Source of the DNA: Candidatus Omnitrophota bacterium
GTDB taxonomy: Bacteria; Omnitrophota; Gorgyraeia; 2-01-FULL-45-10
DNA: 64,000 bases
Assembly (NCBI GenBank): GCA_041650935.1
Contig: JBAZKH010000002.1
Span: forward strand, 64,372 to 128,371
Direction of reading: 5' to 3'
Part shown: in pieces, positions 1 to 64,000 of the stretch
Layout: each line of letters starts with the position of its first letter
Numbering within the stretch: position 1 is the stretch's first letter
Translations under genes and position numbers: made by a program
Notes under the pieces: generated by a model
The model's input: only the letters and a program-made list of their open reading frames with translations
Told to the model about the DNA's origin: nothing
Database searches by the model: none

Positions 1-778
1 GATACTCTTTTACGAAGCTCTCGGGCTGACACCGCCGCAATTCGGCCACATGCCGCTTATAATGGGCGCCGACGGCGCGAAACTATCCAAGCGCCACGGA
101 GGCGTTTCCGTCGAAGAGTACAAAAAAGAAGGGTTTCTGCCGGAAGCGCTTGTCAACTACCTGTTATTGCTCGGCTGGTCGCCGGGCGGCGACCGGGAGC
201 TCATCGGCCTGGATGAAGCCGTGAAGTTATTCAATATCGATGATATGAAGGGCGTCCAGGCAAAATTCGACCTGATAAAACTCAAATGGATGAACGGCGA
301 ATATATCGCCGCGCACCCGGACGCGGCTCTTTTACCGCTAATAAAAAAACAGATGACGGATGAAGGTAAACCGCCTGCCGCTCCGGACGAAACATTGCTC
401 AAAGTGATAGGTTTATATAAAGTGCGCATTAAGACGCTTTCCGAATTTGTCGGCATGACCGACTATTTCTTCGCCGATACTTATTCGGTCGAGGAGAAAG
501 CCGCCGAAAAGTACTTGTCGGGAGCCGGATCAAAAGATATCCTGAAAGAATTTTCCGCAAAGCTCGAAAAAATAGAAGATTTTTCCCATGGTGTTATTGA
601 GGAAGCCTGCCGCGCGCTGGCCGCGGAAAAAGGGGTGAAGGCGGGCCAGATAATTCATCCCACCAGAGTTGCGATAAGCGGTAAGACGACCGGAGCAGGG
701 CTATTCGAGATGATGGAGGTCCTGGGTAAGCCCAAGGTCCTGGAGCGCATGCAAAAAGCCGCCGGGGTTTCCGCATAG
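1..778 (+). CDS. gltX: Glutamyl-tRNA synthetase, C-terminal part (the gene starts upstream of the window)
   Basis: Translation from position 2 gives ...[22 protein letters not shown], the class I KMSKS-region signature of GluRS. The anticodon-binding C-terminal domain follows. The reading frame is open from the window edge. Confidence 0.85.
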
Positions 779-792
779 AAGGGCGACGTAGA

Positions 793-2475
793 ATGGAAAA
801 TACCAAATCCACAAATTTCATACGCGAGATAATAGACGAGCATCTGAAGACCGGCAGGTTCGCCCAAAAGGTCCATACGCGGTTTCCGCCGGAACCGAAC
901 GGCTATCTCCATATAGGGCACGCGAAATCGATCTGTCTTAATTTCGGTATCGCCCGGGATTATAAAGGATTATGCAACCTCCGCATGGACGATACAAACC
1001 CGGAAAAAGAAGAAGTCGAATATGTCGACTCTATCATTGAAGATGTCCGGTGGCTCGGGTTCGACTGGCAGGACCGGTTATTCTACGCCTCCGACTATTT
1101 CGAAAAGATATACGGATACGCGGTAGAATTGATAAAGACAGGCAAGGCATACGTATGCGATCTTGACGCAGACCAGATCCGCGAATACCGCGGCACCCTG
1201 ACAAAGCCCGGTAAGCCGAGCCCGTCCCGCCTCCGGACGGCCGGTGAGAATCTTGCGCTCTTCGAGCGCATGAGGCAGGGCGAATTTCCCGACGGCGCCA
1301 AGACTCTCCGGGCGAAGATCGATATGCAGAGCCGGCATATAATAATGCGCGACCCGGTCCTTTACCGGATCAAGCGCGAGCACCACCACCGTACGCTCGA
1401 CAAATGGTGCATATATCCAATGTATGATTTTGCGCACTGCATCTCCGATTCGATCGAGGGCATCACGCATTCGATTTGCACGCTCGAATTCGAAAATAAC
1501 AGGCCTCTCTACGACTGGATCCTCGACAACCTGAATATTTATCACCCTCAGCAGATCGAATTTGCGCGGCTTAACTTAAGCCACACGGTCTTAAGCAAGC
1601 GCAAACTCCTGCAGCTCGTCAACGAAAAGCTCGTCGAGGGATGGGACGATCCGCGTATGCCGACTATCTCCGGTTTTAGGAGACGCGGCTATACGCCGGC
1701 GGCAATAAGGGGCTTCTGCGATGAGATCGGTGTCTCGAAGATGGATTCGATAATAGAGCTGGCGGTGCTGGAGAACTCGATACGAAATGAACTGAACAAG
1801 ACGGCCCCACGCGCCATGGCGGTCTTAAAGCCGGTGAAGCTTGTTATTACAAATTACCCTGAGGGCAAGACCGAAGAACTCGACGCGGTAAATAATCCCG
1901 AGGACCCGTCGGCGGGAACGCGCAAGATCGTATTCGCGCGGGAACTTTATATAGAGGCAGATGATTTCCGCGAAGTGCCGCCTCCGAAATTCTTCAGGTT
2001 ATCGCCCAGTAAAGAGGTGCGCCTCAGGTACGCGTACTTCGTAAAGTGCACGGAGGTGATGAAGGACGCCTCCGGCAGGATCGCCGAGATACGATGCGTA
2101 TATGATCCGGCAACACGGGGCGGGGACGCGCCGGACGGACGAAAGGTGAAGGCGACGCTCCATTGGGTGTCGGCCCGCCAGGCCGTAGACGCGGAGGTCC
2201 GGCTCTATAATACGCTTTTTACTAAACGCGCGCCGGACGATGTCCCGGAGGGCGCCGATTTCAAGGCCAATCTGAACCCGAAATCCCTCGAGGTGCTGAC
2301 CGGATGTAAACTTGAGCCCGGGCTTACCAGAGCAGTTGCGGGAAGCCGCTATCAATTCGAGCGGCTAGGCTATTTTTACCTCGATCACGTTGCCGCTAAA
2401 GAGGGTAAGCGCATTTTTAACCGGATCGTTACGCTCAAAGACGAATGGGCGAAGATTCAGCAAAAGAAGCATTGA
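793..2475 (+). CDS. glnS: Glutaminyl-tRNA synthetase
   Basis: 560 aa. N-terminus has [16 protein letters not shown] (HIGH motif). GlnRS-like length and C-terminal beta-barrel region. Sits next to tRNA-Gln. Confidence 0.9.
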
Positions 2476-2575
2476 AAAACGGGCGGTTTTGGTATAAGAT
2501 TTATAGTCCGCCCTTGCTTTAACATATGGGCGGGATAATGGGACGGTTTAGACTTTGATATGCGAGATTAGCTGT

Positions 2576-2649
2576 TGCCCGGTGGTGTAATGGTAGCACG
2601 GCAGCCTCTGGAGCTGCTTGTCTAGGTTCGAATCCTAGCTGGGCAACCA
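2576..2649 (+). tRNA. tRNA-Gln (anticodon CUG)
   Basis: Manual cloverleaf. Acceptor stem TGCCCGG/CTGGGCA with one G-U pair. Anticodon stem GCAGC/GCTGC, loop CTCTGGA (U33, anticodon CTG, purine 37). T-arm CTAGGTTCGAATCCTAG. Discriminator A plus an encoded CCA. Confidence 0.85.
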
Positions 2650-2745
2650 TCCTACTTCGCTCTTAAGGCAGTCAAATAGAGTAGAGCTTCGTAGGATACC
2701 CTACGAAGCACCAGGTTATTTAAGTATTGGAGTGCGAAGTAGGGC
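2650..2745. repeat. Repeat R, copy A. About 95 bp, with terminal inverted repeats CTACTTCGC...GCGAAGTAG and an internal perfect 10-bp hairpin (GCTTCGTAGG-ATAC-CCTACGAAGC). Starts 3 nt after the tRNA-Gln CCA.
   Basis: A 38-nt core TACTTCGCTC(T/C)TAAGGCAGTCAAATAGAGTAGAGCTT is shared with 3726-3763. Both copies are bounded by the same inverted termini. Confidence 0.5.
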
Positions 2746-2848
2746 AACTATCAGTATTCGCTGACACTAGGATTTGAAAAGAGCGAGCACTGAGCGAAGC
2801 GACGACGCCCTTGCTTTTATTATATTTTTGGATATAATATAAGACCCC

Positions 2849-3262
2849 ATGATAATTTACGAAGAAATATTGCGCGAGTTCCAGAAGCAGAAGGTTAAGT
2901 ATATCCTGGTGGGCGGGATTGCGTTCAATCTATTAGGAGGAGAGCGGGCTACTCACGATATGGACGTGATTGTTGAAATGAGCGACGATAACCTGGCGAA
3001 AGCGGTCTCCATACTTAAGCGCGAAGGCTATAAAATAAAGCAACCGGTAGACCCTATGGAAATAGCGAACATAAAAACCCGTAATGATTGGATATACAAT
3101 AAGAATATGAAGGCGTTCAACTTCTACAAAAAAGATGAAATGAAGAAAGTGGATATTATTATAGATTCTCCGGTGCAGTATCAAAAAGCCGAAAAAGACA
3201 AGGTTAAGATTAAGAGCGGCATATTGAATATACCGGCAGGCCCATGGACCAGTTTGATGTAA
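2849..3262 (+). CDS. Hypothetical nucleotidyltransferase-fold protein (MNT/AbiEii-like motif)
   Basis: 137 aa. The motif LVGGIAFNLLGGERATHDMDVIV resembles the Pol-beta nucleotidyltransferase G-G/S...D-x-D signature. A possible 53-aa ORF follows on + at 3303-3464. Confidence 0.35.
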   Translation: MIIYEEILREFQKQKVKYILVGGIAFNLLGGERATHDMDVIVEMSDDNLAKAVSILKREGYKIKQPVDPMEIANIKTRNDWIYNKNMKAFNFYKKDEMKKVDIIIDSPVQYQKAEKDKVKIKSGILNIPAGPWTSLM

Positions 3263-3501
3263 AAACCCTTAAAAATATAGAAAAAATTAGCAAAGAAATA
3301 AGATGAATTTTAGATGGGAGACGGAAAAAGAAAAGTTGTTGCGTTCGATGAAGGTCTCTCCGCAGAAGAAGATGGAGTGGCTTAATGAGATGCACGATTT
3401 TTTGCTTTCTACGGCCACACCTAAAAGGAAAAAGATTTTTTGGAAATTGAGAGGAATTAAGTAAAAACTTCGCACATAACAATTTGGAATATACAGATTT
3501 T

Positions 3502-3586
3502 GCGCGGGTGGTGGAACTGGCAGACACGACAGTTTGAGGGGCTGTTGGGGCAACCCTTGCAGGTTCAAGTCCTGTCCCGCGCACCA
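3502..3586 (+). tRNA. tRNA-Leu (anticodon GAG), type II with long variable arm
   Basis: Acceptor stem GCGCGGG/CCCGCGC. Anticodon stem ACAGT/GCTGT, loop TTGAGGG (anticodon GAG). Long variable arm, T-loop TTCAAGT, discriminator A plus CCA. Confidence 0.85.
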
Positions 3587-3704
3587 TTTTAGTCAGTACG
3601 AGTATGGACTTGAAGCGAGCGAGCGCCGAGCAAAGCGAGGAAAAGCGCTATGCGCGACAGCGAGCGAGGTGAGGTTACGCAGCCGCCTATGGCGGCGTAG
3701 TAAC

Positions 3705-3725
3705 CAAGTCCTGTCCCGCGCACCA
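3705..3725 (+). repeat. Exact 21-bp direct duplicate of the tRNA-Leu 3' end (CAAGTCCTGTCCCGCGCACCA, identical to 3566-3586)
   Basis: Read directly from the sequence. The two copies bracket a 118-bp GC-rich segment (3587-3704). Confidence 0.8.
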
Positions 3726-3811
3726 TACTTCGCTCCTAAGGCAGTCAAATAGAGTAGAGCTTTGCCCTACGAAGCTCTACCCTTATCTAAGCGTCTTAAG
3801 AGCGAAGTAGG
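3726..3811. repeat. Repeat R, copy B. Starts immediately after the duplicated tRNA-Leu 3' fragment and ends 1 nt before tRNA-Glu.
   Basis: Same termini (TACTTCGCTCC...GAGCGAAGTAG) and core as 2650-2745. Internal hairpin GTAGAGCTTTGCCCTACGAAGCTCTAC. Confidence 0.5.
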
Positions 3812-3889
3812 GGCCTCATCGTCTAGCCTGGCCTAGGACATTAGGTTCTCAGCCTAAAGACTGGGGTTCAAATCCCCATGGGGCTACCA
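3812..3889 (+). tRNA. tRNA-Glu (anticodon CUC)
   Basis: Acceptor stem GGCCTCA/TGGGGCT with two G-U pairs. Anticodon stem TTAGG/CCTAA, loop TTCTCAG (anticodon CTC). T-arm TGGGGTTCAAATCCCCA. Discriminator A plus CCA. Confidence 0.75.
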
Positions 3890-3929
3890 TATATTCTGCC
3901 TCGAACCAGAGAGGCAGAGAAAATCAGCT

Positions 3930-3963
3930 GTAGGGCACCTTTAAAGGTGCCCTACGTATTTTT
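3930..3963 (+). terminator. Rho-independent terminator after the tRNA cluster: perfect palindrome GTAGGGCACCTTTAAAGGTGCCCTAC followed by GTATTTTT
   Basis: 11-bp perfect stem plus a T-run. A second hairpin, TCTGCCTC...GAGGCAGA, lies at 3895-3918. Confidence 0.6.
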
Positions 3964-4177
3964 CAATTTGTCGTCGAGGAAATCAGAGATACCGCACCAG
4001 CTTGATCGATCCTGCCAGCATTGGCTCTGACCATCGGATTCTACGGAAGCAGCTCAAATCCAGCCAAAACACGCGTTTATTAACGCTCTAACTCTCTTAG
4101 TTAATCGATGGACAGTTAATGGAATATTGACCGACTATTTGCGAGATTTGAGGTAGTGATTTAGCAGGTTAATTCCA

Positions 4178-4558
4178 TTAACTGCTTTTGAGGAGAAAGT
4201 CCCACATCTTGATCTGTTTTTCCCAGAGAGGTTCTTTGACGATATTGCGGATGCTGTATTCGCCGAGAGCGAATAATCGCTTGTTTTTGGATAGTAGAAT
4301 ATCTTTCTGAATCTTCGGACATAACAAAAGAATCTCCATTATCTGGCACATTCGCGCTGGCGTCATATTAAGCCACTCCGATATCTGCCTTGAAGTCATG
4401 CCTGAGTCTTTTTCAAGCATATCCTTTATCTGATAAGCGAGAATCAAGTATTGGCGCAGCTTCGGCTCTTGAGATAGCTTTAGCATGTTGTACTTATGCG
4501 ATTTATGCCGCACAGGTTTTAAGTCTATTTTGAATTCAAACTTCAAGTCAGTTCCCAT
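4178..4558 (-). pseudogene. C-terminal segment of a large serine recombinase, in a different frame from 4570-6144. Either a frameshift (pseudogene or sequencing error) or a programmed shift.
   Basis: The translation (KFEFKIDLKPVRHK...LSQEPKLRQYLILAYQI...ISEWLNMTPARMCQIMEILL) is collinear with the C-terminus of the intact paralogue 32347-33942 (HQFALKLAELKHIPYHRQ...SKEPLIRQNLILAHQI...IAGWIGISPARICHIATMLL). Stop coordinates differ mod 3. Confidence 0.6.
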
Positions 4559-4569
4559 AAAATCCTCGC

Positions 4570-6144
4570 TTATTTTAAGTCCTTTTGCAGTTCTGGATGC
4601 AATAGCAGGTATAGGAATTTAAGTCCGTTGTGGTTTAACGTGAGCGCGATTTTGCCGTCCATAGCGCTATAATCGATCCGTTTAACCATGAGTTTTAATG
4701 CTTTGTATTTTTCCTGAGGGAAAAGTGTCTCCCAGATAGGGGAGTTCATTATAAGCGCCTGCGAAAGTTCGTGATCCGTGATGAGTTTTTGTCCAAGCGT
4801 CATCTCTTTTACACGAGCTTCGGTTAATAAGCGGTCAAAGTCGCCATGTTTAGCAGTTAAATTTTTCAATTGGAGTTCCAGCTCTCTCTTATTACAATCC
4901 GGGTTCTTTAACGATTCTTTTACAGTCTCGATTTTTTCATTTAAGGTACGGGCATCTTTAATAAGAGTTTTCATCTCCTTATTATGAGTTTCAATCTCCT
5001 TTTGGATCTGCTCGTTTACATCGCGCAGCGCTTCTTTGCGCAGTTCCGACTCATTGGCTATTTTTATTAATGAGACCACTACTGCGTTTTCAATATCCTG
5101 CGCATTAACAGATCTTGTAGGGCATCCAGAATAACCGCGCTTATGAGCGTTTAAGCAGACATAGTAGCGGTATTTTCGGCCGTCTTTCTTACTGCTGTAA
5201 GTATGAAACATAAGGCTGTTACAGGCCTTGCAGTGCAGGGCGCTGCCAAGGAGGCCTGTATTAGGCGTATTCTTGGAATAGTCGCGCCTTACGCGGTTAC
5301 CCGCGATAATTTCCTGCGCTTTATTGAATGTTTCATCCGAGACTATGGCATCATGCGAGCCTTTGTAGAGTTCGCCGTTATATTTGACCTTGCCGATATA
5401 GAGCACATTATTTAATATGTGACTGATATTCGATGCCTTGAACCTTATGCCTCCGTGATCGCCTGATTTGGTCGGATGGCGTTTGGTAAGATAGCCTTTT
5501 TCATTCAGTATCTTCGCTACTGATAGCAGGGTTCTCTTTTTCAAGTATAGGTCGAATATCTCGCGTACCAGTTGTGCGTCTTTTTCGTTCACTACAATCC
5601 TATGATTTGCTTTATCGAGATCATAGCCTAATATCGGACGGCCTCCGAGCCATTTGCCTTTCTTACGAGCAGCTCCCATCTTGTCTTTAACACGCTCGCT
5701 GATAATCTCGCGTTCGAATTGGGCGAAGGAAAGAAGGATGTTGAGCGTAAGGCGCCCCATAGAATTATTGGTGTTAAAGGCTTGAGTTACGGATACGAAG
5801 ACGACGTTATTTTTCTCGAAGAGTTCGAGCAGTTGAACGAAATCGAGCAAGGATCGCGATAGCCTATCGACTTTATAGACCACAACGCAGTTAATCTTGC
5901 CTTCTTTAATATCGGCGATTAGCTTTCGCAAGGCAGGCCTTTCGGTATTAGCGCCCGTATAGCCTCCATCATCGTATCGATCCGGTAATAATATCCATCC
6001 TTCGCTCTTTTGGCTATTAATATAACTCTCAGAGGATTCGCGCTGGTTATCCAAAGACGTGAAGTCCCGGTCTAAGCCCTCGCTTGTGGACTTACGCGTA
6101 TAGATCGCGCAGTATAATCGTTTTGTGACAGTCTTTTCAGCCAT
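4570..6144 (-). CDS. Large serine recombinase: resolvase/invertase catalytic domain, recombinase domain and zinc-ribbon region. Truncated relative to its paralogue.
   Basis: N-terminus YCAIYTRKSTSEGLDRDFTSLDNQRE carries the catalytic Ser context. Also VVYKVDRLSRS. Cys-rich segment HCKACNSL...YYVC. 524 aa against 531 aa for the paralogue. Confidence 0.8.
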   Translation of the reverse strand: MAEKTVTKRLYCAIYTRKSTSEGLDRDFTSLDNQRESSESYINSQKSEGWILLPDRYDDGGYTGANTERPALRKLIADIKEGKINCVVVYKVDRLSRSLLDFVQLLELFEKNNVVFVSVTQAFNTNNSMGRLTLNILLSFAQFEREIISERVKDKMGAARKKGKWLGGRPILGYDLDKANHRIVVNEKDAQLVREIFDLYLKKRTLLSVAKILNEKGYLTKRHPTKSGDHGGIRFKASNISHILNNVLYIGKVKYNGELYKGSHDAIVSDETFNKAQEIIAGNRVRRDYSKNTPNTGLLGSALHCKACNSLMFHTYSSKKDGRKYRYYVCLNAHKRGYSGCPTRSVNAQDIENAVVVSLIKIANESELRKEALRDVNEQIQKEIETHNKEMKTLIKDARTLNEKIETVKESLKNPDCNKRELELQLKNLTAKHGDFDRLLTEARVKEMTLGQKLITDHELSQALIMNSPIWETLFPQEKYKALKLMVKRIDYSAMDGKIALTLNHNGLKFLYLLLHPELQKDLK

Positions 6145-6151
6145 AACTCAC

Positions 6152-6661
6152 CTAAAGGTTAAAAAACGCGTATCCATTCCAGTGCGCCCCTGTTATCGCG
6201 CTGGCTACAGCGCCGATAGTCTTATAAAATTTGCCATTATATTCAAAGCCTTTTTCAAGCGCTTTGACGCGAATTTCAGTGCTCTTATAGTTCTTGGTAA
6301 TGATGGTGCCCGGGATAGGGAGCCTTCTATCTCGCGTAATAAGCTGTTTATTGGCGATATCAGGCCGCAGCGTCTTATTATTGATAGGATCAAATTCATT
6401 AACCAGTTCCTTAACCTTGTTATATACCGGTTCCGGAAGGCCGCCGTATTCGATCTCCTGTATCCGATAAGCTATCCTCTGCCACAGATACGTCTTATTA
6501 TTCGAAGTCGCCTTTTTGCCGTCAAATAGCTCCGAATATCGCGCTTGAAGCTCCGGAACAGCCATCTCTTTTAAGGCCAATATTTGCTCTAAAATCGCCT
6601 CATTCATTGCCAAAACCTCCTCTCTAACCTCATTACATATAGGCCATACTAACTGCCGCAA
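6152..6661 (-). CDS. DUF2924-family protein (frequent partner of large serine recombinases)
   Basis: 169 aa. The C-terminus RLPIPGTIITKNYKSTEIRVKALEKGFEYNGKFYKTIGAVASAITGAHWNGYAFFNL is nearly identical in pattern to 33951-34394. Sits immediately upstream of the recombinase in both copies. Confidence 0.65.
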   Translation of the reverse strand: MRQLVWPICNEVREEVLAMNEAILEQILALKEMAVPELQARYSELFDGKKATSNNKTYLWQRIAYRIQEIEYGGLPEPVYNKVKELVNEFDPINNKTLRPDIANKQLITRDRRLPIPGTIITKNYKSTEIRVKALEKGFEYNGKFYKTIGAVASAITGAHWNGYAFFNL

Positions 6662-6817
6662 GTCAAGGCAAAGGGAGCAGATAGTTTTGATTGTTAAAGG
6701 GGGTCAAAAGCTATATAATAAACAAGCAGATATGGCGATAATATAGCGTTATGAGATATACTGAAATGTAAATAATGCTGAAGTTTTTTAATGGAATGAC
6801 TGAGGTAAAAAATAATC

Positions 6818-8446
6818 ATGAGTAGATATAATGGTTGGTCGAGAGAAAAACTAATAGCCGAGATTAAGCGCCTAAAGAAGGGTAAGAAATTCGGGTTAGT
6901 TTGGGAAGATAAAATCGAAGACGTGGCGGAACTTTGCAAAACAAAACTACCTGTCTTAGTAGAAGTTGAGGATAAAGAAATCTCCAGCGATTCCCATGGC
7001 TCGGCTAATATTCTAATCGAAGGTGATAATTACCACGCCCTATCGGTTCTTAATTACACACATAAAGAAAAAATTGATTTTATCTATATCGATCCGCCGT
7101 ACAATACTGGTAATAATGACTTTATCTATAATGACAAATTTGTTGATGCCGAAGACCCGTATAGGCATAGTAAATGGATAGCTTTTATGGAAAAACGTCT
7201 AAGGTTAGCAAGGCCTCTTTTGAAAAAAGACGCAGTAATTTTTATTAGCATTGATGACAATGAGCAATCACAGTTGAAATTATTATGTGATGAGGTATTT
7301 AATGAGAAAAATTTTGTTTCCACGATAATTTGGCAGAGAGCATATAGCCCAAAAAATCAGTCCAAAAGAATTTCCGTTGATCATGAATATATCTTGGCAT
7401 ATGCAAAAAATATTGAATTTTTGGATTTCAAGTTACTCCCAAGAACTGAAAAAATGAATGCGAGATATAAGAATCCAGATAAAGATCCTCGTGGCAATTG
7501 GAAATCCGGTGATTTGGTGGCAAACGAAGAACGAAGAAACGGCCATTATATTATTACTGGACCTCATGGTAATAAATTTGATGCTCCTCCCGGGAAGCAT
7601 TGGAGTTTCGGAAAAGAAACGATGATGGGATTTCTGAAAGATAATCGACTTTATTTTGGAAAAGACGGGAAAGCATTTCCTTCTCTGAAACAATTTTTAA
7701 ACGAAGTCCAGCAGGGCAGGAAGGCTTCAACACTGTTTTTCCATGATCAAGCTGGTCATAATGATGAGGCGAAAAAAGAGCTAAAAGATTTTTTTGAACA
7801 ATCAGATGATTTATTTTCTACCCCAAAACCAACACGCTTGATAAAGCAACTTATGAGATTGCTAAATAAAGATGATGCGATTATTTTAGATTTCATGGCT
7901 GGCTCAGGTACAACAGCGCAAGCCGTTTTAGACCTCAACAAAGAAGATCGCGGTAATCGCCAATTTATTCTTTGCACTAACAACGAAAATAATATTTGTT
8001 CGAATGTTTGTCATCCGAGAATTAAAAAAGTTATAGTCGGCTATAAAGATATTAAAGGTGAAAAAGTCGAAGGTTTTGGTGGAAATCTAAAGTATTTCCG
8101 AACAGACTTTGTCGACGCCGATCCGACAGACAAAAATAAAAAGAAATTGACCAAGATGGCCACGGGAATGCTTTGCCTCAAGGAAGGCACTTTTGAGAAG
8201 ATAATAAACAAAAAAGCCTTCAAGATTTATAAAAATACTAACCATTACACCGGCATTGTTTTTGATCAAATGGCGATATCTGATTTCAAGGAAGCCAGTG
8301 CCAAGATGAAGGGTAAATTTAACGTCTATGTGTTCTCGCTTGGTGATGATTCTTTTGAGGAAGAATTTGATGACATTAAGCAGAAGGTTAAATTGTCCCC
8401 TATCCCCGAAGTCATTTTGCGGGTTTACAGGAGAATTTTCAAATAA
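6818..8446 (+). CDS. mod: Type III restriction-modification methyltransferase (Mod), N6-adenine/N4-cytosine DNA methyltransferase
   Basis: 542 aa. DPPY motif in FIYIDPPYNTGNNDF. C-terminal FxGxG-like MAGSGTT. Stop overlaps the start of the downstream res gene (TAATG). Confidence 0.8.
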   Translation: MSRYNGWSREKLIAEIKRLKKGKKFGLVWEDKIEDVAELCKTKLPVLVEVEDKEISSDSHGSANILIEGDNYHALSVLNYTHKEKIDFIYIDPPYNTGNNDFIYNDKFVDAEDPYRHSKWIAFMEKRLRLARPLLKKDAVIFISIDDNEQSQLKLLCDEVFNEKNFVSTIIWQRAYSPKNQSKRISVDHEYILAYAKNIEFLDFKLLPRTEKMNARYKNPDKDPRGNWKSGDLVANEERRNGHYIITGPHGNKFDAPPGKHWSFGKETMMGFLKDNRLYFGKDGKAFPSLKQFLNEVQQGRKASTLFFHDQAGHNDEAKKELKDFFEQSDDLFSTPKPTRLIKQLMRLLNKDDAIILDFMAGSGTTAQAVLDLNKEDRGNRQFILCTNNENNICSNVCHPRIKKVIVGYKDIKGEKVEGFGGNLKYFRTDFVDADPTDKNKKKLTKMATGMLCLKEGTFEKIINKKAFKIYKNTNHYTGIVFDQMAISDFKEASAKMKGKFNVYVFSLGDDSFEEEFDDIKQKVKLSPIPEVILRVYRRIFK

Positions 8447-10662
8447 TGCAGCTTAAAAATTATCAAATCAACGCTATTGGCGAGTTATTAAGTAAGGCCA
8501 AAAAGCTGTTTACCTATGCCGATAATAAAAAGCTAATATTCAAGGCTCCTACCGGCTCTGGTAAGACCATAATGGTGGCCGAGTTTTTGAAGCAGCTATG
8601 TGAGGATAAGGAGATTAAATTTCCTCTTGCCTTTATCTGGACGGCCCCACGGCAATTGCACGAGCAAAGCAAGAATAAGCTGGATTACTATTACGAGCCG
8701 AGCCGGGCCCTGCGTTGTTCTTTCTTTGAGGACTTGGACGATAAAAAGATCGACCAAAATGAAATTTTGTTCTTTAACTGGGAGAGTATTAACAAAGAAG
8801 ATAATATCTACATTCGTGATAACGAGCAGGATAATAATCTGTTAAATGTTGTCGCTCAGACCAAAGAAGAAGGCCGGACGATAATTCTTATTATAGATGA
8901 AAGTCACCATCATGCCACAAGCGAAATATCACAAAACTTAATTCGAGATATTGGACCCAAGCTAACGATCGAGGTATCCGCCACCCCGGTCCTAGAAAGC
9001 CCGGATGAGATTGTTTCCATCCAGTTAGAGGACGTCAAGGTTGAAGGGATGATCAAGAAAGCCGTTATCCTTAACCCAGAGTTTAATAATGTACTAAAAG
9101 ATGAAAAAATTCAGAGTCAACTAAGTAAGCAATCCGAAGAGTTGGTTATTGAGCTTGCCCTAAAAAAAAGGAAAATCCTGAAAGAGGCCTACCAAAAGGA
9201 AAAGATCGATATCAACCCTCTGGTGCTTGTGCAATTGCCGGATCGGCATACCAGTCTCGAAGACGTCATAAAAGATAAAGTTATAGCGATTCTAAAGGAT
9301 AAGCACAAGATAACAACCAAAAACGGTAAACTGGCAATCCATCTTTCCGGTGACCACAAAAATTTAGAGAACATTTCAAGAGCGGACAGCGAGACGGAAG
9401 TTTTAATATTTAAGCAGGCACTCGCTCTGGGTTGGGATTGTCCTCGGGCGCAAATATTGGTTCTATTTCGTGATTGGAAAAGCATTGTTTTTTCAATCCA
9501 GACGATCGGCAGGATTATGCGTATGCCCGATCCCGATTATGGCCACTATGCAAATGAAATTCTCAATCACGGATATATATTCACCAATCTGGACGATATA
9601 GCAATTCAAGAGGACATTGCCAGAGACTACATCACGATTCATATATCAAGACGTCGAGGCGATTATTCGCCTTTGGGTATGCCTTCCTGCCATTCAAAAA
9701 GGCATCGTGAAAAAACAAGATTATCGCTATTCTTTATTAAAGTCTTTTCGCAAGAAGCCGACGCTTATGGTCTTGCTAAAAAGATACAGAAGAAATCAAA
9801 AGGTTTGAGTGTAAATTTTATCTCAGATTTCAAGGCGGAGAGCGTTGACGCTTTGGTGGGACAGACGATTTCTGGTGATAAGGGCATCAAAATGACCGGA
9901 TTTGATCTGCAAAAGTATTTCGATTATTTCATCAGAAAAAATCTTGCTCCGTTTCATCCGGAGGATCGATCCATTGGCAGGCTAAAAGAAGCGATCTACT
10001 ATTTTTTTGACTACACGATGGGTATTAAGTATGAGGATGATCAGGAAGCTATTGTCGAAATGGTGCTCAGCGAGCACAATATACAGCATTTTATCAATGT
10101 TATAGATCAGACCAAGGAAAAGTATAGAGACCATGTATCGAAGAGGGAAAAAGAGCTTGATTATGATGAAAAATGGGATGTGCCGGAAAGCATCAGTTTT
10201 AGCTCTCAATGCGTCCTCGAGCATCAGAAGAAATCAATTATGCAGCCGTTTTATAACAATGGGCGGTCGGCTCTTGAAACGGCATTTATTAAATATCTGG
10301 AAAGCCCCAATAAGGTGGCTTGGTGGTTCAAAAATGGTGATCGGGATGCCGTATATTTTGCCGTTCCCTATGAAGAAGGTAGCGATAAGAAGCCTTTTTA
10401 CGTTGATTTTATTATTCGTATGAAAGATGGCTCTATCGGTCTTTTTGATACCAAATCAGGTCTTACAAGGCAAGTAGCAGGCCCAAAAGTAGACGGACTT
10501 AATGCCTATATTCACGAGCAGAATAAAAAAGGCAAAAATCTATTCGGTGGAATCGTTACCAATACCGATGCTCGCAATTATACCGGCCGATGGATTTATT
10601 TTAATAAGGACGCAAAAGTTTTTACGAATAGCTTTGATAACTGGGAAAATTTGGTTTTATAG
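8446..10662 (+). CDS. res: Type III restriction enzyme Res subunit (SF2 helicase plus endonuclease)
   Basis: 738 aa. Walker A APTGSGKT. DExH-like IIDESHHHA. Translationally coupled to mod. Confidence 0.75.
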   Translation: MQLKNYQINAIGELLSKAKKLFTYADNKKLIFKAPTGSGKTIMVAEFLKQLCEDKEIKFPLAFIWTAPRQLHEQSKNKLDYYYEPSRALRCSFFEDLDDKKIDQNEILFFNWESINKEDNIYIRDNEQDNNLLNVVAQTKEEGRTIILIIDESHHHATSEISQNLIRDIGPKLTIEVSATPVLESPDEIVSIQLEDVKVEGMIKKAVILNPEFNNVLKDEKIQSQLSKQSEELVIELALKKRKILKEAYQKEKIDINPLVLVQLPDRHTSLEDVIKDKVIAILKDKHKITTKNGKLAIHLSGDHKNLENISRADSETEVLIFKQALALGWDCPRAQILVLFRDWKSIVFSIQTIGRIMRMPDPDYGHYANEILNHGYIFTNLDDIAIQEDIARDYITIHISRRRGDYSPLGMPSCHSKRHREKTRLSLFFIKVFSQEADAYGLAKKIQKKSKGLSVNFISDFKAESVDALVGQTISGDKGIKMTGFDLQKYFDYFIRKNLAPFHPEDRSIGRLKEAIYYFFDYTMGIKYEDDQEAIVEMVLSEHNIQHFINVIDQTKEKYRDHVSKREKELDYDEKWDVPESISFSSQCVLEHQKKSIMQPFYNNGRSALETAFIKYLESPNKVAWWFKNGDRDAVYFAVPYEEGSDKKPFYVDFIIRMKDGSIGLFDTKSGLTRQVAGPKVDGLNAYIHEQNKKGKNLFGGIVTNTDARNYTGRWIYFNKDAKVFTNSFDNWENLVL

Positions 10663-10688
10663 AATAATATGATTAGATAAGGAAAATT

Positions 10689-10835
10689 ATGGATAAGAAA
10701 TCGCATACATCGCTAGAAGTGTTTTTTAATTCTCTTGAGGAGAAGGATAAAGAGCTATTGGTAGATTATATGAAAGATCGTAAATATGAAAGTCTTTCTA
10801 GTAAATTCGACACGCTTTTAAAGACGAAAAAATGA
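10689..10835 (+). CDS. Possible 48-aa ORF translationally coupled (ATGA overlap) to the downstream ATPase
   Basis: Start ATG 10689 with an upstream AAGGA-like RBS. The TGA stop overlaps the ATG of 10832. Below the ORF-track length cutoff. Confidence 0.25.
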   Translation: MDKKSHTSLEVFFNSLEEKDKELLVDYMKDRKYESLSSKFDTLLKTKK

Positions 10836-13219
10836 AAATTACTAAACTCACAATAAGAGGATTTAGAGGATTTAACGAACAACAATCAATACCATTAGAT
10901 AGTAATGTTATCTTAGTTTATGGTTTGAATGGTTCAGGGAAGAGCAGTTTTACAGAGGCCTTGGAATGGCTATTTTTTGGTGAAATATCTAGGCAGCGGC
11001 TATCTCGTTGTCGTTCTGAATATCAATACGAGGAATATTTAAAGAACCTTTTTTATAATGATACCGGAAATCCTTTTGTCGAGATAGAAGGTATAATTAA
11101 TGGTAAAAATATAAAGATAAAGAAAGAAATAAATCCAGATGGCGAAAAACTCTTCATAGATGATAAAGAATCCCCAGATCTTAATGCCATCAATCTCAAT
11201 TTAGAGAGCTATTTCAGACCAATGCTTGCTCAAACCGAAATAAAAGCTCTGGTAGATTCTGAGCAAAAAGATCGATGGGAGCAGCTTTCAAGCATTTTAG
11301 GCCAAGATGAACTTACTAACCTTAGGGAAAACCTGATATCTCTTAGAAATAATAAGAAAAAGGACGAAAATTATAAAAAACAAGAGTTGAAATGGCAATC
11401 TATTCTAAGTGATATAACTGAACTTCAATCTCTCTCGCAACTTAACCGTGCTATTCAGGATTTAGATAGCATTAATTTGCTTTCCGGAATAAAAAATATT
11501 ACCGGAAGTTCTACAAATAATCTTCAAGATATTCTTAAAGAAGTTAGAATTAGGCAAAAAAGCCTTCTGAATACCGAAATAGGCAAGCGTGTAACCGAAA
11601 TATCCTATCTAGACGCTATTGAATTATCGAAATATTTAAAAGAATTATCGGATAGTTTTACGAAGCTTGAGGAGCATTTAATAATATCAACGAAAGAAGG
11701 GCATGATCATGATTATTTAGATTTTCTAAAAAATGGATTAGCTTTTGTGAAATTACCAGAATGCCCATATTGTTTGGAAAAAACATTAAATCAAAAACGC
11801 TTGGATGATATCAATGAAAAATTGGAATTAGGCAAGGAGTCTCGAGAAGCAAAAAACCAGTTCGATCAGCTCAAGAATTCCATAAAATTATGGATACAGT
11901 CTTTTCCCGAAAGCATTAAGTCGTATCTTCCATCTCAACAAGAGTTAAAAATAATATCACAGAAATTCCTTGATATAGAAGAAGCAGAATTGGCAGTTAA
12001 GGTTCAGAACATCGAGAAAGAAATAGCTACTACAATTGCAAGTCTTAATAAAGAATTAAAAAGCGCTATTGATGAATTTCATGGTTATCTTGAAATAAGA
12101 TATTTTCATAAAGGTACTGTGGATGAAAATATACCAAAAAAACTATCTGACATCATACAAAAAATAATATCTCAGCAGAATGACATTATTACGAAATGGG
12201 AAGATTTAAAAATAGAAATAGCGAAAAGCTTATCTATTACAGGAGTCGTAAACCAAGAGGAAATAAAAAAGTGGTTAGCTTTGGAAAAAATAGCCTCTTT
12301 TTTCATTAACGCAGTAGAGTTTATTAAATGTGCAAGCTTACTTAAACAAATCGATGTGATACAGGCCAAGTTAGAGCAATATGAGAAAAGTGAAATTACT
12401 AGACTTTTACAAGAACATGCTACTGAAATAAAAGCGTACTATGAAAAACTAAACCCAGGAGATAAAATTCAGTTTTCTGGAATAGAAGTAAAAGGTGGAG
12501 TGAGGCGTCAGGCTAAGCTTAGCGCGGAAGCTTTTGGTAAAGTTGTTAATCCAGTTACCTTTTTTAGCGAGGCACATACCAATAGTTTAGCATTGAGTAT
12601 TTATTTTCCCCAAAGAGTAGATCGAAACAATACTTGGGATGTTGTTATACTGGATGATCCTGTTCAATCAATGGATGAAAATCATTCACAAGCATTGATT
12701 GATATTTTGGTCGGTATATCTACGAAGAAACAAGTGATAGTGTTGACTCATTCAAAATCATTCTTCCGTCGTTTGTGTGCTCGCTTTGGGCATTTGAAAC
12801 CAAAGATATTTTTATTCCATAATAATGATGAGAAAGGTCCATCTATTTGTCTTGATAAAGGAGAAACTCTTTCCTATTTGTCATTAATTGAGGAAAATTG
12901 TAAAAAGGGAGACCTTAGATCATTAGAAACTGCTTCTCAACATTTACGGAAATCCATAGAGTCTGTATGTTTAGAGTTTCTATTAGATAAAGGAACAAGT
13001 TTTAGCAAAGCACAGAAACTACAAAATGCTGGTTTGCAATCTTCTTTTGCAGAATGCGAAAAGTTAGGTTTGCCTGCGTCTGAAACAGGCAAGCTAAAAA
13101 GTGTATTGGATACTTCACACAGTGATTCACATGCTTGGAGTATTGCTGATACAACTGTCGGTACTATACAAGTTGGAAAAAAGTACGTCCAAGATATTTA
13201 TGATGCATACTTAAAATAA
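10832..13219 (+). CDS. Rad50/SbcC/SMC-like ABC ATPase with a long coiled-coil insert and about 190-aa C-terminal extension. Candidate defence ATPase.
   Basis: 795 aa. N-terminal Walker A GLNGSGKSS. Signature-like FSEAHTNSLALS, Walker B VVILDDPVQSMD and H-loop VLTHS near the C-terminus. About 500 aa of predicted coiled coil lie between. Confidence 0.6.
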   Translation: MKITKLTIRGFRGFNEQQSIPLDSNVILVYGLNGSGKSSFTEALEWLFFGEISRQRLSRCRSEYQYEEYLKNLFYNDTGNPFVEIEGIINGKNIKIKKEINPDGEKLFIDDKESPDLNAINLNLESYFRPMLAQTEIKALVDSEQKDRWEQLSSILGQDELTNLRENLISLRNNKKKDENYKKQELKWQSILSDITELQSLSQLNRAIQDLDSINLLSGIKNITGSSTNNLQDILKEVRIRQKSLLNTEIGKRVTEISYLDAIELSKYLKELSDSFTKLEEHLIISTKEGHDHDYLDFLKNGLAFVKLPECPYCLEKTLNQKRLDDINEKLELGKESREAKNQFDQLKNSIKLWIQSFPESIKSYLPSQQELKIISQKFLDIEEAELAVKVQNIEKEIATTIASLNKELKSAIDEFHGYLEIRYFHKGTVDENIPKKLSDIIQKIISQQNDIITKWEDLKIEIAKSLSITGVVNQEEIKKWLALEKIASFFINAVEFIKCASLLKQIDVIQAKLEQYEKSEITRLLQEHATEIKAYYEKLNPGDKIQFSGIEVKGGVRRQAKLSAEAFGKVVNPVTFFSEAHTNSLALSIYFPQRVDRNNTWDVVILDDPVQSMDENHSQALIDILVGISTKKQVIVLTHSKSFFRRLCARFGHLKPKIFLFHNNDEKGPSICLDKGETLSYLSLIEENCKKGDLRSLETASQHLRKSIESVCLEFLLDKGTSFSKAQKLQNAGLQSSFAECEKLGLPASETGKLKSVLDTSHSDSHAWSIADTTVGTIQVGKKYVQDIYDAYLK

Positions 13220-13279
13220 TTTATTTGGATGAATCGGAATCGAGAACGGTCCAGAAGGTGCCATTTCATAAATTAAACT

Positions 13280-14011
13280 ATGAAACCCGGCGACATACTA
13301 CTATTTAAGGCAGAAAAAGATTTAGCCTCAAAACTTATCGCGTGGGGCACTAACAGTCTCTATAGTCATGTTGCCATTTGCGTCTCGGAGGAGATGAATC
13401 TTGCTATCGAATCTATCCCCGGCGGAGGCGTCCGTGGCCGTGACATAAGAAAGATCCAGGAAACCTATGACGTCTATAGCATTAAAGACGGATATAGTTT
13501 CGATCTGCATAGCACAATATCTTATCTGGTAGATAAGTTAAACGCGAAGTACGATACCTGGGGTATCACATTTCTTGGTATTTTAAAATTTTTTATCAGA
13601 ATAGGCTGCCCCTTGAGACCCATAGCAAATAAGTGGCAAAAGGATCGAGACTATTTCTGTTCCGAGCTTTGTTATGAGGCGTTTTATCGCGGCGGAGGGC
13701 TCGATATAGTGCCAGCCGTTTCCGAAGCAGATGTAACTTCCCCGGGTGATATCGCAAAGAGCCAGATTGTGGAGTTAATAGAGAGTAAAAAGGGAAAGGA
13801 GCCGGCCATGGGATGGTATATGAAGATGGTGGAGAGAGTAAAGGCGCTTGATACCCCGATGTTTATGCTATTTGTAAGCGTTAAGGCGCTCGGTGGTTTG
13901 GCGATCGGTATCATAATCGCGCCTTATGTTGGCAGGATAGGGTGGTGGGTACTACTTGCGGCTATTATTATATCTATCCCCCTAATGCTTAAAATATTTA
14001 AAAAGACATAA
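13280..14011 (+). CDS. YiiX/YaeF-like permuted papain-fold amidase (Peptidase C92 / DUF830 family) with a C-terminal transmembrane anchor
   Basis: 243 aa. N-terminal GDILLFKAEKDLASKLIAWGTNSLYSHVAI (family GDILL...S..I...T.S.YSHV motif). Downstream Cys in CSELCYEAF. The C-terminal 60 aa are strongly hydrophobic (two predicted TM helices). Confidence 0.5.
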   Translation: MKPGDILLFKAEKDLASKLIAWGTNSLYSHVAICVSEEMNLAIESIPGGGVRGRDIRKIQETYDVYSIKDGYSFDLHSTISYLVDKLNAKYDTWGITFLGILKFFIRIGCPLRPIANKWQKDRDYFCSELCYEAFYRGGGLDIVPAVSEADVTSPGDIAKSQIVELIESKKGKEPAMGWYMKMVERVKALDTPMFMLFVSVKALGGLAIGIIIAPYVGRIGWWVLLAAIIISIPLMLKIFKKT

Positions 14012-14264
14012 CGATATATAAATTAGGAACAACAACGACCATTTTTTAATATTCCCGAATCAAAAACCGGTCGCGATTACACGGCCGGAGTTAGCAATCG
14101 AAAATAAATAAATCTCAATCCCTGAACAGATTATGCCTATTCGGGGATTTTCATTTCCATCAGAGTAAAGATTTTTGTTGACAGGAATAGCCGACTGTAA
14201 TATAATCTTACAAGACTTGTAATATAATCGAACATATGATACACTTTATATTGGAGGTGAGAGC

Positions 14265-15026
14265 ATGATTACAAAGCATAAGCTTGCGGAAAGAATAAAA
14301 AAGATGCGAGAAGATAGGGAGCTCTCACAAGAGGAGCTTGCTGCCAAGCTGGGAGTGCCTCGTCCTTCAATATCTCAGATCGAATCAGGACAAAGGGATA
14401 TAAGCAGTATAGAGCTGGCAAAGATTGCAAAGATATTCGAAATCTCAATGGATGATTTATTAAGCCCAGACCTAGATGGAAAAGAACGTATGGATATGAA
14501 AAGAGAGCCAAAAATGCCTAAATTCAACAAAGAGAAGTTTAAGCAAGTGCTGCTGTATATCTTAGATAAGTGCGGAGCCAAGGCTAACGTTGGAGAAACA
14601 GTATTATATAAGCTGCTTTATTTTTCTGACTTTAACTATTATGAACTATTCGAAGACTATTTGACAGGAGCAGCTTATAGAAAGATAAGTTACGGGCCAG
14701 CCCCTTGTGATTTTCAGCATATTGTTCAGGAGATGATAGATGAAGGCAAGTTAAAGAAGGTCACAACAGAGTATTATGGCAAGCCTCAGAAGAAATATTT
14801 ACCGCTAGTCAATGCTGATATAAATGAATGGAAATGGAGCGCACGGGAAAAAGAAGTAATTGATAACGTCATTGAGAGATTGTCTGCTATGGATGCCACC
14901 ACAATAAGCGAATTTTCTCATGAGGATATCCCGTGGGAGGTAACCAAGGACAAGGAAATAATAGACTACGATACCGTCTTCTATAGAAAACCGCCCTTTT
15001 CAGTGAGAGCATACCCCGAGGAATGA
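14265..15026 (+). CDS. XRE-family HTH fused to a Panacea/SocA-like (DUF4065) domain. Putative antitoxin.
   Basis: 253 aa. N-terminal HTH LSQEELAAKLGVPRPSISQIESGQRDIS. The C-terminal region VLYKLLYFSDFNYYELFEDYLTGAAYRKISYGPAP matches the DUF4065 pattern. Confidence 0.55.
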   Translation: MITKHKLAERIKKMREDRELSQEELAAKLGVPRPSISQIESGQRDISSIELAKIAKIFEISMDDLLSPDLDGKERMDMKREPKMPKFNKEKFKQVLLYILDKCGAKANVGETVLYKLLYFSDFNYYELFEDYLTGAAYRKISYGPAPCDFQHIVQEMIDEGKLKKVTTEYYGKPQKKYLPLVNADINEWKWSAREKEVIDNVIERLSAMDATTISEFSHEDIPWEVTKDKEIIDYDTVFYRKPPFSVRAYPEE

Positions 15027-15030
15027 CATC

Positions 15031-15375
15031 ATGGAATTTACATCTGTGGCTGAATTCGACTCGGAGTTTGATAAGCTCCTCAAAAAATACCGCAGTTTAG
15101 AAGAAGACCTAAAAGTCCTAAAAGCCGTTCTGGTGAAATACCCTCGTGGATACGAACCTTTTGCATTACGGATACCCGGCCTTGGCATTGAAACAGAGAT
15201 CTATAAGGTTAAGCACTTTCGGTGTAAGGCATTGAACAGAGGATCACGCAGCGGCATCAGGGTAATATATGCGTACCTAGAAGCTAAACAAGAAATCAAG
15301 TTCGTGGAAATATACTATAAAGAAAAAGGCGACGTAGACTGTAACAAGGAGAGGATTCAGAAGTATTTTACATAA
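15031..15375 (+). CDS. Putative RelE/ParE-superfamily toxin partnered with the Panacea antitoxin
   Basis: 114 aa, 4 nt downstream of the antitoxin. The C-terminal GIRVIYAYLEAKQEIKFVEIYYK resembles the RelE/ParE R-V-I-Y core. Confidence 0.4.
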   Translation: MEFTSVAEFDSEFDKLLKKYRSLEEDLKVLKAVLVKYPRGYEPFALRIPGLGIETEIYKVKHFRCKALNRGSRSGIRVIYAYLEAKQEIKFVEIYYKEKGDVDCNKERIQKYFT

Positions 15376-15543
15376 AAAGAAGAGGACGGAATAAAATTAA
15401 AAGGTTTGCGACCCCTCTTATCCCGCCCTCCATACTAGTAATCTGCTCTAGTATTGCTGGCAACAGTTTATAATAGTGAGGTGAAGGTAGTCAACAACTT
15501 TGTCGGTTTCCCTGCAGAAATTCCATAGGAAGGAGACTACCCA

Positions 15544-15750
15544 ATGGCAAAGTACAACAGAAACTCGGGGAAGCCTTGGAAGTCAAGCGAAGTATCACAG
15601 CTGAAAAGCTTGGCGCGCCAAAACACCCCTACCAGAGTCATCGGTTTAAAATTAGGACGTACGCCAGATGCCGTATATAGCCGGGCAAGTGAAGAGAATA
15701 TATCATTAGATCCGACTAACCGATCACCCTATAATCGTAGAGCGAGATAA
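15544..15750 (+). CDS. Hypothetical small basic protein
   Basis: 68 aa. Good RBS GGAAGGAG 8 nt upstream. No recognisable motif. Confidence 0.3.
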   Translation: MAKYNRNSGKPWKSSEVSQLKSLARQNTPTRVIGLKLGRTPDAVYSRASEENISLDPTNRSPYNRRAR

Positions 15751-16089
15751 GGGAAAAGCATTAATGTAATACTAAATGCCCATCCGTTTGAGGTGGGCAT
15801 TTAGTATGTTCAGGCGATTTTATAATAAAAATCACGAAGAAAGGATAATAAAACACGGCCTTACGCCTTACCATCGCAGGTCTTGGTGTCAAGCCATCGA
15901 GCGACGAAGAGGAATTAAACTTAATATATTCAAATAAATCATAAGTAATCATGGAAAGAATTGGATATAGGGAACCATTCATTACCGAAAATCATCGCTG
16001 TCCAGAACTGAATCACCCGAAGTAGTGCTACAAAACTCGCGCTATAATCTTATGCGTATGATATAATTACATAATTAATAAGGCAGATT

Positions 16090-17133
16090 ATGAAAAGAAT
16101 ACCGAAAGAATATGAAATCGGGGATAAGACCATAGACAGCTTGATAAGTGAACTTACCAAGAGATCCGGTTCTGTTGAAACCGAACACGTGCTGCGCGAA
16201 ATCCTTACGACTGCTGTTAAGTTAGGAAGGGAATCAAGCGATAAGGGAGATCTGAAGCTTATCAATAATGCTCTGAAAGAATTGCGGTATTCTTTCAAGA
16301 TATTTTCTCCTTATAGAGATATTAAAAAGGTGATAATCTTCGGATCTGCGAGATCAAAGAAGACATCAGCCGAATATAAGATGGCTGAGGAATTTACGCG
16401 AAAGCTGACAGCTAAGGGTTATATGATCGTAACCGGAGGCGGTCCCGGGGTTATGGAGGCCGGAAACAAAGGTGCTAAAGCAGGCAAGGAATTTGCGTTA
16501 AATATAAGGCTTCCTTTTGAGCAAAAGCCCAATCCGTATATTGACGAAAAAGATAAAATAATCAACTTTAAATATTTTTTCACAAGAAAACTGATCTTTG
16601 TCAAAGAGACCGATGCCACCGCTCTTTTCCCCGGCGGATTCGGCACGCATGATGAGGGGTTTGAAATGCTTACCCTGATCCAAACCGGTAAATCTAGGCC
16701 CAGGCCAATAGTTTTAATGGAACCCAAAGGCTCGACATATTGGGAGGCATGGAAACGCTATGTAGTCGACCATCTGCTTAAAAATGACTTTATTGCAAAA
16801 GAAGACCTTAAGCTTTTTCGTATTACGAAGACTGCTGACGAAGCAATAAAATATATTGATGATTTTTACAGGATATATCACTCAATAAGATATGTCTCGG
16901 GCCTGACTGTAATAAGATTGAATAAAGAGATCTCGCCAAAAAAGCTAAAATTAATCAATCAAGAGTTTAGGGACATTTTGACAAGCGGTGAGATCAAGAG
17001 TTCGCCTCCGATGAATAAAGAGGTTCAGGAAAGGGAATATCTTAATCTGCCCAGGATAGCGATGAATTTTAATATGCGTGACTATGGCAGGCTTTGCGAG
17101 ATGATCCATGCCATTAATAGAGACCAGTCGTAA
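16090..17133 (+). CDS. LOG-family (TIGR00730-type) nucleotide 5'-monophosphate nucleosidase-like protein
   Basis: 347 aa. TGGGPGVMEAGNKGA and PGGFGTHDE motifs typical of LOG/PpnN Rossmann proteins. Confidence 0.7.
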   Translation: MKRIPKEYEIGDKTIDSLISELTKRSGSVETEHVLREILTTAVKLGRESSDKGDLKLINNALKELRYSFKIFSPYRDIKKVIIFGSARSKKTSAEYKMAEEFTRKLTAKGYMIVTGGGPGVMEAGNKGAKAGKEFALNIRLPFEQKPNPYIDEKDKIINFKYFFTRKLIFVKETDATALFPGGFGTHDEGFEMLTLIQTGKSRPRPIVLMEPKGSTYWEAWKRYVVDHLLKNDFIAKEDLKLFRITKTADEAIKYIDDFYRIYHSIRYVSGLTVIRLNKEISPKKLKLINQEFRDILTSGEIKSSPPMNKEVQEREYLNLPRIAMNFNMRDYGRLCEMIHAINRDQS

Positions 17134-17175
17134 ACGCGTGCAGGTTTTGGTATAATAGGGCAAAGGCAGGCATTA

Positions 17176-17868
17176 ATGAAAGAGCGCATACTCATAGTCG
17201 AAGATGACAAGCACATATCTAAATTGGTTAAATTTAACCTCGAAAAAGCCAATTATGAATGTACTATTGCCGCAACCGGAGAGAAGGCCCTGGAAGCATT
17301 GGATGACCGATCCGTAGATCTTATAATCTTAGACATAATGCTTCCCGGCATGGATGGATTCGGGATTTGCCGTGCGATAAAAGAAAAAGAAAAGTTTAAA
17401 AACATACCAATAATAATGCTTACCGCCAAGGGCGAAGAAGTCGATAGAATAGTCGGGCTTGAATTAGGGGCGGATGACTACATAGTTAAGCCATTCAGCC
17501 CGAGGGAGCTGGTGCTAAGGGTTAAAGCGATTCTAAAAAGAGGTAAGGTTGAAGAAGCTAAAAAAGATATTCTGGCGGCAGGAGACATAATAGTCGATAT
17601 TCCAAAACATAAAGTAACAGTTAAAGAAAAACCTATAGACCTTACCCAGATGGAGTTCAAGCTTTTAGTGACGCTTATGGAAAGGCGAAGCCGGGTACAG
17701 ACACGAGAAAGGCTTTTGTCCGATGTCTGGGATATGGGTACAGGCGTTGATACGCGTACTATCGATACGCATGTGAAACGCCTAAGAGAGAAACTGGGCA
17801 AATCCGGCAGTCTTATAGAGACCATAAGGGGGCTCGGTTACAAATTCAAGGAAGAAGATGAGGATTAG
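17176..17868 (+). CDS. phoB: OmpR/PhoB-family response regulator (probable PhoB)
   Basis: 230 aa. Receiver domain with DD...D...K residues. C-terminal winged-helix (KPFSPRELVLRVKAIL...). Followed by a histidine kinase and the pst operon. Confidence 0.75.
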   Translation: MKERILIVEDDKHISKLVKFNLEKANYECTIAATGEKALEALDDRSVDLIILDIMLPGMDGFGICRAIKEKEKFKNIPIIMLTAKGEEVDRIVGLELGADDYIVKPFSPRELVLRVKAILKRGKVEEAKKDILAAGDIIVDIPKHKVTVKEKPIDLTQMEFKLLVTLMERRSRVQTRERLLSDVWDMGTGVDTRTIDTHVKRLREKLGKSGSLIETIRGLGYKFKEEDED

Positions 17869-19630
17869 GATATATTGGAAACTGACCTTTATATTTTGCT
17901 CGCTCATAGTCCTTATACTTACCGCGGCATATTTTTATCTTAATACCCACCTGAAGACCTACACTGAAACTCGTATACAGGATAACCTAAAAAAAGACCT
18001 CCTTTTAAACAAGAACCTTATCGACAACGAGTTGAGCCATAAGATAAACTCTGCCGATACGGATGATCTTGCCAATCGAATCGGCCAAAGTTTAGGCGTG
18101 CGGGCGACTATCATCAATCCAGAAGGCGTTGTCATTGGCGACTCCGAAGTAGGCAAGGAGGGGCTGCCGAAGCTCGAAAATCATATAACAAGAACTGAAG
18201 TTCAGGATGCCTTGCGAGAAGGTTTTGGTCAGAGCAAGCGTTTTAGCACCAGTATAAGAAAGAATATGCTGTATATGGCAGTTCCTTTAGGAAAAGGAAA
18301 ACTTATTGGAATATTGAGATTGGCTATCCCGCTTTCCGATATAGAGCTTATCGAGTCAAGGATGTTTAAGACTATAGGCATAACAGTAATTTTTGCTCTT
18401 CTTGCCACATTGATCGCAAGTTTTTTTGTTTCAATCATGATTTCGAGGCCGTTATACGAAATGTCTGCCATAGCAAAGCGCCTTGCAACGGGAGATTTTT
18501 CAAGAAAAGCGATAGTGCATTCTAACGATGAAACTGGAGACCTCGCCAAGGCCCTGAACGATATGGCGGATGAAATAAATGCAAAAGTGAAGAATATATC
18601 ATCCGAAAAGGCAAAGCTGGAGGCGATACTATCAAGTATGTTTGAAGGGATAATGCTTACAAACGAAAGAGGCGAAATCCTGTTGCTCAACCCATCGATC
18701 AGAAAGCTGTTTTTTATCGACTCATCACCGGAAGGCAGGAAGCCGTTAGAAGTAATACGGAATAACGCGATACAGGAGATCGTCGACAGGGTTTTACATG
18801 AAAATAGAGAGGTCATAACACAGGAAGTCAGCATTTCGATACCGGAACAAAAGACGATAATGATAAACGGAGTGCCCATTATTAAAGATAATATTATCGA
18901 GGGCGCTGTTTTCGTTTTCCATGATATTACAGAATTAAAACGTCTCGAAGAAATCCGCAAAGATTTTGTAGCAAATGTTTCGCATGAACTGCGCACCCCC
19001 ATATCAAGCATCAAAGGTTACGCGGAAACGCTTTTAGATGGAAAGGTTGATAACGAGGATACCGTAAAAGAATTCTTGAGTATCATCTATCAGGACAGCA
19101 ACCGCCTTGCGAATCTAATAGATGACCTGCTGGATCTTTCTAAGATAGAATCCGGCAAGATGAAGATGGAATTCGAACCCTTGGAGATATTGCCAATCGT
19201 AAGTCGATGTGTAAATGTGTTAGAAAAAACGGCTAAGGATAAAACGCTATCCTTAAAATTGGACATTCCTGCTGATTTGTCAAAGGTATTGGGTGATCAC
19301 AAGCGGCTATCGCAGGTTTTCTTAAATCTTTTGGATAATGCCATAAAATATACCCCTGAAGGTGGATCAATAACCGTAATCGCCACCAGCAAAGAAAAGA
19401 TAGTTCAAATCGACATTTCCGATACAGGGATCGGCATTGCCGAGAAGGACCTACCGAGAATATTTGAACGCTTTTACAGGGTCGATAAAGCCCGTTCCCG
19501 GGAGCTCGGGGGAACAGGGTTAGGCCTTTCTATCGTCAAGCATATCATTCAAGCCCACAACGGCCAGGTCTGGGTGCAATCAACACTCGGACAGGGCTCT
19601 ACATTTAGCTTCACCATTCCGACAGCTTAA
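17858..19630 (+). CDS. phoR: Sensor histidine kinase (PhoR-like) with N-terminal TM, HAMP, PAS, HisKA and HATPase domains
   Basis: 590 aa. H-box VSHELRTPISSIKGY. G-boxes DTGIGI and GGTGLGLSIVK. Start overlaps the stop of the regulator. Confidence 0.75.
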   Translation: MRIRIYWKLTFIFCSLIVLILTAAYFYLNTHLKTYTETRIQDNLKKDLLLNKNLIDNELSHKINSADTDDLANRIGQSLGVRATIINPEGVVIGDSEVGKEGLPKLENHITRTEVQDALREGFGQSKRFSTSIRKNMLYMAVPLGKGKLIGILRLAIPLSDIELIESRMFKTIGITVIFALLATLIASFFVSIMISRPLYEMSAIAKRLATGDFSRKAIVHSNDETGDLAKALNDMADEINAKVKNISSEKAKLEAILSSMFEGIMLTNERGEILLLNPSIRKLFFIDSSPEGRKPLEVIRNNAIQEIVDRVLHENREVITQEVSISIPEQKTIMINGVPIIKDNIIEGAVFVFHDITELKRLEEIRKDFVANVSHELRTPISSIKGYAETLLDGKVDNEDTVKEFLSIIYQDSNRLANLIDDLLDLSKIESGKMKMEFEPLEILPIVSRCVNVLEKTAKDKTLSLKLDIPADLSKVLGDHKRLSQVFLNLLDNAIKYTPEGGSITVIATSKEKIVQIDISDTGIGIAEKDLPRIFERFYRVDKARSRELGGTGLGLSIVKHIIQAHNGQVWVQSTLGQGSTFSFTIPTA

Positions 19631-19901
19631 TTCCCAGATAATACCCCGTTTTACAATTCACACACAGTTCACATCCCCTTAAGGATTTTGTCACCTCACC
19701 ACGCTATACTTCCATTGAACAAAGAAAGCGAGGTGGCAAAATGATGAAAGATACCCTTCAGATAATATTCGCAGCATCCTTATTAGTAACTCTGATTTTT
19801 GTACTGCTTCGCTACGTAAAACCTCGTAGGAATCAAGCCGAGTTTATTATAGGCCTGTTGAAAAACTTAAGCGAAAAAAATGGGTTGGAGGGGAAATATA
19901 T

Positions 19902-20606
19902 ATGCCGCAAAAAAAGAAAATACTGATTGTAGATGACGAAAAACAACTTGTGTCATTGGTCAGCCTCCACATGAAGATGTCCGGCTATGAGGTCCTATCA
20001 GCCAAAGACGGTGAAGAGGCGTTGGCTATCACCAAGGAAGAGGCCCCGGATCTCATAATACTCGATCTGATGCTTCCTAAAATAGACGGCTGGGAAGTTT
20101 GTAAGCGACTAAGAGCGGAATCAAAGATAGGGGATATTCCCGTAATAATGTTGACTGCTCGTTCGGAAGCCGGAGACAAGCTAAAAGGATTCGAATGCGG
20201 CGCCGATGATTACGTAACGAAACCTTTTAGCCCAAGAGAGCTTGTAGCGCGTGTAAAGCGGGTTCTTGCCAGAGCCGAAAAAGGACCTTCAACACCTACA
20301 AGATATAGCTTCGGCGATGTTGATATAGACCTTGAAAATTTTACGGTTAAGGTGAAAGACGAGGAAATCCCTATTACTGAGAAAGAAAGAGGCATCCTTA
20401 AGGTGCTTATAAGCAGGCCCGGCGAGCTTTTTACCCGGGATCAATTATTGGATGCCGTATGGAGTAATAAGGACAGCGTTGAATATGGCAATATTGACGT
20501 TCATATAAGGCATCTAAGAGAAAAAATAGAAAAAGACCCGGAAAACCCGCAGATAATCAAGACGGTTAAAGGCGCGGGTTATATATGTGAGGTACGGGCA
20601 GTATAG
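19902..20606 (+). CDS. Second OmpR-family response regulator with no kinase of its own
   Basis: 234 aa. ILIVDDE...DLIILDLMLP...KPFSPRELVARVKRVL. Confidence 0.8.
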   Translation: MPQKKKILIVDDEKQLVSLVSLHMKMSGYEVLSAKDGEEALAITKEEAPDLIILDLMLPKIDGWEVCKRLRAESKIGDIPVIMLTARSEAGDKLKGFECGADDYVTKPFSPRELVARVKRVLARAEKGPSTPTRYSFGDVDIDLENFTVKVKDEEIPITEKERGILKVLISRPGELFTRDQLLDAVWSNKDSVEYGNIDVHIRHLREKIEKDPENPQIIKTVKGAGYICEVRAV

Positions 20607-20648
20607 ATGAATAATGGGCTCCGAATTCAAAAGAAAGGAGGTGAAAAA

Positions 20649-20843
20649 ATGTTCGGTGATGAACTGACAATAGGGAGCGTTAGAGCTCAGTCAAATCGTC
20701 TTAAAGAAATCCTGTCTCAGATAGAAAATGATGAAAAATGGCAGGATCACAGCTCGTATTATGCCAAAGAGATGCATGATATCGAGAGGAATTTGAGAAG
20801 GATCCGAAAGACGGATTTTGAGCTTATAAATAAGTGTGGATAG
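20649..20843 (+). CDS. Hypothetical small protein. Start reassigned to an internal Met with a strong RBS.
   Basis: AAGGAGGTG lies 7 nt before ATG 20649. The track ORF 20607-20843 is trimmed accordingly. Confidence 0.3.
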   Translation: MFGDELTIGSVRAQSNRLKEILSQIENDEKWQDHSSYYAKEMHDIERNLRRIRKTDFELINKCG

Positions 20844-20888
20844 ATAACTGATAAGGATATCAATGATGAAAAAAGGAGAAAGGAAACG

Positions 20889-22277
20889 ATGAAAAAGATA
20901 TTATTAGCCGTAGTTTTAGGAGCCCTGTTCCTGATAATGGCTAAAACACCGGCGCAGGCAGGGGAAGTTGATGTTTTGGTGCAGAAGCTGGTTGAGAAAA
21001 ACATTCTCACACCGGCTGACGCGCAGATAATTCTTGATGAAACAAAGATTCAAGTCTCAAAAGATCTCGCGCAGGCAAAGTCGCTTTCTGTGCCTGAGTG
21101 GACCCAGAGGATAAAATGGGGAGGAGATGTAAGGTTCAGAACGCAGGGTGATTGGGGCAGCCCTACCGGAGCAGCCGCGACAGACGTCGTAAAACATCAG
21201 AGGATCAGAGAAAGGGTTCGTGGTAGATTCTATATGGAAGGGAAAATTAATGACTTCATGTATGGCGGGGTGAGGTTTGCTGGCGGAGGCACGAGCGCAA
21301 GATCCACCAATGACACTCTTGACGATTATTTTACCAAAGATATGGTAATGTTTGATCAGTACTATATCAGGACTGAGGCACCAAGCGATATGATCAGGGA
21401 TTACGGCCAGTATTTTAGCGATGCCAAACTCTGGTTGGGAAGATTTCCTATTCCATATGAGTATTCTGAGCTCGTATGGGACTCGGATATAAATTTGAAC
21501 GGCATCGCATTCCAGTATGTATCCCCTGATTTAAAGACAGGTGTGCTGCCTGATATCAACATCTACTCTAATATGGGTTTTCACTGGGTAAATGAAGGCG
21601 CCAACATTAGCGATGATCCGCTGCTCTTTGGGTATCAGGTAGGTGGAAAGACCGCTCCTTTTGGCCCCCTCGATACCATACTTAATATAGCAGCCAGCAT
21701 GTGGGATTTTACGCACTTGAAAAACAAGGCCCCCACAGGATCGGCGCTCACAAATTCACGCTGGTGGAACGGTGCCGGGCTTGACAACCCTACGAATACC
21801 GACAGGTTTAATTATTATCTGTTCGATGTACTGCTTAACGTGGACAACTCAAAGATATTCGGTATTGAGTTTCCGCACGGCTTCTATACAGATCTAGTTC
21901 ACAACATGGGATGCTCTACTGAAAACAACGGATGTCTGGTAGGCGGGTATATAGGTAAGAAGAAATTGAAAGTTCCGGGAGACTGGAAGGTCAGGGCCGA
22001 ATGGCGCTACATAGAGCGCGATGCAGTTACGGACTTCACTCCGGATTCGGACTTCTACGGCTTCGGTACTTATAACACGGCCGCCACCAGCGCTAACACG
22101 AACGGTATGCCGAGAGAAGGCGGCACTAATGGCAAAGGTATCAATCTGGCCGCCGAGTATCAGCTCTTTAAGAACACTACGCTGAACATTGAATACTACT
22201 GGATGGAGCCCATAAAGTCTTGGCAAAATATGAAGCCATGGAATGAGCTCCAGGTCGATGTAGTAACGAAGTTCTAG
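20889..22277 (+). CDS. Outer-membrane porin with signal peptide. Probably a Pho-regulon phosphate-selective porin (OprO/OprP-like).
   Basis: 462 aa. N-terminal signal MKKILLAVVLGALFLIMAKTPAQA. Aromatic-rich beta-strand pattern ending in F. Located between the pho regulators and pstS. Confidence 0.45.
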   Translation: MKKILLAVVLGALFLIMAKTPAQAGEVDVLVQKLVEKNILTPADAQIILDETKIQVSKDLAQAKSLSVPEWTQRIKWGGDVRFRTQGDWGSPTGAAATDVVKHQRIRERVRGRFYMEGKINDFMYGGVRFAGGGTSARSTNDTLDDYFTKDMVMFDQYYIRTEAPSDMIRDYGQYFSDAKLWLGRFPIPYEYSELVWDSDINLNGIAFQYVSPDLKTGVLPDINIYSNMGFHWVNEGANISDDPLLFGYQVGGKTAPFGPLDTILNIAASMWDFTHLKNKAPTGSALTNSRWWNGAGLDNPTNTDRFNYYLFDVLLNVDNSKIFGIEFPHGFYTDLVHNMGCSTENNGCLVGGYIGKKKLKVPGDWKVRAEWRYIERDAVTDFTPDSDFYGFGTYNTAATSANTNGMPREGGTNGKGINLAAEYQLFKNTTLNIEYYWMEPIKSWQNMKPWNELQVDVVTKF

Positions 22278-22405
22278 AGCCCTTCGACAAAAGCTCAGGA
22301 CTCTATCCTGAGCGAAGTCGAAGGATAGAGTTCACAAAGATTTCACATTTCTGTCACGTAAAATATATAATAACATAGTATAATTTAAACCAGAAGGAGG
22401 AGGAA

Positions 22406-23347
22406 ATGAATAGATTCGTTCGGTTGTTTACTATAGGTGCCGCGCTTGTCTTCTACTGTAATATTTGCTTGGCGGAAGATATGGTGCAGGTGAAGGGTTC
22501 CGACACCCTTATTAACATGGTGCAGAAACTGTCCGAGATATATATGGCGAAAAAGCCAGGCACCGCCATCGCTGTTACAGGAGGCGGATCAGGCACAGGG
22601 ATAGCGGGTTTAATAAACAAAAAATGCGATATAGCGAATTCATCGCGGCAGATCAAATCGAGCGAGGTTGAAGACGCCAATAAAAGAGGGGTAGATCCGA
22701 AAAGAGTAGTCGTAGCGATAGACGCTCTTAGCATTATAGTAAGCGCGCAAAATTCGGTCGATAAGCTTACGGTCGATCAGATCGGTAAGATCTATAGGGG
22801 CGAAGTAAAGAATTGGAATGAAGTAGGCGGGAATGATTTGCCCATTACCCTTTATGGCAGGCAATCAAATTCCGGCACCTACGATTTTATGAAAGAAAAT
22901 GTTATGCTCGGGGAATACTCCCCGAACCTTAAGAGCATGAACGGTAACGCGCAGATAGCGGAGGCCCTTAAACAGGACGCTTCCGGCATAGGCTATGTAG
23001 GAGTCGGCTATGCCAAAGAGGCGTCCGGTATCAAGGTGTTAAAAGTGGCTACCAAGCCGGGGGCTACCTATTATGATCCGATGAACTCTATTGATGTGAA
23101 GAACGGCAAATACCCGATAACACGGCCGCTTAATCAATATGTGAACGGCACTCCAAAGGGAGCTGTCAGGAACTTCATTATATTTGAGCTAAGCGAAGAA
23201 GGTCAGGCAATAGTTGAGAAAGAAGGCTTTTTCGCGATACCGGGCGAATATCAGGCTTATAACGACCAGACTCTCGGTATAACAGGGACGGTGAGAGACG
23301 ACCCTATGAGGCCCAAGGATCTTGGCGTAAATGACGGTATAGGATAG
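22406..23347 (+). CDS. pstS: Phosphate ABC transporter substrate-binding protein
   Basis: 313 aa. Signal peptide. PBP-fold motifs GSDT and TGGGSGTG. Confidence 0.8.
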   Translation: MNRFVRLFTIGAALVFYCNICLAEDMVQVKGSDTLINMVQKLSEIYMAKKPGTAIAVTGGGSGTGIAGLINKKCDIANSSRQIKSSEVEDANKRGVDPKRVVVAIDALSIIVSAQNSVDKLTVDQIGKIYRGEVKNWNEVGGNDLPITLYGRQSNSGTYDFMKENVMLGEYSPNLKSMNGNAQIAEALKQDASGIGYVGVGYAKEASGIKVLKVATKPGATYYDPMNSIDVKNGKYPITRPLNQYVNGTPKGAVRNFIIFELSEEGQAIVEKEGFFAIPGEYQAYNDQTLGITGTVRDDPMRPKDLGVNDGIG

Positions 23348-23372
23348 ATGCATATGAAAGGATTGATAGGCC

Positions 23373-24263
23373 ATGGCTAAGCATAATAATTTCAAAGAGA
23401 AACTTATCCATGGCCTATTCTTCCTTAATGGGCTGCTGGTAGTAATAGTTCTAGTGGGCATATTTGTCTTATTGGTAACAAAATCCCTGCCGGCCTTCAA
23501 AGAAATACGTTTTAGCGAATTTCTGTTTAAGGCAAATTGGAATCCTACCGCTACCTTTGTGACGCCCTCATACGGAATAGGATCTATGCTTGTAAGCACG
23601 TTGATGGTATCTATAGGCGCCCTCGCTATCGCTATACCGCTTGGCATAGGCGCAGCCGCATATTTATCTGATGTGGCGAGCCAACGAGTCAGAGAAATAG
23701 CAAAGCCTATAATAGAGATATTGGCAGGCATACCTTCTGTGGTCATCGGTTTTCTTGGAATAGTATTAGTGGGGCCGGTTATCGCCAAGATATTCCATAT
23801 TTCAAACGGCCTGAATGCCCTTAATGGGTCAATTCTTCTTGCCGTTATGGCGTTGCCCACTATTATAAGTTTATCGGAAGACGCCCTGAATAGCGTCCCT
23901 AAATCGTTTCAAGAGGCATCACTTGCGCTGGGGGCCACACACTGGCAAACTCTGGTTAGGGTAAAAATACCGGCGGCGTTATCGGGAATAATCGCGGCCA
24001 GCATGCTGGGCATGGGCAGGGCCATAGGCGAGACCATGACTGTTTTAATGGCTACAGGTTGCGCCATCGCGATGCCGACAAGTTTTTTGCAATCCGTACA
24101 GACCATGACCGCGACTATAGCCATTGAACTGGGCGAAGTGCCCTATAATACAACCCATTATTACGCTCTTTTCGGCATAGGTCTTGTACTATTTATTATT
24201 ACTTTCATTGTAAATATGATTTCCGACATCGTATTGCATAAGTATCAGAGGGTCTTGAAATGA
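23373..24263 (+). CDS. pstC: Phosphate ABC transporter permease PstC
   Basis: 296 aa polytopic membrane protein with an EAA-like loop. Gene order pstS-C-A-B. Confidence 0.8.
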   Translation: MAKHNNFKEKLIHGLFFLNGLLVVIVLVGIFVLLVTKSLPAFKEIRFSEFLFKANWNPTATFVTPSYGIGSMLVSTLMVSIGALAIAIPLGIGAAAYLSDVASQRVREIAKPIIEILAGIPSVVIGFLGIVLVGPVIAKIFHISNGLNALNGSILLAVMALPTIISLSEDALNSVPKSFQEASLALGATHWQTLVRVKIPAALSGIIAASMLGMGRAIGETMTVLMATGCAIAMPTSFLQSVQTMTATIAIELGEVPYNTTHYYALFGIGLVLFIITFIVNMISDIVLHKYQRVLK

Positions 24264-25114
24264 AGGCCAGACAATTTAAAGAGATTTTTGGGTTTAATAT
24301 CCTAAGGCTATGTGTAGGCATTGTTATCGTCATTTTAATAGTTATTTTATACGATATAACAAGTAAGGGCATCGGGGTGATAAGCTGGAAGTTCCTTACA
24401 GCTATGCCCAAGAATGGAATGACAGAAGGCGGTATATTGCCCGCCATAGTAGGCACTTTTTTAGTAACCGTTATAACGGCGTTATTATCCATTCCTTTAG
24501 GGATGGGATGCGCTATTTATTTGAATGAATATGCCAGAGATAATAAAATTACTCGGCTGATCCGCATGTCTATACGTAATTTATCAGGCGTGCCTTCAAT
24601 AGTATATGGGTTATTCGGTGTAATATTGTTTGTCCAGATGATGAATTTAGGGACCTGTATCCTATCAGCAGGATTTACCCTCGGGCTTATGACCTTGCCA
24701 TGGACGATCACAGCAAGTGAAGAGGCATTAAAAAATGTGCCAAATTCATATAGAGAAGGGGCTCTTGCCTTGGGTGCCACAAAATGGCAGGCGATTAAGA
24801 CTAACGTACTGCCATATGCCATCCCCGGAATGTTAACCGGCACTATATTGGGCTTATCTCGCGCCGCCGGAGAGACGGCGCCCATCCTTTTTACCGGAGC
24901 GGCTTTTTCCCTCCCGTTTTTGCCGAAGTCTCTGTTCAGCCAATTTATGGCATTGCCATATCATCTTTATATAATGTCAACTCAGCATCATGCCGTGTCT
25001 AAGGTAAGACCTATTGCGTACGGTACGGCCTTAGTGCTTATCGCGCTCGTGTTTATAATGAACCTATGCGCCGTAATGGTGCGGTACCGTTTAAGAAAGA
25101 TTAAGATGGAGTAA
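24260..25114 (+). CDS. pstA: Phosphate ABC transporter permease PstA
   Basis: 284 aa. EAA-type loop [24 protein letters not shown]. Overlaps the pstC stop. Confidence 0.8.
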
Positions 25115-25118
25115 TCTA

Positions 25119-25877
25119 ATGGACGATATAAAGATAAGAGTCGGGAATTTTAATTTTTACTATGGCAAAACACACGTATTAAAGAATGTGTCGATGGATA
25201 TTGCCACAAATAAAGTAACCGGCATTATTGGCCCGTCAGGATGCGGTAAATCAACATTTTTGCGCAGCATAAACCGTATGAACGACACGATACTTGGCAC
25301 CAAGGCAGAGGGCCGCATGATAATAGACGGTAAGAATATTTATGATGAAGATATTGATGTTGTAGAGATAAGGCGCAAGGTTGGGATGGTGTTTCAAAAA
25401 TCAAACCCTTTTCCGAAGACAATATTTGATAACGTAGCCTATGGGCTCAGAATAAATGGAGTAAAGGATAAATACTATATACAGGAACGGGTGGAAAAAA
25501 GCCTGAAAGACGCGGCAATATGGGATGAGGTTAAGGATAGGTTGAACAAGAACGCATTTGAGCTATCCGGTGGTCAGCAGCAACGGCTTTGTATAGCAAG
25601 AGCATTGGCGGTGGAACCGGAGATAATTCTTATGGATGAGCCCGCTTCCGCGTTAGATCCTACCGCAACGCTGAAGATTGAAGAATTGATACAGCAGCTT
25701 AAGAAGAAATACACTATAATTATCGTAACCCATAATATGCAGCAGGCGGCCAGAATTTCTGACTTCACAGCGTTTTTTATGCTGGGCGAACTCATGGAGT
25801 ATAATATTACGAGCATCATGTTTACAAAACCCAGCAAAAAAATAACCGAAGACTATATAACGGGGAGGTTCGGATGA
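25119..25877 (+). CDS. pstB: Phosphate ABC transporter ATP-binding protein PstB
   Basis: 252 aa. Walker [10 protein letters not shown], signature LSGGQQQRL, Walker B ILMDEP. Confidence 0.9.
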
Positions 25878-26287
25878 TAAGGGTGATTTTGCTGATAGCT
25901 ATGTGTCTAACCTTATCTTCCTGCGAGACCGTGCGAAGTATCCAGAATGACGAGAGATTTAGTACCGTAGGCTCCTTTGAGCTAAATCCGGTTCAGCTGA
26001 ATAATTATTGGTATAATGGTCAGTCATACGAGTACAATGAATATGAGATAGAGATTACGGCCGGGCCAGGCCCGGCGAAAATTCAGTGGGCCGGGAGAAC
26101 AATAGGTACAACGCCTTTCGTCTATCGCTTCACGGGAATATTGGACAAGGATGACTACATAAAAGTCCGGGCCATCCCTATTGACGGAAATCTTCCGGCT
26201 CAGGAAGCGATGCTTCGTATAAGAAAAGAGCTTCCGAGAAAAATACATTTTGATCTACGAAATAAACAAGAGGCCAATGGTATATGA
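25874..26287 (+). CDS. Hypothetical lipoprotein
   Basis: Signal peptide with lipobox LSSC. 137 aa. Confidence 0.4.
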
Positions 26288-26691
26288 AGAAAGTGCTGTT
26301 TGTGTGTGTAGAAAACTCATGCAGAAGCCAGATGGCGGAAGGGTTCGCCAGACTTTCTGGTAAGGGCATATTCGAGCCATATAGCGCCGGGTCAAAGCCA
26401 TCCGGCAAGGTTGATCCTATGGCAATAGAGGTTATGAAAAAGGTAGATATAGATATATCATCACAGAAATCCAAGAGTTTTACCGACCTTGGCGTTAAAG
26501 AATTTGACATGGTTATCACATTAGGATGCGGTGATGTGTGCCCATTTGTTCCCGCGAAGGAACATATAGAATGGAAGGTAGACGATCCGAAAGGCAAAGA
26601 TATCGATTTTTTCAGGGTCGTTCGAGATCAAATCAAAGACCACGTTAAAAGATTAGCAGAATCTATTATTCATAACGAAAGAGGGAGATAA
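26284..26691 (+). CDS. Arsenate reductase / low-molecular-weight protein-tyrosine phosphatase family (ArsC, LMW-PTP type)
   Basis: N-terminal CVENSCRSQMAEG (CX5R P-loop) and downstream Cys residues. 135 aa. Confidence 0.65.
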   Translation: MKKVLFVCVENSCRSQMAEGFARLSGKGIFEPYSAGSKPSGKVDPMAIEVMKKVDIDISSQKSKSFTDLGVKEFDMVITLGCGDVCPFVPAKEHIEWKVDDPKGKDIDFFRVVRDQIKDHVKRLAESIIHNERGR

Positions 26692-26695
26692 AAAA

Positions 26696-27370
26696 ATGGA
26701 AAGACACTTCGACGATGAATTAAGAGATTTAAAACAAGATATTTTGAAAATGGGCGTCTTCGCCCAGGAGGCTATCCATAACTCTATAGAATCCTTAAAG
26801 AATCGCGATAGGGAGTTGGCGAAGAGTATTATAGAAAATGACACAAAAGTAGATAAACTCGAACTTGTCATTGATGAAAAATGCGTTGACTTAATCGCTC
26901 GACACCAGCCACTTGCAAAAGATCTGAGATTCATTACGGTCGGTATGAAACTAAATTCAGAACTCGAAAGGATTGCTGATATAGCGGTTGATATTGCGCA
27001 GCGGGTTCTCGAAATCGTAGATAAGCCGCTTTTAAAGCCTTTAGTCGATATTCCAAAATTGACGGTTGTTGCGCAAAGTATGATAAAAATGGCTGTCGAT
27101 TCATTCGTGAAAGGCGATGTTGAACTGGCCAAAAAAGCTATATTGTCCGACAGTGAAGCCGATAAGCTGCGCAATTTAATAACAAAGGAACTGATCGAAG
27201 ACTATATGGCTAAAGACGCCTCCACGGCTCCAAGAGCTGTTCAGCTTTTATTAATTGCTCGTTTTTTAGAAAGAATTTGCGATCATGCAACAAACATTGC
27301 TGAAGATGTTATTTATATGGTTCAGGCCGAAGTCGTTAAACATCATCCCGAGAAATTGAAGGAGGCGTAA
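26696..27370 (+). CDS. phoU: Phosphate transport system regulator PhoU
   Basis: 224 aa. Two PhoU repeats with conserved ERIADIAVDIA and ERICDHATNIAEDV motifs. Confidence 0.85.
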   Translation: MERHFDDELRDLKQDILKMGVFAQEAIHNSIESLKNRDRELAKSIIENDTKVDKLELVIDEKCVDLIARHQPLAKDLRFITVGMKLNSELERIADIAVDIAQRVLEIVDKPLLKPLVDIPKLTVVAQSMIKMAVDSFVKGDVELAKKAILSDSEADKLRNLITKELIEDYMAKDASTAPRAVQLLLIARFLERICDHATNIAEDVIYMVQAEVVKHHPEKLKEA

Positions 27371-27486
27371 AATAGTTTAAAATAAGATTTAAACTTGAGA
27401 TTTTCTTCAAAAGTAGTAAAATAAGCTCAAGATGAAAGAGCTAAGCCCGAACGAATTTTTGAGGAAACCGAAACAATAAAATAATT

Positions 27487-27520
27487 AAAACCCTCGTTTA
27501 TAATAACGAGGGTTTTTTCT
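27487..27520 (+). terminator. Rho-independent terminator downstream of phoU (AAAACCCTCGTT-TATAATA-ACGAGGGTTTTTTCTTT)
   Basis: Perfect 9-bp GC-containing stem followed by a T-run. Confidence 0.7.
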
Positions 27521-27552
27521 TTGGTAGGAATTAACTTTTCTAGGAGGGAGAA

Positions 27553-28089
27553 ATGGAATATCCCAATTTATATAAAGAACAAACGATTGAAGTGCTCGAT
27601 CTACCCTTTATGATATTGAAAGATGACAATGGTTATATGTGGGAATTCCCGCTGCGCTTAACGCCGCCTCCTTCAGGATGGATGATTGGAGATACGGTTG
27701 TTATTGAACCGGCGGGAGCTACGAGAAAGGGTGAAGATAAAGCTTATTATAAAGTAATCAACAAAACCAGAAAGCAAGAAGCAGGAGCTGGTCTGAATAA
27801 CCCATCTGACAGTATCAAAAAGAACTTAGAATTGAGTGATTTAAAAGAAGACTATGCTAATTATGATGCGGAGATGAGAATTACAAAGATAGAAGGTGAA
27901 TTATTTACGTTGGAAGATAGCTCGAAGTGGTATGTATATAATGTAGTACTCAATCCGGGTCTCTGGAAAGTCGGGGATATAGTGACAGTTGCTAGAGCTA
28001 TTGAAAAAAGCAAGAATAAGATTTGTAAAATGACGAACATTAAGACCGGAAAAGTTTTAATGGCAGTCCGGAAAAGGGCTGAAGAATGA
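27553..28089 (+). CDS. Hypothetical protein, first gene of packaging module 1
   Basis: 178 aa. Stop overlaps the start of the ParB-MTase gene (ATGA). Confidence 0.35.
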   Translation: MEYPNLYKEQTIEVLDLPFMILKDDNGYMWEFPLRLTPPPSGWMIGDTVVIEPAGATRKGEDKAYYKVINKTRKQEAGAGLNNPSDSIKKNLELSDLKEDYANYDAEMRITKIEGELFTLEDSSKWYVYNVVLNPGLWKVGDIVTVARAIEKSKNKICKMTNIKTGKVLMAVRKRAEE

Positions 28090-29345
28090 ATATTCGGAAA
28101 GTCCGTATCGATCAAATAAACCCCGCCGCTTACAACCCCCGCCTTGATTTAAAACCCGGTGATCCCGAATATGAAAAACTCAAGAAAAGCATTAAAACTT
28201 TCGGCTATGTCGAGCCCTTGGTATGGAATAGCCGGACAGGAAATCTTGTCGGGGGACATCAGCGCCTGAAGGTTCTTACTGAACAAGGTGATAAGGAAGT
28301 AGATGTCAGTGTCGTTGACCTTGACCCCGAAAAAGAAAAAGCCTTGAATCTGGCTTTAAATAAGATTCGCGGTGATTGGGATATTGAAAAACTCGGTGAG
28401 CTTCTGGATGAGCTCGGTAAAAGCCCCGACTTTGACGTAACTTTAACAGGCTTCGACATTCCAGAAATCAGCGAAATCCTCGACCAATTGGAAGAAGCCA
28501 AGGAAGATGATTTTGATTTTGAAAGCGCATTAAAAGATGAGGAAAAAGCCACGACCAAGCCGGGCGATATCATTGGGCTTGGTGAGCACAGGATTTTATG
28601 CGGCGACGCTTCAAAGCTGGAAGATCTGGCGAAACTTCTAGGAAACGAAATAGTCGGCCTGATTCACACAGACCCGCCCTATAATGTCGATTACTACGGA
28701 GGAGCTAGGCCTCATGATAAAGCTCGTCCTAAAAACTCAAAGCAGTGGAGGAGGATTTATAACGATAACATGAGCCAAGAAGATTATGAAAAATGGCTCA
28801 AAACTATTATTACTAACGCTTCCAAGTATCTTGCTCTCGGAGCGGCTGTTTACATCTGGAACGGCAGTCGGCAATTCGGCCCCATGTATGATATGCTTAC
28901 TGAGTTAAATTTTCATATAGGGTGCGTAATTACATGGGCAAAAGAACGATTCGCCATAGGCTACGGAGATTATAACCAGCAGACCGAATTCTGCCTATAC
29001 GGCTGGAAAGAAAAGGCAGGCGCTCATAAATGGTATGGCCCCAATAACGAATCAACTTTATGGCAAATCAAAAGAGATTCTACCGCCGGATATATCCATC
29101 CCACCCAAAAACCAGTTGCTTTAGCCCACAGAGCCATTAGGAATAGCTCAAAAAGAGGAGATATTGTGCTCGATCTATTCTTAGGTTCCGGCACAACCTT
29201 GATGGCCGCGGAGTCATTAAAAAGAAGGTGCTTTGGTACGGAAATCTCCCGCGCATATTGCGATGGAATCATTAAAAGGTATGTGAAATTTGCCGGTAAA
29301 GATAAAGTTTCTCAAGAAATTTTAAAAAAATACGAACTTTCATAA
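28086..29345 (+). CDS. ParB-like nuclease domain fused to a beta-class N6/N4 DNA methyltransferase (phage-type)
   Basis: 419 aa. N-terminal ParB/Srx-like region with GGHQRL. MTase motif IV DPPY (IHTDPPYNVDYYGG) precedes motif I FLGSGTT. Paralogue at 46371-47648. Confidence 0.75.
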   Translation: MNIRKVRIDQINPAAYNPRLDLKPGDPEYEKLKKSIKTFGYVEPLVWNSRTGNLVGGHQRLKVLTEQGDKEVDVSVVDLDPEKEKALNLALNKIRGDWDIEKLGELLDELGKSPDFDVTLTGFDIPEISEILDQLEEAKEDDFDFESALKDEEKATTKPGDIIGLGEHRILCGDASKLEDLAKLLGNEIVGLIHTDPPYNVDYYGGARPHDKARPKNSKQWRRIYNDNMSQEDYEKWLKTIITNASKYLALGAAVYIWNGSRQFGPMYDMLTELNFHIGCVITWAKERFAIGYGDYNQQTEFCLYGWKEKAGAHKWYGPNNESTLWQIKRDSTAGYIHPTQKPVALAHRAIRNSSKRGDIVLDLFLGSGTTLMAAESLKRRCFGTEISRAYCDGIIKRYVKFAGKDKVSQEILKKYELS

Positions 29346-29359
29346 GGAGGTAAAAATTT

Positions 29360-30034
29360 ATGCCGGATGAAGAACGCCCCGATAATATCGAAGAATCCCC
29401 AGCACTTCAAATATTAGCACAGATTCGAGACGGCACGCTAGATCCTAAAAAAATACCTTCAGAAATCCGCCAAGACTGTGTCGAACATCTGTGGCATGTG
29501 GAAGGCCAGCCTACAGCCGCAATAGCCCAGATCTTAAAAGTAAGTGATAAGACGATCAGGCGCGATAAGGATGATATCAGGGAAAGAAACGCCAAAAAAT
29601 TAACTCCTGAGGACAGGCTAAAACTTCTCAATGAATTCATGTCTAAATGGACCGCTTCGCAAGAGAATTTACAGAGATTGTCGCGCTCGCAAACGGGATC
29701 GATTCAGGAAAAATCGCAGGCCGGTTATTTTGCCATGAAAGCCATTAAAGAACAGATAGAGATTCTTCAAAGTTTAGGTATCTTTTATGAGAAGCCGGAG
29801 CAGTCAGAAATTGATATCCATGCTCACGAGGAAGAAGTTAACCCAGCTAAATTAAAGGAAGAATTAGCGCGCCTTGAAAAAATAGCGAATGACAAGGATA
29901 TCAATGATCCGGAAGTCGCAAAATTAATAGAGGACGTAAAGCGCAATATCGCAATCGCGGAGGCTAAAGAAGGATTAACTAAGTTGGAAGGAAAGATTAA
30001 TGATATAACTAAGAATAAGGATTCTCAGAAGTGA
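29360..30034 (+). CDS. HTH-containing small protein in the terminase small-subunit position (putative TerS)
   Basis: 224 aa. Central TAAIAQILKVSDKTIRRDKDDIRERNA helix-turn-helix. Lies immediately upstream of the large terminase and overlaps it. Paralogue at 47635-48312. Confidence 0.4.
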   Translation: MPDEERPDNIEESPALQILAQIRDGTLDPKKIPSEIRQDCVEHLWHVEGQPTAAIAQILKVSDKTIRRDKDDIRERNAKKLTPEDRLKLLNEFMSKWTASQENLQRLSRSQTGSIQEKSQAGYFAMKAIKEQIEILQSLGIFYEKPEQSEIDIHAHEEEVNPAKLKEELARLEKIANDKDINDPEVAKLIEDVKRNIAIAEAKEGLTKLEGKINDITKNKDSQK

Positions 30035-31728
30035 GTATCGGCATTGAATCAGAAAGACGTCTGCGTAAAACGATGGGCAAAAAATCCATCTTGGCCTTTG
30101 CCGATATTTATCTTTCTCATCATATAAAACTCAAAAGTCCAAGCCCTCCTTTTCACAAAGAAATATGCGATTTTCTCATAGACATGACTAACCATCGCGA
30201 TAAACGGCTGGCAATCGCGGCGCCACGCGGATACGCAAAAAGTACACTTGTAAATTTATTTTATGTATTGTGGTCTATTTGTTACGGAAAAGAACGATTT
30301 ATCTTAATTTTTTCAGCGACTGCCGATCAGGCGCAGTCGCAGTTAGCCACAGTGTCAAAAGAGCTTCAAACAAATATTCTCCTGCGAGATGATTTCGCGG
30401 ATGTATTTTCCACCAAAAGTCAGATTAAAGGAAAATTTACCCAAGATGAAATCATTACACCTAATGATATTAAAGTAAAAGCATATGGCGCAGGACAAGG
30501 TTCCCGGGGGATTAAGCATAATGAGCATAGGCCTACTTTAATTCTCCTCGATGATATCGATGGTGAAAAGAATACTTATAGCTCCAAAGCCAGAGAAAGT
30601 ATCTTCAGCTGGTTTAATCAAGTGGTCCTGTTTATGGGCGCGATTAACGTTGTTAATATGATCGCCATAGGAACACTTGTCCACCCCAAGTCACTATTGA
30701 CACGGCTGACCTATAAAGATGAATTCCTTAATTGGGATAAACTTATTTATAAGGCGATCGAAGAATTCTCCAAGCATGACGACTTGTGGCAAAAGTGGGA
30801 GAATATCGCGCGTAATCGCGGCGAGAGTTATGAAAGCGGAGTAGGCCTAGAAGCGGCAGATAGGTTCTTTCAGGATAATAAAGCCGATATGCTTAAAGAC
30901 ACAAAAGTCCTCTGGGAAGAGATGGAAGATTATTATACATTGATGAAAATCAAGACATTTGGAACTTCCTATAGCTTCGATTCCGAGAAACAAAATGATC
31001 CCACTAAAACTATGGATAGTCGTTACGACCCGGGAAAATTCTACTACTGGGATGACCAATTCCCCACGCTGGAAGAACTGCTCGCATCATTCGGCGGCGA
31101 CTATAGCTATGTAGGTGCCTGCGACCCGAGCGTTGGCGTAAAAAGTGGTCGCTCGGATCACTCGGGTATCATTATCCTTGCCCAGCATAAAGGCCGGCTT
31201 TATATCATCGATGCCGATATTATGGAACGTACTCAGGATGATCTGGTTCATACTATTGTTAATTACTGCAAAATCCGCCATCCAATGAACAACTTCATTA
31301 TCGAAGCTAATCTATTCCCACAGTTATTGCTTAATACTGTGCGTAATCACGCTTATAAGGAAAATGTTGTAGCCCCTTTTAAAGAAATCCGCAATACCGG
31401 GATTTCTAAAGAACAAAGAATCTTTGGAATGGAAACCTATCTTACAACAGGTACGGTTTTATTCTCCCGAAAGCATACAACATTGCTTGATCAACTTAAA
31501 TATTTTCCCAGAGACGATCATAACGATGGCCCGGACGCTTTAGAGATGGCCATAAGGGCAGCGGAAAGTCGAGTCAGTTTCTTGCCGATGGATGACGATG
31601 ATATAAGAGACAAACAGGGAAGACGTATTACTGATAGGGATTTTGGCCAAACAACTCCAGAAGAGGATGCGCGAGACGAGGACGACGAAGATGATGATCC
31701 AAATCGCAAGGGTGGCGTTAGCCCCTAA
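30031..31728 (+). CDS. Phage terminase large subunit (ATPase plus RNase-H-like nuclease) with an unusual acidic C-terminal tail
   Basis: 565 aa. Walker A AIAAPRGYAKST, Walker B LILLDDIDGE. C-terminal nuclease Asp residues (GACDPS, IIDADIME). Tail EEDARDEDDEDDDPNRKGG. Confidence 0.7.
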   Translation: MSIGIESERRLRKTMGKKSILAFADIYLSHHIKLKSPSPPFHKEICDFLIDMTNHRDKRLAIAAPRGYAKSTLVNLFYVLWSICYGKERFILIFSATADQAQSQLATVSKELQTNILLRDDFADVFSTKSQIKGKFTQDEIITPNDIKVKAYGAGQGSRGIKHNEHRPTLILLDDIDGEKNTYSSKARESIFSWFNQVVLFMGAINVVNMIAIGTLVHPKSLLTRLTYKDEFLNWDKLIYKAIEEFSKHDDLWQKWENIARNRGESYESGVGLEAADRFFQDNKADMLKDTKVLWEEMEDYYTLMKIKTFGTSYSFDSEKQNDPTKTMDSRYDPGKFYYWDDQFPTLEELLASFGGDYSYVGACDPSVGVKSGRSDHSGIIILAQHKGRLYIIDADIMERTQDDLVHTIVNYCKIRHPMNNFIIEANLFPQLLLNTVRNHAYKENVVAPFKEIRNTGISKEQRIFGMETYLTTGTVLFSRKHTTLLDQLKYFPRDDHNDGPDALEMAIRAAESRVSFLPMDDDDIRDKQGRRITDRDFGQTTPEEDARDEDDEDDDPNRKGGVSP

Positions 31729-31825
31729 AAAGAGGTCTTTTAAGGGCGGACATTTTGATTAAAATAGCGTGTCCGCCGAAAAGAGCGTATATTTTATAAC
31801 TATATATACATCAATTGGTTATGAT

Positions 31826-31880
31826 TTTATGTCCATCTGAAAAGTGGACAGAAATGGACATAAAAGTGGACATGTCCAAA
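31826..31880. promoter_or_regulatory. Cluster of TGGACA/TGTCCA repeats including the perfect palindrome TGGACATGTCCA. Candidate binding-site array.
   Basis: The sequence ATGTCCATCTGAAAAGTGGACAGAAATGGACATAAAAGTGGACATGTCCAAAT contains five copies of (T)GGACA or its complement within 55 bp. Confidence 0.35.
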
Positions 31881-32037
31881 TACCTCTCTGAAACTCGCCT
31901 CTCTGATTTTCGAAAATTCTTGTTTTCTGTAACTCATAACTGTATAATGGTGCTTAAGAATTAAGATGTAACATTAATGTTAGGGGATAACCCCCCTACC
32001 AAAAATCTCTCTCTCGTTTTAAGAAGAGAGAGGCATT

Positions 32038-32074
32038 AAGCTCTGATTGGTTCAGCCGATCAGAGCTTTTTCTT
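32038..32074 (+). terminator. Hairpin plus T-run (AAGCTCTGAT-TGGTTCAGCC-GATCAGAGCTTTTTCTTT)
   Basis: 10-bp perfect stem followed by TTTTTCTTT. A second hairpin, CTCTCTCG...GAGAGAG, lies just upstream at 32008-32033. Confidence 0.5.
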
Positions 32075-32346
32075 TGTCTTTACGTTTCAAAGACTTAGGG
32101 CATTTCTACCCGACGAGCCACGCAGCTTTTAACATTATTCTCTTTTAGCATTTAAAATTTATGCAGATCAGGCCAGCTAATCGCCGGAATAGCTCGATTC
32201 ATCTCTGATTTGGATTATTTTAGAGTGCGTGTAGTAAATGGTATTTTGGCGATATTATGCTGCTATTGATCGAACGGAATAGCCATTTACTAGGAATTGG
32301 CAGATACCTGGCTGGACTTATCTCTAGTAAATGACCTACTTGTGGG

Positions 32347-33942
32347 CTAATTTTGCTGGGACTTAAGGAGGTTATTCCAGATCTCTTGCTGCCTATTCCA
32401 GTCTAATTCCTGCGTTATATCGCGCAGCTTGTATTCAGGGATGCTGGACAACGCTTTGTTGTCAGACAGGAGTATCTCTTCCTGGATTCGTGGCGACATG
32501 AGGAGCATAGTCGCGATGTGGCAGATCCTGGCTGGACTTATGCCGATCCAACCAGCGATTTCTTTTAAAGTGCATCTTTTTTCATGCACGATTTGGTCTA
32601 TCTGATGAGCCAGGATCAGGTTCTGCCGTATGAGCGGTTCTTTGCTTATCGCGGCCTGCTGGCGATGATAAGGTATATGCTTTAATTCAGCCAGCTTTAG
32701 CGCGAATTGGTGGCTTTTATCGCCATCATGGAGCACTATCTCAAGAGTTCCGTTAACCGCGTCGTAATGCGCAACCTTGGCGATTGATTTAAGGACTGGT
32801 ATTTTTGCTTCCAGGGTTAGCGATTCCCAGACCTTGGCCTCAATCCGCGGATCTTTGCAGACTGTCCTTAAAAATTCCATAAACTTATTCTCAATAGCTT
32901 GAGCTGAAATGAGACGCGTAGGACAGCTCTTATAGCCACGCTTCTGGGCGTTCATACAAAGGTAGTAATGGTACTTATTAGTGCCTTTCTTGCTATATAT
33001 GTAGTACATAGTGCTATCGCAGGCCTTGCAGCGCAGGATACTGTTTAATAAGCCAGTATTCGTCACTACGCCAGCGACCTTGCGCTCACGACGGTTATTG
33101 GCCAGTATTTCTTGAGCCTTTTGGAATATATCGTCGGGTAATATGCGCTCTTGCTCGCCTTGATAAAGCTGCCCGGCATGATGAACTTTACCGATATAGA
33201 ATGGATTTTTAACTATCGATTGAATGCTCGTACTTTTAAACTTTACACCGCCGGATTTCCGGCCTTCCAGGGTAGCGTAGCTTTTTGTCATGCGACTCTT
33301 CTCATTTAGCGCTACTGCTACTGAAAGGAGAGATCGCTTCTCAAGATAAAGATCGAATATCTCTTTTACGATCTCGGCCTCTTTTGGATTTATGACAAGC
33401 TTTCGGTTTATCTTGTCGATATCATAGCCTAAAGGCGGCCTGCCACCGACCCACTTACCTCTCTTTTTGGAAGCAGCCATCTTGTCGCGTGTTCGTTCGC
33501 TTATAATTTCACGTTCGAACTGTGCAAAAGAGAGGAGTATATTTAAGGTAAGGCGCCCCATCGAGGTATTGGTGTTGAAAGCCTGTGTCACAGATACAAA
33601 TGTTACGTTGTTCTGTTCAAAGAACTCTAAGAGTTGAGTAAAATCAAGAAGCGAGCGTGATAATCGATCTACTTTATAAACCACGACACAATTAATGCCA
33701 CCTTTTTTAATGTTAGTCATGAGTTTTTGCAGGGCAGGTCGTTCGGTATTCGCTCCTGTATAGCCAGGATCATCGTAGCACTCAGACAACGTTATCCAGC
33801 CTTCCGACTTTTGGCTTTGGATATAGCTCTCTGCCGATTCGCGCTGGTTATCTAACGACGTAAATTCCTGCGCTAACCCTTCAGTAGTCGAGACGCGTGT
33901 ATATATGGCGCAATTAATCTTTTTCTTTTCTTGTTTTTCCAT
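32347..33942 (-). CDS. Large serine recombinase, intact (531 aa)
   Basis: N-terminal INCAIYTRVSTTEGLAQEFTSLDNQRE. VVYKVDRLSRS. Recombinase domain. Cys cluster CKACDSTMYYIYS...YYLC. Paralogue of 4178-6144. Confidence 0.85.
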   Translation of the reverse strand: MEKQEKKKINCAIYTRVSTTEGLAQEFTSLDNQRESAESYIQSQKSEGWITLSECYDDPGYTGANTERPALQKLMTNIKKGGINCVVVYKVDRLSRSLLDFTQLLEFFEQNNVTFVSVTQAFNTNTSMGRLTLNILLSFAQFEREIISERTRDKMAASKKRGKWVGGRPPLGYDIDKINRKLVINPKEAEIVKEIFDLYLEKRSLLSVAVALNEKSRMTKSYATLEGRKSGGVKFKSTSIQSIVKNPFYIGKVHHAGQLYQGEQERILPDDIFQKAQEILANNRRERKVAGVVTNTGLLNSILRCKACDSTMYYIYSKKGTNKYHYYLCMNAQKRGYKSCPTRLISAQAIENKFMEFLRTVCKDPRIEAKVWESLTLEAKIPVLKSIAKVAHYDAVNGTLEIVLHDGDKSHQFALKLAELKHIPYHRQQAAISKEPLIRQNLILAHQIDQIVHEKRCTLKEIAGWIGISPARICHIATMLLMSPRIQEEILLSDNKALSSIPEYKLRDITQELDWNRQQEIWNNLLKSQQN

Positions 33943-33950
33943 CAGACCTC

Positions 33951-34394
33951 CTATAAATTAAAGAACAGATATCCGTTCCAATGCGCTCCGGTTATCTCCT
34001 TAGCGATTGCGGATAATGTCTTATAAATCTTTCCGTTATACTCGAAACCTTTCTCAAGTACCTTTACTCGGTACTTAGCGTCATTATATTCCTTAGTAAT
34101 CACAGTTCCCGGAATAGGAAGACGCTTATCCTTGGTACTGGCTGGCAGACATGAAGGCGGCCTATCCGGCCTGAGAGCTTTGTTATTGATAGGATCATAC
34201 TCCTCAATAAGCGCCGAAAGTCGCCCATTGGCCTTGTCTGATAGACTGCCTTGCTCGCGCTCCTGTAGCCTATAAGCGATCTTACGCCAGAGATAGAGCC
34301 TATGGTTACTGGTGGCATCCTCGCCATAAAGCTCCTTATATCTCTCGAGAAGCTCTTCAACAGGCGCACTTTTAAGTGTCATTATCTCGCTCAT
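33951..34394 (-). CDS. DUF2924-family protein (recombinase partner)
   Basis: 147 aa. KRLPIPGTVITKEY...GFEYNGKIYKTLSAIAKEITGAHWNGYLFFNL, paralogous to 6152-6661. Confidence 0.65.
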   Translation of the reverse strand: MSEIMTLKSAPVEELLERYKELYGEDATSNHRLYLWRKIAYRLQEREQGSLSDKANGRLSALIEEYDPINNKALRPDRPPSCLPASTKDKRLPIPGTVITKEYNDAKYRVKVLEKGFEYNGKIYKTLSAIAKEITGAHWNGYLFFNL

Positions 34395-34538
34395 TTTGGC
34401 CCCCTTTCCTTAATACATATATAGCCATAGGTTTTTCGAAATAGCAAGTTATATTAGAGATAAGCACAATATACAGTAGGAATAATTTAGTGTTGGCAAC
34501 ACCAGATTTATGTATCATTAAAATTTATTACTTTTTAC

Positions 34539-34567
34539 TTGACAGAATTATTGCCATGTGATATATT
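34539..34567 (+). promoter_or_regulatory. Sigma70-type promoter for the Type I restriction-modification operon: TTGACA, 17-nt spacer, extended -10 TGaTATATT
   Basis: -35 TTGACA at 34539-34544. Spacer GAATTATTGCCATGTGA. -10 TATATT at 34562-34567 preceded by TG. Confidence 0.5.
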
Positions 34568-34573
34568 TTCTGC

Positions 34574-35185
34574 ATGGTTAAAGATGATATAGACATGACA
34601 GAAAGAACGAAGCCTTTAAAACTATTATCCAAAGAGATATTTTCAGGCGCTCCATTATATAGTACGGAGAAAATGGAAGAAGGCGCGGATGGTCTTCCCT
34701 TGATAAATATTAAGGATGTAGCCGAAGGAACTATTAGACCTGATACGTGTCGGCGGTTAATACCTGGGGATTTTAAGAACTTAGCTAGATATTTAGTATA
34801 TCCGAAAGATGTCGTTGTTACCTGCAGAGGTAGCCTATTGAAAGCCGCTGTTATTCCCGAGAACATCGGCAAGGCTCTAATAACATCAAACTTAATAGCC
34901 GTACGCCTAGACGAGTTAGTGTTACCAGAATTTTTGGCCATATATCTGAATATAAAGGAAGGCCAAAGAAAAATTCTTACGAGCGCAACTTCCGCTGATA
35001 CGCGCCTCGTGCTTACAGTTTCAAACATAGAAGAGTTTGAGATTCCTGTTTTGCCGATCAATTTACAGAAACAGATAATAGATTTAACAGCGTCTTCTGT
35101 TGAACAGTATAGATTGAGTTTGGATGCTGCAGTCACAAGGAAAAAAATTACCGAGCAGATTATAGAAGAACTAATAAAGAAATAG
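34574..35185 (+). CDS. hsdS: Type I restriction-modification specificity subunit, half-size (single target-recognition domain)
   Basis: 203 aa. One target-recognition domain followed by the conserved C-terminal helical region (LQKQIIDLTASSVEQYRLSLDAAV...). Lies directly upstream of hsdM. Confidence 0.55.
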   Translation: MVKDDIDMTERTKPLKLLSKEIFSGAPLYSTEKMEEGADGLPLINIKDVAEGTIRPDTCRRLIPGDFKNLARYLVYPKDVVVTCRGSLLKAAVIPENIGKALITSNLIAVRLDELVLPEFLAIYLNIKEGQRKILTSATSADTRLVLTVSNIEEFEIPVLPINLQKQIIDLTASSVEQYRLSLDAAVTRKKITEQIIEELIKK

Positions 35186-35196
35186 GGAGGATAAAA

Positions 35197-36717
35197 ATGT
35201 CAAAGCTAACAAATGGCGAACTCAATAATTATCTATGGGGTGCAGCAGATATTCTACGCGGCTCGATTGACTCATCCGATTATAAGAACTATATCTTCGG
35301 CTTTCTATTCCTTAAGCGTCTATCCGATGTTTTTGAGGATGAGGCGGAGAAAGTTATACAGAGGGAGCTTAAACGTGGCACATCTCAGGCTGAGGCCACA
35401 AAGATAGCCATGGAAGATCCAGACGAGCATCAATTCTTTGTACCGAAGCGCGCTCGCTGGTCCGAGATACGCAAGGTTTCACAGAATATAGGAGATGAGC
35501 TCAATAAGGCCTGTCATGCTCTCGAAGATAAGAATCAGATCCTCGAGGGCGTTCTTGCAGACATAGACTTTAATTCCAATAAGCTCGGCGATACAAAAAA
35601 CCGCGATTCGGTACTATCACGGCTTGTGAACCACTTCTCTAAAATCAGCCTTAAAAATACAGACCTCGAAGAGCCGGACATGTTGGGTAGGGCCTATGAA
35701 TACCTCATTGAGAAGTTCGCCGACGACGCCGGAAAAAAAGGCGGAGAGTTTTATACGCCGCGGAAAGTTGTCCAGCTGATCGTGGAGCTTCTAAAGCCCA
35801 AAGAAGGTATGCGTATTTGCGATCCCACCTGTGGTTCAGGCGGTATGCTTATCGAATGTGCCCATTATATAGAGAGGAAGAAGGGTAACCCAAGGAATAT
35901 TTCATTGTTCGGCCAGGAAAAGAATCTGGGTACCTGGGCCATATGCAAGATGAACATGCTCCTACATAACCTACCTGATGCAAGAATTGAGAAGGGCGAT
36001 ACAATACGGACTCCCAAACTTGTTAAGGAAGGCGAGTTAATGCTATTTGATAGAGTCATAGCAAACCCGCCATTCAGCTTAAAAGATTGGGGCATGGAAG
36101 CGGCTCAGAATGATGGTTTCGGAAGATTTCGTTATGGCATTCCTCCAAAGACCAAAGGAGATTATGCTTTCATGCAGCACATGATTGCTACAATTAACGA
36201 TAAAGGTATGGTTGGTGTGGTGATGCCTCACGGCGTGCTCTTTAGGGGCGCATCTGAAGGTAAGATCAGGAAAGTCCTGATAGAAGAAGACCGCTTTGAG
36301 ACGGTGATAGGATTAGCCCCGAATCTTTTCTACGGCACCCCCATTCCTGCAACAATTTTAATCTTTAATAGGAACAAACCAAAGGAGCGAAAAAACAAAA
36401 TTTTGTTTATTAATGCTTCAGGATGTTATGAGGGAGGCAAAAATCAGAATAAACTCAGAGCCGCAGATATCGAAAGAATCGTTAGTGCTTTTAATGGATA
36501 TGAGGATATAGAAAGATTTGCTAGGGTAGTTTCGCAGGATGAAATTAAGGAGAACGACTACAATCTTAATATTAGCCGCTACATTGATATGACGGAACCC
36601 GAACCCAGGATCGACGTCAGGGATGCGCTTAAGAAGTTACGCGATCTTGAGGCTCATCGCGATCAGGCTGAAAAAAAGATGGATGAATGCTTGAAGGGAT
36701 TAGGGTATGGGAAATAG
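35197..36717 (+). CDS. hsdM: Type I restriction-modification DNA methyltransferase subunit
   Basis: 506 aa. N-terminal HsdM_N region (LWGAADILRG...YIFGFLFLKRLSD). Motif I DPTCGSGGML, motif IV NPPF (VIANPPFSLKDW). Confidence 0.9.
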   Translation: MSKLTNGELNNYLWGAADILRGSIDSSDYKNYIFGFLFLKRLSDVFEDEAEKVIQRELKRGTSQAEATKIAMEDPDEHQFFVPKRARWSEIRKVSQNIGDELNKACHALEDKNQILEGVLADIDFNSNKLGDTKNRDSVLSRLVNHFSKISLKNTDLEEPDMLGRAYEYLIEKFADDAGKKGGEFYTPRKVVQLIVELLKPKEGMRICDPTCGSGGMLIECAHYIERKKGNPRNISLFGQEKNLGTWAICKMNMLLHNLPDARIEKGDTIRTPKLVKEGELMLFDRVIANPPFSLKDWGMEAAQNDGFGRFRYGIPPKTKGDYAFMQHMIATINDKGMVGVVMPHGVLFRGASEGKIRKVLIEEDRFETVIGLAPNLFYGTPIPATILIFNRNKPKERKNKILFINASGCYEGGKNQNKLRAADIERIVSAFNGYEDIERFARVVSQDEIKENDYNLNISRYIDMTEPEPRIDVRDALKKLRDLEAHRDQAEKKMDECLKGLGYGK

Positions 36718-37951
36718 TCACAAGCTACCTTCCGGATGGAAGCGTATTAAGCTCGGAGAGTATCTTACCGAAATTAGCGATCGCAATAACACAATCAAAG
36801 ATAACGGCGCGCCCGTTCTGAGTGTCACAAACAGACCCGGTTTTTCGATATCAGAGGAGCATTTTTACAAAAAAGTGTTTAGTAAGGATCTGTCTAATTA
36901 CAAAATTATTAAGAGAGGGCAGTTCGCCTATAACCCTTCAAGGGTCAATGTTGGCTCTATAGCACGCCTGAAGGAAGTCGATAAAGGGCTACTCAGTCCT
37001 ATGTATGTTACATTTGAGACCAAGATGGGTCTAAATGAATCATACCTGGATCATTGGATACTCAGTCCTCGCTTTAGAAGCCTTGTCAAGGCTGGCACGC
37101 AAGGTAGCGTAAGGAATTCATTAAATTTCTCTGCTCTTGCAGATTTCCCATTTTACCTTCCACCTGATGAAGAGCAAAAGAAGATAGTTGAAATCCTTGA
37201 TCGTATCGATCTTGTCATCGACCAAACCCAAGCAATTATTGATCAAACTCAAACTCTCAAGAAGGGTCTCATTCAGGAGTTATTCACGCGCGGGATTCCG
37301 AGTAAGAAAAAAAAGTTTATAAAAAGTGAACTTGGGGAAATTCCAGAAAAATGGCAAATTTTAAGGTTTGAAAATATCGTTGCTGACTATAGAAATGGAA
37401 TATATAAACATGAAAGACATTATGGAGCTGGAGTTCCTTGCATCAGAATGTATAACATATTTGATGGCAAGGTTAATACTCGAAATACACCATTAGTGAA
37501 AGCAAGCAAGAAAGAGTTGGTTGATTATGGTTTATTACCAGGGGATATATTAATTAATAGAGTAAATAGTTTAGACCAAGTAGGTAAGGCTGGTATTGTG
37601 AGAGAAGACTTAGGACCGGCTGTTTTTGAAAGCAAGAATATTAGGGTAAGAACAGACGGGTCAAAATGTCTTCCCGAGTATTTAATTACCTTTTTATCAT
37701 CTTCTCTATATTTAAGACAGATGAAACGTGGAATAAAAGCAGCTGTGCAACAGGCAACTATTAATCAAGACGATTTAAATCGAATAAAGATTAGCTTACC
37801 GCAAATAGAAGAGCAGCAGGTCATTATTAATCTTATGCAAAAGATTGATTTAGATATTCAAATTAACCAGACAACATATAATTTTTATCACGAAGTCAAA
37901 TCTGCAATTATGCAGGTCCTTTTGACTGGCGAGGTAAGAATTAAAAAATGA
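36707..37951 (+). CDS. hsdS: Type I restriction-modification specificity subunit, full-length (two target-recognition domains)
   Basis: 414 aa. Two target-recognition domains separated by a central conserved helix, and a C-terminal conserved helix. Overlaps the hsdM stop. Confidence 0.8.
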   Translation: MGNSHKLPSGWKRIKLGEYLTEISDRNNTIKDNGAPVLSVTNRPGFSISEEHFYKKVFSKDLSNYKIIKRGQFAYNPSRVNVGSIARLKEVDKGLLSPMYVTFETKMGLNESYLDHWILSPRFRSLVKAGTQGSVRNSLNFSALADFPFYLPPDEEQKKIVEILDRIDLVIDQTQAIIDQTQTLKKGLIQELFTRGIPSKKKKFIKSELGEIPEKWQILRFENIVADYRNGIYKHERHYGAGVPCIRMYNIFDGKVNTRNTPLVKASKKELVDYGLLPGDILINRVNSLDQVGKAGIVREDLGPAVFESKNIRVRTDGSKCLPEYLITFLSSSLYLRQMKRGIKAAVQQATINQDDLNRIKISLPQIEEQQVIINLMQKIDLDIQINQTTYNFYHEVKSAIMQVLLTGEVRIKK

Positions 37952-37961
37952 GAGGTGTGAA

Positions 37962-39032
37962 ATGAGCGACTATTCTAAATTATTCGAGGCAATATTAAAG
38001 GAGTCGAAAAACGCTAACGGAGCCTTTGGGCAGCTCCTTGACTCCTCAATAAACATACCGGAAGGGATCCGGTCTACGGCTAGTGATAGCCATAATCATT
38101 TGCGAGAATTTTTAGAAGGTGAGCATAAGCGAGATTCGACCTTTCCGCGGGTGTTATCCATAAAAGATGATGATTTCTTGGGAGGTTCTTTTGCAAGACA
38201 TACTAAGATATGGCCGCTGGATGATATAGATATATATTTCCCGTTGGATGGGTTTAATCTGTCTTATCTGCAAAACGGCTATAGGTTGCCATATACCGTT
38301 GTGTCAGATGGCGTGTTATCAAATAACCCATTGTTAGGTAGCCGCTGGACGATCGGAATTTATATATCGTCTTCTAAGTTAGTGACAGAATTTGCAGCAG
38401 TTCTTAAGCGGCACTATCCTGATACTAAAGTTAAACCCGATGGACAATCTGTTGCTATAAGGATGACCCAGGGTGAAACGTCCGATGAAGAAGGTTTGGG
38501 ATACGATATAGTTCCCTGCTTCTCATTGCAGCCGGATAACAAGACGGAAAGCTCTTTTTACCTTATACCCGATGGAAAAGATAACTGGACAAGGACTAAC
38601 CCTAGGATTGACACTGAGATAGCGGAAAAATTACACGTCGCTAACAATAAAACATATAGGAAAGTAGTTAAAATTGTGAAATATTGGAATAAAGAAAAGT
38701 TTCGTAGCATATTACCTTCCTATTATATTGAATTGGCTATAGCAAAGGGCTACATACAGAAAAATAAAGAGGGCGAGAATATAAACAGCCTTTCTTATGG
38801 TGTGGCAGTTGGATTCTGGGCTCTTAATGAGGCTATTAAACAGGGTGGTCAAGACTCATTTCTGCCATTGGCGCCCAAGGTTTACCCGGGACAATTAGAC
38901 GAAGGGCATAAGTTAATAATAGGTGCAGCCCACTCTGTTTCTCTTCAGGCTTGGGATGCTGAGAAAGCTGGCAATCAAGATCAAGCGATAAGTCACTGGA
39001 AGCGGATTTTTGGTGATACGTTTGGAGCGTAA
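37962..39032 (+). CDS. cGAS/DncV-like nucleotidyltransferase (CD-NTase-like). Candidate CBASS cyclase.
   Basis: 356 aa. GGSFARHTKIWPLDDIDIYF gives the GS-x11-[DE]h[DE]h motif. Third acidic residue at GYDIVPC. C-terminal VVKIVKYWNKEK resembles the OAS/cGAS KxW helix. RBS GAGAGGTG. Confidence 0.55.
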   Translation: MSDYSKLFEAILKESKNANGAFGQLLDSSINIPEGIRSTASDSHNHLREFLEGEHKRDSTFPRVLSIKDDDFLGGSFARHTKIWPLDDIDIYFPLDGFNLSYLQNGYRLPYTVVSDGVLSNNPLLGSRWTIGIYISSSKLVTEFAAVLKRHYPDTKVKPDGQSVAIRMTQGETSDEEGLGYDIVPCFSLQPDNKTESSFYLIPDGKDNWTRTNPRIDTEIAEKLHVANNKTYRKVVKIVKYWNKEKFRSILPSYYIELAIAKGYIQKNKEGENINSLSYGVAVGFWALNEAIKQGGQDSFLPLAPKVYPGQLDEGHKLIIGAAHSVSLQAWDAEKAGNQDQAISHWKRIFGDTFGA

Positions 39033-39042
39033 AGGATAAGCC

Positions 39043-39864
39043 ATGAAATTAACAGACCGATTAATCGAAGCTATGAGATCCGAGTTTGGTAAGAGCAAGA
39101 GATGGTATCATAGAAGTATTTGTGCAAGCTTAGGGATGTTGCTACTATCAGTAATCCTGGTTCCTTGTTCGTCCGGCATATCCGCAGTCATATTAGGGAT
39201 GGGCTTATTTATCTTACCGATGCTCTTATTTGTATCACGCGAATTTTCATTAGAACATCAGGATCGCGCTGAGTATATTAGGCGCTCTCTTATGTTGGCA
39301 GATGCTCTCGATCATAAGCCATCAAAAATTGAATTAGCTCAACTCAAAATCGACGTGGGAAGCATAGACAGAAGCGAGCCATTATTCGATAAACGTTATT
39401 ACGACTCTAAAATAGCTGTTGGGCCGAGTAGATTGATTGATATTTTAGCAGAATCAGCATTTTTTACGCATAACCTAAGTAAGCGTGTAGCCTATATTTT
39501 AGGGGGCATAATTTGTGTCGGCGTTGTTGGTCTATTTTTTGTCCTTTATATGCTTCTTAGTATACCTGTCGGGCATGAGATATCCTTGGTGGTTGCCAAA
39601 TGGGCTGCTCTAGTTATGTCATTCTTAGCAGCAGGAGATTTTTCATATTTATTTCGTAGATCTTTTTGTTTGTCCATAGCTTCCAAAAATGTGTTAAGTA
39701 AAAGCGATGTGTTCATAAAGAATGGAAATATTTCTGCAGAAGATGCAATGGAATTGGCAGATGAATATAACTGCGCTGTTATACAGTCGCCGCCAATTCC
39801 GGGTGCAATTTATAAGTACATGCTCAAATCATTGAATGAAGCATGGCGAAAGAGGCAATCATGA
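39043..39864 (+). CDS. Multi-pass membrane protein. Candidate CBASS membrane effector.
   Basis: 273 aa. Four hydrophobic segments (LGMLLLSVILVPC, VILGMGLFILPMLLFV, IICVGVVGLFFVLYMLL, AALVMSFLAAG). Immediately follows the nucleotidyltransferase. Its stop overlaps the hsdR start. Confidence 0.45.
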   Translation: MKLTDRLIEAMRSEFGKSKRWYHRSICASLGMLLLSVILVPCSSGISAVILGMGLFILPMLLFVSREFSLEHQDRAEYIRRSLMLADALDHKPSKIELAQLKIDVGSIDRSEPLFDKRYYDSKIAVGPSRLIDILAESAFFTHNLSKRVAYILGGIICVGVVGLFFVLYMLLSIPVGHEISLVVAKWAALVMSFLAAGDFSYLFRRSFCLSIASKNVLSKSDVFIKNGNISAEDAMELADEYNCAVIQSPPIPGAIYKYMLKSLNEAWRKRQS

Positions 39865-42842
39865 CCAGTAAAGGTTGGAACGAGTTACACTTATCAGAAG
39901 ACTCGACCGTTGAGCTCCTGCAGGCTCTAGGGTATACGTTTGTCCCCCCTGAGCAATTGGAGACAGAACGAGGTAGCCTTAAAGAGATAGTGTTGACCTA
40001 TCGCCTGGAGAAGAAGCTCAAAGAGATAAATCCTTGGCTTTCAGATGAGAATCTTAAAAAGGCGGTTCGTGCCATAACCACTGTTCCAGCAACGAGTCTT
40101 ATCGAGGCAAATGAAAAGATTTATACGTCTTTGGTTCATGGTGTTTCCATTGAGCAGGATATAGGCGATGGGCAAGGCAAGAAGGGTCACAGCGTATCCT
40201 TCATTGATTTTGATCACCCAGAGAAAAATGAGTGCGTAGTTACCCGCCAATTTAAAGTTGCTGGGCCAAAAGAAAATATTAAGTGCGATGTTGTCGTCTT
40301 TATTAACGGTATCCCTGTTGTTTTAATAGAGTGTAAAAATCCCACGATTCTTGATCCTATTAATAAAGCAATCGAGCAGCTTTTTAGATATCAGGAGCTA
40401 AAAGAAGAATATAAAGATAGGGGCGCACCTAAGCTATTCGAAACCATGCAGCTTCTTATAGCCACGTGTGGGCAGCAGGCAAAATATGCTACCGCTTATA
40501 CTCCATATCGTCATTATCTCGAATGGAAGGTTCCATATCCGATCAGCCTCGATGAATTAAATGAAAAATATACCAAAAGATTGTTTGGAAGGACGCCCAA
40601 TCCGCAAGATATTCTCATATATGGCCTGCTTGAAATCAGCAATCTGCTTGATATAATCAGAAATTTTATTTCTTTTGAGGTTGAGGGTGGGAAGACCATA
40701 AAGAAGATAGCTCGCTATCAGCAATTCATAGCTGTCAATAATGCCATCAGAAGAATTCAGAAGGAGAAAAGTTCGAAGAAGCGCGGAGGCGTTATCTGGC
40801 ATACTCAGGGCTCAGGCAAGTCTCTTTCTATGCTTTGGCTTGCTGTTAAGCTAAAGAGATGTAGAGAGCTTGAAAATCCCACCCTAGTTATTGTTACGGA
40901 TCGCGTAGATCTTGATAATCAGATTGTTGGAACATTCCAAAGATGTGGTTTCCCGAATCCGGCTCAGGCAAAGAGCGTAGCTAATCTGCGCGAGCTTATT
41001 AGGCAGGGGAATGGGCAAACAGTCATAACTACTATTCAGAAGTTTCAAGAAGCATCCGAAAATACAAGACATCCTGTGTTGTCAGAGGCAGAGAATGTAT
41101 TTGTGATGGTGGATGAAGCGCATAGAACACAGTATAAGAATTTAGCAGCCAATATGAGGCAGGCATTACCTAATGCGTGTTTCTTTGGCTTTACAGGCAC
41201 GCCAATAGATAAGAAAGATCGTAGCACTATACAGACCTTCGGGCCGTATATCCATACTTATACAATCGAGCAAGCCGTACAGGATGGGGCTACCGTCCCC
41301 ATTTATTATGAAAGCAGGCTTCCTGATGTTCATGTACAAGGTGAGAATCTTGATACCATTTTCGACAGATATTTTCAGGAATATAGCGAAAAAGAACGTG
41401 AAGAGATAAAGCGAAAATATGCCACAGAAGAGATAATTGGCCTTGCGTCCTCTAGGGTGGAAGCCATATGCCTAGATATTATTGATCATTATGAAAAATT
41501 CATCATGCCAAATGGCTTTAAGGCTCAGATTGTAACTCCGAGCAGAGAAGCTGCTATTATGTACAAGGAGATGCTTGATAAGCTCAGTGGTCCACCATCA
41601 GCAGTTTTGATATCAGGTAGTAACAATGACCCACAGCGGCTTAAGAAGCATCACAAGACTCAGGCTGAGGAGAAGGAGATAATTCGTAGTTTTAAGGAAG
41701 ATCCCGTTGAAAAATTAGCCATTATTATTGTCTGTGACAAGCTTTTAACTGGTTTCGATGCTCCTGTGGAACAAGTAATGTATATCGATAGCCCTTTAAA
41801 AGACCACACGCTCCTACAGGCGATAGCACGTGTAAATAGAACCGCAGACAAGAAAGACTACGGCCTTGTAATTGACTATTGGGGTATTTCAAAAGATCTA
41901 CAAGAGGCGCTTATTGTATTTCAACCTACTGATATAGTAGGAGCGTTAACTCCAAAAACGGATGAATTGCCAAGGCTTGAAGCACGTCATAGAATTGCTA
42001 TGCATTTCTTTGATAAAGTGACCAGAGATGATCTTGAGACATGTATAAAAATAGTAGAGCCAGAAGATGTAAGGGCAGAGTTTGATCTTGCATTCAGACG
42101 TTTTGCGCAGAGTATGGATATGGTTTTACCAGATCCTGCAGCATTACGGTATAGTTCTGATTTAAAATGGCTAGGCAAGATTAGAAATGCCGCGAGAGCT
42201 CGTTTTAGAGACTCTTCCCTAGACTTATCGAGTTGTGGTGCAAAGGTGAGGCAGCTTATCGAAGAACACATAAAAACCGATGGCGTACAGAGGCTACTTG
42301 AGCCAGTTTCCATTTTTTCAAAGAAGTTTGATGAATTTGTTGAAAACCTTACTACACCAGAAGCAAGGGCGAGCGAAATTGAACATGCTATGCGGCATGA
42401 AATCCACGTTCATCTTCAGGAAGACCCTGTATTTTTCGAATCTTTAAAAGCGCGTCTTGAGAAGATAATCGAAGAGAGGAAGCAGCAAAGGATAGATGCT
42501 GTTGAAGAGCTCAAACGCCTAAATTCATTAGTTGAGGAAATGCGTAATATTGGCAAGGTGGCCGAAGACCTAGGTTTCACAGAGACAGAATATGCATTCT
42601 ATAAGATGTTAAAGGCAAGTAGTGGCAAAAAAGATGACAATAGCTATGAAGCTTTGGCCCATTCAATCGTTAAAGCTTTAGAAAATCTGGCAGTTATAGA
42701 TTGGGTGCATAAAGATGACGTTCAGCGAGAAATGCGTAGGCAGATAAAAAGTATTCTTCGTTCAGGAGGTTATCAATTTGAAGAGATCGAAATCTTGATT
42801 GCCAAGATTATGGATTTAGCGAGGGTAAGACTGGCCAAATGA
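39843..42842 (+). CDS. hsdR: Type I restriction-modification endonuclease subunit
   Basis: 999 aa. PD-(D/E)xK motif VVFINGIPVVLIECK. Helicase Walker A HTQGSGKSL. DEAH (MVDEAHRTQ). Motif VI QAIARVNR. Confidence 0.9.
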   Translation: MAKEAIMTSKGWNELHLSEDSTVELLQALGYTFVPPEQLETERGSLKEIVLTYRLEKKLKEINPWLSDENLKKAVRAITTVPATSLIEANEKIYTSLVHGVSIEQDIGDGQGKKGHSVSFIDFDHPEKNECVVTRQFKVAGPKENIKCDVVVFINGIPVVLIECKNPTILDPINKAIEQLFRYQELKEEYKDRGAPKLFETMQLLIATCGQQAKYATAYTPYRHYLEWKVPYPISLDELNEKYTKRLFGRTPNPQDILIYGLLEISNLLDIIRNFISFEVEGGKTIKKIARYQQFIAVNNAIRRIQKEKSSKKRGGVIWHTQGSGKSLSMLWLAVKLKRCRELENPTLVIVTDRVDLDNQIVGTFQRCGFPNPAQAKSVANLRELIRQGNGQTVITTIQKFQEASENTRHPVLSEAENVFVMVDEAHRTQYKNLAANMRQALPNACFFGFTGTPIDKKDRSTIQTFGPYIHTYTIEQAVQDGATVPIYYESRLPDVHVQGENLDTIFDRYFQEYSEKEREEIKRKYATEEIIGLASSRVEAICLDIIDHYEKFIMPNGFKAQIVTPSREAAIMYKEMLDKLSGPPSAVLISGSNNDPQRLKKHHKTQAEEKEIIRSFKEDPVEKLAIIIVCDKLLTGFDAPVEQVMYIDSPLKDHTLLQAIARVNRTADKKDYGLVIDYWGISKDLQEALIVFQPTDIVGALTPKTDELPRLEARHRIAMHFFDKVTRDDLETCIKIVEPEDVRAEFDLAFRRFAQSMDMVLPDPAALRYSSDLKWLGKIRNAARARFRDSSLDLSSCGAKVRQLIEEHIKTDGVQRLLEPVSIFSKKFDEFVENLTTPEARASEIEHAMRHEIHVHLQEDPVFFESLKARLEKIIEERKQQRIDAVEELKRLNSLVEEMRNIGKVAEDLGFTETEYAFYKMLKASSGKKDDNSYEALAHSIVKALENLAVIDWVHKDDVQREMRRQIKSILRSGGYQFEEIEILIAKIMDLARVRLAK

Positions 42843-43579
42843 TAACGGAAAAAGGAACAATAGCATTCGGGAGCCATAATATAGACTTCTTCATACGACG
42901 AAGCAGCAGAAGAAGGACTATAAGTCTTTTTGTCGATCCCCACGAAGGAGTATTTCTGAGAGCGCCGCTGGGACCATCAGTTGATTCGCTAATAAAATTG
43001 GTGCATTCTAAAGCTGACTGGATCATAAAGAAGCAGAAGCAAATCGAAGAAGTGGGTGAGTTTCTTCCTAAGAGAGAGTTTGCTAATGGCGAAACATTTT
43101 TATATCTTGGGCGGCAGTTTCGTCTTAAAGTTTTAAGATTAGATAAAGCATCTTCAAGCAAAGTGAAATTTACGAATGGATGCTTTATAGTTTCTATCAA
43201 TGATGAATATACAGAAGTGGGCAAAAAGAGAGTCATGAGGAAGTTACTAACCAATTGGTACAAGAGGCATGCTCGCAACGCATTATTTAATAGGATTAAA
43301 ATTTACGCTAAGAAGCTAGATCTTGCACCAGTGGAGTTTGCTTTAGCAAACCAGAGCAAGCGGTGGGGCAGTTGTAGCCATAAAGGCAAGGTCAGATTCA
43401 ATTGGCATATTATTATGGCTCCTCTATCTCTAATTGATTACGTTGTCGTTCATGAGCTCTCACACCTAAAGCAACCAAACCACTCGCAAGAATTTTGGAA
43501 ATTATTAGGCAACGTAATGCCTGATTATGAAATAAGGCGCGATCGACTTCGCAAAGAAGGGCATAAGTTTTATTTTTAA
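42839..43579 (+). CDS. DUF45/YgjP-like (M48-family) zinc metallohydrolase, commonly co-transcribed with hsdR
   Basis: 246 aa. HExxH motif VVHELSHLKQPNHSQEF. Overlaps the hsdR stop. Confidence 0.65.
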   Translation: MITEKGTIAFGSHNIDFFIRRSSRRRTISLFVDPHEGVFLRAPLGPSVDSLIKLVHSKADWIIKKQKQIEEVGEFLPKREFANGETFLYLGRQFRLKVLRLDKASSSKVKFTNGCFIVSINDEYTEVGKKRVMRKLLTNWYKRHARNALFNRIKIYAKKLDLAPVEFALANQSKRWGSCSHKGKVRFNWHIIMAPLSLIDYVVVHELSHLKQPNHSQEFWKLLGNVMPDYEIRRDRLRKEGHKFYF

Positions 43580-43621
43580 TATGTTTAATAGCAAAAATAG
43601 CAATATTATTTCGGAGACAAT

Positions 43622-44398
43622 ATGCAATTTCAATATTATGACCTAGGTAATCTAAATGGCGGAGAAATAGTTGAGGTTATTCTTTCAGGGAACTCCGCTA
43701 ATGTCAGATTGATGGACAGTTCAAATTATAGTAGCTTTAAAAATGGTAGACATCATACATATTATGGTGGACTTGCAAAAAGTTCCCCCGTTAGGATTCC
43801 TGTCCCAAGATCTGGGCACTGGTATGTGACTGTTGATTTAGGCGGATATCGTGGTACGGTAAGAACATCGGTTAATGTTTTGCCAGGCGCGCTTCCTGAG
43901 TTACGACAAGTCCCGCTATCGAGCGTTCCAACTCTTCGCTTGGATAGAGATTATACTAATGGTCAATTTGTAGAAAGAGAGGAACATAGGGAATACGATG
44001 TTTTTGTTTCTCATGCATCAGAAGATAAGGATGAAGTGGTGCGGCCTTTAGCTATAAAGTTACAATCAAAGGGTCTGAAAGTCTGGTATGATGAGTTTGA
44101 GTTAAAAATCGGAGATAGTCTTAGAAGAAAAATTGATAAAGGACTTGCAAACAGTCGATTCGGGATAGTTGTACTTTCAACCGCATTTATTGGCAAGGGC
44201 TGGGCAAATTATGAATTAGACGGAATTGTAACAAAAGCAGTTTCTGGCCAACAAGTGATTCTTCCAATTTGGCACAATATAACAAAACAGCAAGTCATTG
44301 ATTATAGCCCCTCCCTCGCAGATAAGCTTGCAAGGAATACAGCAATAAATACTATTGATGAGATAGCGGAGGAGATATATGGGGTTGTCAAAAGTTGA
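43622..44398 (+). CDS. TIR-domain protein with an N-terminal DUF1883-like domain
   Basis: 258 aa. C-terminal half YDVFVSHASEDKDEVVRPLAIKLQSKGLKVWYDEFELKIGDSL... is a classical bacterial TIR. The N-terminal 100 aa (QYYDLGNLNGGEIVEVILSGNSANVRLMDSSNYSSFKNG...) recalled as DUF1883-like. Confidence 0.65.
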   Translation: MQFQYYDLGNLNGGEIVEVILSGNSANVRLMDSSNYSSFKNGRHHTYYGGLAKSSPVRIPVPRSGHWYVTVDLGGYRGTVRTSVNVLPGALPELRQVPLSSVPTLRLDRDYTNGQFVEREEHREYDVFVSHASEDKDEVVRPLAIKLQSKGLKVWYDEFELKIGDSLRRKIDKGLANSRFGIVVLSTAFIGKGWANYELDGIVTKAVSGQQVILPIWHNITKQQVIDYSPSLADKLARNTAINTIDEIAEEIYGVVKS

Positions 44399-44457
44399 GT
44401 ACGTTATTGTATATATAGGCATAAGATAAAGGTTACATAAATAAAAGGAGGTTTATT

Positions 44458-44691
44458 ATGTCTGACCGAAAACGCGTGTGGGTTTCGCCTGATGGCGAGG
44501 GTGGATGGAACGTGAAGACTCAAGGGAAAAGCAAGGCTGCAGGTAATTTTGAAGATAAAAGCAATGCAATTGATAAGGCTAAGGATATTGCGCAAAATGC
44601 ATCAAAAGGGCAGGTTATTATTCAAAAAAGAGATGGCACTATTCAAACTGAATATACTTACGGGAAAGATCCGTATCCACCGAAGGGGTAG
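44458..44691 (+). CDS. DUF2188-family small protein
   Basis: 77 aa. VWVSPDGEGGWNVKTQGKSKAAGNFEDKSNAIDKAKDIAQNASKGQVIIQKRDGTIQTEYTYGKDPYPPKG fits the DUF2188 pattern. Strong RBS AAGGAGG. Confidence 0.55.
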   Translation: MSDRKRVWVSPDGEGGWNVKTQGKSKAAGNFEDKSNAIDKAKDIAQNASKGQVIIQKRDGTIQTEYTYGKDPYPPKG

Positions 44692-44730
44692 AACTTATTT
44701 CTGATATATAAGCAGGGGCAAACGCAGGAT

Positions 44731-45558
44731 ATGAAAAAACTCCACAATTTTTTTCTATATCTATTTATTGCCTTACTTTTAGTCCCAGGTTGCAATGTTT
44801 CTACTAAGTCTCAACCTGCAACAGCCCAAAGCACAGGCCTCTTTGCGCATACGAAAAGAGCCGATAACAATGAGCACATTCTTTTCGGCTATCCCGGCCA
44901 CGAAAAAATCATTCTTTACCGCAAAGGCTATGTTTTAGGATATAACCCAGATAAGAAGAATGCAGACTGGGTAAGTTACCATTTTACCGAAGCCTATTGT
45001 GTCAAGAACGCAGGTAGGACAGGAGATTTTAGGCCAGACCCAGATTTGCCTCCCGGACAAAGGGCAGAATTAGTTGATTACAAGAATAGCGGTTATGATA
45101 AGGGTCACTTAGCTCCTGCCGCGGATATGGCAAGAGACACACAGACAATGTCCGAGAGCTTTCTTTTATCAAATATGACACCACAGGTGGGTATTGGCTT
45201 CAATAGAGGCATATGGAAGAACCTAGAAGAGAAGGTAAGGAGCTGGGTACACCAGAAGAAAAATATCTATGTCTTTACAGGGCCTATCTATGCGAACTCC
45301 ACTTACAAGACCATAGGGCCAAACAGGGTAGCCGTTCCTGCGCATTTCTATAAGATAATAGTTTCCTGCACAGAAACAGGGGAAAACCTTGATTCGATAG
45401 CGTTTATTCTTCCTAACCAAAAAGGGCCCGGTAATATGCTGCCACAATTTATTACTTCTATTAGAGAGATTGAAAAACGCACCGGATTAGACTTTATGCA
45501 TGATCTCGATGATGATATTGAAAATAAACTCGAAACCAAAACAGCAAAAATGTGGTAA
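44731..45558 (+). CDS. Secreted or lipoprotein DNA/RNA non-specific endonuclease (Serratia NucA family)
   Basis: 275 aa. Signal peptide with lipobox LVPGC. Active-site region GYDKGHLAPAAD (DRGH-type). Confidence 0.7.
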   Translation: MKKLHNFFLYLFIALLLVPGCNVSTKSQPATAQSTGLFAHTKRADNNEHILFGYPGHEKIILYRKGYVLGYNPDKKNADWVSYHFTEAYCVKNAGRTGDFRPDPDLPPGQRAELVDYKNSGYDKGHLAPAADMARDTQTMSESFLLSNMTPQVGIGFNRGIWKNLEEKVRSWVHQKKNIYVFTGPIYANSTYKTIGPNRVAVPAHFYKIIVSCTETGENLDSIAFILPNQKGPGNMLPQFITSIREIEKRTGLDFMHDLDDDIENKLETKTAKMW

Positions 45559-45576
45559 AGAAGAGGGGATAAAAAT

Positions 45577-46140
45577 ATGGGCAAAATAATTGATCCAAAG
45601 AAAATTAGAATAGGCGATGTTATACTTGTAGCGAGCGGCACAGCCGCTACTATTTGGGTACAACAAAAGTTGGGGTATGGAGATAGAAGCAAATGGACTC
45701 ATGTAGCGGGATGTATGGGGGGCTATGATTTAATTGAAGGGCAAGTTCCAAGATCAAGAGTCTGTGACCTGCAAAAGAACTATGTTGATAAAAAGATTGA
45801 AATAAAAGTAATGAGAAAGACTTATGATAACAATTATCCTAGAATAAAAATAGCTCTTTGGTGGGCTTCTATGAATAATACACTTTATGATTTTCCTCAA
45901 CTTTTGTGGTATCCTATAAAAGCAATTGGCCATATTTGGCCAGCATTAGGAAATTGCCTGTTGCATGTAAATAATATATTTAACAACAAAAAATTGCTTA
46001 TTTGTTCAGAATTATTAGCCAGTGGTTTTTATAAAGAAAATTATTATATATTTGGTAAGACAGCCGAAAATGTGCTGCCAGCAGATTTTGATGACTCCAC
46101 TATATTTAACGAAGTAACCGATATCTGGCTAGAAGTATAA
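45577..46140 (+). CDS. YiiX/YaeF-like permuted papain-fold amidase (Peptidase C92 family), soluble form
   Basis: 187 aa. IGDVILVASG...SKWTHVAGCMG and downstream CSELLASGFY. Same family signature as 13280-14011. Confidence 0.45.
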   Translation: MGKIIDPKKIRIGDVILVASGTAATIWVQQKLGYGDRSKWTHVAGCMGGYDLIEGQVPRSRVCDLQKNYVDKKIEIKVMRKTYDNNYPRIKIALWWASMNNTLYDFPQLLWYPIKAIGHIWPALGNCLLHVNNIFNNKKLLICSELLASGFYKENYYIFGKTAENVLPADFDDSTIFNEVTDIWLEV

Positions 46141-46370
46141 AAAGTAAAATATATTTAACTTAAATAATATCAATAATTTATAACTTGCATTTTCTTATAT
46201 TTGTGGTATATTTATAGCGAGAGTGTTAATAAAAAATACTCTTCTTTGTAGCAGATAGTACCGCTACCTAATTCATGTGGCGCCTAACAGCGGCATGAGT
46301 CCAAATTAACGGATTCGTGCCGCTTTTTTTGTTGCCAGCGGCACCTAATGGCTAAAATTGGAGGTGCCAC

Positions 46371-47648
46371 ATGAAGATTCAAAAAGTAAAAGTTTCAGAA
46401 ATCAACCCCGCTGTTTACAATCCTCGTATTACACTTCAGCCAGGCGATGCCGAGTATGAGGGTCTTAAGAAAAGTATCCTAACGTTCGGCCTGGTTGAGC
46501 CACTTGTTCTAAATAAGCGCACAGGCAACCTTGTCGGTGGTCACCAACGGTTGAACATACTTATCGCTGCTGGATTTGAAGAAGTAGAGGTAAGTGTCGT
46601 AGATCTCGATCCTACGCAGGAAAAAGCTCTTAATCTCGCCTTAAACAAAATCCAGGGCGATTGGGACAATGAAAAGCTCGCGGTCTTACTAGAGGAGCTA
46701 ACCAAGATCCCTGACTTTGACATCGGCCTCACGGGCTTTGACTTGCCGGAAATTAGTGAAATCCTGGATAAAGCCGAAGATGCCAGGGAAGATGAGTTCG
46801 ACCTCGATAAAGAGCTCGATAATTTAGGTAATGCCGTAACTCAAAAAGGCGACCTTATTCTTCTCGGCAAACATAGGCTACTGTGTGGTGATTCTTCAAA
46901 TCCAGAAGATATAAAGAGGTTAATCGGTGATGAAAAGGTTAACCTGATTTTTAGCGATCCGCCATACAATGTCAATTACTATGGTGGCAATCGACCGGTG
47001 GATAACGTTCGCCCAAAAAAATCGCGTGATTGGAATAGGATTTATAACGATAATTTGAGCCAGGCAGAATACGAAAAATGGCTTAAAACGATCCTTAAAA
47101 ACGTGACTCCATATCTTGCGCCGGGCGCGCCTTGTTATTTGTTTAATGGGTCGGCCCAATTTGGGTCTATGTACCAGATGCTTACCGAGCTGAAATTTCA
47201 TGTTTCATGCGTAATAACTTGGGCAAAGGAAAGCTTCTCCATCGGTTATGGCGATTATAACCAGCAGACCGAGTTTTGTCTCTACGCCTGGAAAGAAAAT
47301 AATGGTGCACATAATTGGTATGGCCCTACAAATGAGTCAACCCTCTGGCAGATAAAGCGAGACCATACCGCCAGCTATGATCACCCGACCCAGAAACCTG
47401 TCGCTTTGGCTCACCGCGCGATAAAGAATAGTTCCAAACGGGGGGACGTTGTCCTGGACATGTTTTTGGGTTCGGGCACCACCTTAATCGCGGCAGAGGG
47501 CTTGCATAGGGCATGTCTTGGGATCGAGATTGATCCTCATTATTGCGATGCCATAGTGCGCCGCTACATTTCTTGTATAGGTAAGAACAAGGTACCAGCG
47601 GAGCTTGTGAAAAAGTACTATAGCGAGGCGCAGCATGTCAGTAAATAA
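46371..47648 (+). CDS. ParB-like nuclease domain fused to a beta-class DNA methyltransferase (paralogue of 28086-29345)
   Basis: 425 aa. GGHQRL. IFSDPPYNVNYYGG. FLGSGTT. Collinear with the first copy. Confidence 0.75.
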   Translation: MKIQKVKVSEINPAVYNPRITLQPGDAEYEGLKKSILTFGLVEPLVLNKRTGNLVGGHQRLNILIAAGFEEVEVSVVDLDPTQEKALNLALNKIQGDWDNEKLAVLLEELTKIPDFDIGLTGFDLPEISEILDKAEDAREDEFDLDKELDNLGNAVTQKGDLILLGKHRLLCGDSSNPEDIKRLIGDEKVNLIFSDPPYNVNYYGGNRPVDNVRPKKSRDWNRIYNDNLSQAEYEKWLKTILKNVTPYLAPGAPCYLFNGSAQFGSMYQMLTELKFHVSCVITWAKESFSIGYGDYNQQTEFCLYAWKENNGAHNWYGPTNESTLWQIKRDHTASYDHPTQKPVALAHRAIKNSSKRGDVVLDMFLGSGTTLIAAEGLHRACLGIEIDPHYCDAIVRRYISCIGKNKVPAELVKKYYSEAQHVSK

Positions 47649-48312
47649 CGATCAGGCCAATAAAGAGCAGCCTATCCTTGTGCTGATCCAAGACATAAAG
47701 GAAGGCCGCGTAGCGCCTGAAGTTGTCGATAAGGACTTGCGCCAGCAGTGTGTCGAAGTGTTTTTGGGTGAGGGGTACACCGTTGCCTCAATAGCTCAGA
47801 TATTTAAGAAGTGCGATAAGACAATCCGGCGCGATATCGAGGATATAAGAGCACGCAACGCCATTACGCCGGATATAGACCTGGCCAAAAAGACCATAGG
47901 TGAGATGGTCGTATATATGCATACCCACCGGGCGTACCTAATGCGCCTTGCGCGCTCAAAAGATGCCTCGCTGGCCGAAAAGGCCCAGGCCGAATACTTG
48001 GCGGCTCGTATAGGCCTAGAACTGATCGCCAAGCTGCAAACCCTGGGGTTCCTGCCTTTAAAACCTCAGGAGATCGTTGCTGATATCTCGCATCATGTAG
48101 CTGCCGATAATGAGAGTTCGTTCGGAGAATTGAGATCTGAGATAGTAGAGATAGAGAGAATTTCGAAGGAATCCGGAGAGTTGACGCCGGAAATGGTAAA
48201 AGAGCTTGAGAATTTAAAAAAGAGAATTGAAAAAGCGGAAATACAGGATAGCGTAATCAAAATATCATCCCATGCGGATGAGGAAGGGAAAAAAGATGAA
48301 AAAGATAATTGA
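47635..48312 (+). CDS. HTH-containing TerS-like protein (paralogue of 29360-30034)
   Basis: 225 aa. VASIAQIFKKCDKTIRRDIEDIRARNA helix-turn-helix. Confidence 0.4.
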   Translation: MSVNNDQANKEQPILVLIQDIKEGRVAPEVVDKDLRQQCVEVFLGEGYTVASIAQIFKKCDKTIRRDIEDIRARNAITPDIDLAKKTIGEMVVYMHTHRAYLMRLARSKDASLAEKAQAEYLAARIGLELIAKLQTLGFLPLKPQEIVADISHHVAADNESSFGELRSEIVEIERISKESGELTPEMVKELENLKKRIEKAEIQDSVIKISSHADEEGKKDEKDN

Positions 48313-49873
48313 AACTATCAGTAGCGAGATCGGGAGGATCAGAAGGAGGGCGGGAATGGATTTCATCAGTTTCCGTAACTTTTATTTCCAACATTATAAT
48401 AAAAGTCCGGATGGCGAATTCCAGAAAGAATTATCGCAAATCCTCGCCAATATGACTACAAGAAGAGGCGCGCGATATGCAATAGCGGCGCCGCGTGGAT
48501 TCGCAAAAAGCACGATCGTAGGATTACAGTATGTGATCTATTGTATTTGCTATAAGCTTGAGGACTTCATTGTGATAGCCTCCAGCACAAGCAGTCAAGC
48601 GACGGATTTTTTGCGGCATATTAAAGAGGAGTTCGAGAACAACGAAAGATTAAAATTGGACTTTCCGGAAGTTTGCGAAGTCGGCAGTAAGCTAAGCCCA
48701 CCGCGGTGGACACAGAGCGAGATCATCACCAGTAATGACGTGAAGGTCATCGCTCTAGGCACGGGACAACAGTTAAGGGGTCGCAGACACAAAGAATCGC
48801 GGCCTACGTTAATAGTTCTTGATGATATCGAAACCGATGAGTCGGTGGAGAATCCAGATAGTCGTTATAAGCTGGAAGATTGGATAAATAAGACCGTCCT
48901 AAAGGCAGGTGATGCTAGAACCAATGTTATAATTATTGGTACGTTGCATCATCCCGCATCTCTACTGGCAAAATACACTGACCCCAAACAATCGCCCGGT
49001 TGGACCAGTAAAATATACAAGGCGATAATATCGCATGCCGAACATGTCGAGCTATGGGAAAAATGGAAGCGGATACTCTCAGGTAAAGAAACCTACAATG
49101 GGGAATTTGGTAGGGATGCGGCATTTGCGTTTTATAAAAAGCACGAAAGTACTATGCTTGAAGGAGTGAAGCTTTTATGGCCGGACTTCAAGAGCTATCA
49201 CGATCTTATGTTGATGCGGGAACAGGAGGGTTATTCCAGCTTCGATTCCGAAATGCAAAACGAACCCATTAACTCAAGGGACTGCGCCTTTAATATGGAA
49301 GAGGTGAGCTATCGAGAGGATGAATTTGAATCCGAGGAGCATTTAATGCGTGCAATGCGGCACGAAATACTATGTTTTGGGTCATGCGATCCGAGCCTCG
49401 GCAAAGAAGGGAAACAGAGCGACGACTCAGCCATAGTTGTTGTTGCTTGGAATGCTGAAAGAGGGAAGATCTATGTATTGGAGGCCGATATTGCCAGGCG
49501 CAGCCCCGATAAGACGATAGAAGATATACTGGCCCATCACATGAAGCATGAGATTGTGGGGTTTGCCTTTGAGACAAACCAATTTCAGGAGATTATGGCA
49601 AAGGATCTTATAAAGCGCGCCAGGGAAAGATGTATACCGGTACGGCTTAAGGAGGTGAGAAATACCGGGGATAAGCTTGCCAGGATACAGTCGCTTCAGG
49701 CCCTTATCAAGAGCGGTGCTATAGTATTTTCCAGGAAGCATCAGACCTTGCTTGAGCAGCTACGGTATTTCCCTAAGGGCCCGCATGACGATGGGCTGGA
49801 TGCATTGGAGATGGTAGTGCGGTTATGCTATAAGCCACCAAGAGACTACAGATTGTTATCTATACCGTGGTAA
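48272..49873 (+). CDS. Phage terminase large subunit (paralogue of 30031-31728). The true start may be the internal Met at 48296.
   Basis: Walker A AIAAPRGFAKST, Walker B LIVLDDIETDE. C-terminal nuclease GSCDPS. RBS GAGGAAGGG lies upstream of ATG 48296. Confidence 0.7.
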   Translation: MRMRKGKKMKKIIETISSEIGRIRRRAGMDFISFRNFYFQHYNKSPDGEFQKELSQILANMTTRRGARYAIAAPRGFAKSTIVGLQYVIYCICYKLEDFIVIASSTSSQATDFLRHIKEEFENNERLKLDFPEVCEVGSKLSPPRWTQSEIITSNDVKVIALGTGQQLRGRRHKESRPTLIVLDDIETDESVENPDSRYKLEDWINKTVLKAGDARTNVIIIGTLHHPASLLAKYTDPKQSPGWTSKIYKAIISHAEHVELWEKWKRILSGKETYNGEFGRDAAFAFYKKHESTMLEGVKLLWPDFKSYHDLMLMREQEGYSSFDSEMQNEPINSRDCAFNMEEVSYREDEFESEEHLMRAMRHEILCFGSCDPSLGKEGKQSDDSAIVVVAWNAERGKIYVLEADIARRSPDKTIEDILAHHMKHEIVGFAFETNQFQEIMAKDLIKRARERCIPVRLKEVRNTGDKLARIQSLQALIKSGAIVFSRKHQTLLEQLRYFPKGPHDDGLDALEMVVRLCYKPPRDYRLLSIPW

Positions 49874-49942
49874 TCTAGCGAAAATAGCCCTAGGCGCGGT
49901 TGATCGCCTAGGGCTATTTTTATATTATTGTGCAGTTAAGGA

Positions 49943-50185
49943 CTATATATTGCGCTCGGCTTCTTTTATTAGCTTGCTTAATGGCTGGTTTAAAGCAGAG
50001 GCGACCTTATAGGCGGTACCGATTCCTACATCTACTTTGCCAAGCTCTATTGAACTGACGTAGGTGCGGTGTATTTCGGCCTTATCCGCAAAATCCTCCT
50101 GGGAAAGACCCATATTATGGCGTCTTCTTCTGACTGCCATCCCAAATTCTTCCCTAAAGCTATTAACCTTGCCTTTGTCTTTCAT
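49943..50185 (-). CDS. XRE/Cro-family HTH transcriptional regulator
   Basis: 80 aa. MGLSQEDFADKAEIHRTYVSSIELGK helix-turn-helix. Confidence 0.6.
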   Translation of the reverse strand: MKDKGKVNSFREEFGMAVRRRRHNMGLSQEDFADKAEIHRTYVSSIELGKVDVGIGTAYKVASALNQPLSKLIKEAERNI

Positions 50186-50204
50186 CAGAGCTATAATCCC
50201 ATCT

Positions 50205-50238
50205 TGTAGACAATAAATCTACAGACGATAGTCTACAA
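50205..50238. promoter_or_regulatory. Operator-like sites in the divergent intergenic region: perfect palindrome TGTAGAC-AATAAAT-CTACA plus a third half-site AGTCTACAA
   Basis: Lies directly upstream of the XRE gene start and of the divergent gene 50292. Confidence 0.45.
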
Positions 50239-50291
50239 AATGAATATGCCATTTTGGGGATAATATTGGCTATAAAAGGAGGGTTAGGGCT

Positions 50292-51032
50292 ATGAAAAAG
50301 ATAAGGCATTTTATCAAAGCGCATTATAAGGTAACTTTGGCACTATTTATTTTGTCGTTTCTGTGCAGCAGTGTGCTTGCTAAGGAAGTAATGTATGAAA
50401 ACCCACAAATATTCGATTATCCGTTCGATAAGGTGTGGACAACCGTTGTGCTAGCGCTTCAAAAATCAGGTATGATGATAAAAGAGATGAATAGGGATAG
50501 CGGATTCATCTCTACAGATTGGGGCATGATGGGTGGCGGCATCGGAGGAGCATTTAGCAGGGCAATGGTGGGTAGGGCGTATTTATACAAATTTACCTAT
50601 TCAATCGTTCCTATTAATGATCGTCAAACTTCCGTGAAAATAAAGTGCGCTGTTGGGCTACAGAATCAGTTCGGGCAGATAGACTCGGGAGATTGGATGG
50701 CAGGTGGCGATCTGGCAAAGAATGAGCTGGAACAGATCAAGGGGCTTGATTTATGGCTGATTGGGGAGCCATCCGTGGCTATGGGAATAGATTATAAGTA
50801 TAATAAGGACCTTGATAGGCTTAGAATCATGAAGGTATTCCCAAATACATCTGCCAAAAAGGCAGGCATGAGATATTATGATCTTCTTATGAAAATAGAC
50901 AGCAGAGACATAACCAATGAGCGCGACTACATGACAGCCATGAAAAATCTTAAGCCAGGCGACATATACACTGTAACTATATCGCGTTTTGATGAAGCTA
51001 AAGAGTTCAAGCTGACAGCAGAAGCTAAATAA
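50292..51032 (+). CDS. Secreted protein with a C-terminal PDZ domain
   Basis: 246 aa. N-terminal signal or TM segment. C-terminal MRYYDLLMKIDSRDITNERDYMTAMKNLKPGDIYTVTISR is PDZ-like. Confidence 0.45.
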   Translation: MKKIRHFIKAHYKVTLALFILSFLCSSVLAKEVMYENPQIFDYPFDKVWTTVVLALQKSGMMIKEMNRDSGFISTDWGMMGGGIGGAFSRAMVGRAYLYKFTYSIVPINDRQTSVKIKCAVGLQNQFGQIDSGDWMAGGDLAKNELEQIKGLDLWLIGEPSVAMGIDYKYNKDLDRLRIMKVFPNTSAKKAGMRYYDLLMKIDSRDITNERDYMTAMKNLKPGDIYTVTISRFDEAKEFKLTAEAK

Positions 51033-51176
51033 CAGCAATTATCCTACTAGCCTTTCAGCGATCCTACCCGTTGCATAAAATCCGTTGAAGGCTGACTATC
51101 GAGGAGTATAATACATATATATAGGGACAGAATAAAGAAGGATGCCTCAATTGTACGCTATTAAAAAGGGATAACA

Positions 51177-53093
51177 ATGCCTCAAGACAGAATAAGTGGA
51201 GCCGATGCAGATAGGTATGGCAGTGAGACTGCGAGGCTGATAGCAAAAGCGATTGGAGCTATATCTATCAGCGAAACCAGTAATGAATTTGAATTAGATA
51301 ACAGTAAAATAACAATCAGATGCGCTAGAAAAAATACGCAAAATTTGGGTGCCCCGTATAAACTATTAGAAAGAGTAAGTGCTGTAATAGCTGCTTTAGA
51401 GCAAGAAAATGGCGATTATAAATTATACGAAATAACCCCGGCTAAATTTAAGGAAAAGATGAGGCCCACAGGAAGCACAGGGCCATCTGCCGGAAGAGTT
51501 GGGCTAGTGAGTAAATCCTTATTTATTAATGAAGGGAAATTCATCCGTGAAGTAAAATTGAATACAGAAGAAAAAAATAAAATATGGAGGATGGCTTTTC
51601 GTTGTGGAAACCAGGGTCAATCATTGTGGGAGGAATGCAAAAAATATAATGTTGCAGCAATCACTTATAGCCCTTTGGAAAAATTCGATTTAACAAATCA
51701 CAAGTATAATGAACCAGTCGAGCTATGGAGCAAGCTTTCCTCCTCTTCACAAAAATCAAGCCTAAGACACGTTGCCTACGATATGAAAAATGGTGATACG
51801 ATATATGTTAAAGAGGGACCGAAAATTATTTGCAAAGGGACTGTCTTAGGTAAGCCAGATCGGGCATATGTATTTGATCAGAGTTTTCGAATAGTTGATC
51901 ATAATGGTACCCCATGGCCTCACCAAGTGCCTGTAGCGTGGGAAGCTTCTTTTGAACCCGTTGGTGTGCTGCTTGGAGCAGAACAAAATGCCGTTCTGGA
52001 GCTGAATGGTGAACGATTAAGTAAATTACAAAAGGCCCTTTCAAACAATGGGGCAGTTGGTGTTGAAAACAAAATTGCCAGGATCTGTTGGAATGATCAT
52101 GGATGGCAAAGACCTTCCGGACGCGATGGTAAAAGTAAGAATAAAGATGCGTATGAGTTTAAAGTAGGATATGGACATGAGGAGTGGTTGCTTGATACAG
52201 AAAAATTAGTTGATGGCTATCATTATGGATACTTACAGCCAATTGGAAAGGCTTGGGATAAATATCAAGGCCAAACTTTTAATATTTCTCTCTATTCGAT
52301 AAACGACGATTCGCGCCAGCGATGGTGGATTGGAACCATCAGAAATGCCGAGGTTGTATCGCCAGAGGAATCGAAAGAAGTTTTAGAATATTATAAGAAA
52401 AAAGGCTGGCTGCAAGAAATGATAGACCAAATAAAAAATATAAATGGTGACGAGAGAGATTTTGGTAAAAATGCTCCATTCGCATTTACGAATATTAAAT
52501 TTAAGCCAGCCGATTGGGAATTGCTCGATCCCCCGCAGCGTATTTCAAATAAGGACAAATCAGTATCATCTACTTACTATGTGCTACTGAATAAAGTAAA
52601 AAATCCAGATTTGGAGCTACCATTTGGCGATGATCCAACTTTTACCCCAGGGCATACCATAAGAGATGAAAAAGGCATTGCATATTATGGACAGAGAAAA
52701 AGCGAGATTGACCGTTTCCATTATAAGATGCAGAATAACTCATATAAGCAGTTAGTAGATATGTATGGGCATGATAATGTTAGCACCGAACGCCAGATAG
52801 GCATTGGAGCAGCCGTTGATATTTCAGTTAAAGATGGAGATGGTGAAATCTTCTATGAATTTAAAACCAGTAATTCCATAAAAGCATGTATACGGGAAGC
52901 CCTATCGCAACTTCTCGAGTATTCATATTATCCTGATACGGAAAGAGCGAAGAAATTAATTATCGTATCGCAAAATCCAATAACTAAAGATGCCAAAAAT
53001 TATTTAATTAAGATTAGAGAGCATTTTAAAATACCTGTTTATTACAAGCAATATAATGTAGATAAGAATTGCTTGGAAGAAGATGAATATTAA
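51177..53093 (+). CDS. Large hypothetical protein with a C-terminal PD-(D/E)xK nuclease-like motif and a possible PUA/EVE-like N-terminal region. Candidate modification-dependent restriction enzyme.
   Basis: 638 aa. C-terminal AAVDISVKDGDGEIFYEFKTSN (D...E-x-K). N-terminal GDTIYVKEGPKIICKGTVLG beta-barrel-like segment. No ATPase motifs. Confidence 0.3.
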   Translation: MPQDRISGADADRYGSETARLIAKAIGAISISETSNEFELDNSKITIRCARKNTQNLGAPYKLLERVSAVIAALEQENGDYKLYEITPAKFKEKMRPTGSTGPSAGRVGLVSKSLFINEGKFIREVKLNTEEKNKIWRMAFRCGNQGQSLWEECKKYNVAAITYSPLEKFDLTNHKYNEPVELWSKLSSSSQKSSLRHVAYDMKNGDTIYVKEGPKIICKGTVLGKPDRAYVFDQSFRIVDHNGTPWPHQVPVAWEASFEPVGVLLGAEQNAVLELNGERLSKLQKALSNNGAVGVENKIARICWNDHGWQRPSGRDGKSKNKDAYEFKVGYGHEEWLLDTEKLVDGYHYGYLQPIGKAWDKYQGQTFNISLYSINDDSRQRWWIGTIRNAEVVSPEESKEVLEYYKKKGWLQEMIDQIKNINGDERDFGKNAPFAFTNIKFKPADWELLDPPQRISNKDKSVSSTYYVLLNKVKNPDLELPFGDDPTFTPGHTIRDEKGIAYYGQRKSEIDRFHYKMQNNSYKQLVDMYGHDNVSTERQIGIGAAVDISVKDGDGEIFYEFKTSNSIKACIREALSQLLEYSYYPDTERAKKLIIVSQNPITKDAKNYLIKIREHFKIPVYYKQYNVDKNCLEEDEY

Positions 53094-53117
53094 CCTTAAC
53101 AAGGAAATGAGGTTATT

Positions 53118-53864
53118 GTGCTAGAACGAGAATTTGAAGATATTCTGTCAACATATCCAGAATTAATAGAGGAAGGGTTGTCTTTAAAAGGCCGTCAGGT
53201 GAACACTGATAGAAAATTCATAGATTTACTTTTTAAGGATAAAACTGGCCAGGACTTGATAGTAGAGCTGAAAATAGGAGTAGCAAAAAGAGAACATGTT
53301 GCTCAGTTGTTAGATTATGCTGGATATAAAATAGCTGAAGGTAAAGTGCCTGTTAGGATTATGCTTATTGCGAATCGAATCCCTGAAAATTTTAAACATT
53401 CTTTCGATTATTTCGGGTTTGAATATAAAGAAATAACCATTGATAAATTGCACGATTTCGTACGCATCAAAAATGATCAAAACCTATTAAAGATCTTTGC
53501 AGCCCCTGTAGAAAATGAAAAAAGCTTTGTGACCGAGCCCACACGCACAGATCTTTCGGTTAGCAGGCCGAGCCTAGCCATAAAAACACCTATAAATGGG
53601 ACCAATCGCAATGAAACCAGACAAGCGATGGCATCTCGTATTAAATCCGGACAATTGTTTAATCAAGCCAAATGCGCCATAGAGCTACTTAATACATCTC
53701 AGGACCCCGTAGATATGAAAAGAATAATCTCTTTTATGTCTACGAAAGGCTACCATTCAAAAACTTACTATGATTTATTTAATTCATTGGTCGATTCCGA
53801 CCTTGTTGAGCAGGTAACTCTTGGCGGTAGAAAGGCATATCGGCTAAGAAGAGATGAGTTATAG
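53118..53864 (+). CDS. NucS/DUF91-like RecB-family nuclease domain protein with a C-terminal winged-helix-like region
   Basis: 248 aa. EEGLSLKGRQVNTDRKFIDLLFKDKTGQDLIVELK...QLLDY matches the NucS C-terminal nuclease pattern (E..G...D-x-L...ELK...Q..Y). Confidence 0.5.
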   Translation: MLEREFEDILSTYPELIEEGLSLKGRQVNTDRKFIDLLFKDKTGQDLIVELKIGVAKREHVAQLLDYAGYKIAEGKVPVRIMLIANRIPENFKHSFDYFGFEYKEITIDKLHDFVRIKNDQNLLKIFAAPVENEKSFVTEPTRTDLSVSRPSLAIKTPINGTNRNETRQAMASRIKSGQLFNQAKCAIELLNTSQDPVDMKRIISFMSTKGYHSKTYYDLFNSLVDSDLVEQVTLGGRKAYRLRRDEL

Positions 53865-54108
53865 CAAAAATAGATTTACGCCTTAGCTTCGAGAAGCCCC
53901 ATATAGATAGGGGCTGCAATTCTCAATTGCTAAAGCGGGAATGGAGATATTGAATATGGAAATAAATATTCGTATTCGAATCTCTGTTAAGGCCCTAAGA
54001 GTTATTTTATCATTGCTCTTATGGGCAGTGATAGGATAGCCCTGAGGTCCGGGCCACGGAGGGGTTTAATAACCCCTCCGTGGTTTTTTAAATTTAGGAA
54101 AATGATAT

Positions 54109-54882
54109 ATGAAAGATAGCTTAAAGTTTCACCCGCTAGTAGAGAAGACTAAAAAAGGCATCGATAAATCTCATATATACAGAGGATGTATTAAGAATAA
54201 ACATGGCGATATTAATATTCGAATCGGACCAAATAGCCTTGATCGAGCATTAAAAATCATGGATTCGGTAATTAAGAAACTTGAAAAGAAAAGCGCGAAA
54301 GTATTTCTAAATGAGCAACAGTATAAGAGCGCTACTTGCGTAACCATTTTTGAAGAAACGCTTTCAATAGATCTATATGAAAAAATAAATATTACCAAAA
54401 AGAAAGAGATGCGAGATCGTTTTGATTACGATCCTTATAACTATACTCCTAATGGGAATCTTGTGCTTCGCATCAAAGACGGTCCTTATGAGATTCGTAG
54501 CGAGTGGGAAGACGGCAAGAGGAAACAATTAGAGGATCACATAGATGATTTTATCGATGGATTGTTTCTTGCAGCAAAGAAGGGGAGGGCTGATAGGTTA
54601 GAAAGAGAGCGCGAACATCGGAAATGGGAAGCGGAAGAGAGTAGGAAAGAAAAAGAAGAGCAGGCAAGGCAGCGCGAACAGGCAGAGCTCGATTCGCTAG
54701 AAAATGAAGCAATGCGATGGCAAAGAAGCAAAATAATCCGAGCTTATATAGAAGCCACTACGGATGCATATATAAAAAAGAACGGCAAAATTGATCCGGG
54801 AAGCGAATTTGACCAATGGAAAACATGGGCTAACGAGCGCGTGAATCGTCTCGATCCTCTTTACGGCAAATTTCCTGCATAA
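54109..54882 (+). CDS. Hypothetical protein with a charged coiled-coil segment
   Basis: 257 aa. RADRLEREREHRKWEAEESRKEKEEQARQREQAELDSLENE. No enzymatic motif recognised. Confidence 0.3.
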   Translation: MKDSLKFHPLVEKTKKGIDKSHIYRGCIKNKHGDINIRIGPNSLDRALKIMDSVIKKLEKKSAKVFLNEQQYKSATCVTIFEETLSIDLYEKINITKKKEMRDRFDYDPYNYTPNGNLVLRIKDGPYEIRSEWEDGKRKQLEDHIDDFIDGLFLAAKKGRADRLEREREHRKWEAEESRKEKEEQARQREQAELDSLENEAMRWQRSKIIRAYIEATTDAYIKKNGKIDPGSEFDQWKTWANERVNRLDPLYGKFPA

Positions 54883-54898
54883 CAAAAAAGAAAGTTAC

Positions 54899-55108
54899 GT
54901 GTTGAAAGATGGGGAAAGGATGGGCTCAATGAAAACACCCGAGTATAGCAGTGAATCAGGCCATAATCTAGAAGACTGCGAGAATGAAATAGCCGAAATA
55001 CTAGCCGACGCAATGTATGAGCACATTAAAAAAAGCCCGCAAAAACCAGATCAAAAGGTAAAAGATAAAGAACATGAAAGCCAGATAAAGCAATGTCCGG
55101 GTCGGTAG
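54899..55108 (+). CDS. Hypothetical small acidic protein
   Basis: 69 aa ORF. No motif. Confidence 0.2.
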   Translation: MLKDGERMGSMKTPEYSSESGHNLEDCENEIAEILADAMYEHIKKSPQKPDQKVKDKEHESQIKQCPGR

Positions 55109-55331
55109 GGATGGACATTACTATCCCATAGTATTTCAGTAAGTTACGTAATTTCAGGCCAAAAATGACCGGACAAAACGGACACGTTTTCGCTCATTTT
55201 GTCCGTTTCGGACACCAAAAATCACCGAGGAATACTATCTCTCTATTCGAAATTTTCTTGATATGATAAGGTATTATGGCTATAATGCACCTGTGTAAAT
55301 AAGAGATACCTTGCCGTAGTGATACGGGCAA

Positions 55332-55344
55332 GGGCTACCATATA
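55332..55344 (+). repeat. 13-bp exact copy (GGGCTACCATATA) of the 3' end of tRNA-Glu plus 4 flanking nt (identical to 3881-3893). Candidate right-hand att remnant.
   Basis: Read directly from the sequence. Preceded by the hairpin CCTTGCCG...CGGGCAAGG and followed by a terminator. Confidence 0.4.
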
Positions 55345-55383
55345 GAAAAAATCACCGTAGAAAGAACGCGGTGATTTTTTTAT
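55345..55383 (+). terminator. Rho-independent terminator, potentially bidirectional (GAAAAAATCACCG-TAGAAAGAA-CGCGGTGATTTTTTTATT)
   Basis: Stem ATCACCG/CGGTGAT, flanked by an A-run and a T-run. Confidence 0.6.
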
Positions 55384-55517
55384 TGTGGTAGCTATAGGGG
55401 ATTTGAAGCTATAGAACGCCGAGTGAAAATTTGCCGTTTAGAGAAATCTATGCTACAATTGTCTTATCATGATAAATAAAAGGAGGCCGTTGTTTAAAAT
55501 CTTGCTCTCTTTATAAA

Positions 55518-55553
55518 AACATTTCGTCCATGACGGGCGAAATGTTTTTTTAT
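55518..55553 (+). terminator. Hairpin plus T-run (AACATTTCGTCC-ATGA-CGGGCGAAATGTTTTTTTATT) upstream of the hss-like gene
   Basis: Roughly 10-bp stem with one bulge, followed by TTTTTTT. Confidence 0.5.
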
Positions 55554-55587
55554 TGTCTAAACTTCATAAAGGGAGGGCAATGATATC

Positions 55588-57036
55588 GTGATATTTAAAA
55601 ATAACGTTCTGATAATCGGATACGGATCCGTAGCTCGCTGCGTTTTACCGATCCTCCTCAAGCATATCTCCATACCGTACAAAAACATCACAATAATCGA
55701 CTTCGTAGACAAGAGAAAAGAGCTTTTGCCCTGGATAAAACGCGGAATAAAATTCTGCCAGGGAAAGATCACCCCGCTCAACATTTCCCAGGTCCTATCG
55801 GAACATGTTTCTCCCGGCGGTATTATAATCGATTTATCGTGGAATATAGACTGCATCGAAATGCTCAACTGGTGCCATGATAATAATGTTTTGTATATAA
55901 ATACGTCGGTTGAGCAGTGGGACCCTTACGCCGATATCCACAATAAGACGCCGTTCCAAAAATCCCTGTATTACCGCCAGAAGGAGATAAAGAAGGCGTC
56001 GTCCCGGTGGCGGGCGCCTGCGGCGACGGCGATCCTGGACCACGGCGCCAACCCGGGGCTCATATCTCATTTCACAAAGAAAGGACTCGCCGATATCGCT
56101 CAAAGATCGCTGGAAGATAATAATCTTTCGCCGAAGGCAAAGCGCAGGATCAAAGAGTGCCTTAAAGCAAAGATATTCGCTCATCTAGCTAAGGAGCTGA
56201 ACGTCAAGGTCATCCATATAAGCGAGCACGATACGCAGATCACGGACAGGCCTAAAAGGTATAATGAATTTGTGGGCACATGGTCGATCGAGGGCCTGCG
56301 GGAGGAGGGGATAGCTCCCGCAGAGATGGGGTGGGGCACCCACGAGACGGATATACCGCTATTTTCGACGTTCCCTCCCGCGAACAGCAAGAACCAGATA
56401 TTCCTTTCCCAGATGGGAATGAATACCTGGGTCCGCTCCTGGGTTCCCAGCGAGGAGATAATCGGCATGGTCATACGCCATGCCGAGGCGATAAGCATCT
56501 CCGACCATCTTACCGTCAAAGAAAAAGGCAAGATAATATATTGTCCGACGGTACATTATGCCTATATGCCGTGCAATGAGACTATAACATCTCTTCATGA
56601 GCTCAGGTGCAGGAATTACGACCTTCAAAAGCGGCTGAGGATCATGAACAATGAGATCACGGAAGGCGATGATATATTGGGGGCGCTCATCATGGGGCAT
56701 AAATATAATTCCTGGTGGACGGGGAGCGTACTCAACATCCATGAATCGCGCAGGCTCGTGCCTCATCAGAACGCGACGACGGTGCAGGTGGCCATCGGGG
56801 CGGTATCGGCCGTCATGTGGATGCTGGAGAATCCGCGGAAAGGTATCTGCGTGCCGGACGATCTCCCGTACGAATATATACTCGACATCGCGCATCCGTA
56901 CCTGGGGAAGCTGGTATCGATCGCTTCTGACTGGACACCGCTGAAGAATTACCAGATCTTCTTTAAAGAAAACCCCAACCTGTGCCTGGACAGGAAGAAC
57001 GCGTGGTCCTTTAAGAATTTCTTATTCTGTGATTAA
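55588..57036 (+). CDS. hss: Homospermidine synthase-like protein (saccharopine dehydrogenase superfamily)
   Basis: 482 aa. N-terminal Rossmann IIGYGSVARCVLP. Segments GANPGLISHF, GTWSIEGL, AEMGWGTHE, VHYAYMPCNE and HQNATTVQV match my recollection of bacterial homospermidine synthase. Confidence 0.6.
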   Translation: MIFKNNVLIIGYGSVARCVLPILLKHISIPYKNITIIDFVDKRKELLPWIKRGIKFCQGKITPLNISQVLSEHVSPGGIIIDLSWNIDCIEMLNWCHDNNVLYINTSVEQWDPYADIHNKTPFQKSLYYRQKEIKKASSRWRAPAATAILDHGANPGLISHFTKKGLADIAQRSLEDNNLSPKAKRRIKECLKAKIFAHLAKELNVKVIHISEHDTQITDRPKRYNEFVGTWSIEGLREEGIAPAEMGWGTHETDIPLFSTFPPANSKNQIFLSQMGMNTWVRSWVPSEEIIGMVIRHAEAISISDHLTVKEKGKIIYCPTVHYAYMPCNETITSLHELRCRNYDLQKRLRIMNNEITEGDDILGALIMGHKYNSWWTGSVLNIHESRRLVPHQNATTVQVAIGAVSAVMWMLENPRKGICVPDDLPYEYILDIAHPYLGKLVSIASDWTPLKNYQIFFKENPNLCLDRKNAWSFKNFLFCD

Positions 57037-57101
57037 AAAATTAACTTGATAATTAGGCGCCCTGTGCTACAATCACTATAAATGTAATACGGGGACGCAA
57101 A

Positions 57102-57518
57102 ATGGCTGGATTATTCAGGTTTGGTATCTCTTTATCGAAAGATTTGCTCGATAAGTTCGACAGGCTCATAGAAGGGAAGAGTTATTCCAGCCGCTCCGAA
57201 GCATTGCGCGACCTGATAAGGCAGGAATTGGTAAAGAAAGAGTGGGAGCGGGGCAGCGAGGTGGCCGGCGCCGTTACGCTTGTCTATAACCACCATAAAA
57301 GAGAGCTCGTAAATAAGCTTACCGATATCCAGCACGATCACCAGAAAGTAATTATTTCTACCCAGCATATACATCTCGATCACGATAATTGCCTGGAAAT
57401 AGTCGCTGTAAAAGGCCATCCGCGCGAGGTCCAGAAACTGGCAGATACGCTTAAGGCTGTAAACGGCGTCAAGCACGGCGCATTGAACATGACGAGCACC
57501 GGCAAGGATATCGATTAG
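57102..57518 (+). CDS. nikR: Nickel-responsive transcriptional regulator NikR
   Basis: 138 aa. N-terminal ribbon-helix-helix (SRSEALRDLIR). C-terminal metal-binding domain with HHKRELVNKL...STQHIHLDHDNCLEIVAVKG, closely matching the E. coli NikR pattern. Confidence 0.85.
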   Translation: MAGLFRFGISLSKDLLDKFDRLIEGKSYSSRSEALRDLIRQELVKKEWERGSEVAGAVTLVYNHHKRELVNKLTDIQHDHQKVIISTQHIHLDHDNCLEIVAVKGHPREVQKLADTLKAVNGVKHGALNMTSTGKDID

Positions 57519-57544
57519 GTAAAAACAGACAAGGTCATAAATTT

Positions 57545-58519
57545 TTGAAGACGCAGACGGTAGTTTTAACCGGCGGAGCCGGATTTATCGGGAGTTGTTT
57601 CCTGTGGAAGCTGAATAAAGAAGGCATCGACAATATAGTAGTGGTCGATAACCTCGGCACGTCCGAAAAATGGCGTAATCTCACGGGCAAGAGATTTTCA
57701 GACTATATCCAGAAGGACGATTTCCTGAAAGTGCTGAGCGCGGACAAGATCAGGAATGTCAGCGCAGTAGTGCACCTGGGAGCCTGCAGTTCAACCACCC
57801 TCACAGACGCCGCGTACTACATCAGAAATAATTACGAATATTCGAAAACTATCGCTGTATGGGCCAGGCGGCACGGCGCCCGCTTCATATACGCTTCTTC
57901 TGCCGCGACATACGGCAGCGGCGCGGAAGGGTATGATGATTCCGAAGCGACGCTGTATAATTTAAAACCATTGAACATGTACGGTTATTCAAAGCATCTT
58001 TTTGACATGTGGGCGCTGAATAACGGCATGCTTAAAGAGACGGCGGGAATAAAATTTTTCAATGTATTCGGCCCTAACGAGTACCATAAGGGCGAGATGA
58101 TGAGCGTTATCTGTAAAAGATTCAAGGATGTGAGAGATAAGGGCGTCATAAGGCTTTTCAAATCGTATAACAGTGATTACAGGGACGGTGAGCAGCAGAG
58201 GGATTTTATTTATGTCAAAGACGCCGTCAAGGTGCTCTATCATTTTTTCACACATCCGCGGCTTAACGGCATATTTAATCTCGGCTCCGGGACCGCGAGA
58301 AGCTGGAACGATCTCGCGCATGCCATGTTTTCGGCGCTGGAGAAGAAGCCGAGGATCGAATATGTAGAGATGCCGGAAGAGATCAAGCCGAAATATCAGT
58401 ATTTCACCGAGGCCAGGATGAATAAATTGCGCAAAGCCGGGTACAGGGCCGGCTTTACCTCGCTGGAAGAGGCCGTGAAAGATTACGCGATATACCTTAA
58501 GGACGGCAGCTGCATGTGA
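57545..58519 (+). CDS. hldD: ADP-L-glycero-D-manno-heptose 6-epimerase
   Basis: 324 aa. TGGAGFIGS...VVDNL NAD-binding N-terminus. YGYSK catalytic motif. Overall HldD/RfaD architecture. Confidence 0.75.
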   Translation: MKTQTVVLTGGAGFIGSCFLWKLNKEGIDNIVVVDNLGTSEKWRNLTGKRFSDYIQKDDFLKVLSADKIRNVSAVVHLGACSSTTLTDAAYYIRNNYEYSKTIAVWARRHGARFIYASSAATYGSGAEGYDDSEATLYNLKPLNMYGYSKHLFDMWALNNGMLKETAGIKFFNVFGPNEYHKGEMMSVICKRFKDVRDKGVIRLFKSYNSDYRDGEQQRDFIYVKDAVKVLYHFFTHPRLNGIFNLGSGTARSWNDLAHAMFSALEKKPRIEYVEMPEEIKPKYQYFTEARMNKLRKAGYRAGFTSLEEAVKDYAIYLKDGSCM

Positions 58520-58884
58520 GGCGGGAGGAGAGAATATCGATGCACGACCTAAGATACGCGAACGAGATCCTGGCAGCCCTGAAAAATAAAAATGTAAGTA
58601 AGGGCAGGGCCAAAGACGTAACCGTTAACGTCAGATTGAGCCCGTTTAGCCACGTGAGGCCGGAAGGGCTGAACGAAACATTCCGGTTATTAGCGGGTAG
58701 CGAGGGTTATGGTAATGTTAAGCTGGATGTTAAGGCGTTAGAGTTCGAGATGCATTGCAGGTCCTGCGGCCGCGAATCCAGGCACGCGAAAGCCGTTTTT
58801 AAATGCCCTTATTGCGATTCCGCCGACTTTGATATACAGAAGAACGAAGAATTTTACATAGATTCGATAGATATAAATAATTAA
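58516..58884 (+). CDS. hypA: HypA-like hydrogenase/urease nickel-incorporation zinc-finger protein. The likely start is the internal MHD at about 58540.
   Basis: MHDLRYANEIL (the MHE-type N-terminus that binds Ni). C-terminal CRSCG...CPYCDS double CxxC zinc motif. Neighbours nikR. Confidence 0.5.
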   Translation: MRREERISMHDLRYANEILAALKNKNVSKGRAKDVTVNVRLSPFSHVRPEGLNETFRLLAGSEGYGNVKLDVKALEFEMHCRSCGRESRHAKAVFKCPYCDSADFDIQKNEEFYIDSIDINN

Positions 58885-58894
58885 CATACACCCG

Positions 58895-59989
58895 ATGGAA
58901 ACAGGCGAAGTAGCGTTGTTACAAAAGACACCTTTATATGAGACCCACACAGCGATGGGCGCCAAGATGGCCCCTTTTGGCGGTTGGCTCATGCCCATAC
59001 AGTACGATGGGATACTTTCCGAGCATGCCCACACGCGCAATGCCGTATCCGTATTCGATATCTGCCACATGGGTGAATTTATGCTGGAGGCCGATCCCGT
59101 CTCAAGCGGCCTCGACCGCATCGTTACTCAGAATATCATTGCAATGCCCGCAGGCGCCTGCCGTTACGGTTTTATGCTTAATGATGATGGCGGGGTTATC
59201 GACGATCTTGTCGTTTACAGGTTCGGGGAAAAATCATGGATGCTTGTCGTCAACGCCGCAACCATCGCTAACGACGAGACGCATTTAAGAAAACATCTCT
59301 CCGGGCAATACAGTTTCGAGAATGCATCTGCCGTAACGGGTAAACTAGATATCCAGGGGCCGAAGTCGCCCGAAACGCTAAAAACAATTTTCGGGGATGG
59401 GATAATGCGCCTGGCTTATTACACCTTCGGCAAATTTAAGTTATGGGGAGACGATGTTATAGTGAGCCGCACCGGATATACCGGAGAGCCCGGATATGAA
59501 GTATATATACCGGCTGCCCGGGCGGTGAAGTTCTGGAAATTTTTGACGGGAAAAGACAGCCGTGTCAAACCCGCGGGACTGGGCGCCCGCGATACCCTGC
59601 GGCTTGAGATGGGGTACCCTCTTTACGGTCAGGACCTCGATCCGGGCCATACGCCTGTTGCGGCCGGGTTCGGGCGGTTCGTCGATTTCGATAAAGATTT
59701 TATAGGAAAGAGCGCCTTGCTTAAAGAGCGTAATCTGGGGGCGAAGGAGCGTCTTATCTGTTTCAAATCCGTGACGCGCCGCTCGCCCCGCCACAGCTTT
59801 GCCATATTTAAAGGCACTGAGCGCGTCGGGACGGTTACGAGCGGTTCTTTTTCCCCGAGCCTCCTGGCGGGTATAGGGATGGGCTACGTTTCCGGCGATC
59901 ATAAGATCGGCGACTCTCTCATCGTCAGGGATTCTAACACGGAAATACCGGTGACCGTTGTCAAAAAACCTTTCTATCATAACAAATAG
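58895..59989 (+). CDS. gcvT: Glycine cleavage system T protein (aminomethyltransferase)
   Basis: 364 aa. TPLYETH...VFDICHMGEF. Followed by gcvH and gcvP. Confidence 0.85.
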   Translation: METGEVALLQKTPLYETHTAMGAKMAPFGGWLMPIQYDGILSEHAHTRNAVSVFDICHMGEFMLEADPVSSGLDRIVTQNIIAMPAGACRYGFMLNDDGGVIDDLVVYRFGEKSWMLVVNAATIANDETHLRKHLSGQYSFENASAVTGKLDIQGPKSPETLKTIFGDGIMRLAYYTFGKFKLWGDDVIVSRTGYTGEPGYEVYIPAARAVKFWKFLTGKDSRVKPAGLGARDTLRLEMGYPLYGQDLDPGHTPVAAGFGRFVDFDKDFIGKSALLKERNLGAKERLICFKSVTRRSPRHSFAIFKGTERVGTVTSGSFSPSLLAGIGMGYVSGDHKIGDSLIVRDSNTEIPVTVVKKPFYHNK

Positions 59990-60000
59990 GAGATATTCCG

Positions 60001-60390
60001 ATGAATGCGCCGAAAAATATTTTATATACCAAAGACCATGAATGGGCCCGTATCGAAGGCAAGAAGGCCTATATCGGTATTACCGATTATGCGCAAGCGG
60101 CGCTGGGAGATATCACATTTGCCGGCCTGCCGAAGAAGGGGGACGTGCTGAAGCAGTCCGACATCTGCGCGACCGTCGAGAGCGTAAAAGCCGCCTCCGA
60201 TGTTTACGCTCCGTTTTCCGGTAAAGTTGTCGCAGTTAACGAAAACCTTGCCGCGCATCCCGAATTAATAAATAAATCTCCATACGAGAGCGGTTACTTT
60301 TTTATTATGGAGATCTCCAATGAACCCGAGAAGGCAAAGCTTATGGATAGCACCGCCTACAGCGCTTACGTGGAGGGGATCTCCAAGTGA
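60001..60390 (+). CDS. gcvH: Glycine cleavage system H protein (lipoyl carrier)
   Basis: 129 aa. YTKDHEW. Lipoyl-lysine motif ESVKAASD. Confidence 0.9.
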   Translation: MNAPKNILYTKDHEWARIEGKKAYIGITDYAQAALGDITFAGLPKKGDVLKQSDICATVESVKAASDVYAPFSGKVVAVNENLAAHPELINKSPYESGYFFIMEISNEPEKAKLMDSTAYSAYVEGISK

Positions 60391-61714
60391 GTTATGTTCC
60401 GCATACCAAAGACGATATTAAGGAGATGCTCAAAACAATAGGGGTTTCGGGCGTCGGGGACCTATTTAAAGATATTCCCGCGAGTCTCCGCCCAAAATCG
60501 TTTAATATTCCGGCGGGTAAATCTGAGTGTGAAGTCACCGGCCATTTAAAAAGACTCTCTTCGAAGAACGCGACGGACCTGATAAATTTCGTCGGAGCGG
60601 GTTTTTACGACCACTTCATCCCTGCCGCGGTCGACGCGATCGTGAACCGCCCGGAATTTTATACGGCATATACCCCGTACCAGCCGGAATGTTCCCAGGG
60701 CTGGCTCCAGGCGATATACGAATACCAGACGGTCATCTGCGAGCTTACCGGCCTCGATGTCTCCAATGCTTCTTTATACGACGGCGGGACCGCCATCTAT
60801 GAGGCGGCGATGATGGCCTTACGGCTTACGAAGCGAAACAAGATCATCATGGATAGCGGCGTTAATTTGATCTACCGCACTATGCTCTATACTTATACGT
60901 CCAACCTTTCGATCGAATTCGTTGAGATACCCGTTGTGCACGGCCAGAGTTCGCGCGAGGAGCTTTTCAAGCACCTCGACGATAAGACGGCGGCGGTGAT
61001 CCTGCAGAACCCGAATTTTTTCGGAGCGGTCGATGATTATAGCGATATAGTCGAGCGTGTCCACAAACACGGGGCGCTTGCCATCGCTTCCGTCTATCCG
61101 GTTTCACTGGGCATGCTGAAATCGCCCGGCGAGATGGGATTCGACATTGCCACGGGCGAAGGGCAGAGTCTCGGCATTCCGCTCTCCTTTGGAGGACCGT
61201 ATCTCGGTTTCATGGCAGCCAAAAAAGAGCTGGTGCGGCAGATGCCCGGCAGGATCGTGGGAGCCACGATCGATAAGGACGGCAGGAGGGGCTTCGTCCT
61301 GACGTTACAAACGCGCGAGCAGCATATAAGGAGAGAAAAGGCTACCTCCAATATATGCTCGAACGAGGCCCTGTGTGCGCTGCGCGCGGTCGTATTCGTT
61401 TCGCTTGTAGGCACCGAGGGTTTAAAAGAGCTCGCCCAGCGTAATTACCAGAAAGCGGAATTTGCCAAGAATGAACTGTCGCGGATCGCCGGAGTTGAGG
61501 TTAAACGCTCCGCGCCTACCTTTAATGAGTTTACGGTGAGCTTGCCGCGGCATGCCAACGAAGTGGTCTACGGCATGATAGATAAAGGTTTTGCCTGCGG
61601 GTTCCCGCTGGGTAGATTTTATAAAGGTATGAATAATTATCTTCTGGTTGCCGTTACCGAAAAAAGGACCAAAGAAGATATCCGGAAACTTGCCGACGGA
61701 CTGGAGGCTGTGCT

Positions 61715-61718
<4 letters not shown>
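60387..61718 (+). CDS. gcvPA: Glycine dehydrogenase (decarboxylating) subunit 1
   Basis: 443 aa. Typical GcvPA N-terminal half. Overlaps the gcvH stop. Confidence 0.9.
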
Positions 61719-63166
<1,448 letters not shown>

Positions 63167-63186
63167 AACAGTCCTAAAAGACGCGT

Positions 63187-63933
63187 ATGAAGACATTCAG
63201 GCTCATCAGGTCCCGTCCGTCGGGCGCATCCTGCAATATGGCATTGGACGAGCGGATATTTTCCCGTTATCTTGACGAAGGCATCCCTGTTTTCCGCGTC
63301 TATGGCTGGAAGAGACCCGCCCTGACCTACGGTATTTCGCAAAAACCGGATGATTCTCTCGACGGGCCGCGCCTTGCGCGGGACGGAATAGAGGTTGTAA
63401 AAAGGATTACCGGCGGTGGTATACTGTTCCACGACAACGAAATAACTTATAGTTTTGTCTGCAGTAAGGCGGATGTGGGTGAACCGGCCGGGACGCTGGT
63501 CTCTTACCGTGAGATATGCGCCTTTCTCATACGATTTTACGATCTCATCGGTCTTAAGGCCTCTTTCGCGCTTGAATCCGGGGATTTTCGAAATAGATGC
63601 GCTCCGCACGAACTCTGCTCGGCCGCTCATGAAAAATATGACATCGTAATTAACGGCAAAAAGATAGGCGGGAACGCCCAGAAGCGGAAACGGCAGGTTG
63701 TATTCCAGCACGGTTCTATACCCATCGGCATCGATTGGAATTTAGCGCGCCGTTATATCAGGACTTTGCCCGAAGACGTATCCGCCGGGGTAACTACGCT
63801 CCGTGAAGAGCTGGGAAGCGTCCCGGAAAAAAGAGTGCTGGAAGAGAAGCTTATCGATGCTTTTAGCGCTGAATTCGGCGTTCGCTTTACCGAGGAGACA
63901 GGAGCCCTGTATGAGACCGGCGTGGCTCGATAA
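63187..63933 (+). CDS. Lipoate-protein ligase / octanoyltransferase family protein (LplA/LipM-like catalytic domain)
   Basis: 248 aa. RITGGGILFHD and KIGGNAQKR motifs of the BPL/LplA/LipB fold. Follows the gcv operon, consistent with GcvH lipoylation. Confidence 0.6.
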   Translation: MKTFRLIRSRPSGASCNMALDERIFSRYLDEGIPVFRVYGWKRPALTYGISQKPDDSLDGPRLARDGIEVVKRITGGGILFHDNEITYSFVCSKADVGEPAGTLVSYREICAFLIRFYDLIGLKASFALESGDFRNRCAPHELCSAAHEKYDIVINGKKIGGNAQKRKRQVVFQHGSIPIGIDWNLARRYIRTLPEDVSAGVTTLREELGSVPEKRVLEEKLIDAFSAEFGVRFTEETGALYETGVAR

Positions 63934-64000
63934 GAAGATAAGTTTGAACGCGTGCTCCGGCATGAAGGAGACACTGCGCAGCCTGCGCGTCGAGACTGTA

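Follow-up and report, generated by a model that had tools for sequence, protein, structure and literature searches.

Double-hairpin repeats at tRNA 3' ends in Candidatus Omnitrophota are best read as miniature derivatives of a tRNA-end element

We analysed 64,000 nt of the Candidatus Omnitrophota bacterium assembly GCA_041650935.1 (JBAZKH010000002.1, positions 64,372-128,371 of the forward strand), hereafter referred to as the window. Three plus-strand tRNA genes, each called by both ARAGORN and Rfam, frame the features described here: tRNA-Gln(CTG) at 2576-2649 (Rfam tRNA score 64.1 bits; encoded CCA at 2647-2649), tRNA-Leu(GAG) at 3502-3586, whose CCA is also encoded, and tRNA-Glu(CTC) at 3812-3889. 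Two copies of an ORF-less repeat, which we call R, are present in the window, and no strand is assigned to either. Copy A (2650-2744) has the tRNA-Gln gene as its insertion target. Copy B (3726-3811) lies between tRNA-Glu and an exact 21-nt plus-strand duplicate of the tRNA-Leu 3' end (3705-3725), which runs from the T-loop through CCA and matches 3566-3586. A member of a second dispersed repeat family, S (3587-3704, no strand assigned), starts directly after the tRNA-Leu gene and is followed by this tRNA 3'-end copy. The original prediction described a repeat of about 90 bp that occurs twice and is tied to tRNA 3' ends, with the second copy starting directly after the tRNA-Leu duplicate; the ARAGORN and Rfam coordinates and a search for the repeat core confirm this description, and two of the boundaries given were in error. 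Copy A had been placed 3 nt after the CCA, whereas its terminal box begins at 2650, the first base after the CCA; copy B had been said to end 1 nt before tRNA-Glu, whereas position 3811 is followed immediately by the tRNA 5' end at 3812, leaving a gap of 0 nt. A large serine recombinase is encoded 700 bp downstream of tRNA-Glu, in a separate low-GC island beyond that tRNA; a tRNA-Glu 3' duplicate delimiting the island at its other end was not detected in the window.

The 37-nt core of R, TACTTCGCTCYTAAGGCAGTCAAATAGAGTAGAGCTT, occurs exactly twice in the 64 kb, at 2653-2689 and 3726-3762, with an expectation of 0 from shuffled sequence. The core alignment of copies A and B stretches to 42 nt with 93% identity, and their left arms are identical at 36 of 37 positions. 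Copy A is a complete element whose four boxes also delimit 70 other copies: an outer-left box, TCCTACTTCGC (2650-2660), is followed by the left arm (2661-2685), an inner-left box, GCTTCGTAGGA (2686-2696), a 3-nt linker, an inner-right box, CCTACGAAGC (2700-2709), the right arm (2710-2733) and an outer-right box, GCGAAGTAGGG (2734-2744). Copy B is partly decayed. Its outer-left box is truncated (TACTTCGC, 3726-3733), and its left arm (3734-3758) leads into the remnant GCTTTG (3759-3764) of an inner-left box that is mostly gone, leaving a 7-nt gap in the alignment; an inner-right box, CCTACGAAGC (3766-3775), the right arm (3776-3801) and an outer-right box, GCGAAGTAGG (3802-3811), complete the copy. 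The two ends of each copy are complementary, CTACTTCGC (2652-2660) to GCGAAGTAG (2734-2742) in copy A and TACTTCGC to GCGAAGTA in copy B. The strong internal hairpin that had been noted is also present in each copy, with different pairings: GCTTCGTAGG pairs with CCTACGAAGC in copy A, and GTAGAGCTT pairs instead with AAGCTCTAC in copy B. Both copies, folded on either strand, are far more stable than shuffled sequences (z -5.6 to -7.8).

Copy A is bracketed by a direct repeat of the tRNA-Gln 3' end that the first reading of the sequence had overlooked. The left repeat, GGGCAACCATC (2641-2651), comprises the last 9 nt of the tRNA and 2 further nt, and matches the right repeat, GGGCAACTATC (2742-2752), at 10 of 11 positions; neither has an assigned strand. 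At L002, both of the window sites are empty in an otherwise identical tRNA arrangement. L005 lacks copy A and has an orthologue of copy B (8226-8337) with compensatory changes in its boxes. At the orthologues of the copy A site in both L002 and L005, the tRNA end is single and the element is absent. L004 and L005 both have S at the site orthologous to that in the window, and S also occurs at other tRNA-associated sites in L051 and L020 (two copies each) and in L022. The window also contains a partial relic of S, GGATTTGAAAAGAGCGAGCACTGAGCGAAGCGACGA (2755-2810, no strand assigned), that is about 80% identical to 3606-3641 by alignment, and the order of R and S is not the same at the two window sites. 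In the likely history of the window, copy B is an older insertion after tRNA-Leu, common to a relative; S later inserted at the same tRNA-Leu end, duplicating its last 21 nt and displacing copy B; and copy A entered after tRNA-Gln within the source lineage, with duplication of 11 nt.

A family-level pattern scan of public genomes identified at least 120 related stretches; the pattern fixed three of the four boxes, and hence the invariance of the boxes is partly imposed. Most of the pattern matches listed come from MAGs of Candidatus Omnitrophota, in which a genome contains many copies; among them, the assembly JAQURV01 has at least 13 contigs with the element. An exact 19-mer of the R core had 0 matches in the genome and metagenome collections, neither of which includes the source genome. 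Many-copy status is therefore a property seen in related assemblies, the source genome being represented by two copies within 64 kb; the concern that only two copies might exist is borne out for the exact core sequence and not for the family. We delimited 71 copies, including copy A, using the four boxes common to all copies, TTCTNCTTCGC, GCTTCGN'AGGA, TCCTNCGAAGC and GCGAAGN'AGAA. The delimited elements are 85-123 bp long, contain no ORF, and have TTCTNCTTCGC and GCGAAGN'AGAA as their ends. The left hairpin unit has the form TTCTNC-TTC-GC[arm]GC-TTC-GN'AGGA, and the right unit is the reverse complement, ending GCGAAGN'AGAA. Tandem arrays of the element occur at L006 and L042.

The boxes allowed us to distinguish between alternative folds. 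At the N position, the outer-left and inner-left boxes are Watson-Crick complementary in 62 of 67 copies and the inner-right and outer-right boxes in 61 of the 67, but the outer boxes complement each other in only 16. Thus, N covaries between each outer box and the neighbouring inner box, indicating two adjacent hairpins. The covariation score of the double hairpin is 0.273, as compared to 0.106 in shuffles (0 of 500 as high), whereas that of a long terminal stem is 0.079, as compared to 0.074 (111 of 500 as high). Thermodynamically, a cloverleaf-like fold with the long terminal stem is optimal for 19 of 21 copies, but covariation lends it no support, and we rejected it. We conclude that covariation supports two adjacent hairpins and no long terminal stem. 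The covariation analysis that had been suggested as a check does reveal compensatory substitutions, and they favour this fold; with regard to the predicted terminal inverted repeats, the complementarity is real in both copies and the long-range stem is not supported.

Folding energy does not differ between the sense and antisense strands (p = 0.59), and there is no excess of G-U pairs (54 versus 43 in the sense/antisense comparison). This lack of strand asymmetry argues against a strand-specific RNA. Searches of Rfam 15 with permissive thresholds, run on the window region, L004 and eight element loci, returned only tRNAs. The earlier proposal of a strand-specific small RNA or processing structure is thus unsupported, given the absence of an Rfam family, of a sense/antisense difference and of a G-U excess. 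The proposal of an intrinsic terminator also fails, since there is no T-run: the sequence after copy A is GGGCAACTATC, and copy B runs straight into tRNA-Glu.

The 71 delimited copies are strongly associated with tRNA genes. A tRNA 3' end lies within 1 nt of 21 copies, as compared to 0.06 expected from random placement, and these 21 abut 18 different tRNA species; CCA is encoded by 15 of the 21 tRNAs and absent from 6. Additional copies adjoin tRNA 3' fragments, and L032 and L100 are 5'-end cases in which the start of the tRNA is duplicated. For many of the 71 copies no tRNA gene was called at either end, and some of these have short flanking repeats. Direct repeats of at least 5 nt flank 31 of 69 copies, as compared to 6.3% of mismatched-flank controls, and repeats of at least 9 nt flank 11 of 69, as compared to 1% of controls. 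The length of the repeat varies from 0 to 25 nt, with none in 15 of 69 copies; classical transposases generate target duplications of fixed length. tRNA genes are well-known landing sites of large integrative elements, whose site-specific recombinases recognize one particular tRNA sequence. The R family instead abuts 18 or more tRNA species, which implies recognition of features common to all tRNA genes. We propose that new copies land at the boundary of a tRNA gene, mostly at the first base past the encoded 3' end and sometimes at the 5' end, and that a target stretch of 3-25 nt is often duplicated; insertion at a tRNA would then leave an intact tRNA on one side of the element and a tRNA 3' fragment on the other.

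Full-length relatives of R carry an ORF for an 80-aa GIY-YIG nuclease of the SLX1/UPF0213 type, positioned between or just after the hairpin units and co-oriented with the tRNA. We found such ORF-bearing elements after tRNA-Asp, tRNA-Tyr and tRNA-Glu. The protein matches Pfam GIY-YIG (PF01541) with an E-value of 9.5e-14; in a profile search of solved structures the best match was SLX1 (2.9e-5), followed by UPF0213, with I-TevI at E = 0.66, and the score against TIGR01453 is far under the cut-off. The catalytic residues Y5, Y17, R27, H31 and E63 are invariant in the ORF-bearing relatives. Among the DNA-scan matches listed, only 2 of about 120 element loci carry the ORF. The ORF-less L116 is collinear both with L133 and with L059, an ORF-bearing locus of its own assembly; one gap, which removes the ORF, is the sole difference. 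No conventional transposase was apparent: when all ORFs of 90 aa or more lying up to 2.5 kb from the inner hairpins of 120 loci were clustered, no mobile-element family recurred; the 80-aa nuclease is under this 90-aa cut-off, and was spotted in L059 by direct reading. There is no nuclease gene of the element family in the 64-kb window, and the window copies, which are without one, probably lack a host function. At L130, there is a 1-nt mismatch between the resident tRNA and the tRNA-Asp fragment beside an ORF-bearing element. This would not be expected from simple target duplication, and fits with a fragment carried along by the element.

Relatives of the nuclease form 3,370 sequence clusters at E <= 1e-3. 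The more distant nuclease genes have a co-oriented tRNA that ends less than 400 nt upstream at 40 of 70 metagenome loci; across 80 metagenome nuclease loci, tRNA calling yielded none on the opposite strand, and the boxes are present in 48 of the 80. The distant relatives have a compact, five-box version of the repeat between the tRNA and the ORF, and for 16 of 22 it starts at +1 relative to the tRNA end. In the last box, within the second hairpin, a GGAGG sits about 10 nt upstream of the ATG, which suggests a role as an RNA leader, outside the DNA-mobility model. An exact duplicate of the tRNA 3' end is found downstream of distant nuclease genes at only 2 of 40 loci; hence, exact duplicates are either confined to the Omnitrophota-like clade or decay fast.

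We consider it likely that the R copies are ORF-less, non-autonomous members of a family of small mobile DNA elements, abundant among Candidatus Omnitrophota and allied MAGs, and R is best read as a miniature derivative of a tRNA-end element. Strong support for the suggestion that R is MITE-like and prefers tRNA ends comes from copy number in related organisms, the use of 18 tRNA species, direct repeats, empty sites and the ORF-bearing relatives. We infer that the nuclease drives mobility of the element, although the ORF could be cargo, and we know of no SLX1-type GIY-YIG protein that acts as a transposase. SLX1, the eukaryotic relative, cuts branched DNA. The minimal nuclease, whose relatives are structure-specific, may nick the element hairpins and the tRNA-gene boundary, such that full-length and miniature copies would both be mobilized in trans. 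A site behind a tRNA could provide read-through transcription for a promoter-less gene, as well as a harmless place to land.

We weighed several other explanations. R could be a functional part of tRNA transcripts, either a structured 3' trailer or spacer for tRNA processing or stability, or the relic of a structured mRNA leader freed by 3' processing of the tRNA, with its position selected at the RNA level. Both window copies are inside a co-oriented tRNA run and would be co-transcribed, and copy B is bounded exactly by a CCA end and the 5' end of tRNA-Glu; the five-box version that precedes distant nuclease ORFs, with its +1 start (16 of 22) and the GGAGG in its second hairpin, and the shared orientation of 40 of 40 nuclease ORFs with their nearby tRNA, point the same way. 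However, many of the 71 copies have no called tRNA at either end, stability and G-U content show no sense/antisense asymmetry, the N pairs are almost purely Watson-Crick, the L002 sites are empty despite the same tRNA arrangement, there is no Rfam match, and copy B has lost one of its inner boxes; hence, we regard this explanation as unlikely. It is more doubtful still that R copies are leftover attachment sites of recombinase-driven integrative elements, as mini-elements bounded by attL and attR at tRNA 3' ends and mobilized in trans by a tyrosine or serine integrase. The 11-25-nt direct repeats of tRNA 3' ends that bracket elements do resemble attL/attR, the mismatch at L130 would be expected of an element-borne att copy, and a large serine recombinase lies 700 bp past tRNA-Glu in the window; but that recombinase is part of a separate island of low GC content beyond tRNA-Glu, no recombinase recurs near the copies, the recurrent internal gene being the GIY-YIG nuclease, and the sites used include 18 tRNA species as well as sites where no tRNA was called and the repeats are only 3-10 nt long.

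The resemblance of R to REPINs, inverted pairs of REP hairpins moved by a RAYT (Y1 HUH) transposase, lies in the inverted hairpin dimer, which the half-unit covariation supports, the conserved short foot motif containing GNAG, the many copies and the intergenic location. To our knowledge, single-strand transposition of the REP/IS200 type yields no flanking direct repeats, whereas these are frequent in the R family; furthermore, tRNA-end specificity is not a feature of REPs, no Y1 transposase-like family was found in the set of ORFs of 90 aa or more lying up to 2.5 kb from the inner hairpins of the 120 loci, and the associated gene encodes a different enzyme, the GIY-YIG nuclease. We therefore consider a REPIN origin very improbable. 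A local duplication of a tRNA spacer in the source genome would explain why the exact core is found twice in the window and not in the genome and metagenome collections, and why the left arms are identical at 36 of 37 positions. This explanation, which the original prediction had raised as a tandem duplication, is scarcely credible: R and S come in a different order at each site, copy B is common to L005 and copy A is not, and there are more than 100 related copies in other genomes.

As a small mobile DNA family, R can be compared to several known systems. R resembles the bacterial MITEs (such as Correia elements, RPEs and Nezha) in that it is short, does not encode a protein and, in related assemblies, is present in many copies, with inverted repeats at its ends and duplications flanking it, and the L116 alignment suggests derivation from a longer, gene-bearing relative by internal deletion. 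It differs from MITEs in that the gene-bearing relative encodes an 80-aa GIY-YIG nuclease rather than a DDE, HUH or serine transposase, the duplications range from 0 to 25 nt rather than having a fixed, family-specific length, the preferred target is the exact boundary of a tRNA gene, and the covarying fold consists of two adjacent hairpins. We also considered integron attC sites, and rejected them, since the loci have no RYYYAAC/GTTRRRY R''/R' core sites, cassette ORFs or intI. For the hairpin elements of chytrid and sponge mitochondria, we are aware of neither a rule tying them to tRNA ends nor a demonstrated nuclease partner. Compared by architecture alone, R resembles these elements (double-hairpin in chytrid mitochondrial DNA, repetitive and hairpin-forming in sponges; PMC2800124), which are likewise small and mobile, with two adjacent hairpins, and reside in compact genomes, although organellar rather than bacterial ones.

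The nuclease itself also has known counterparts. By sequence, it is a member of the stand-alone SLX1-like GIY-YIG proteins (UPF0213; PDB 1ZG2). Seg and I-TevI enzymes are 200-250 aa in length and include DNA-binding domains; as far as we know, they home between alleles without producing hairpin ends or miniature derivatives. By contrast, the R-family protein is a bare 80-aa SLX1/UPF0213 domain with no appended DNA-binding domain, and the copies lie at many non-allelic sites. As in a free-standing GIY-YIG homing gene, the catalytic domain has intact residues, in this family only in the ORF-bearing relatives. Phage T4 SegB, whose gene lies in a tRNA gene cluster, is an example of a free-standing GIY-YIG homing endonuclease (PMC13096335; PMC2988022), and the likeness to the R family is that of a selfish GIY-YIG nuclease gene among or beside tRNA genes. 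Seg and I-TevI belong to the homing endonuclease/UvrC lineage (PMC1564403). A 2006 survey described stand-alone prokaryotic SLX1-like proteins as vertically inherited, probable repair enzymes (PMC1564403), whereas we observe a clade behind tRNA genes, inside repeat-bounded, polymorphic units.

In an incomplete coverage of the literature, we found no prior description of a tRNA-end double-hairpin element with a GIY-YIG nuclease. We tentatively suggest that these elements may represent an unrecognized class of prokaryotic mobile DNA, in which a bare 80-aa SLX1-like nuclease, with no transposase or integrase, moves a double-hairpin unit and its miniatures by structure-directed nicking at tRNA gene boundaries. 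The boundary could be defined by a folded tRNA gene or by a tRNA:DNA hybrid, which would account for insertion directly after the encoded 3' end at tRNA genes with and without CCA. Read-through transcription from the tRNA and tRNA 3' processing would then supply the element with its own mRNA. The R, S and Q families create duplicates of tRNA 3' ends and hairpin arrays, which can mislead tRNA annotation, the calling of genomic-island boundaries and MAG assembly in Omnitrophota. The sole gene carried by the family encodes a minimal nuclease, and if this nuclease is the driver of mobility, it represents a new way to move DNA. Part of the widespread family of stand-alone prokaryotic SLX1-like proteins would then move from presumed repair to selfish elements, and a large family of small bacterial proteins, whose role has so far been unassigned, would gain a function.

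The window opens with a partial gltX gene followed by glnS, and downstream of glnS lie tRNA-Gln(CTG) (2576-2649), a DUF6036-type nucleotidyltransferase ORF (2849-3262), a 53-aa ORF (3303-3464), tRNA-Leu(GAG) (3502-3586) and tRNA-Glu(CTC) (3812-3889). As predicted, the ~90-bp ORF-less repeat R is present here twice: a 37-nt core occurs exactly two times in the window, with 0 occurrences expected by chance, and copies A (2650-2744) and B (3726-3811) align over ~90 nt with 83% column identity. Both strands of both copies fold far more stably than shuffled sequence (z -5.6 to -7.8). Copy A does follow the CCA of tRNA-Gln, but it starts at 2650, the base next to the CCA, and not 3 nt further on as originally proposed; it is flanked by a direct repeat (GGGCAACCATC, 2641-2651, and GGGCAACTATC, 2742-2752; 10 of 11 positions match) that comprises the 3' end of tRNA-Gln and two further bases. 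The predicted tRNA-Leu 3' duplicate before copy B is exact over 21 nt, and the last base of copy B (3811) adjoins the first base of tRNA-Glu (3812).

The DUF6036 ORF encodes 137 aa, versus 163 aa in two relatives (loci L002 and L004), and hence a frameshift or deletion near position 3240 has probably shortened it; its conserved 52-53-aa partner ORF (3303-3464) is intact, and together the two look like a toxin-antitoxin-type module. Two strong hairpins directly follow tRNA-Glu (3895-3960; z -5.6), the second of which (GTAGGGCACC...GGTGCCCTAC, then TATTTTT) has the appearance of a tRNA-operon terminator. Directly 3' of tRNA-Glu is a low-GC island of ~52 kb (window ~4.0-56 kb; GC ~40% versus ~52%). 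Its first gene encodes a large serine recombinase (4570-6144, minus strand). The island also contains two genes (6818-8446 and 8446-10662) that likely form a type III restriction-modification pair, as well as two diverged internal duplications (5693-5992 versus 33494-33793, 71%; 28872-29171 versus 47157-47456, 74%). We looked for a tRNA-Glu 3' duplicate at the far end of the island and found none in the window.

The window GlnS is identical to a protein of a Candidatus Omnitrophota MAG, and its next relatives share ~83% identity; using the GlnS proteins of relatives, we retrieved orthologous loci. In L002 both sites are empty: the DUF6036 gene begins 25 nt after tRNA-Gln, and tRNA-Leu and tRNA-Glu are separated by 50 nt that contain neither R, nor the second repeat family S, nor the tRNA-Leu duplicate. 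L005 lacks an element behind tRNA-Gln; its tRNA-Leu is followed by S, the 21-nt duplicate and an R-like element with outer and inner boxes CTGCTTCGC/GCGAAGCAG and GCTTCGCAGGA/TCCTGCGAAGC. Comparison with the window boxes therefore reveals A-to-G and T-to-C changes that are mirrored in all four boxes. Since L005 has an R-like element after tRNA-Leu and none after tRNA-Gln, copy B is old and common to a relative, and copy A is a later insertion. In L004, S and the duplicate are present, and a third structured repeat, Q (~95 nt), follows tRNA-Gln, the tRNA-Leu duplicate and tRNA-Glu. Several small repeat families have thus landed repeatedly at the tRNA ends of this locus.

S, a dispersed family of ~120 nt, begins immediately 3' of a tRNA; behind it, the end of that tRNA is repeated over ~20 nt, from the T-loop onwards. 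It is found in the window at 3587-3704, with a relic at 2755-2810, and in L004 (8720-8836), L005 (8086-8205), L051 (2073-2166 and 3701-3778) and L020 (4410-4518 and 4597-4673). Its hairpins covary (GCGC-TAT-GCGC versus GGGC-TAT-GCCC; GGTTAC/GTAACC versus GGTCC/GGACC), and in arrays it interleaves with R-type elements; we found no Rfam match and no associated gene for S. Q is unrelated to R and S and occurs in L004, a relative without R, at 7811-7905, 8858-8950 and 9127-9220; its closing stem covaries between copies, two of which have the same hairpin (AAGGAAAACCTTTT...AAAAGGTTTTCCTT) behind them, and Q was not found in the other loci that we fetched. A further insert, of 74 nt and unlike R, S or Q, separates tRNA-Thr from a ~40-nt tRNA-Thr 3' duplicate in L126 (2012-2130).

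The exact R core had no match in genome or metagenome collections, so that at this level the two window copies are the only ones found. At the family level the number is far larger: a pattern built from the parts common to the window and L005 (GCTTCGNAGG, gap, CCTNCGAAGC, gap, GCGAAG) matched at least 120 stretches. Those listed are mostly from Omnitrophota MAGs, together with MAGs labelled Planctomycetia, Elusimicrobia and others, and include 13 contigs from a single assembly. The outer boxes are missing from matches in Azospirillum and Caulobacteraceae, which seem to represent an unrelated GC-rich repeat. Among the matches listed, we delimited 71 copies by four boxes (TTCTNCTTCGC, GCTTCGN'AGGA, TCCTNCGAAGC and GCGAAGN'AGAA); box invariance says little, since the search pattern imposed three of the four. 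In each half, a ~20-nt variable arm, itself a small hairpin, lies between the boxes. We conclude that the family of R is multi-copy and insertion-polymorphic and has a double-hairpin architecture.

The predicted association with tRNA ends extends across this family. A called tRNA 3' end lies no more than 1 base away in 21 of 71 copies, as compared with 0.06 predicted by random placement in the same loci, and these 21 copies involve 18 tRNA species. In 15 of them the tRNA encodes CCA and the element starts after the A; in the remaining 6 the tRNA gene has no CCA and the element starts after the discriminator base. Copies in L032 and L100 abut a tRNA 5' end, with a flank that repeats the first 9-12 nt of the tRNA, and several copies without a called tRNA adjoin tRNA 3' fragments. 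The commonest triplet flanking copies is CCA, and 83 of 92 ends have a purine as the base before the element. The association between the R family and tRNA gene ends is strong and nucleotide-precise. Direct repeats of at least 5 nt flank 31 of 69 copies, versus 6.3% of controls in which left and right flanks were paired at random; for repeats of at least 9 nt the values are 11 of 69 and 1%. Repeats are 3-10 nt long where no tRNA is called (e.g. CACCTCTCC in L045) and reach 21-25 nt at tRNA ends (e.g. L051). The long repeats always end at the last base of the tRNA and often start in the T-loop or at the T-stem junction. Tandem arrays with tRNA 3' fragments between copies occur in L006, L020, L080 and L105.

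The original prediction proposed a long-range stem between the element termini. In 19 of 21 copies this stem is the fold of lowest energy, but it is not conserved family-wide; the window copies can form it because N, the sole freely varying position in each box, happens to be identical in their two halves. Across 67 distinct copies, N is Watson-Crick paired between outer-left and inner-left boxes in 62 and between inner-right and outer-right boxes in 61, with all four pair types represented; outer/outer (16/67) and inner/inner (12/67) pairing is roughly at chance level. In the box alignment, covariation for two hairpins is 0.273 versus 0.106 +/- 0.009 after shuffling (0 of 500 shuffles as high), and for a terminal stem plus inner stem 0.079 versus 0.074 (111 of 500 as high). 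Because N pairing and covariation fall within halves, the R element is an inverted pair of hairpin units. A tRNA gives the orientation of 21 copies; in these, the two strands are equally stable (mean difference between sense and antisense -0.8 kcal/mol, p = 0.59), and G-U pairs are similarly frequent (54/777 sense versus 43/757 antisense); N pairs are almost entirely Watson-Crick, and Rfam holds no family matching R. A DNA-level element fits these results better than a strand-specific RNA.

Some relatives carry a gene. In L059, a 280-nt insert between the inner boxes of one element holds an 80-aa ORF with a GIY-YIG domain (Pfam, 9.5e-14), and a 15-nt, tRNA 3' end-like direct repeat lies on both sides of the element. 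A second copy of the ORF, 57% identical, lies just after an element abutting tRNA-Glu in L048. Behind this ORF comes a partial hairpin unit, the arm of which is an identical copy of the left arm of the preceding element. The ORF has 17 close homologues, all of 80-90 aa, and for 3 of the 17 the same arrangement was found on every contig fetched. L133-L136 contain tRNA-Asp, a left hairpin unit, the ORF, a box complementary to outer-left, a right hairpin unit and a 15-nt copy of the tRNA-Asp end; L130-L132 contain tRNA-Asp, an ORF-less element, CCA, an ORF-bearing element and the 15-nt fragment, which differs from the resident tRNA by one base; and L126-L129 contain tRNA-Tyr (where contigs are long enough), an element and then the ORF. 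ORF-less L116 can be aligned over its whole length with ORF-bearing L059, a locus of the same assembly, as well as with L133, and a single gap, which takes out the ORF, is all that sets them apart. ORF-less copies, R included, are thus internal-deletion derivatives of units with an SLX1-like GIY-YIG gene. The window R copies are probably inert relics.

A fifth box closely follows the ORF or, in many ORF-less copies, occupies the linker, as in L048, L062, L063, L116 and L123. Its sequence exactly complements the outer-left box, both in L059 (1424-1435 and 1728-1739) and in L133 (308-319 and 611-622), the latter with a compensatory change (CTTTGCC versus GGCAAAG); such pairing would compete with the left hairpin.

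In the nuclease ORF, Y5, Y17, R27, H31 and E63 are invariant. A profile search of solved structures placed SLX1 (2.9e-5) and the Bacillus UPF0213 protein 1ZG2 (7.8e-5) nearest, and I-TevI was not significant. SLX1 is a structure-specific nuclease. Stand-alone prokaryotic SLX1-like proteins have been described as the minimal domain form and presumed to be repair enzymes (2006 superfamily survey, PMC1564403). The family comprises 3,370 clusters at E <= 1e-3 and 476 at E <= 1e-10. Among distant relatives (80 metagenome loci; ORFs 42-70% identical), a co-strand tRNA ends <400 nt upstream of the ORF, in most cases at 50-140 nt, in 40 of the 70 loci with enough upstream sequence, and no opposite-strand tRNA was called in these loci. 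Boxes adjoin the ORF in 48 of 80. In 16 of 22 cases from a GC-rich clade, a compact five-box version (TCCTGCTTCGC, hairpin, GCTTCGCAGGA, linker, GCGAAGCAGGA, CCCTCCGAAGC, CTTG, GCGAAGGAGGG) has its first base at +1 relative to the tRNA end. Since this version ends ~10 nt before the start codon, its GGAGG, which is held in the second hairpin, is a likely ribosome-binding site. An exact tRNA-end duplicate downstream of the ORF was found in 2 of 40 loci, the closest relatives only. L131 has a LAGLIDADG endonuclease ORF (378-1361) between tRNA-Val and tRNA-Asp, and a GIY-YIG element after tRNA-Asp; hence two kinds of selfish nuclease gene occur in one tRNA cluster.

We suggest that the nuclease mobilises the R family in trans, and that a position behind tRNAs would supply transcription. 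Because insertion tracks the encoded tRNA end with or without CCA, targeting might conceivably be structural or RNA-defined; a fixed distance from the T-loop would not track the encoded end, but CCA encoding is mixed within some genomes, which weakens this argument. The closest categories include bacterial MITEs, free-standing GIY-YIG homing endonuclease genes, of which T4 segB lies in a tRNA cluster (PMC13096335, PMC2988022), REPIN/RAYT systems and organellar double-hairpin elements (PMC2800124), but none of these agrees in all three of enzyme lineage, target rule and duplication pattern. The literature that we covered, an incomplete set that includes a recent Omnitrophota genome survey, contains no description of the R element. 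The two R copies lead to a tRNA-end element that is widespread and to a minimal nuclease family with a candidate selfish role.

Follow-up and report, generated by a model that had tools for sequence, protein, structure and literature searches.

The stretch of Omnitrophota DNA analysed here, 64 kb long and referred to below as the window, carries a tRNA cluster (Gln, Leu and Glu, Table 1) in which the tRNA-Leu gene has its 3' end present twice. The 21-mer CAAGTCCTGTCCCGCGCACCA occurs at exactly two sites, both on the + strand (3566-3586 and 3705-3725), with no third copy in the 64-kb window when up to 3 mismatches are allowed and no chance match in 100 dinucleotide shuffles, which bears out the exact 21-bp duplication described in the initial annotation. 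Identity extends one base further, to 22 nt (3566-3587 and 3705-3726), and the upstream copy corresponds to C56-A76 of an intact tRNA-Leu(GAG). Local BLAST of the window gave local repeats only, with no larger bracketed element. An assembly artefact is excluded because the arrangement of repeat and interval recurs in independent JGI, ENA and NCBI assemblies. A promoter-like site lies upstream of tRNA-Gln and a strong terminator past tRNA-Glu, with none on the + strand between tRNA-Leu and tRNA-Glu. The cluster also holds a second, shorter tRNA-end duplication, of 9 nt, at tRNA-Gln.

Table 1. Features of the Gln-Leu-Glu tRNA cluster (positions in the window)
Feature	Position	Strand	Remarks
tRNA-Gln(CTG)	2576-2649	+	
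X hairpin copy after tRNA-Gln	2653-2741	+	
9-nt copy of the tRNA-Gln end, GGGCAACTA	2742-2750	+	source end GGGCAACCA, 2641-2649
Truncated second module, tRNA-Gln type	2751-2805	+	
tRNA-Leu(GAG), intact	3502-3586	+	ARAGORN; Rfam tRNA model, 46 bits
19-nt linker TTTTAGTCAGTACGAGTAT	3587-3605	+	resembles the native tRNA-Leu 3' flank of relatives
P1 5' strand, GGACTTG	3606-3612	+	antisense to tRNA positions 56-62 (T-loop/T-stem); pairs with 3705-3711
P2 domain	3615-3669	+	compensatory changes
P2 outer stem	3615-3624 with 3660-3669	+	two tandem G·A pairs in the window copy
P2a hairpin	3626-3631/3635-3640	+	
P2b hairpin	3645-3648/3652-3655	+	
P3 hairpin	3674-3704	+	stacks directly on P1; covariation
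P3 outer stem, 3x3 internal loop, inner stem	3674-3678/3700-3704 (outer); 3682-3687/3691-3696 (inner)	+	
Downstream exact copy of tRNA-Leu C56-A76	3705-3725	+	
P1 3' strand	3705-3711	+	
Unpaired 14-nt 3' tail	3712-3725	+	ends in ACCA
X hairpin spacer	3726-3811	+	long hairpin in MFE fold, z = -5
tRNA-Glu(CTC)	3812-3889	+	last gene of the Gln-Leu-Glu cluster
Terminator-like hairpin after tRNA-Glu	3929-3956		

The space between the repeats holds no integrase, nor any ORF that a family match supports, and neither ARAGORN nor the Rfam tRNA model, even at E up to 10, finds a tRNA or tRNA pseudogene in 3587-3725. A coding reading of the interval was set aside since the ORFs (3534-3752 on the + strand, 3589-3726 and 3593-3748 on the - strand) overlap tRNA sequence and the substitutions keep base pairs. 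On the tRNA-sense strand the core forms a three-way junction of P1, P2 with two small hairpins, and P3. The closing helix P1 joins a segment antisense to the T loop with at least the first seven bases of the tRNA-end copy, leaving a free 3' tail of at most 14 nt, or 8 nt where P1 is longest, that ends in NCCA. This helix is 100% paired in 11/11 copies, C-G being replaced by U-A in step with the tRNA, and it is extended to 8-12 perfect bp at four related loci (L207, L143, the tRNA-Glu copy of L205, and L197) and, from reading the sequence, to 11 bp in L181. The hairpin GCCGCC TAT GGCGGC (3682-3696) noted at the outset is real, as is the CGAG-rich stretch.

In a test on seven sequences 83.8% of the cells in paired columns are paired and 16/38 pairs are changed on both sides, values that 0/500 shuffles reach, and slid controls are 22-40% paired. 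The model alignment of 12 sequences, which is fitted to the model structure and so favours it, gives 83.2% paired and double changes at 18/38 pairs. Compensatory changes in P2 include GCCAATTTGC/GCAAATTGGC in L203 and GCCAAATTGC/GCAATTTGGC in L207, the junctions of this domain keeping conserved purines (GAGGAAAAG, CGACAG), and the P3 stem covaries as GGTTAC/GTAACC, GGTCC/GGACC, GGTCA/TGACC, GGCTAC/GTAGCC and GGCGAC/GTCGCC. Non-Watson-Crick cells in the paired columns are confined to G·U and G·A, an asymmetry between strands (G·U 6 vs A·C 0; G·A/A·G 63 vs C·T 0). The general marks of a structured non-coding RNA are thus all present, namely compensatory substitutions, a strand-specific wobble pattern and co-orientation with the transcription unit, and it is from the strand asymmetry and the co-orientation with the tRNAs that we infer an RNA rather than a single-stranded DNA. 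In the minimum free energy structure of the tRNA together with the module, it is the proximal T loop that takes up the antisense segment, while the distal copy pairs with the acceptor 5' strand, which puts the two pairings at comparable energies. The duplicated tRNA-Leu end is the closing part of a small folded non-coding module, previously undescribed (no earlier description was found in the literature searched), and not the scar of a prophage or island.

A covariance model matches at least 12 copies, to which two or three truncated remnants can be added (window 2751-2805 and L209 among them), all on related Omnitrophota contigs, within one phylum, from metagenome assemblies of groundwater and sediment samples. 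L001, the nearest relative in the genome collection, and the Logan contig L081 both break off within tRNA-Gln and are uninformative here. The tRNA comes first, then 15-39 nt of linker, about 100 nt of core (99 nt in the window) and an exact copy of C56-A76 of that same tRNA, the whole unit measuring 118-139 bp. Copies stand behind tRNA-Leu in the window, L203, L204, L205, L132 and L197, behind a different sequence variant of tRNA-Leu in L207, behind tRNA-Gln in L143, L173 and twice in L181 (L181a and L181b), and behind tRNA-Glu in L205, so that homologous cores have three tRNA isoacceptors as hosts, Leu in two sequence variants, Gln and Glu. At all eight loci (8/8) that have both on the contig the downstream copy is identical to C56-A76 of the resident tRNA over 21/21 positions, a ninth matching at 19/21; the eight span four different tRNA 3' ends, and cores are only 51-86% identical between loci. 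Behind the tRNA-Leu variant of the window the 14-nt tail is invariant in 5/6 copies, L132 differing at the last two bases, even though the cores diverge by as much as about 45% and the linkers are variable. Cores resemble one another across tRNA types, the window (Leu) and L181 (Gln) being 83-84% identical and the Glu copy of L205 and L143 (Gln) 86%, beside 83% between L203 and the L207 Leu variant; L181a and L181b, on one contig, have cores that are 99% identical. Because the core subfamilies do not track tRNA type, the module moves or duplicates. We consider it probable that 3587-3725 is one copy of a family of non-coding, highly structured modules of about 120 nt, which follow tRNA genes immediately in the Omnitrophota cluster of Gln, Leu and Glu tRNAs linked to glnS, as selfish or regulatory passengers.

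The boundaries of the copies bear on how they arose. C56 is fixed and the left boundary is variable, the duplicated length ranging over 21-42 nt; the longest repeat, in L205, is C56-A76 plus 21 nt of flank (41/42 identical). The linkers of L203, L204 and L205 have the same length and nearly the same sequence as TTTTAGTCAGTACGAGTAT, which is itself similar to the start of the Leu-Glu spacer in the module-less L206, and in L205 the linker recurs after the downstream tRNA-end copy. L151 has the X spacer directly after tRNA-Leu, and its stretch 382-440 matches window 3705-3762 at 93% identity without interruption at the tRNA end; by this comparison, the downstream copy together with X looks like the original 3' neighbourhood of tRNA-Leu. 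The common 19-nt linker of the four tRNA-Leu copies nearest the window may reflect a single ancestral insertion, in which case the perfect downstream copy would reflect selection and not recent copy-in. The remnant behind tRNA-Gln in the window consists of the linker motif TCAGTA, then CTAGGATTTG, whose sequence is antisense to the T arm of tRNA-Gln, and lastly the first third of a core; its positions 2770-2805 are 81% identical to 3606-3641, and it is 75% identical to L181 15-58, with a weak nhmmer match.

The initial annotation took the two tRNA ends for attL and attR of an integrase-borne element since almost wholly deleted. In its classical form, a tyrosine-integrase island or prophage in the T-loop sublocation of tRNA-Leu would have shrunk to 118 bp. 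A repeat running from T loop to CCA is the typical identity block of tDNA-integrating islands: the Islander account describes these as a regenerated target plus a displaced fragment, with a T-loop sublocation and a tyrosine integrase (PMC4383910), and tRNA fragments from integrated elements have been described as well (PMC9897764). At our locus the repeat is indeed a tRNA 3' segment at both ends, exact over 21-22 nt. Empty sites exist too, as the initial annotation had anticipated, an unduplicated tRNA-Leu lying 16-28 nt from tRNA-Glu in L206 (GlnS 84% identical to that of the window), L208, L135 (whose tRNA-Leu is 100% identical to the window's) and L143. That the duplication marks an insertion behind or into a tRNA 3' end therefore stands; the integrase-borne, deleted element does not. 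Pfam scans of 56 window ORFs contain no Phage_integrase (tyrosine integrase) domain, the exact 21-mer is absent from 2.9 million viral contigs, the core motif and a gapped whole-module pattern have no match in viral contigs (as a control the pattern recovers 8 known copies), and blastn of the interval against phage records gives no match. The inter-repeat fold is kept with compensatory changes in at least 12 copies, which random deletion remnants would not show, and L203, L204, L205, L207 and the more distant L132 and L197 share the arrangement with a structure-conserved inter-repeat sequence, a pattern that the initial annotation itself regarded as pointing to a structural RNA. Homologous cores also follow tRNA-Gln and tRNA-Glu, each ending in its own tRNA's last 21 nt, contrary to what a site-specific integrase with a fixed attP predicts. 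We therefore regard the classical reading as very improbable; the other option initially put forward, a tiny element hitchhiking on a tRNA, is close to what the data show.

The two large serine recombinases downstream of tRNA-Glu were rejected as the cause: both sit outside the repeats, the closer one 845 bp past the downstream copy, and enzymes of this kind cross over at a 2-bp core. Searches for a known RNA class were negative: the module has no match at gathering thresholds in Rfam 15 (including the DUF3800, HEARO, IS605-orfB, ribozyme and riboswitch families) for the window and 8 related loci, and 3560-3830 gives no relevant Rfam match at E up to 10. By eye, hammerhead, twister-sister and similar ribozyme cores do not fit the junctions (AA / 0-3 nt / 0 nt). 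Group I introns in tRNA genes have a ribozyme core of more than 200 nt, insert in the anticodon loop and leave no exon duplication; here a 99-nt core lies downstream of an intact tRNA with no Rfam intron match. Nor does a MITE or DDE-element derivative fit, as the only inverted termini are the 7-bp P1 pair (at most 12 bp in any copy) and the duplication is 21-42 nt long, parted from the left end by a non-conserved linker.

A resident, vertically inherited and non-mobile RNA, acting in cis on the tRNA operon in processing, folding control or ligand sensing, would account for much of this. Its 3' part would be kept by selection and the copies at other tRNAs would be old paralogues, in keeping with the strong structure conservation, the conserved junction purines, the + strand asymmetry, the location inside a promoter-to-terminator unit and two alternative pairings that resemble a switch; the tail that stays invariant in 5/6 copies despite diverged cores and variable linkers also speaks for it. 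We nevertheless hold it unlikely. The module is patchy among close relatives, being absent from L206 and present in L203-L205 and L207 (GlnS 81-83% identical), the grouping of cores cuts across tRNA types, a homing-endonuclease cassette on one contig is flanked by duplicates that are 99% identical, and truncated remnants occur (window 2751-2805, L209).

Far less probable still is a functionless by-product, in which repeated break repair at tRNA genes attacked by homing endonucleases would leave partial tRNA duplications and filler, with structure arising by accident in CG-rich low complexity. The window copy is rich in CGAG repeats, and the clusters do hold other partial tRNA duplications of varying length (9 nt of tRNA-Gln in the window and, in L165 and L173, 32-36 nt from the 5' part of tRNA-Glu). 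Against accident, however, other copies exchange the CGAG stems for AT-rich, perfectly complementary ones (CCAATTTGC/GCAAATTGG), 18/38 pairs carry double changes with shuffled and slid controls far below the observed values, and filler DNA is not expected to be homologous across genomes and tRNA types.

The right-end guide RNAs of IS200/IS605 TnpB elements consist of a scaffold followed by a flank-derived 3' stretch. The module has this layout, with about 100 nt of scaffold ahead of 14-21 nt of 3' sequence taken from the flank, and might on that basis serve a protein-driven mobile element as a non-autonomous end or as its guide RNA, having descended, by loss of cargo, from either a homing-endonuclease cassette or an IS200/IS605-like element, with the core as right-end RNA (compare the TnpB omega-RNA scaffold) and the tRNA-derived tail as flank-derived guide or homology arm. 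L181b does have cargo, an HNH homing endonuclease and a DUF3800 gene between two modules, and in relatives the spacers between tRNAs abound in GIY-YIG, LAGLIDADG and HNH genes with partial tRNA copies on either side. Eleven of the 12 copies lack cargo, however, the same HNH-DUF3800 cassette follows tRNA-Gln without a module in L214, and a pur operon that has neither tRNA nor module contains a close HNH homologue; the HNH homing endonuclease is not supported as driver, its closest homologues occurring without module and without tRNAs. No TnpA, TnpB or IscB family appears in Pfam scans of the 56 window ORFs and 10 ORFs from six related loci. The intact tRNA in cis would be a self-target of any guide that equals its own 3' end, and the duplication argues against IS200/IS605 membership, as this family inserts 3' of a fixed motif without duplication. 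Eleven unrelated structured RNA motifs whose role is unknown are associated with DUF3800 genes (PMC5737381), a further point for a protein partner; a DUF3800-associated motif was rejected, the gene being a neighbour of only 1/12 copies (L181b), and the Pfam-scanned window ORFs hold no DUF3800 domain. A protein-driven guide RNA thus seems to us quite improbable.

We return to a duplicative passenger, selfish or regulatory, in place of a decayed island. The module would be transcribed as RNA within the tRNA operon transcript, and new copies would arise by copy-in behind a tRNA, the right-hand join falling at the T-loop-like module end (CCAARTCC against TTCAARTCC) and the position of the left-hand join varying within the tRNA 3' flank. 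Everything from C56 to the left join would then be duplicated (21-42 nt), and the copy would automatically match its new tRNA. Copy-in by template switching does not on its own account for the antisense segment also matching bases specific to the tRNA outside the universal T loop (L181, 11 bp; L197, 12 bp; Glu copy of L205, 9 bp). Because the antisense segment could pair with either the real tRNA or its downstream copy, the copy may serve as a built-in decoy that keeps the tRNA foldable. More tentatively, and at somewhat less than even chances, these modules may form a new class of element, a structured RNA of about 100 nt in tRNA operons that spreads by capturing a tRNA 3' end and, the T loop being universal, could be re-targeted to any tRNA. 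The 3' tail would then mimic the acceptor 3' strand and CCA of the tRNA perfectly, and the RNA could act as a switch or decoy that controls how the adjacent tRNA folds or the chemistry at its 3' end; alternatively, it could itself be the mobile agent.

It is routine to take duplicated tRNA 3' ends as integrase footprints and to delimit genomic islands by them; here such a footprint belongs to a protein-less folded module that incorporates the duplicated end, at several tRNA species. Should the module act as an RNA on tRNA folding, processing or protection, a poorly known phylum would have yielded a tRNA-linked regulator of a new kind; should it be mobile, essential tRNA genes would be colonised without an integrase, with the universal T loop as landing sequence. 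The covariance model is now ready for genome surveys.

Set beside tDNA islands and prophages, the module shares an intact tRNA with a displaced or duplicated 3' part from the T loop, and empty sites in relatives; it differs in having no integrase or cargo, a conserved folded insert of 118-139 bp, three isoacceptors as hosts and a duplication of 21-42 nt. Like MITEs, the IS200/IS605-derived PATEs and TnpB omega RNAs it is small, non-coding, hairpin-rich and multi-copy with inverted termini (GGAYTTG ... CAARTCC), and it resembles omega RNAs further in being a scaffold followed by flank-derived 3' sequence. Unlike all of these, it has no short fixed target-site duplication, no conserved left boundary and no partner transposase or TnpB that we have seen, and unlike an omega RNA its 'guide' corresponds to an intact essential gene in cis. 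CRISPR spacer acquisition and casposon insertion duplicate the repeat or target on insertion; the module too is an insert flanked by a long (>20 bp) target duplication, but with no Cas1 or casposase, a conserved structured insert, and one boundary fixed (C56) and the other variable. The leuZ 3'ETS of E. coli, a tRNA-operon spacer RNA, acts as an sRNA sponge. With it, and with GOLLD and ROOL, orphan structured motifs found near tRNAs (PMC5737381), the module has in common its place in a tRNA operon spacer, co-orientation and conserved structure; those RNAs are not known to carry a copy of the neighbouring tRNA 3' end or an anti-T-loop segment, and the module has no Rfam match. SegB of phage T4 is a free-standing homing endonuclease in a tRNA cluster (PMC2330249), and unlike such nucleases the module encodes no protein and is inconsistently linked to nuclease genes. 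In both cases, however, tRNA clusters are the landing pads of selfish cassettes, with GIY-YIG, LAGLIDADG and HNH genes in the same spacers of relatives, and the Omnitrophota Gln-Leu-Glu cluster is a hotspot at which homing-endonuclease cassettes and non-coding elements alike insert with partial tRNA duplications.

The 21-mer CAAGTCCTGTCCCGCGCACCA is present twice in the window as an exact direct repeat whose identity extends to 22 nt, with no third match in the window when up to 3 mismatches are allowed and 0 occurrences across 100 shuffles. The upstream copy is C56-A76 of an intact tRNA-Leu(GAG), confirming the exact duplication of this tRNA 3' end claimed in the initial annotation. The window GlnS matches a protein of a Candidatus Omnitrophota MAG (NCBI) at 100% identity, and within the genome collection an Omnitrophota MAG, with 83% identity, is the best relative at species level. 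The nucleotidyltransferase-like ORF behind tRNA-Gln, with weak PF14907, PF10706 and DUF6036 matches, is 163 aa long in L167, L203 and L207 (L numbers denote related Omnitrophota loci), so the window version is probably truncated; together with the conserved 53-aa ORF it recurs in several relatives, again in the Gln-Leu spacer.

Features of the tRNA cluster and the adjoining DNA in the window
Feature	Position	Strand	Remarks
gltX end, then glnS			upstream of tRNA cluster
tRNA-Gln(CTG)	2576-2649		
tRNA-Gln last 9 nt, GGGCAACCA	2641-2649		
X hairpin, first copy	2653-2741		
tRNA-Gln end again, GGGCAACTA	2742-2750		directly behind X
Truncated module copy	2751-2805		
Small nucleotidyltransferase-like ORF	2849-3262		137 aa; between tRNA-Gln and tRNA-Leu
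53-aa ORF	3303-3464		between tRNA-Gln and tRNA-Leu; stop 38 nt upstream of tRNA-Leu
tRNA-Leu(GAG)	3502-3586		
21-mer, upstream copy	3566-3586		
118-bp interval			between the 21-mer copies
21-mer, downstream copy	3705-3725		
X hairpin, second copy	3726-3811		86 nt; between second 21-mer copy and tRNA-Glu
tRNA-Glu(CTC)	3812-3889		
Strong terminator	3929-3956		behind tRNA-Glu
Low-GC stretch	4000-56000		
Large serine recombinase/DUF2924 pair	4570-6144/6152-6661	minus	
Large serine recombinase/DUF2924 pair	32347-33942/33951-34394	minus	

A metagenome scan using the 21-mer yielded at least 120 loci, and the Gln-Leu-Glu tRNA cluster is common to about 20 of the matches listed, with highly variable spacers (Gln-Leu 95-2335 nt, Leu-Glu 16-4383 nt). 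In several relatives tRNA-Leu nearly abuts tRNA-Glu, and compact loci such as L135 (18 nt, identical tRNA-Leu) and L143 (16 nt) establish that the unduplicated tRNA-Leu state anticipated in the initial annotation exists. Homologues of the 118-bp interval, at 74-82% identity, lie in L143, L173 and (two copies) L181, where they terminate not in the tRNA-Leu end but in the tRNA-Gln 3' end CAAATCCTAGCCCGTCAGCCA; in L143 tRNA-Gln is followed by 39 nt, the core and the tRNA-Gln end copy. Further loci were reached via GlnS homologues of 81-84% identity, and L203, L204 and L205 each have tRNA-Leu, then the same 19-nt linker, a homologous core of ~100 nt and an exact 21-nt copy. This unit of linker, core and copy of the resident tRNA's C56-A76 is here called the module. 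An additional one behind tRNA-Glu in L205 ends in CAAATCCCCATGGGGCTACCA, C56-A76 of tRNA-Glu, and in L207, where the T arm and acceptor stem of tRNA-Leu differ (the Leu2 variant), the module closes with that variant's 21 nt, CAAATCCCCCTCTCCGCACCA. With a covariance model built in this analysis two further copies, both diverged, were located behind the tRNA-Leu of L132 and of L197. The sample comprises 12 module copies, all metagenomic; the downstream copy and resident tRNA are 21/21 identical in 8 of 8 loci having both on the contig, and 19/21 in L132. The closest relative, L206 (84%), and L208 have compact clusters without a module. The covariance model gave 0 matches in 1.2 Mb of glnS neighbourhoods of other phyla, viral contigs hold no match to the module pattern and phage records none to the module; neither Rfam nor ARAGORN recognises it, and no description was found in Rfam or in the literature searched.

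The module copies align over one common fold, a three-way junction. In helix P1 the 5' end of the core, GGAYTTG, antisense to the T loop and to the beginning of the 3' strand of the T stem, pairs with CAARTCC, bases 1-7 of the tRNA-end copy. P2 is a 10-bp stem around two small hairpins with purine-rich, conserved joints (GAGGAAAAG, CGACAG), P3, an interrupted hairpin, has a 3' strand that continues directly into that of P1, and the final 14 nt of the tRNA-end copy form an unpaired tail. A MAFFT alignment of 7 sequences has standard pairs in 83.8% of cells and two-sided changes in 16 of 38 pairs; 0 of 500 shuffles match these values and partner sliding gives 22-40% pairing. All 12 copies, aligned to the covariance model and thereby biased toward its structure, are 83.2% paired with double changes in 18 of 38 pairs. 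The P2 stem reads GCCAATTTGC/GCAAATTGGC in L203, GCCAAATTGC/GCAATTTGGC in L207 and GCGAGGCCGC/GCGGCCGAGC in both the tRNA-Glu module of L205 and L143, and in the window the same helix takes a CGAG-rich form with two tandem G·A pairs, which accounts for the AGCGAG-rich low complexity remarked on earlier. In P1, C-G alternates with U-A to suit the tRNA; in L207, L143, L205-Glu and L197 the helix reaches 8-12 perfect bp (and in L181, by reading the sequence, 11 bp) and so matches tRNA-specific bases. The non-Watson-Crick cells of paired columns are 6 G·U, 63 G·A or A·G and 6 G·G, with 0 of the mirror-image A·C and C·T, so the fold is selected on the tRNA-sense strand. Judged from the sequences, this bias would be the pattern expected of an RNA co-transcribed with the tRNAs, and there is no + strand terminator between tRNA-Leu and tRNA-Glu.

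The initial annotation took the interval for the scar of a tRNA-targeted integration, left by an integrase element since almost deleted. Such a deletion scar is not supported, as the DNA between the repeats is non-coding, the window ORFs scanned include no tyrosine integrase, the inter-repeat fold is conserved and the module family is present at three isoacceptors. The other suggestion made there, a tiny tRNA-hitchhiking element, came close to the mark. Several observations favour duplicative or mobile behaviour of the cores, which are patchily present among close relatives. They cluster across tRNA types, window-Leu with L181-Gln (83-84% identity), L205-Glu with L143-Gln (86%) and L203-Leu with L207-Leu2 (83%), whereas window-Leu and L203-Leu share just 64%. 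L181 carries two copies, 99% identical, on one contig, L205 has two modules of different subfamilies, and truncated copies are seen in the window and in L209, which has only a 5' remnant, behind tRNA-Glu. The module is best described as a new tRNA-sense structured element, supported by covariation, that duplicates among Omnitrophota tRNA genes and whose fold includes a copy of the final 21 nt of the host tRNA.

In the window the X hairpin follows the downstream copy, and in L151 it comes directly after tRNA-Leu; an AT-rich hairpin follows the downstream copy in L143, and in L208 lies directly behind tRNA-Gln. The Leu linker is similar to the native Leu-Glu spacer of module-less L206, and in L205 a shared stretch of 21 nt follows both C56-A76 copies, so that the duplication measures 42 nt (41/42 identical). 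From these flank comparisons the right junction is always exactly C56, adjoining the module's own T-loop-like end, and the left junction is variable. The simplest account we infer is that modules are copied in through template switching or microhomology-guided repair, in which synthesis would pass through the tRNA and a short flank, switch into a donor module and return at T-loop homology (CCAARTCC versus TTCAARTCC). The stretch from C56 to the flank would be duplicated, and the copy would fit any new tRNA without a dedicated recombinase. Copy-in leaves the tRNA-specific lengthening of the antisense segment unexplained; this lengthening points either to an inverted-duplication origin or to selection, at a later stage, for a stronger P1.

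The module's function we likewise infer. For the antisense segment, the MFE fold of tRNA plus module allows pairing with either the real T arm or the downstream copy, and because these pairings are interchangeable the copy may, in this predicted fold, act as an internal decoy letting the tRNA fold. The tail is identical in 5 of 6 copies behind this tRNA-Leu variant (L132 deviates at the last two bases), whereas their cores are up to ~45% different, which suggests that the tail is constrained or that these copies arose recently. As judged by eye from the sequences, P3 stacks on P1 to give ~11-12 bp of helix with the 3' tail behind it; this loosely recalls the tRNA acceptor/T-arm stack, and by this analogy tRNA-processing enzymes are candidate partners.

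Other repeats and structures adjoin these tRNA ends. X hairpins, a family of ~86-90 nt, extend from directly behind a tRNA 3' end, or the copy of one, to the following tRNA; over their first 37 nt the two in the window share 97% identity, homologues occur in L151, L089 and L204, and X may be another structured spacer element. The 9-nt tRNA-Gln end duplication is shorter and brackets X, and a similar short pseudo-end closes an HNH-DUF3800 cassette in L214 and L181. In L208 (7797-7910) and L209 (7810-7900) the CCA end of tRNA-Gln lies inside a perfect AT-rich hairpin, GCCAAAATTTTGC ... GCAAAATTTTGGC, with a partial repeat CAGCCAAAATTT ~100 nt beyond, and this is another recurring spacer structure incorporating a tRNA end. 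In L165 (oriented 4684-5457) and L173 (438-1051) a 32-36-nt copy of the tRNA-Glu 5' part sits at the beginning of, or shortly before, a LAGLIDADG-like ORF, without Pfam support, that runs into the intact tRNA-Glu; these copies mirror the 3'-end duplications and suggest cassettes entering tRNA-Glu yet restoring it.

The low-GC stretch (GC 0.35-0.45 versus 0.50-0.54 in the flanks) begins directly after tRNA-Glu and its terminator. Besides the two large serine recombinase/DUF2924 pairs it contains restriction-modification genes of type I and of a type III-like kind, an SMC-like ATPase, SMODS, TIR, NucS-like and terminase-like ORFs, and pst/phoU and two-component genes, and probably represents two tandem islands adjoining the tRNA cluster.

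A link between the module and the HNH-DUF3800 cassette is unconfirmed. The inter-module DNA of L181 encodes the HNH homing endonuclease and DUF3800 protein, but in L214 the same cassette lies behind tRNA-Gln and no module is present, a pur operon lacking both tRNA and module contains a close HNH homologue, and a DUF3800 gene is near just 1 of the 12 modules. Eleven RNA motifs, unrelated to one another and of unknown function, are known to be associated with DUF3800 genes (PMC5737381). Free-standing GIY-YIG, LAGLIDADG and HNH endonuclease genes are found in the Gln-Leu-Glu spacers of L181, L165, L086, L151, L207 and L214. The cluster is a hotspot for selfish cassettes in related Omnitrophota, and the endonuclease genes in its spacers recall segB in the tRNA cluster of phage T4.

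Follow-up and report, generated by a model that had tools for sequence, protein, structure and literature searches.

The question raised by this locus is why a 13-bp sequence, GGGCTACCATATA, that contains the 3' end of a tRNA gene should recur 51.4 kb downstream of it. In the window (the whole 64,000-nucleotide stretch of Candidatus Omnitrophota DNA that was analysed) it has exactly two exact copies, at 3881-3893 and 55332-55344, both on the + strand; no further copy was found there even at one mismatch, and two or more matches were seen in none of 100 shuffles. ARAGORN places tRNA-Glu(CTC) at 3812-3889, so that the left copy indeed consists of the final 9 nt of the gene, CCA included, plus 4 nt. 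The original prediction had set the probability of a chance match at about 1e-3, which holds for a single predetermined 13-mer but is too low once the choice is counted: with three tRNAs and seven offsets around each 3' end allowed for, some tRNA-derived 13-mer recurred in 22 (~1%) of the 2000 random windows generated under a first-order Markov model.

The proposal that the two copies form the outer att boundary of the whole accessory stretch was borne out by alignment with related Omnitrophota contigs (given here with the prefix L). Four of these (L095, L116, L101 and L122), all from other species, carry an empty site, in which an identical tRNA-Glu runs directly into a homologue of window positions 55341-55410 (3 mismatches in 40 between L095 and the window from 55341 onwards); L120 and L121 align to this segment in part. 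L085-L088 and 34 metagenome stretches match the last 49 nt of the gene exactly. In the window, the base directly after the right-hand core described below is the first to show homology to the empty sites, and the sequence left of GGGCTACCA at the right copy shows no relation to the tRNA in the same alignment. Since in the relatives this homologue lies directly after CCA, everything that separates the two copies has been inserted, and the alignments demonstrate where the insert begins and ends. Neither an excised circle, nor an attP junction, nor an empty site of the same species was seen. Judging from these sequences, two related elements very probably sit one behind the other at the 3' end of tRNA-Glu(CTC), A at 3890-31995 and B at 32002-55334, with the two 13-mers as the attL and attR of the array. 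The parts are laid out as follows.

3812-3889, + strand: tRNA-Glu(CTC), intact; putative integration target, attB left half (ARAGORN)
3881-3893, + strand: putative attL, left 13-mer copy (exact repeat; junction table)
3890-4177, + strand: left arm of A (P'A), a hairpin, then an intrinsic terminator at 3929-3956 (conserved with L085-L088)
4178-6661, - strand: A integration module (Pfam, PHROG)
4178-4558, - strand: orf126 (PHROG match)
4570-6144, - strand: LSR_A, large serine recombinase (Pfam Resolvase, Recombinase and Zn_ribbon_recom)
6152-6661, - strand: DUF2924 protein of A (Pfam)
6818-15375, + strand: A defence cargo (Pfam, PADLOC; GC3 0.25-0.48)
16090-27370, + strand: LOG and a complete Pho regulon, most likely cargo of A (Pfam; GC3 0.39-0.54)
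27553-31728, + strand: A right-hand module, orf178, ParB_N-DNA methylase, orf224 and TerL (Pfam, PHROG)
31729-31995, + strand: right arm of A (PA) (alignments with the B right arm and L125-L128)
31993-32005, + strand: middle, degenerate repeat copy CCCCTACCAAAAA at the A/B junction (arm homology)
32002-32346, + strand: left arm of B (P'B), a hairpin, terminator 32038-32068 and TAGTAAATGG repeats (alignment with L103, L112 and L089)
32347-34394, - strand: B integration module (Pfam)
32347-33942, - strand: LSR_B (Pfam; 55% identical to LSR_A)
33951-34394, - strand: DUF2924 protein of B (Pfam; 57% identical to the A protein)
34574-45558, + strand: B cargo (Pfam, PADLOC)
45577-49873, + strand: B right-hand module, orf187, ParB_N-DNA methylase, orf225 and TerL (Pfam, PHROG)
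49943-55108, no single strand: B distal cargo (Pfam, gene calls in L082; GC3 0.32-0.45)
55090-55334, + strand: right arm of B (PB) (arm alignment; sequence)
55332-55344, + strand: putative attR, right 13-mer copy (exact repeat; empty-site alignment; junction table)
55341-55410, + strand: native tRNA-Glu downstream sequence (B') (alignment to empty sites)

Gene content and base composition change at both 13-mer copies. The right copy lies, as the original prediction had it, between the end of the final accessory ORF (54882) and the start of hss (55588); GC is ~0.40 inside the insert and 0.50-0.55 outside, and GC3 is 0.25-0.54 inside as against 0.57-0.66 in the flanking core genes. The expected hairpin (55309-55333) and bidirectional terminator (55346-55381) are both present in the sequence, the latter as an A-run, stem and T-run within B' that is followed by a conserved GGTAGCTATAG..GATTTGA motif; a simple terminator scan overlooked it on account of its 11-nt loop. 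On the evidence of the empty sites, 55341-55410 is taken to be the terminator that originally belonged to tRNA-Glu. It could itself derive from an earlier element, as L116 contains the tRNA end in triplicate, together with small inserts and a second copy of the terminator. L121 and L094 also support the boundary reading: with no island present, hss lies 0.35-1.9 kb past tRNA-Glu there, although on the opposite strand. Synteny around hss with the closest genomes is poor.

The suspicion of serial insertions into one hotspot was likewise confirmed, by two tandem elements and a third, weaker core copy between them. A and B share a backbone in the same order and orientation: an LSR and a DUF2924 protein at the left, variable cargo, a ParB-methylase and TerL, and a conserved right arm. 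The A module at 27553-31728 is paralogous to the B module at 45577-49873 (68.5% identity for the ParB-methylase, 38% for TerL, 36% for orf224/225); this four-gene module recurs in many Omnitrophota contigs and may serve packaging or transfer. Both right arms contain arrays of GGACA/TGTCC motifs, an outward promoter (promoter-like site in A; TTGATA-17-TATAAT, 55258-55286, in B) and a hairpin, which in A (GGGGATAACCCC) resembles a shortened T-arm. The catalytic domain of LSR_A aligns to the TP901-1 integrase, with an AIYTRxST motif. The cargo differs: A carries a Type III R-M system (Mod, Res), an LmuB-like SMC ATPase, a C92 peptidase-like protein and an HTH-SocA (Panacea) antitoxin with orf114, and B a Type I R-M system (hsdM, hsdS, hsdR) interrupted by a CBASS cyclase and 4TM effector, together with a YgjP-like peptidase, a DUF1883-TIR protein and a NucA-type nuclease. 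The distal cargo of B comprises an HTH regulator (minus strand), a PDZ lipoprotein, a 638-aa protein, a NucS-like nuclease, and 257-aa and 59-aa ORFs.

Three copies of a CTACCA core are found at the junctions, starting at 3884, 31996 and 55335 (3884-3889, 31996-32001 and 55335-55340). As CTACCA is only 6 bp long and occurs 20 times in the window, matching chance expectation, the middle copy was identified by arm homology and not by the motif; no dyad symmetry around the core was obvious by eye. Comparison with other contigs locates the crossover. From CTACCA rightwards, the A/B junction is identical to that in L103, where it adjoins tRNA-Glu itself. L104, an independent tandem array, has an internal junction reading ..CGGACTACCA and then CTAACACTGCC, which right of CCA equals the tRNA junction of L085 over the first 18 bases and differs left of CTACCA. 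Together, these two comparisons put the breakpoints of homology, and with them the proposed crossover, within CTACCA; the exact crossover dinucleotide and the order in which A and B inserted are points that we infer. The remaining 3 + 4 bases of the 13-mer would then be flanking matches from different partners. At attL, the tRNA supplies GGG and the A left arm supplies TATA as its nt 1-4; at attR, GGG belongs to the B right arm and TATA to the native host sequence.

The mechanism that we propose is as follows. Each element encodes its own LSR and DUF2924 protein by its left arm, on the strand opposite the tRNA, and the LSRs would catalyse integration. The attP right arm would end in the hairpin plus NNNCTACCA, resembling a tRNA 3' end, followed by the core and then by a left arm that begins just after CCA and brings a new terminator. 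Recombination of attP with the tRNA end is predicted within CTACCA (the last acceptor bases, the discriminator base and CCA), and since the crossover falls in this shared sequence the tRNA would stay intact. The native TATAG and terminator would thereby be displaced by 51.4 kb, to 55341, and the terminator at 3929-3956, the stem of which shows compensatory changes in the alignment with L085-L088, now serves tRNA-Glu. A second integration at the regenerated core, on either the tRNA side or the far side, would yield three cores. The 13-bp identity would be the sum of the 6-bp core, a GGG in which the B right arm copies the tRNA, and a TATA that the A left arm shares with the native flank by chance; the defence systems would be cargo. 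Against this scheme, known LSRs require both attB half-sites, whereas a second element would have to use a hybrid site.

The same arrangement was seen repeatedly in other contigs. Homologues of LSR_A (79-92% identity) lie directly past tRNA-Glu in L085/L086/L110, L087/L088 and L098, those of L085-L088, which share the A left arm, being 79-80% identical; the left arms are homologous and the cargo different (BREX in L085, for example), which demonstrates at the level of aligned contigs that elements recur at this tRNA with different cargo. The upstream gltX/glnS/tRNA context is visible in L085 and L087, although glnS was not seen in L087. In L103 and L112, tRNA-Glu is immediately followed by a B-type left arm (which in L103 opens like the window from 32002 onwards); in L089/L090 and L129 such an arm adjoins tRNA-His, next to LSR_B homologues. 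The arm sequence right after CCA thus varies with LSR type, tRNA-His sites included, and the alignments establish this link. A third, distant LSR (25-27% identity) is found ~300 bp past tRNA-Glu in L091 and L107.

The Pho regulon (phoB, phoR, a second response regulator, porin, pstSCAB, orf137, LMW phosphatase and phoU) had been a reason for caution in the original prediction. The caution is justified in so far as in L116 and L101 tRNA-Glu is followed, in L116 directly, by phoB-phoR-pstSCAB-LMWP-phoU, in the gene order of the window; here, however, the block lies inside A and is compositionally foreign. One scenario, which we regard as unlikely, is that A grew by accretion, from two A-type elements that lay on either side of the Pho regulon at a tRNA-Glu site of a former L116-like host and later lost their inner ends. 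Tandem and decayed elements do occur at this site (L104), accretion has been proposed for the Dehalococcoides ssrA islands (PMC3146451), and LOG, which follows phoU in L012, precedes phoB in the window, an order that passage of the block through a circular form would explain; yet no inner att core or tRNA-end remnant was found at 15376-16090 or 27370-27553. Such accretion would concern only the history of the element, and the identity of the 13-mers would be unaffected.

A scenario in which the Pho regulon is native, and the 13-mers bound no single insert but two separate insertions (3890-~16000 and ~27500-55340), is quite improbable. Besides the order in L116 and L101, the proximity of LOG and pst/phoU to hss in L003 and L012 speaks for it. 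Against this, the post-tRNA sequence of L116 has its homologue at 55341, by hss and not by the Pho genes; GC3 of the Pho genes is 0.39-0.54 as against 0.57-0.66 in host genes, and a 92% identical pstB in L012 has 0.62; the block separates backbone halves that belong together judging from B; and no att-like tRNA fragment flanks it. Moreover, 19432-27354 is 90.8% identical at the nucleotide level to L147/L148, where phoU is followed by an accessory gene, Gabija GajA. The Pho regulon is therefore most likely cargo of A.

It is very improbable that an older tyrosine-integrase island left the repeat as its scar and that the serine elements came later by other means; an older event of this kind had been suggested on the grounds that serine recombinases leave no such repeats. 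In its favour, tRNA genes are mostly exploited by tyrosine integrases, and the Islander paper (PMC4383910) states that no serine recombinase is known to do so. The premise about repeats is nevertheless not supported: among LSR elements, both SCCmec and the Dehalococcoides ssrA islands have flanking repeats of 15-20 bp (PMC3146451), and the same paper provides a precedent for tandem arrays at an RNA gene's 3' end. As predicted, the only recombinases found were the two LSRs (4570-6144 and 32347-33942), no tyrosine-recombinase domain being present in any ORF scanned across the 51 kb (in all, ~56 of the 88 ORFs of at least 100 aa were scanned). An LSR adjoins the tRNA end in every occupied relative examined whose contig reaches the integrase gene, the arm after CCA tracks LSR type, and both outer junctions are A and B arm sequence up to the core. 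Chance recurrence, with the real right end elsewhere, can practically be dismissed: ~20 exact 13-mer pairs are expected in 52 kb by our own arithmetic, short repeat families are many and only 6 of the 13 bases are common to all three junctions, but the ~1% estimate already covers tRNA and offset choice, empty-site homology starts right after the core, and composition shifts at the right copy.

Among known systems, the Dehalococcoides ssrA islands, SCCmec and the tycheposons come closest. The ssrA islands (McMurdie et al. 2011, PMC3146451), like A and B, have an LSR of ~540 aa on the reverse strand next to attL, insert at a structured RNA gene's 3' end without disrupting the gene, place a direct repeat of that end at the far boundary, form tandem islands with their own repeats, combine a conserved integration module with variable cargo, and carry a ParB-domain gene and a DNA-modification gene. 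They differ in their target, a tmRNA gene with a T-loop crossover and a 20-bp repeat, whereas the elements here use tRNA-Glu or tRNA-His, where the core is 6 bp long, lies at the discriminator base and CCA, and forms part of an identity of 9-13 bp; in a second, small serine recombinase, DsiA, in the position of the DUF2924 protein; in their host phylum; and in that the passages of the paper used here name no terminase in the integration module. SCC elements (CcrAB/CcrC; compare PMC3146451) are also LSR-mobilised at the 3' end of a conserved gene, with short direct repeats and tandem or composite arrays that accumulate because the target is regenerated. Unlike A and B, they use a protein gene, rlmH (orfX), and usually two recombinases, in staphylococcal hosts, and are not known to carry a terminase or ParB-methylase module. 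The tycheposons of Prochlorococcus (Hackl et al., bioRxiv 10.1101/2020.12.28.424599) share tRNA-gene insertion, partial tRNA repeats, arrays and nutrient-acquisition cargo that includes phosphate assimilation, and some are satellite-like with a packaging gene. Nearly all of them, however, use tyrosine recombinases (an LSR in 27 of 937 elements); many have replication modules (primase, helicase), of which none was found here; their packaging genes are terS or a major capsid gene, not the TerL and ParB-methylase seen here; and the PICI-like ones were never seen with cargo, whereas A and B both combine TerL with a large cargo. Finally, tDNA islands with the Islander signature (PMC4383910) resemble this locus in having an intact tRNA at one end and a displaced direct 3' fragment at the other, with the integrase gene inside and with tandem members that each have a fragment and an integrase; they are defined with tyrosine integrases, anticodon or T-stem crossovers and longer fragments, whereas A and B encode serine-family integrases and the fragment displaced at this locus measures only 9 nt.

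Exactly two copies of the 13-mer GGGCTACCATATA lie in the window, at 3881-3893 and 55332-55344 of the + strand; no third copy was found there with one mismatch tolerated, and no shuffle gave two matches. According to ARAGORN, the left copy comprises the last 9 nt of tRNA-Glu and the 4 nt that follow, so that an intact tRNA-Glu gene (3812-3889) stands at one end and, equally oriented, a 9-nt piece of its 3' end plus 4 nt at the other, as is the signature of a tDNA island. When the choice among three tRNAs and seven offsets was left free, such a 13-mer recurred in 22 of 2000 random windows. The match alone is thus unlikely, not overwhelming, and it owes its weight to its location. The window belongs to a 300-kb contig (ENA ERZ27247363, k141_732558) of a Candidatus Omnitrophota MAG, recognised through nikR and the nucleotidyltransferase, and run SRR8542065 contains the same strain. 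The contents of the window, mapped by Pfam, PHROG and PADLOC scans, were as follows.

Features of the window (tRNA genes as called by ARAGORN; strand given where minus)
50-3889: gltX (3' part), glnS, tRNA-Gln, nucleotidyltransferase, tRNA-Leu, tRNA-Glu
2576-2649: tRNA-Gln
3502-3586: tRNA-Leu
3812-3889: tRNA-Glu(CTC)
4178-6661, minus: 126-aa ORF, LSR_A (large serine recombinase of element A), DUF2924 protein
6818-15375: Type III R-M, LmuB-like ATPase, C92-like protein, HTH-SocA antitoxin pair
16090-27370: LOG and complete Pho regulon
27553-31728: orf178, ParB-DNA methylase, orf224, large terminase (TerL)
32347-34394, minus: LSR_B (large serine recombinase of element B), DUF2924 protein
34574-45558: Type I R-M with inserted CBASS pair, YgjP, DUF1883-TIR, NucA
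45577-49873: orf187, ParB-DNA methylase, orf225, TerL
49943-55108: a few further accessory genes
55588 onwards: hss, nikR, epimerase, hypA, gcvT/H/PA/PB, lplA

GC content is about 0.40 between the repeats as compared to about 0.52 in each flank, and GC3 is 0.25-0.54 in every gene between them as compared to 0.57-0.66 in the flanking core genes. The Type I R-M operon (34574-42842) is split between hsdS and hsdR by the CBASS pair (cyclase 37962-39032, 4TM effector 39043-39864), and an extra half-size hsdS-like ORF was seen at 34574-35185.

The tRNA-Glu gene of the window differs from that of all relatives by T for C at 3816 (tRNA position 5), with a U-G pair in the acceptor stem as the result, and by A for G at 3840 (GACATTAGG, as against GACGTTAGG elsewhere). 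An earlier metagenome pattern scan gave no matches because its query held this last base. The JGI metagenomes were then scanned with 49 nt of the tRNA-Glu 3' half, invariant among the window and the relatives, and 34 stretches matched. In four of these loci (L095, L116, L101 and L122), all from other species, TATAGTAAAAATCACCGTGGAAATAACGCGGTGATTTTTT (L095) or a close variant comes immediately after the CCA end, and L116, L101 and L122 go on with TTGTGGTAGCTGTCGAAGGATTTGA. The sequence after CCA in all four is a homologue of window 55341-55410, with 3 mismatches in the first 40 nt in L095, and in the alignment the right junction of the window bears no relation to the tRNA on the left side of GGGCTACCA. 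Two further loci (L120, L121) share the distal motif with a different terminator in front of it, and in L121 and L094 hss lies 0.35 and 1.9 kb past tRNA-Glu, respectively, in the opposite orientation and with no island. The four loci therefore hold the uninterrupted site that defines a tDNA island. Since tRNA-Glu directly precedes the homologue of 55341 in them, the sequence from 55341 onwards is the native follower of tRNA-Glu, and 3890-55340 is inserted DNA. The original prediction had put forward the repeat as a possible att boundary and had asked for such a comparison, and the proposal is favoured by these relatives of other species in which tRNA-Glu is joined to the distal flank. Approaching the site from hss gave no empty site because synteny there is poorly conserved: a scan of species-representative genomes with hss gave 80 loci, all in Omnitrophota-type MAGs, of which none had conserved synteny upstream of hss or tRNA-Glu in that place, and the surroundings are poorly kept at 84-87% identity.

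Several relatives carry smaller additions at the same place. Inserts of 70-400 bp follow tRNA-Glu in L116, L108, L118, L123, L099, L102 and L114; several are bounded by a second or third (G)GGCTACCA, and many start with the hairpin AATTTTGCC..GGCAAAATT. Such inserts could be either remnants or non-autonomous miniature elements that share the site. On the reverse strand of L116, three copies of the tRNA-Glu 3' end lie within about 700 bp, with small inserts between them and the terminator duplicated, and because of this the locus must have a long history of insertions; the 'native' terminator may itself once have been element-borne. In the window, the last 21 nt of tRNA-Leu(GAG) (3566-3586) are exactly repeated 140 bp downstream at 3706-3726 (21/25 nt counting further left), enclosing a mini-insert of about 120 bp between tRNA-Leu and tRNA-Glu, apparently a scar of the same kind as at the neighbouring tRNA-Glu. 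On the minus strand at 55386-55409, GCTTCAAATCCCCTATAGCTACCA resembles the T-arm/acceptor/CCA end of a tRNA, pointing towards tRNA-Glu from beyond the bidirectional terminator, and is conserved in L116, L101, L120 and L121; ARAGORN called no tRNA on that strand near these positions, and no Rfam family was found around 55000-55700.

The insert consists of two tandem elements, A (3890-31995) and B (32002-55334). Their proteins correspond to each other (LSR 55% identity, DUF2924 57%, ParB-methylase 68.5%, orf224/225 36%, TerL 38%), and both the LSR/DUF2924 pairs and the ParB-methylase/TerL modules are paralogous. The non-coding ends on the TerL side are also alike, with a GGACA/TGTCC array, an outward promoter-like site, a hairpin and then CTACCA. 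Such arrays mark the right arms (element DNA ending at CTACCA) at 31800-31995 and 55100-55340 of the window and in L125-L128, followed by the promoter-like site, the hairpin and NCTACCA. The A/B boundary (31993-32005) reads CCCCTACCAAAAA, a weaker third copy of the repeat. CTACCA alone is uninformative (20 copies in the window vs 17 expected), and no further degenerate copies of the tRNA-Glu 3' end were found within the island, for example flanking the Pho block. The promoter-like site of B is TTGATA-17-TATAAT at 55258-55286; in the integrated state, transcription from it would stop at the tRNA terminator and yield an RNA of about 90 nt, and in the circular state it would cross attP. Possible roles of the arrays and the promoter-like site are a binding site for recombinase or terminase, or a small RNA. 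In the left arm (element DNA starting after CCA) of B, TAGTAAATGG is present three times, once inverted, at 32229-32335, just past the LSR_B stop codon, and is conserved in L112 and L089; these repeats may be a candidate protein-binding site. An element in L125 (8170-8230), with a TerL 86% identical to that of A, ends ..GGGGAGAGGTTATTCGCCCCACCA / CTTAACG, and its right arm seems to imitate the 3' end of another tRNA; a Logan contig (L127) ends 4 nt past this CCA.

To locate the crossover, 20 junctions were aligned on CTACCA. A-type left arms start right after CCA with 4-6 variable bases, followed by a conserved CTGCCTC..GAGGCAG hairpin, and B-type left arms carry AAAATCTCTCTC or a close variant at the same position. 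The A/B junction of the window and L103 start out the same from CTACCA rightwards, and leftwards one has the right arm of A and the other the tRNA. Similarly, in a tandem array from another genome (L104) the internal junction, ..GGTTCAAACCTTCTTCGGACTACCA / CTAACACTGCCTG.., matches the tRNA junction of L085 in the first 18 bases right of CCA and differs from it left of CTACCA. These two comparisons place the probable exchange point inside CTACCA or at its edge. A position 3-4 nt past CCA was considered for the crossover and rejected as less parsimonious, as identical left-arm starts stand behind different left contexts in both pairs. With the exchange in or at CTACCA, the 13-bp identity would be composite: in the left copy, GGG would belong to the tRNA and TATA to the start of the left arm of A, and in the right copy GGG would be the end of the right arm of B and TATA native flank, as in L095. 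The reconstructed attP of A has CTACCATATA in common with attB, and that of B has GGGCTACCA, 9-10 bp each. A search of IMG/VR for excised circles or attP, with LSR_A and 17-18-mers of both left arms, yielded unrelated or chance matches only.

LSR_A (524 aa) and LSR_B (531 aa) both have resolvase, recombinase and zinc-ribbon domains (Pfam), and among their PDB matches are the TP901-1, SPbeta, A118 and phiC31 integrases. Among LSR and DUF2924 homologues, 7999 of the 8000 candidates scored reached E<=1e-30. Residues 12-20 of LSR_A, CAIYTRKST, correspond in the alignment to VAIYTRVST in the catalytic domain of the TP901-1 integrase (AIYTRxST motif; LSR_A alone was checked), and the serine of this motif is presumably the nucleophile, as in TP901-1. 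No tyrosine-recombinase domain was found in the scanned ORFs of the 51 kb, in which the sole recombinases are the Resolvase/Recombinase/Zn_ribbon_recom proteins. No second small serine recombinase was found beside either LSR; the neighbours are DUF2924 proteins, and the 126-aa ORF beside LSR_A is without a resolvase domain.

The same arrangement recurs in relatives. Homologues of LSR_A (79-80% identity) were found in the same context in a JGI contig (L085) and in GCA_030695905.1 (L087), in the order gltX, glnS (L085 only), tRNA-Gln, tRNA-Leu, tRNA-Glu and then, on the opposite strand, a small ORF homologous to the 126-aa ORF, the LSR and DUF2924, followed by different cargo (BREX in L085). The approximately 290 bp from the CCA end to the small ORF are homologous in all three, with compensatory changes in the terminator stem. 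For LSR_B, a homologue (75%) adjoins the CCA end of tRNA-His in L089/L090, as does a more distant one in L129. Together with L131, the latter locus makes up a complete element, in which DISARM-like cargo is combined with a ParB-methylase/HTH/TerL module; its right junction at tRNA-His was searched for, and none was placed with confidence. The target is thus tRNA-Glu(CTC) in the window and tRNA-His(GTG) in these relatives. In every occupied relative whose contig extends that far, the gene adjoining the tRNA end is an LSR of this family, and arm sequence tracks LSR type (A or B) at tRNA-Glu and tRNA-His alike. From these two observations we strongly infer catalysis of the insertion by the LSRs. 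A third LSR, only distantly related (25-27% identity to LSR_A/LSR_B), lies about 300 bp past tRNA-Glu in L091 and L107, with a different arm, ATCTGTTGCAAAGAGAG...

The Pho regulon is probably cargo of A, as indicated by the position of the native flank, GC3, the backbone halves and a block shared with two other contigs. It may have entered A by capture from a former host with Pho genes beside the attachment site, through accretion of two elements; this route is attractive, but no inner att remnants are detectable. A Pho block native to the locus has L116 in its favour, where tRNA-Glu precedes a Pho regulon whose gene order matches that of the window (41-79% protein identity). Synteny of the Pho regulon with the tRNA cluster, with the insertions elsewhere, had been foreseen in the original prediction as an argument against the outer att boundary, and the order does exist; in the window, however, the native flank of tRNA-Glu now adjoins hss and not Pho genes. 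The GC3 of the Pho genes is, moreover, island-like, as compared to 0.62 for pstB of L012 (92% protein identity), a genome of host-like composition, and the block lies between backbone halves that, judging by element B, form one element. Finally, a 7.9-kb block (19432-27354) is 90.8% DNA-identical in L147/L148 (a sister ENA sample and a JGI sample), where the gene after phoU is Gabija GajA; the homology breaks off 16 nt short of the phoU stop. LOG (16090-17133) is found before phoB in the window, after hss in L003 (82% identity) and after phoU in L012 (81%), and the LOG and Pho block looks as if it were circularly permuted.

TerL of both elements matches PHROG 38 (E 6e-90 and 4e-104), the ParB-methylase is of a type typical of phage packaging regions, and a look-up of a 100%-identical TerL (P0121) gave no match. 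No capsid, portal or tail genes were matched among the island ORFs (Pfam, PHROG); with packaging-type genes only, a prophage was excluded. A PICI-like phage satellite would be expected to have regulation and replication modules and a helper phage besides its packaging gene. In view of this absence, the ParB-methylase/TerL module and the GGACA arrays may serve packaging by a helper phage.

Tentatively, the elements may represent a widespread, undescribed family in Omnitrophota, capsid-less and terminase-bearing, whose LSRs are directed at tRNA genes (Glu, His, probably others), at the discriminator-CCA end. The right arm of attP would imitate the tRNA 3' end (hairpin and NCCA), the left arm would supply a replacement terminator, the target tRNA would change between close relatives, and tandem stacking would move whole nutrient regulons (Pho) and defence systems together. 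The window offers a clean, comparatively verified case of serine-recombinase elements with a tRNA gene as target, in which the true common core, at the CCA end, can be as short as 6 bp and three different partners can contribute to a longer apparent repeat. As attP and attB of LSR_A and LSR_B have been reconstructed from sequence comparison, both are candidate site-specific integration tools that should be directly testable.

SCCmec is an LSR element with flanking repeats and tandem stacking, and this runs against the original statement that serine recombinases leave no such repeats. So do the Dehalococcoides ssrA islands, for which the published account describes a CcrB-like LSR, a flanking 20-bp repeat of the tmRNA gene 3' end and tandem stacking (PMC3146451). 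As in the ssrA and SCC elements by that description (PMC3146451), the window has LSR genes on the reverse strand beside attL, direct repeats of the target 3' end and tandem arrays. The elements described there co-encode a second small serine recombinase (DsiA/CcrA) and target ssrA (tmRNA) or rlmH, whereas those of the window are without one and target tRNA-Glu(CTC). In the Islander paper, a standard work on island finding, serine-family integrases were not known to use tRNA genes (PMC4383910), and the Islander signature includes a tyrosine integrase inside the island, in place of which the window has LSRs. LSR islands at tRNA genes are therefore easily overlooked, and would escape any island finder that depends on a tyrosine integrase.

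Tycheposons insert at tRNA genes and carry nutrient cargo, including phosphate genes; their hallmarks are a tyrosine recombinase (910/937) and a primase, helicase or polymerase, and an LSR is present in a minority of the elements of that study (bioRxiv 10.1101/2020.12.28.424599). By this list of features, the window elements are like them in their position at a tRNA gene, partial tRNA repeats and cargo modules, and unlike them in that the window ORFs scanned showed no domain of a tyrosine recombinase, primase, replicative helicase or polymerase. A complete Pho regulon as island cargo, which we consider likely, would parallel in Omnitrophota, an uncultured phylum, the nutrient cargo of marine cyanobacterial tycheposons. 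Taken together, the ssrA islands and SCC elements are closest in mechanism and layout and the tycheposons in ecology; the elements described here are set apart from all three by the tRNA CCA-end target, the 6-bp core, DUF2924 in place of the second recombinase, a TerL/ParB-methylase module with large cargo, and their host phylum.
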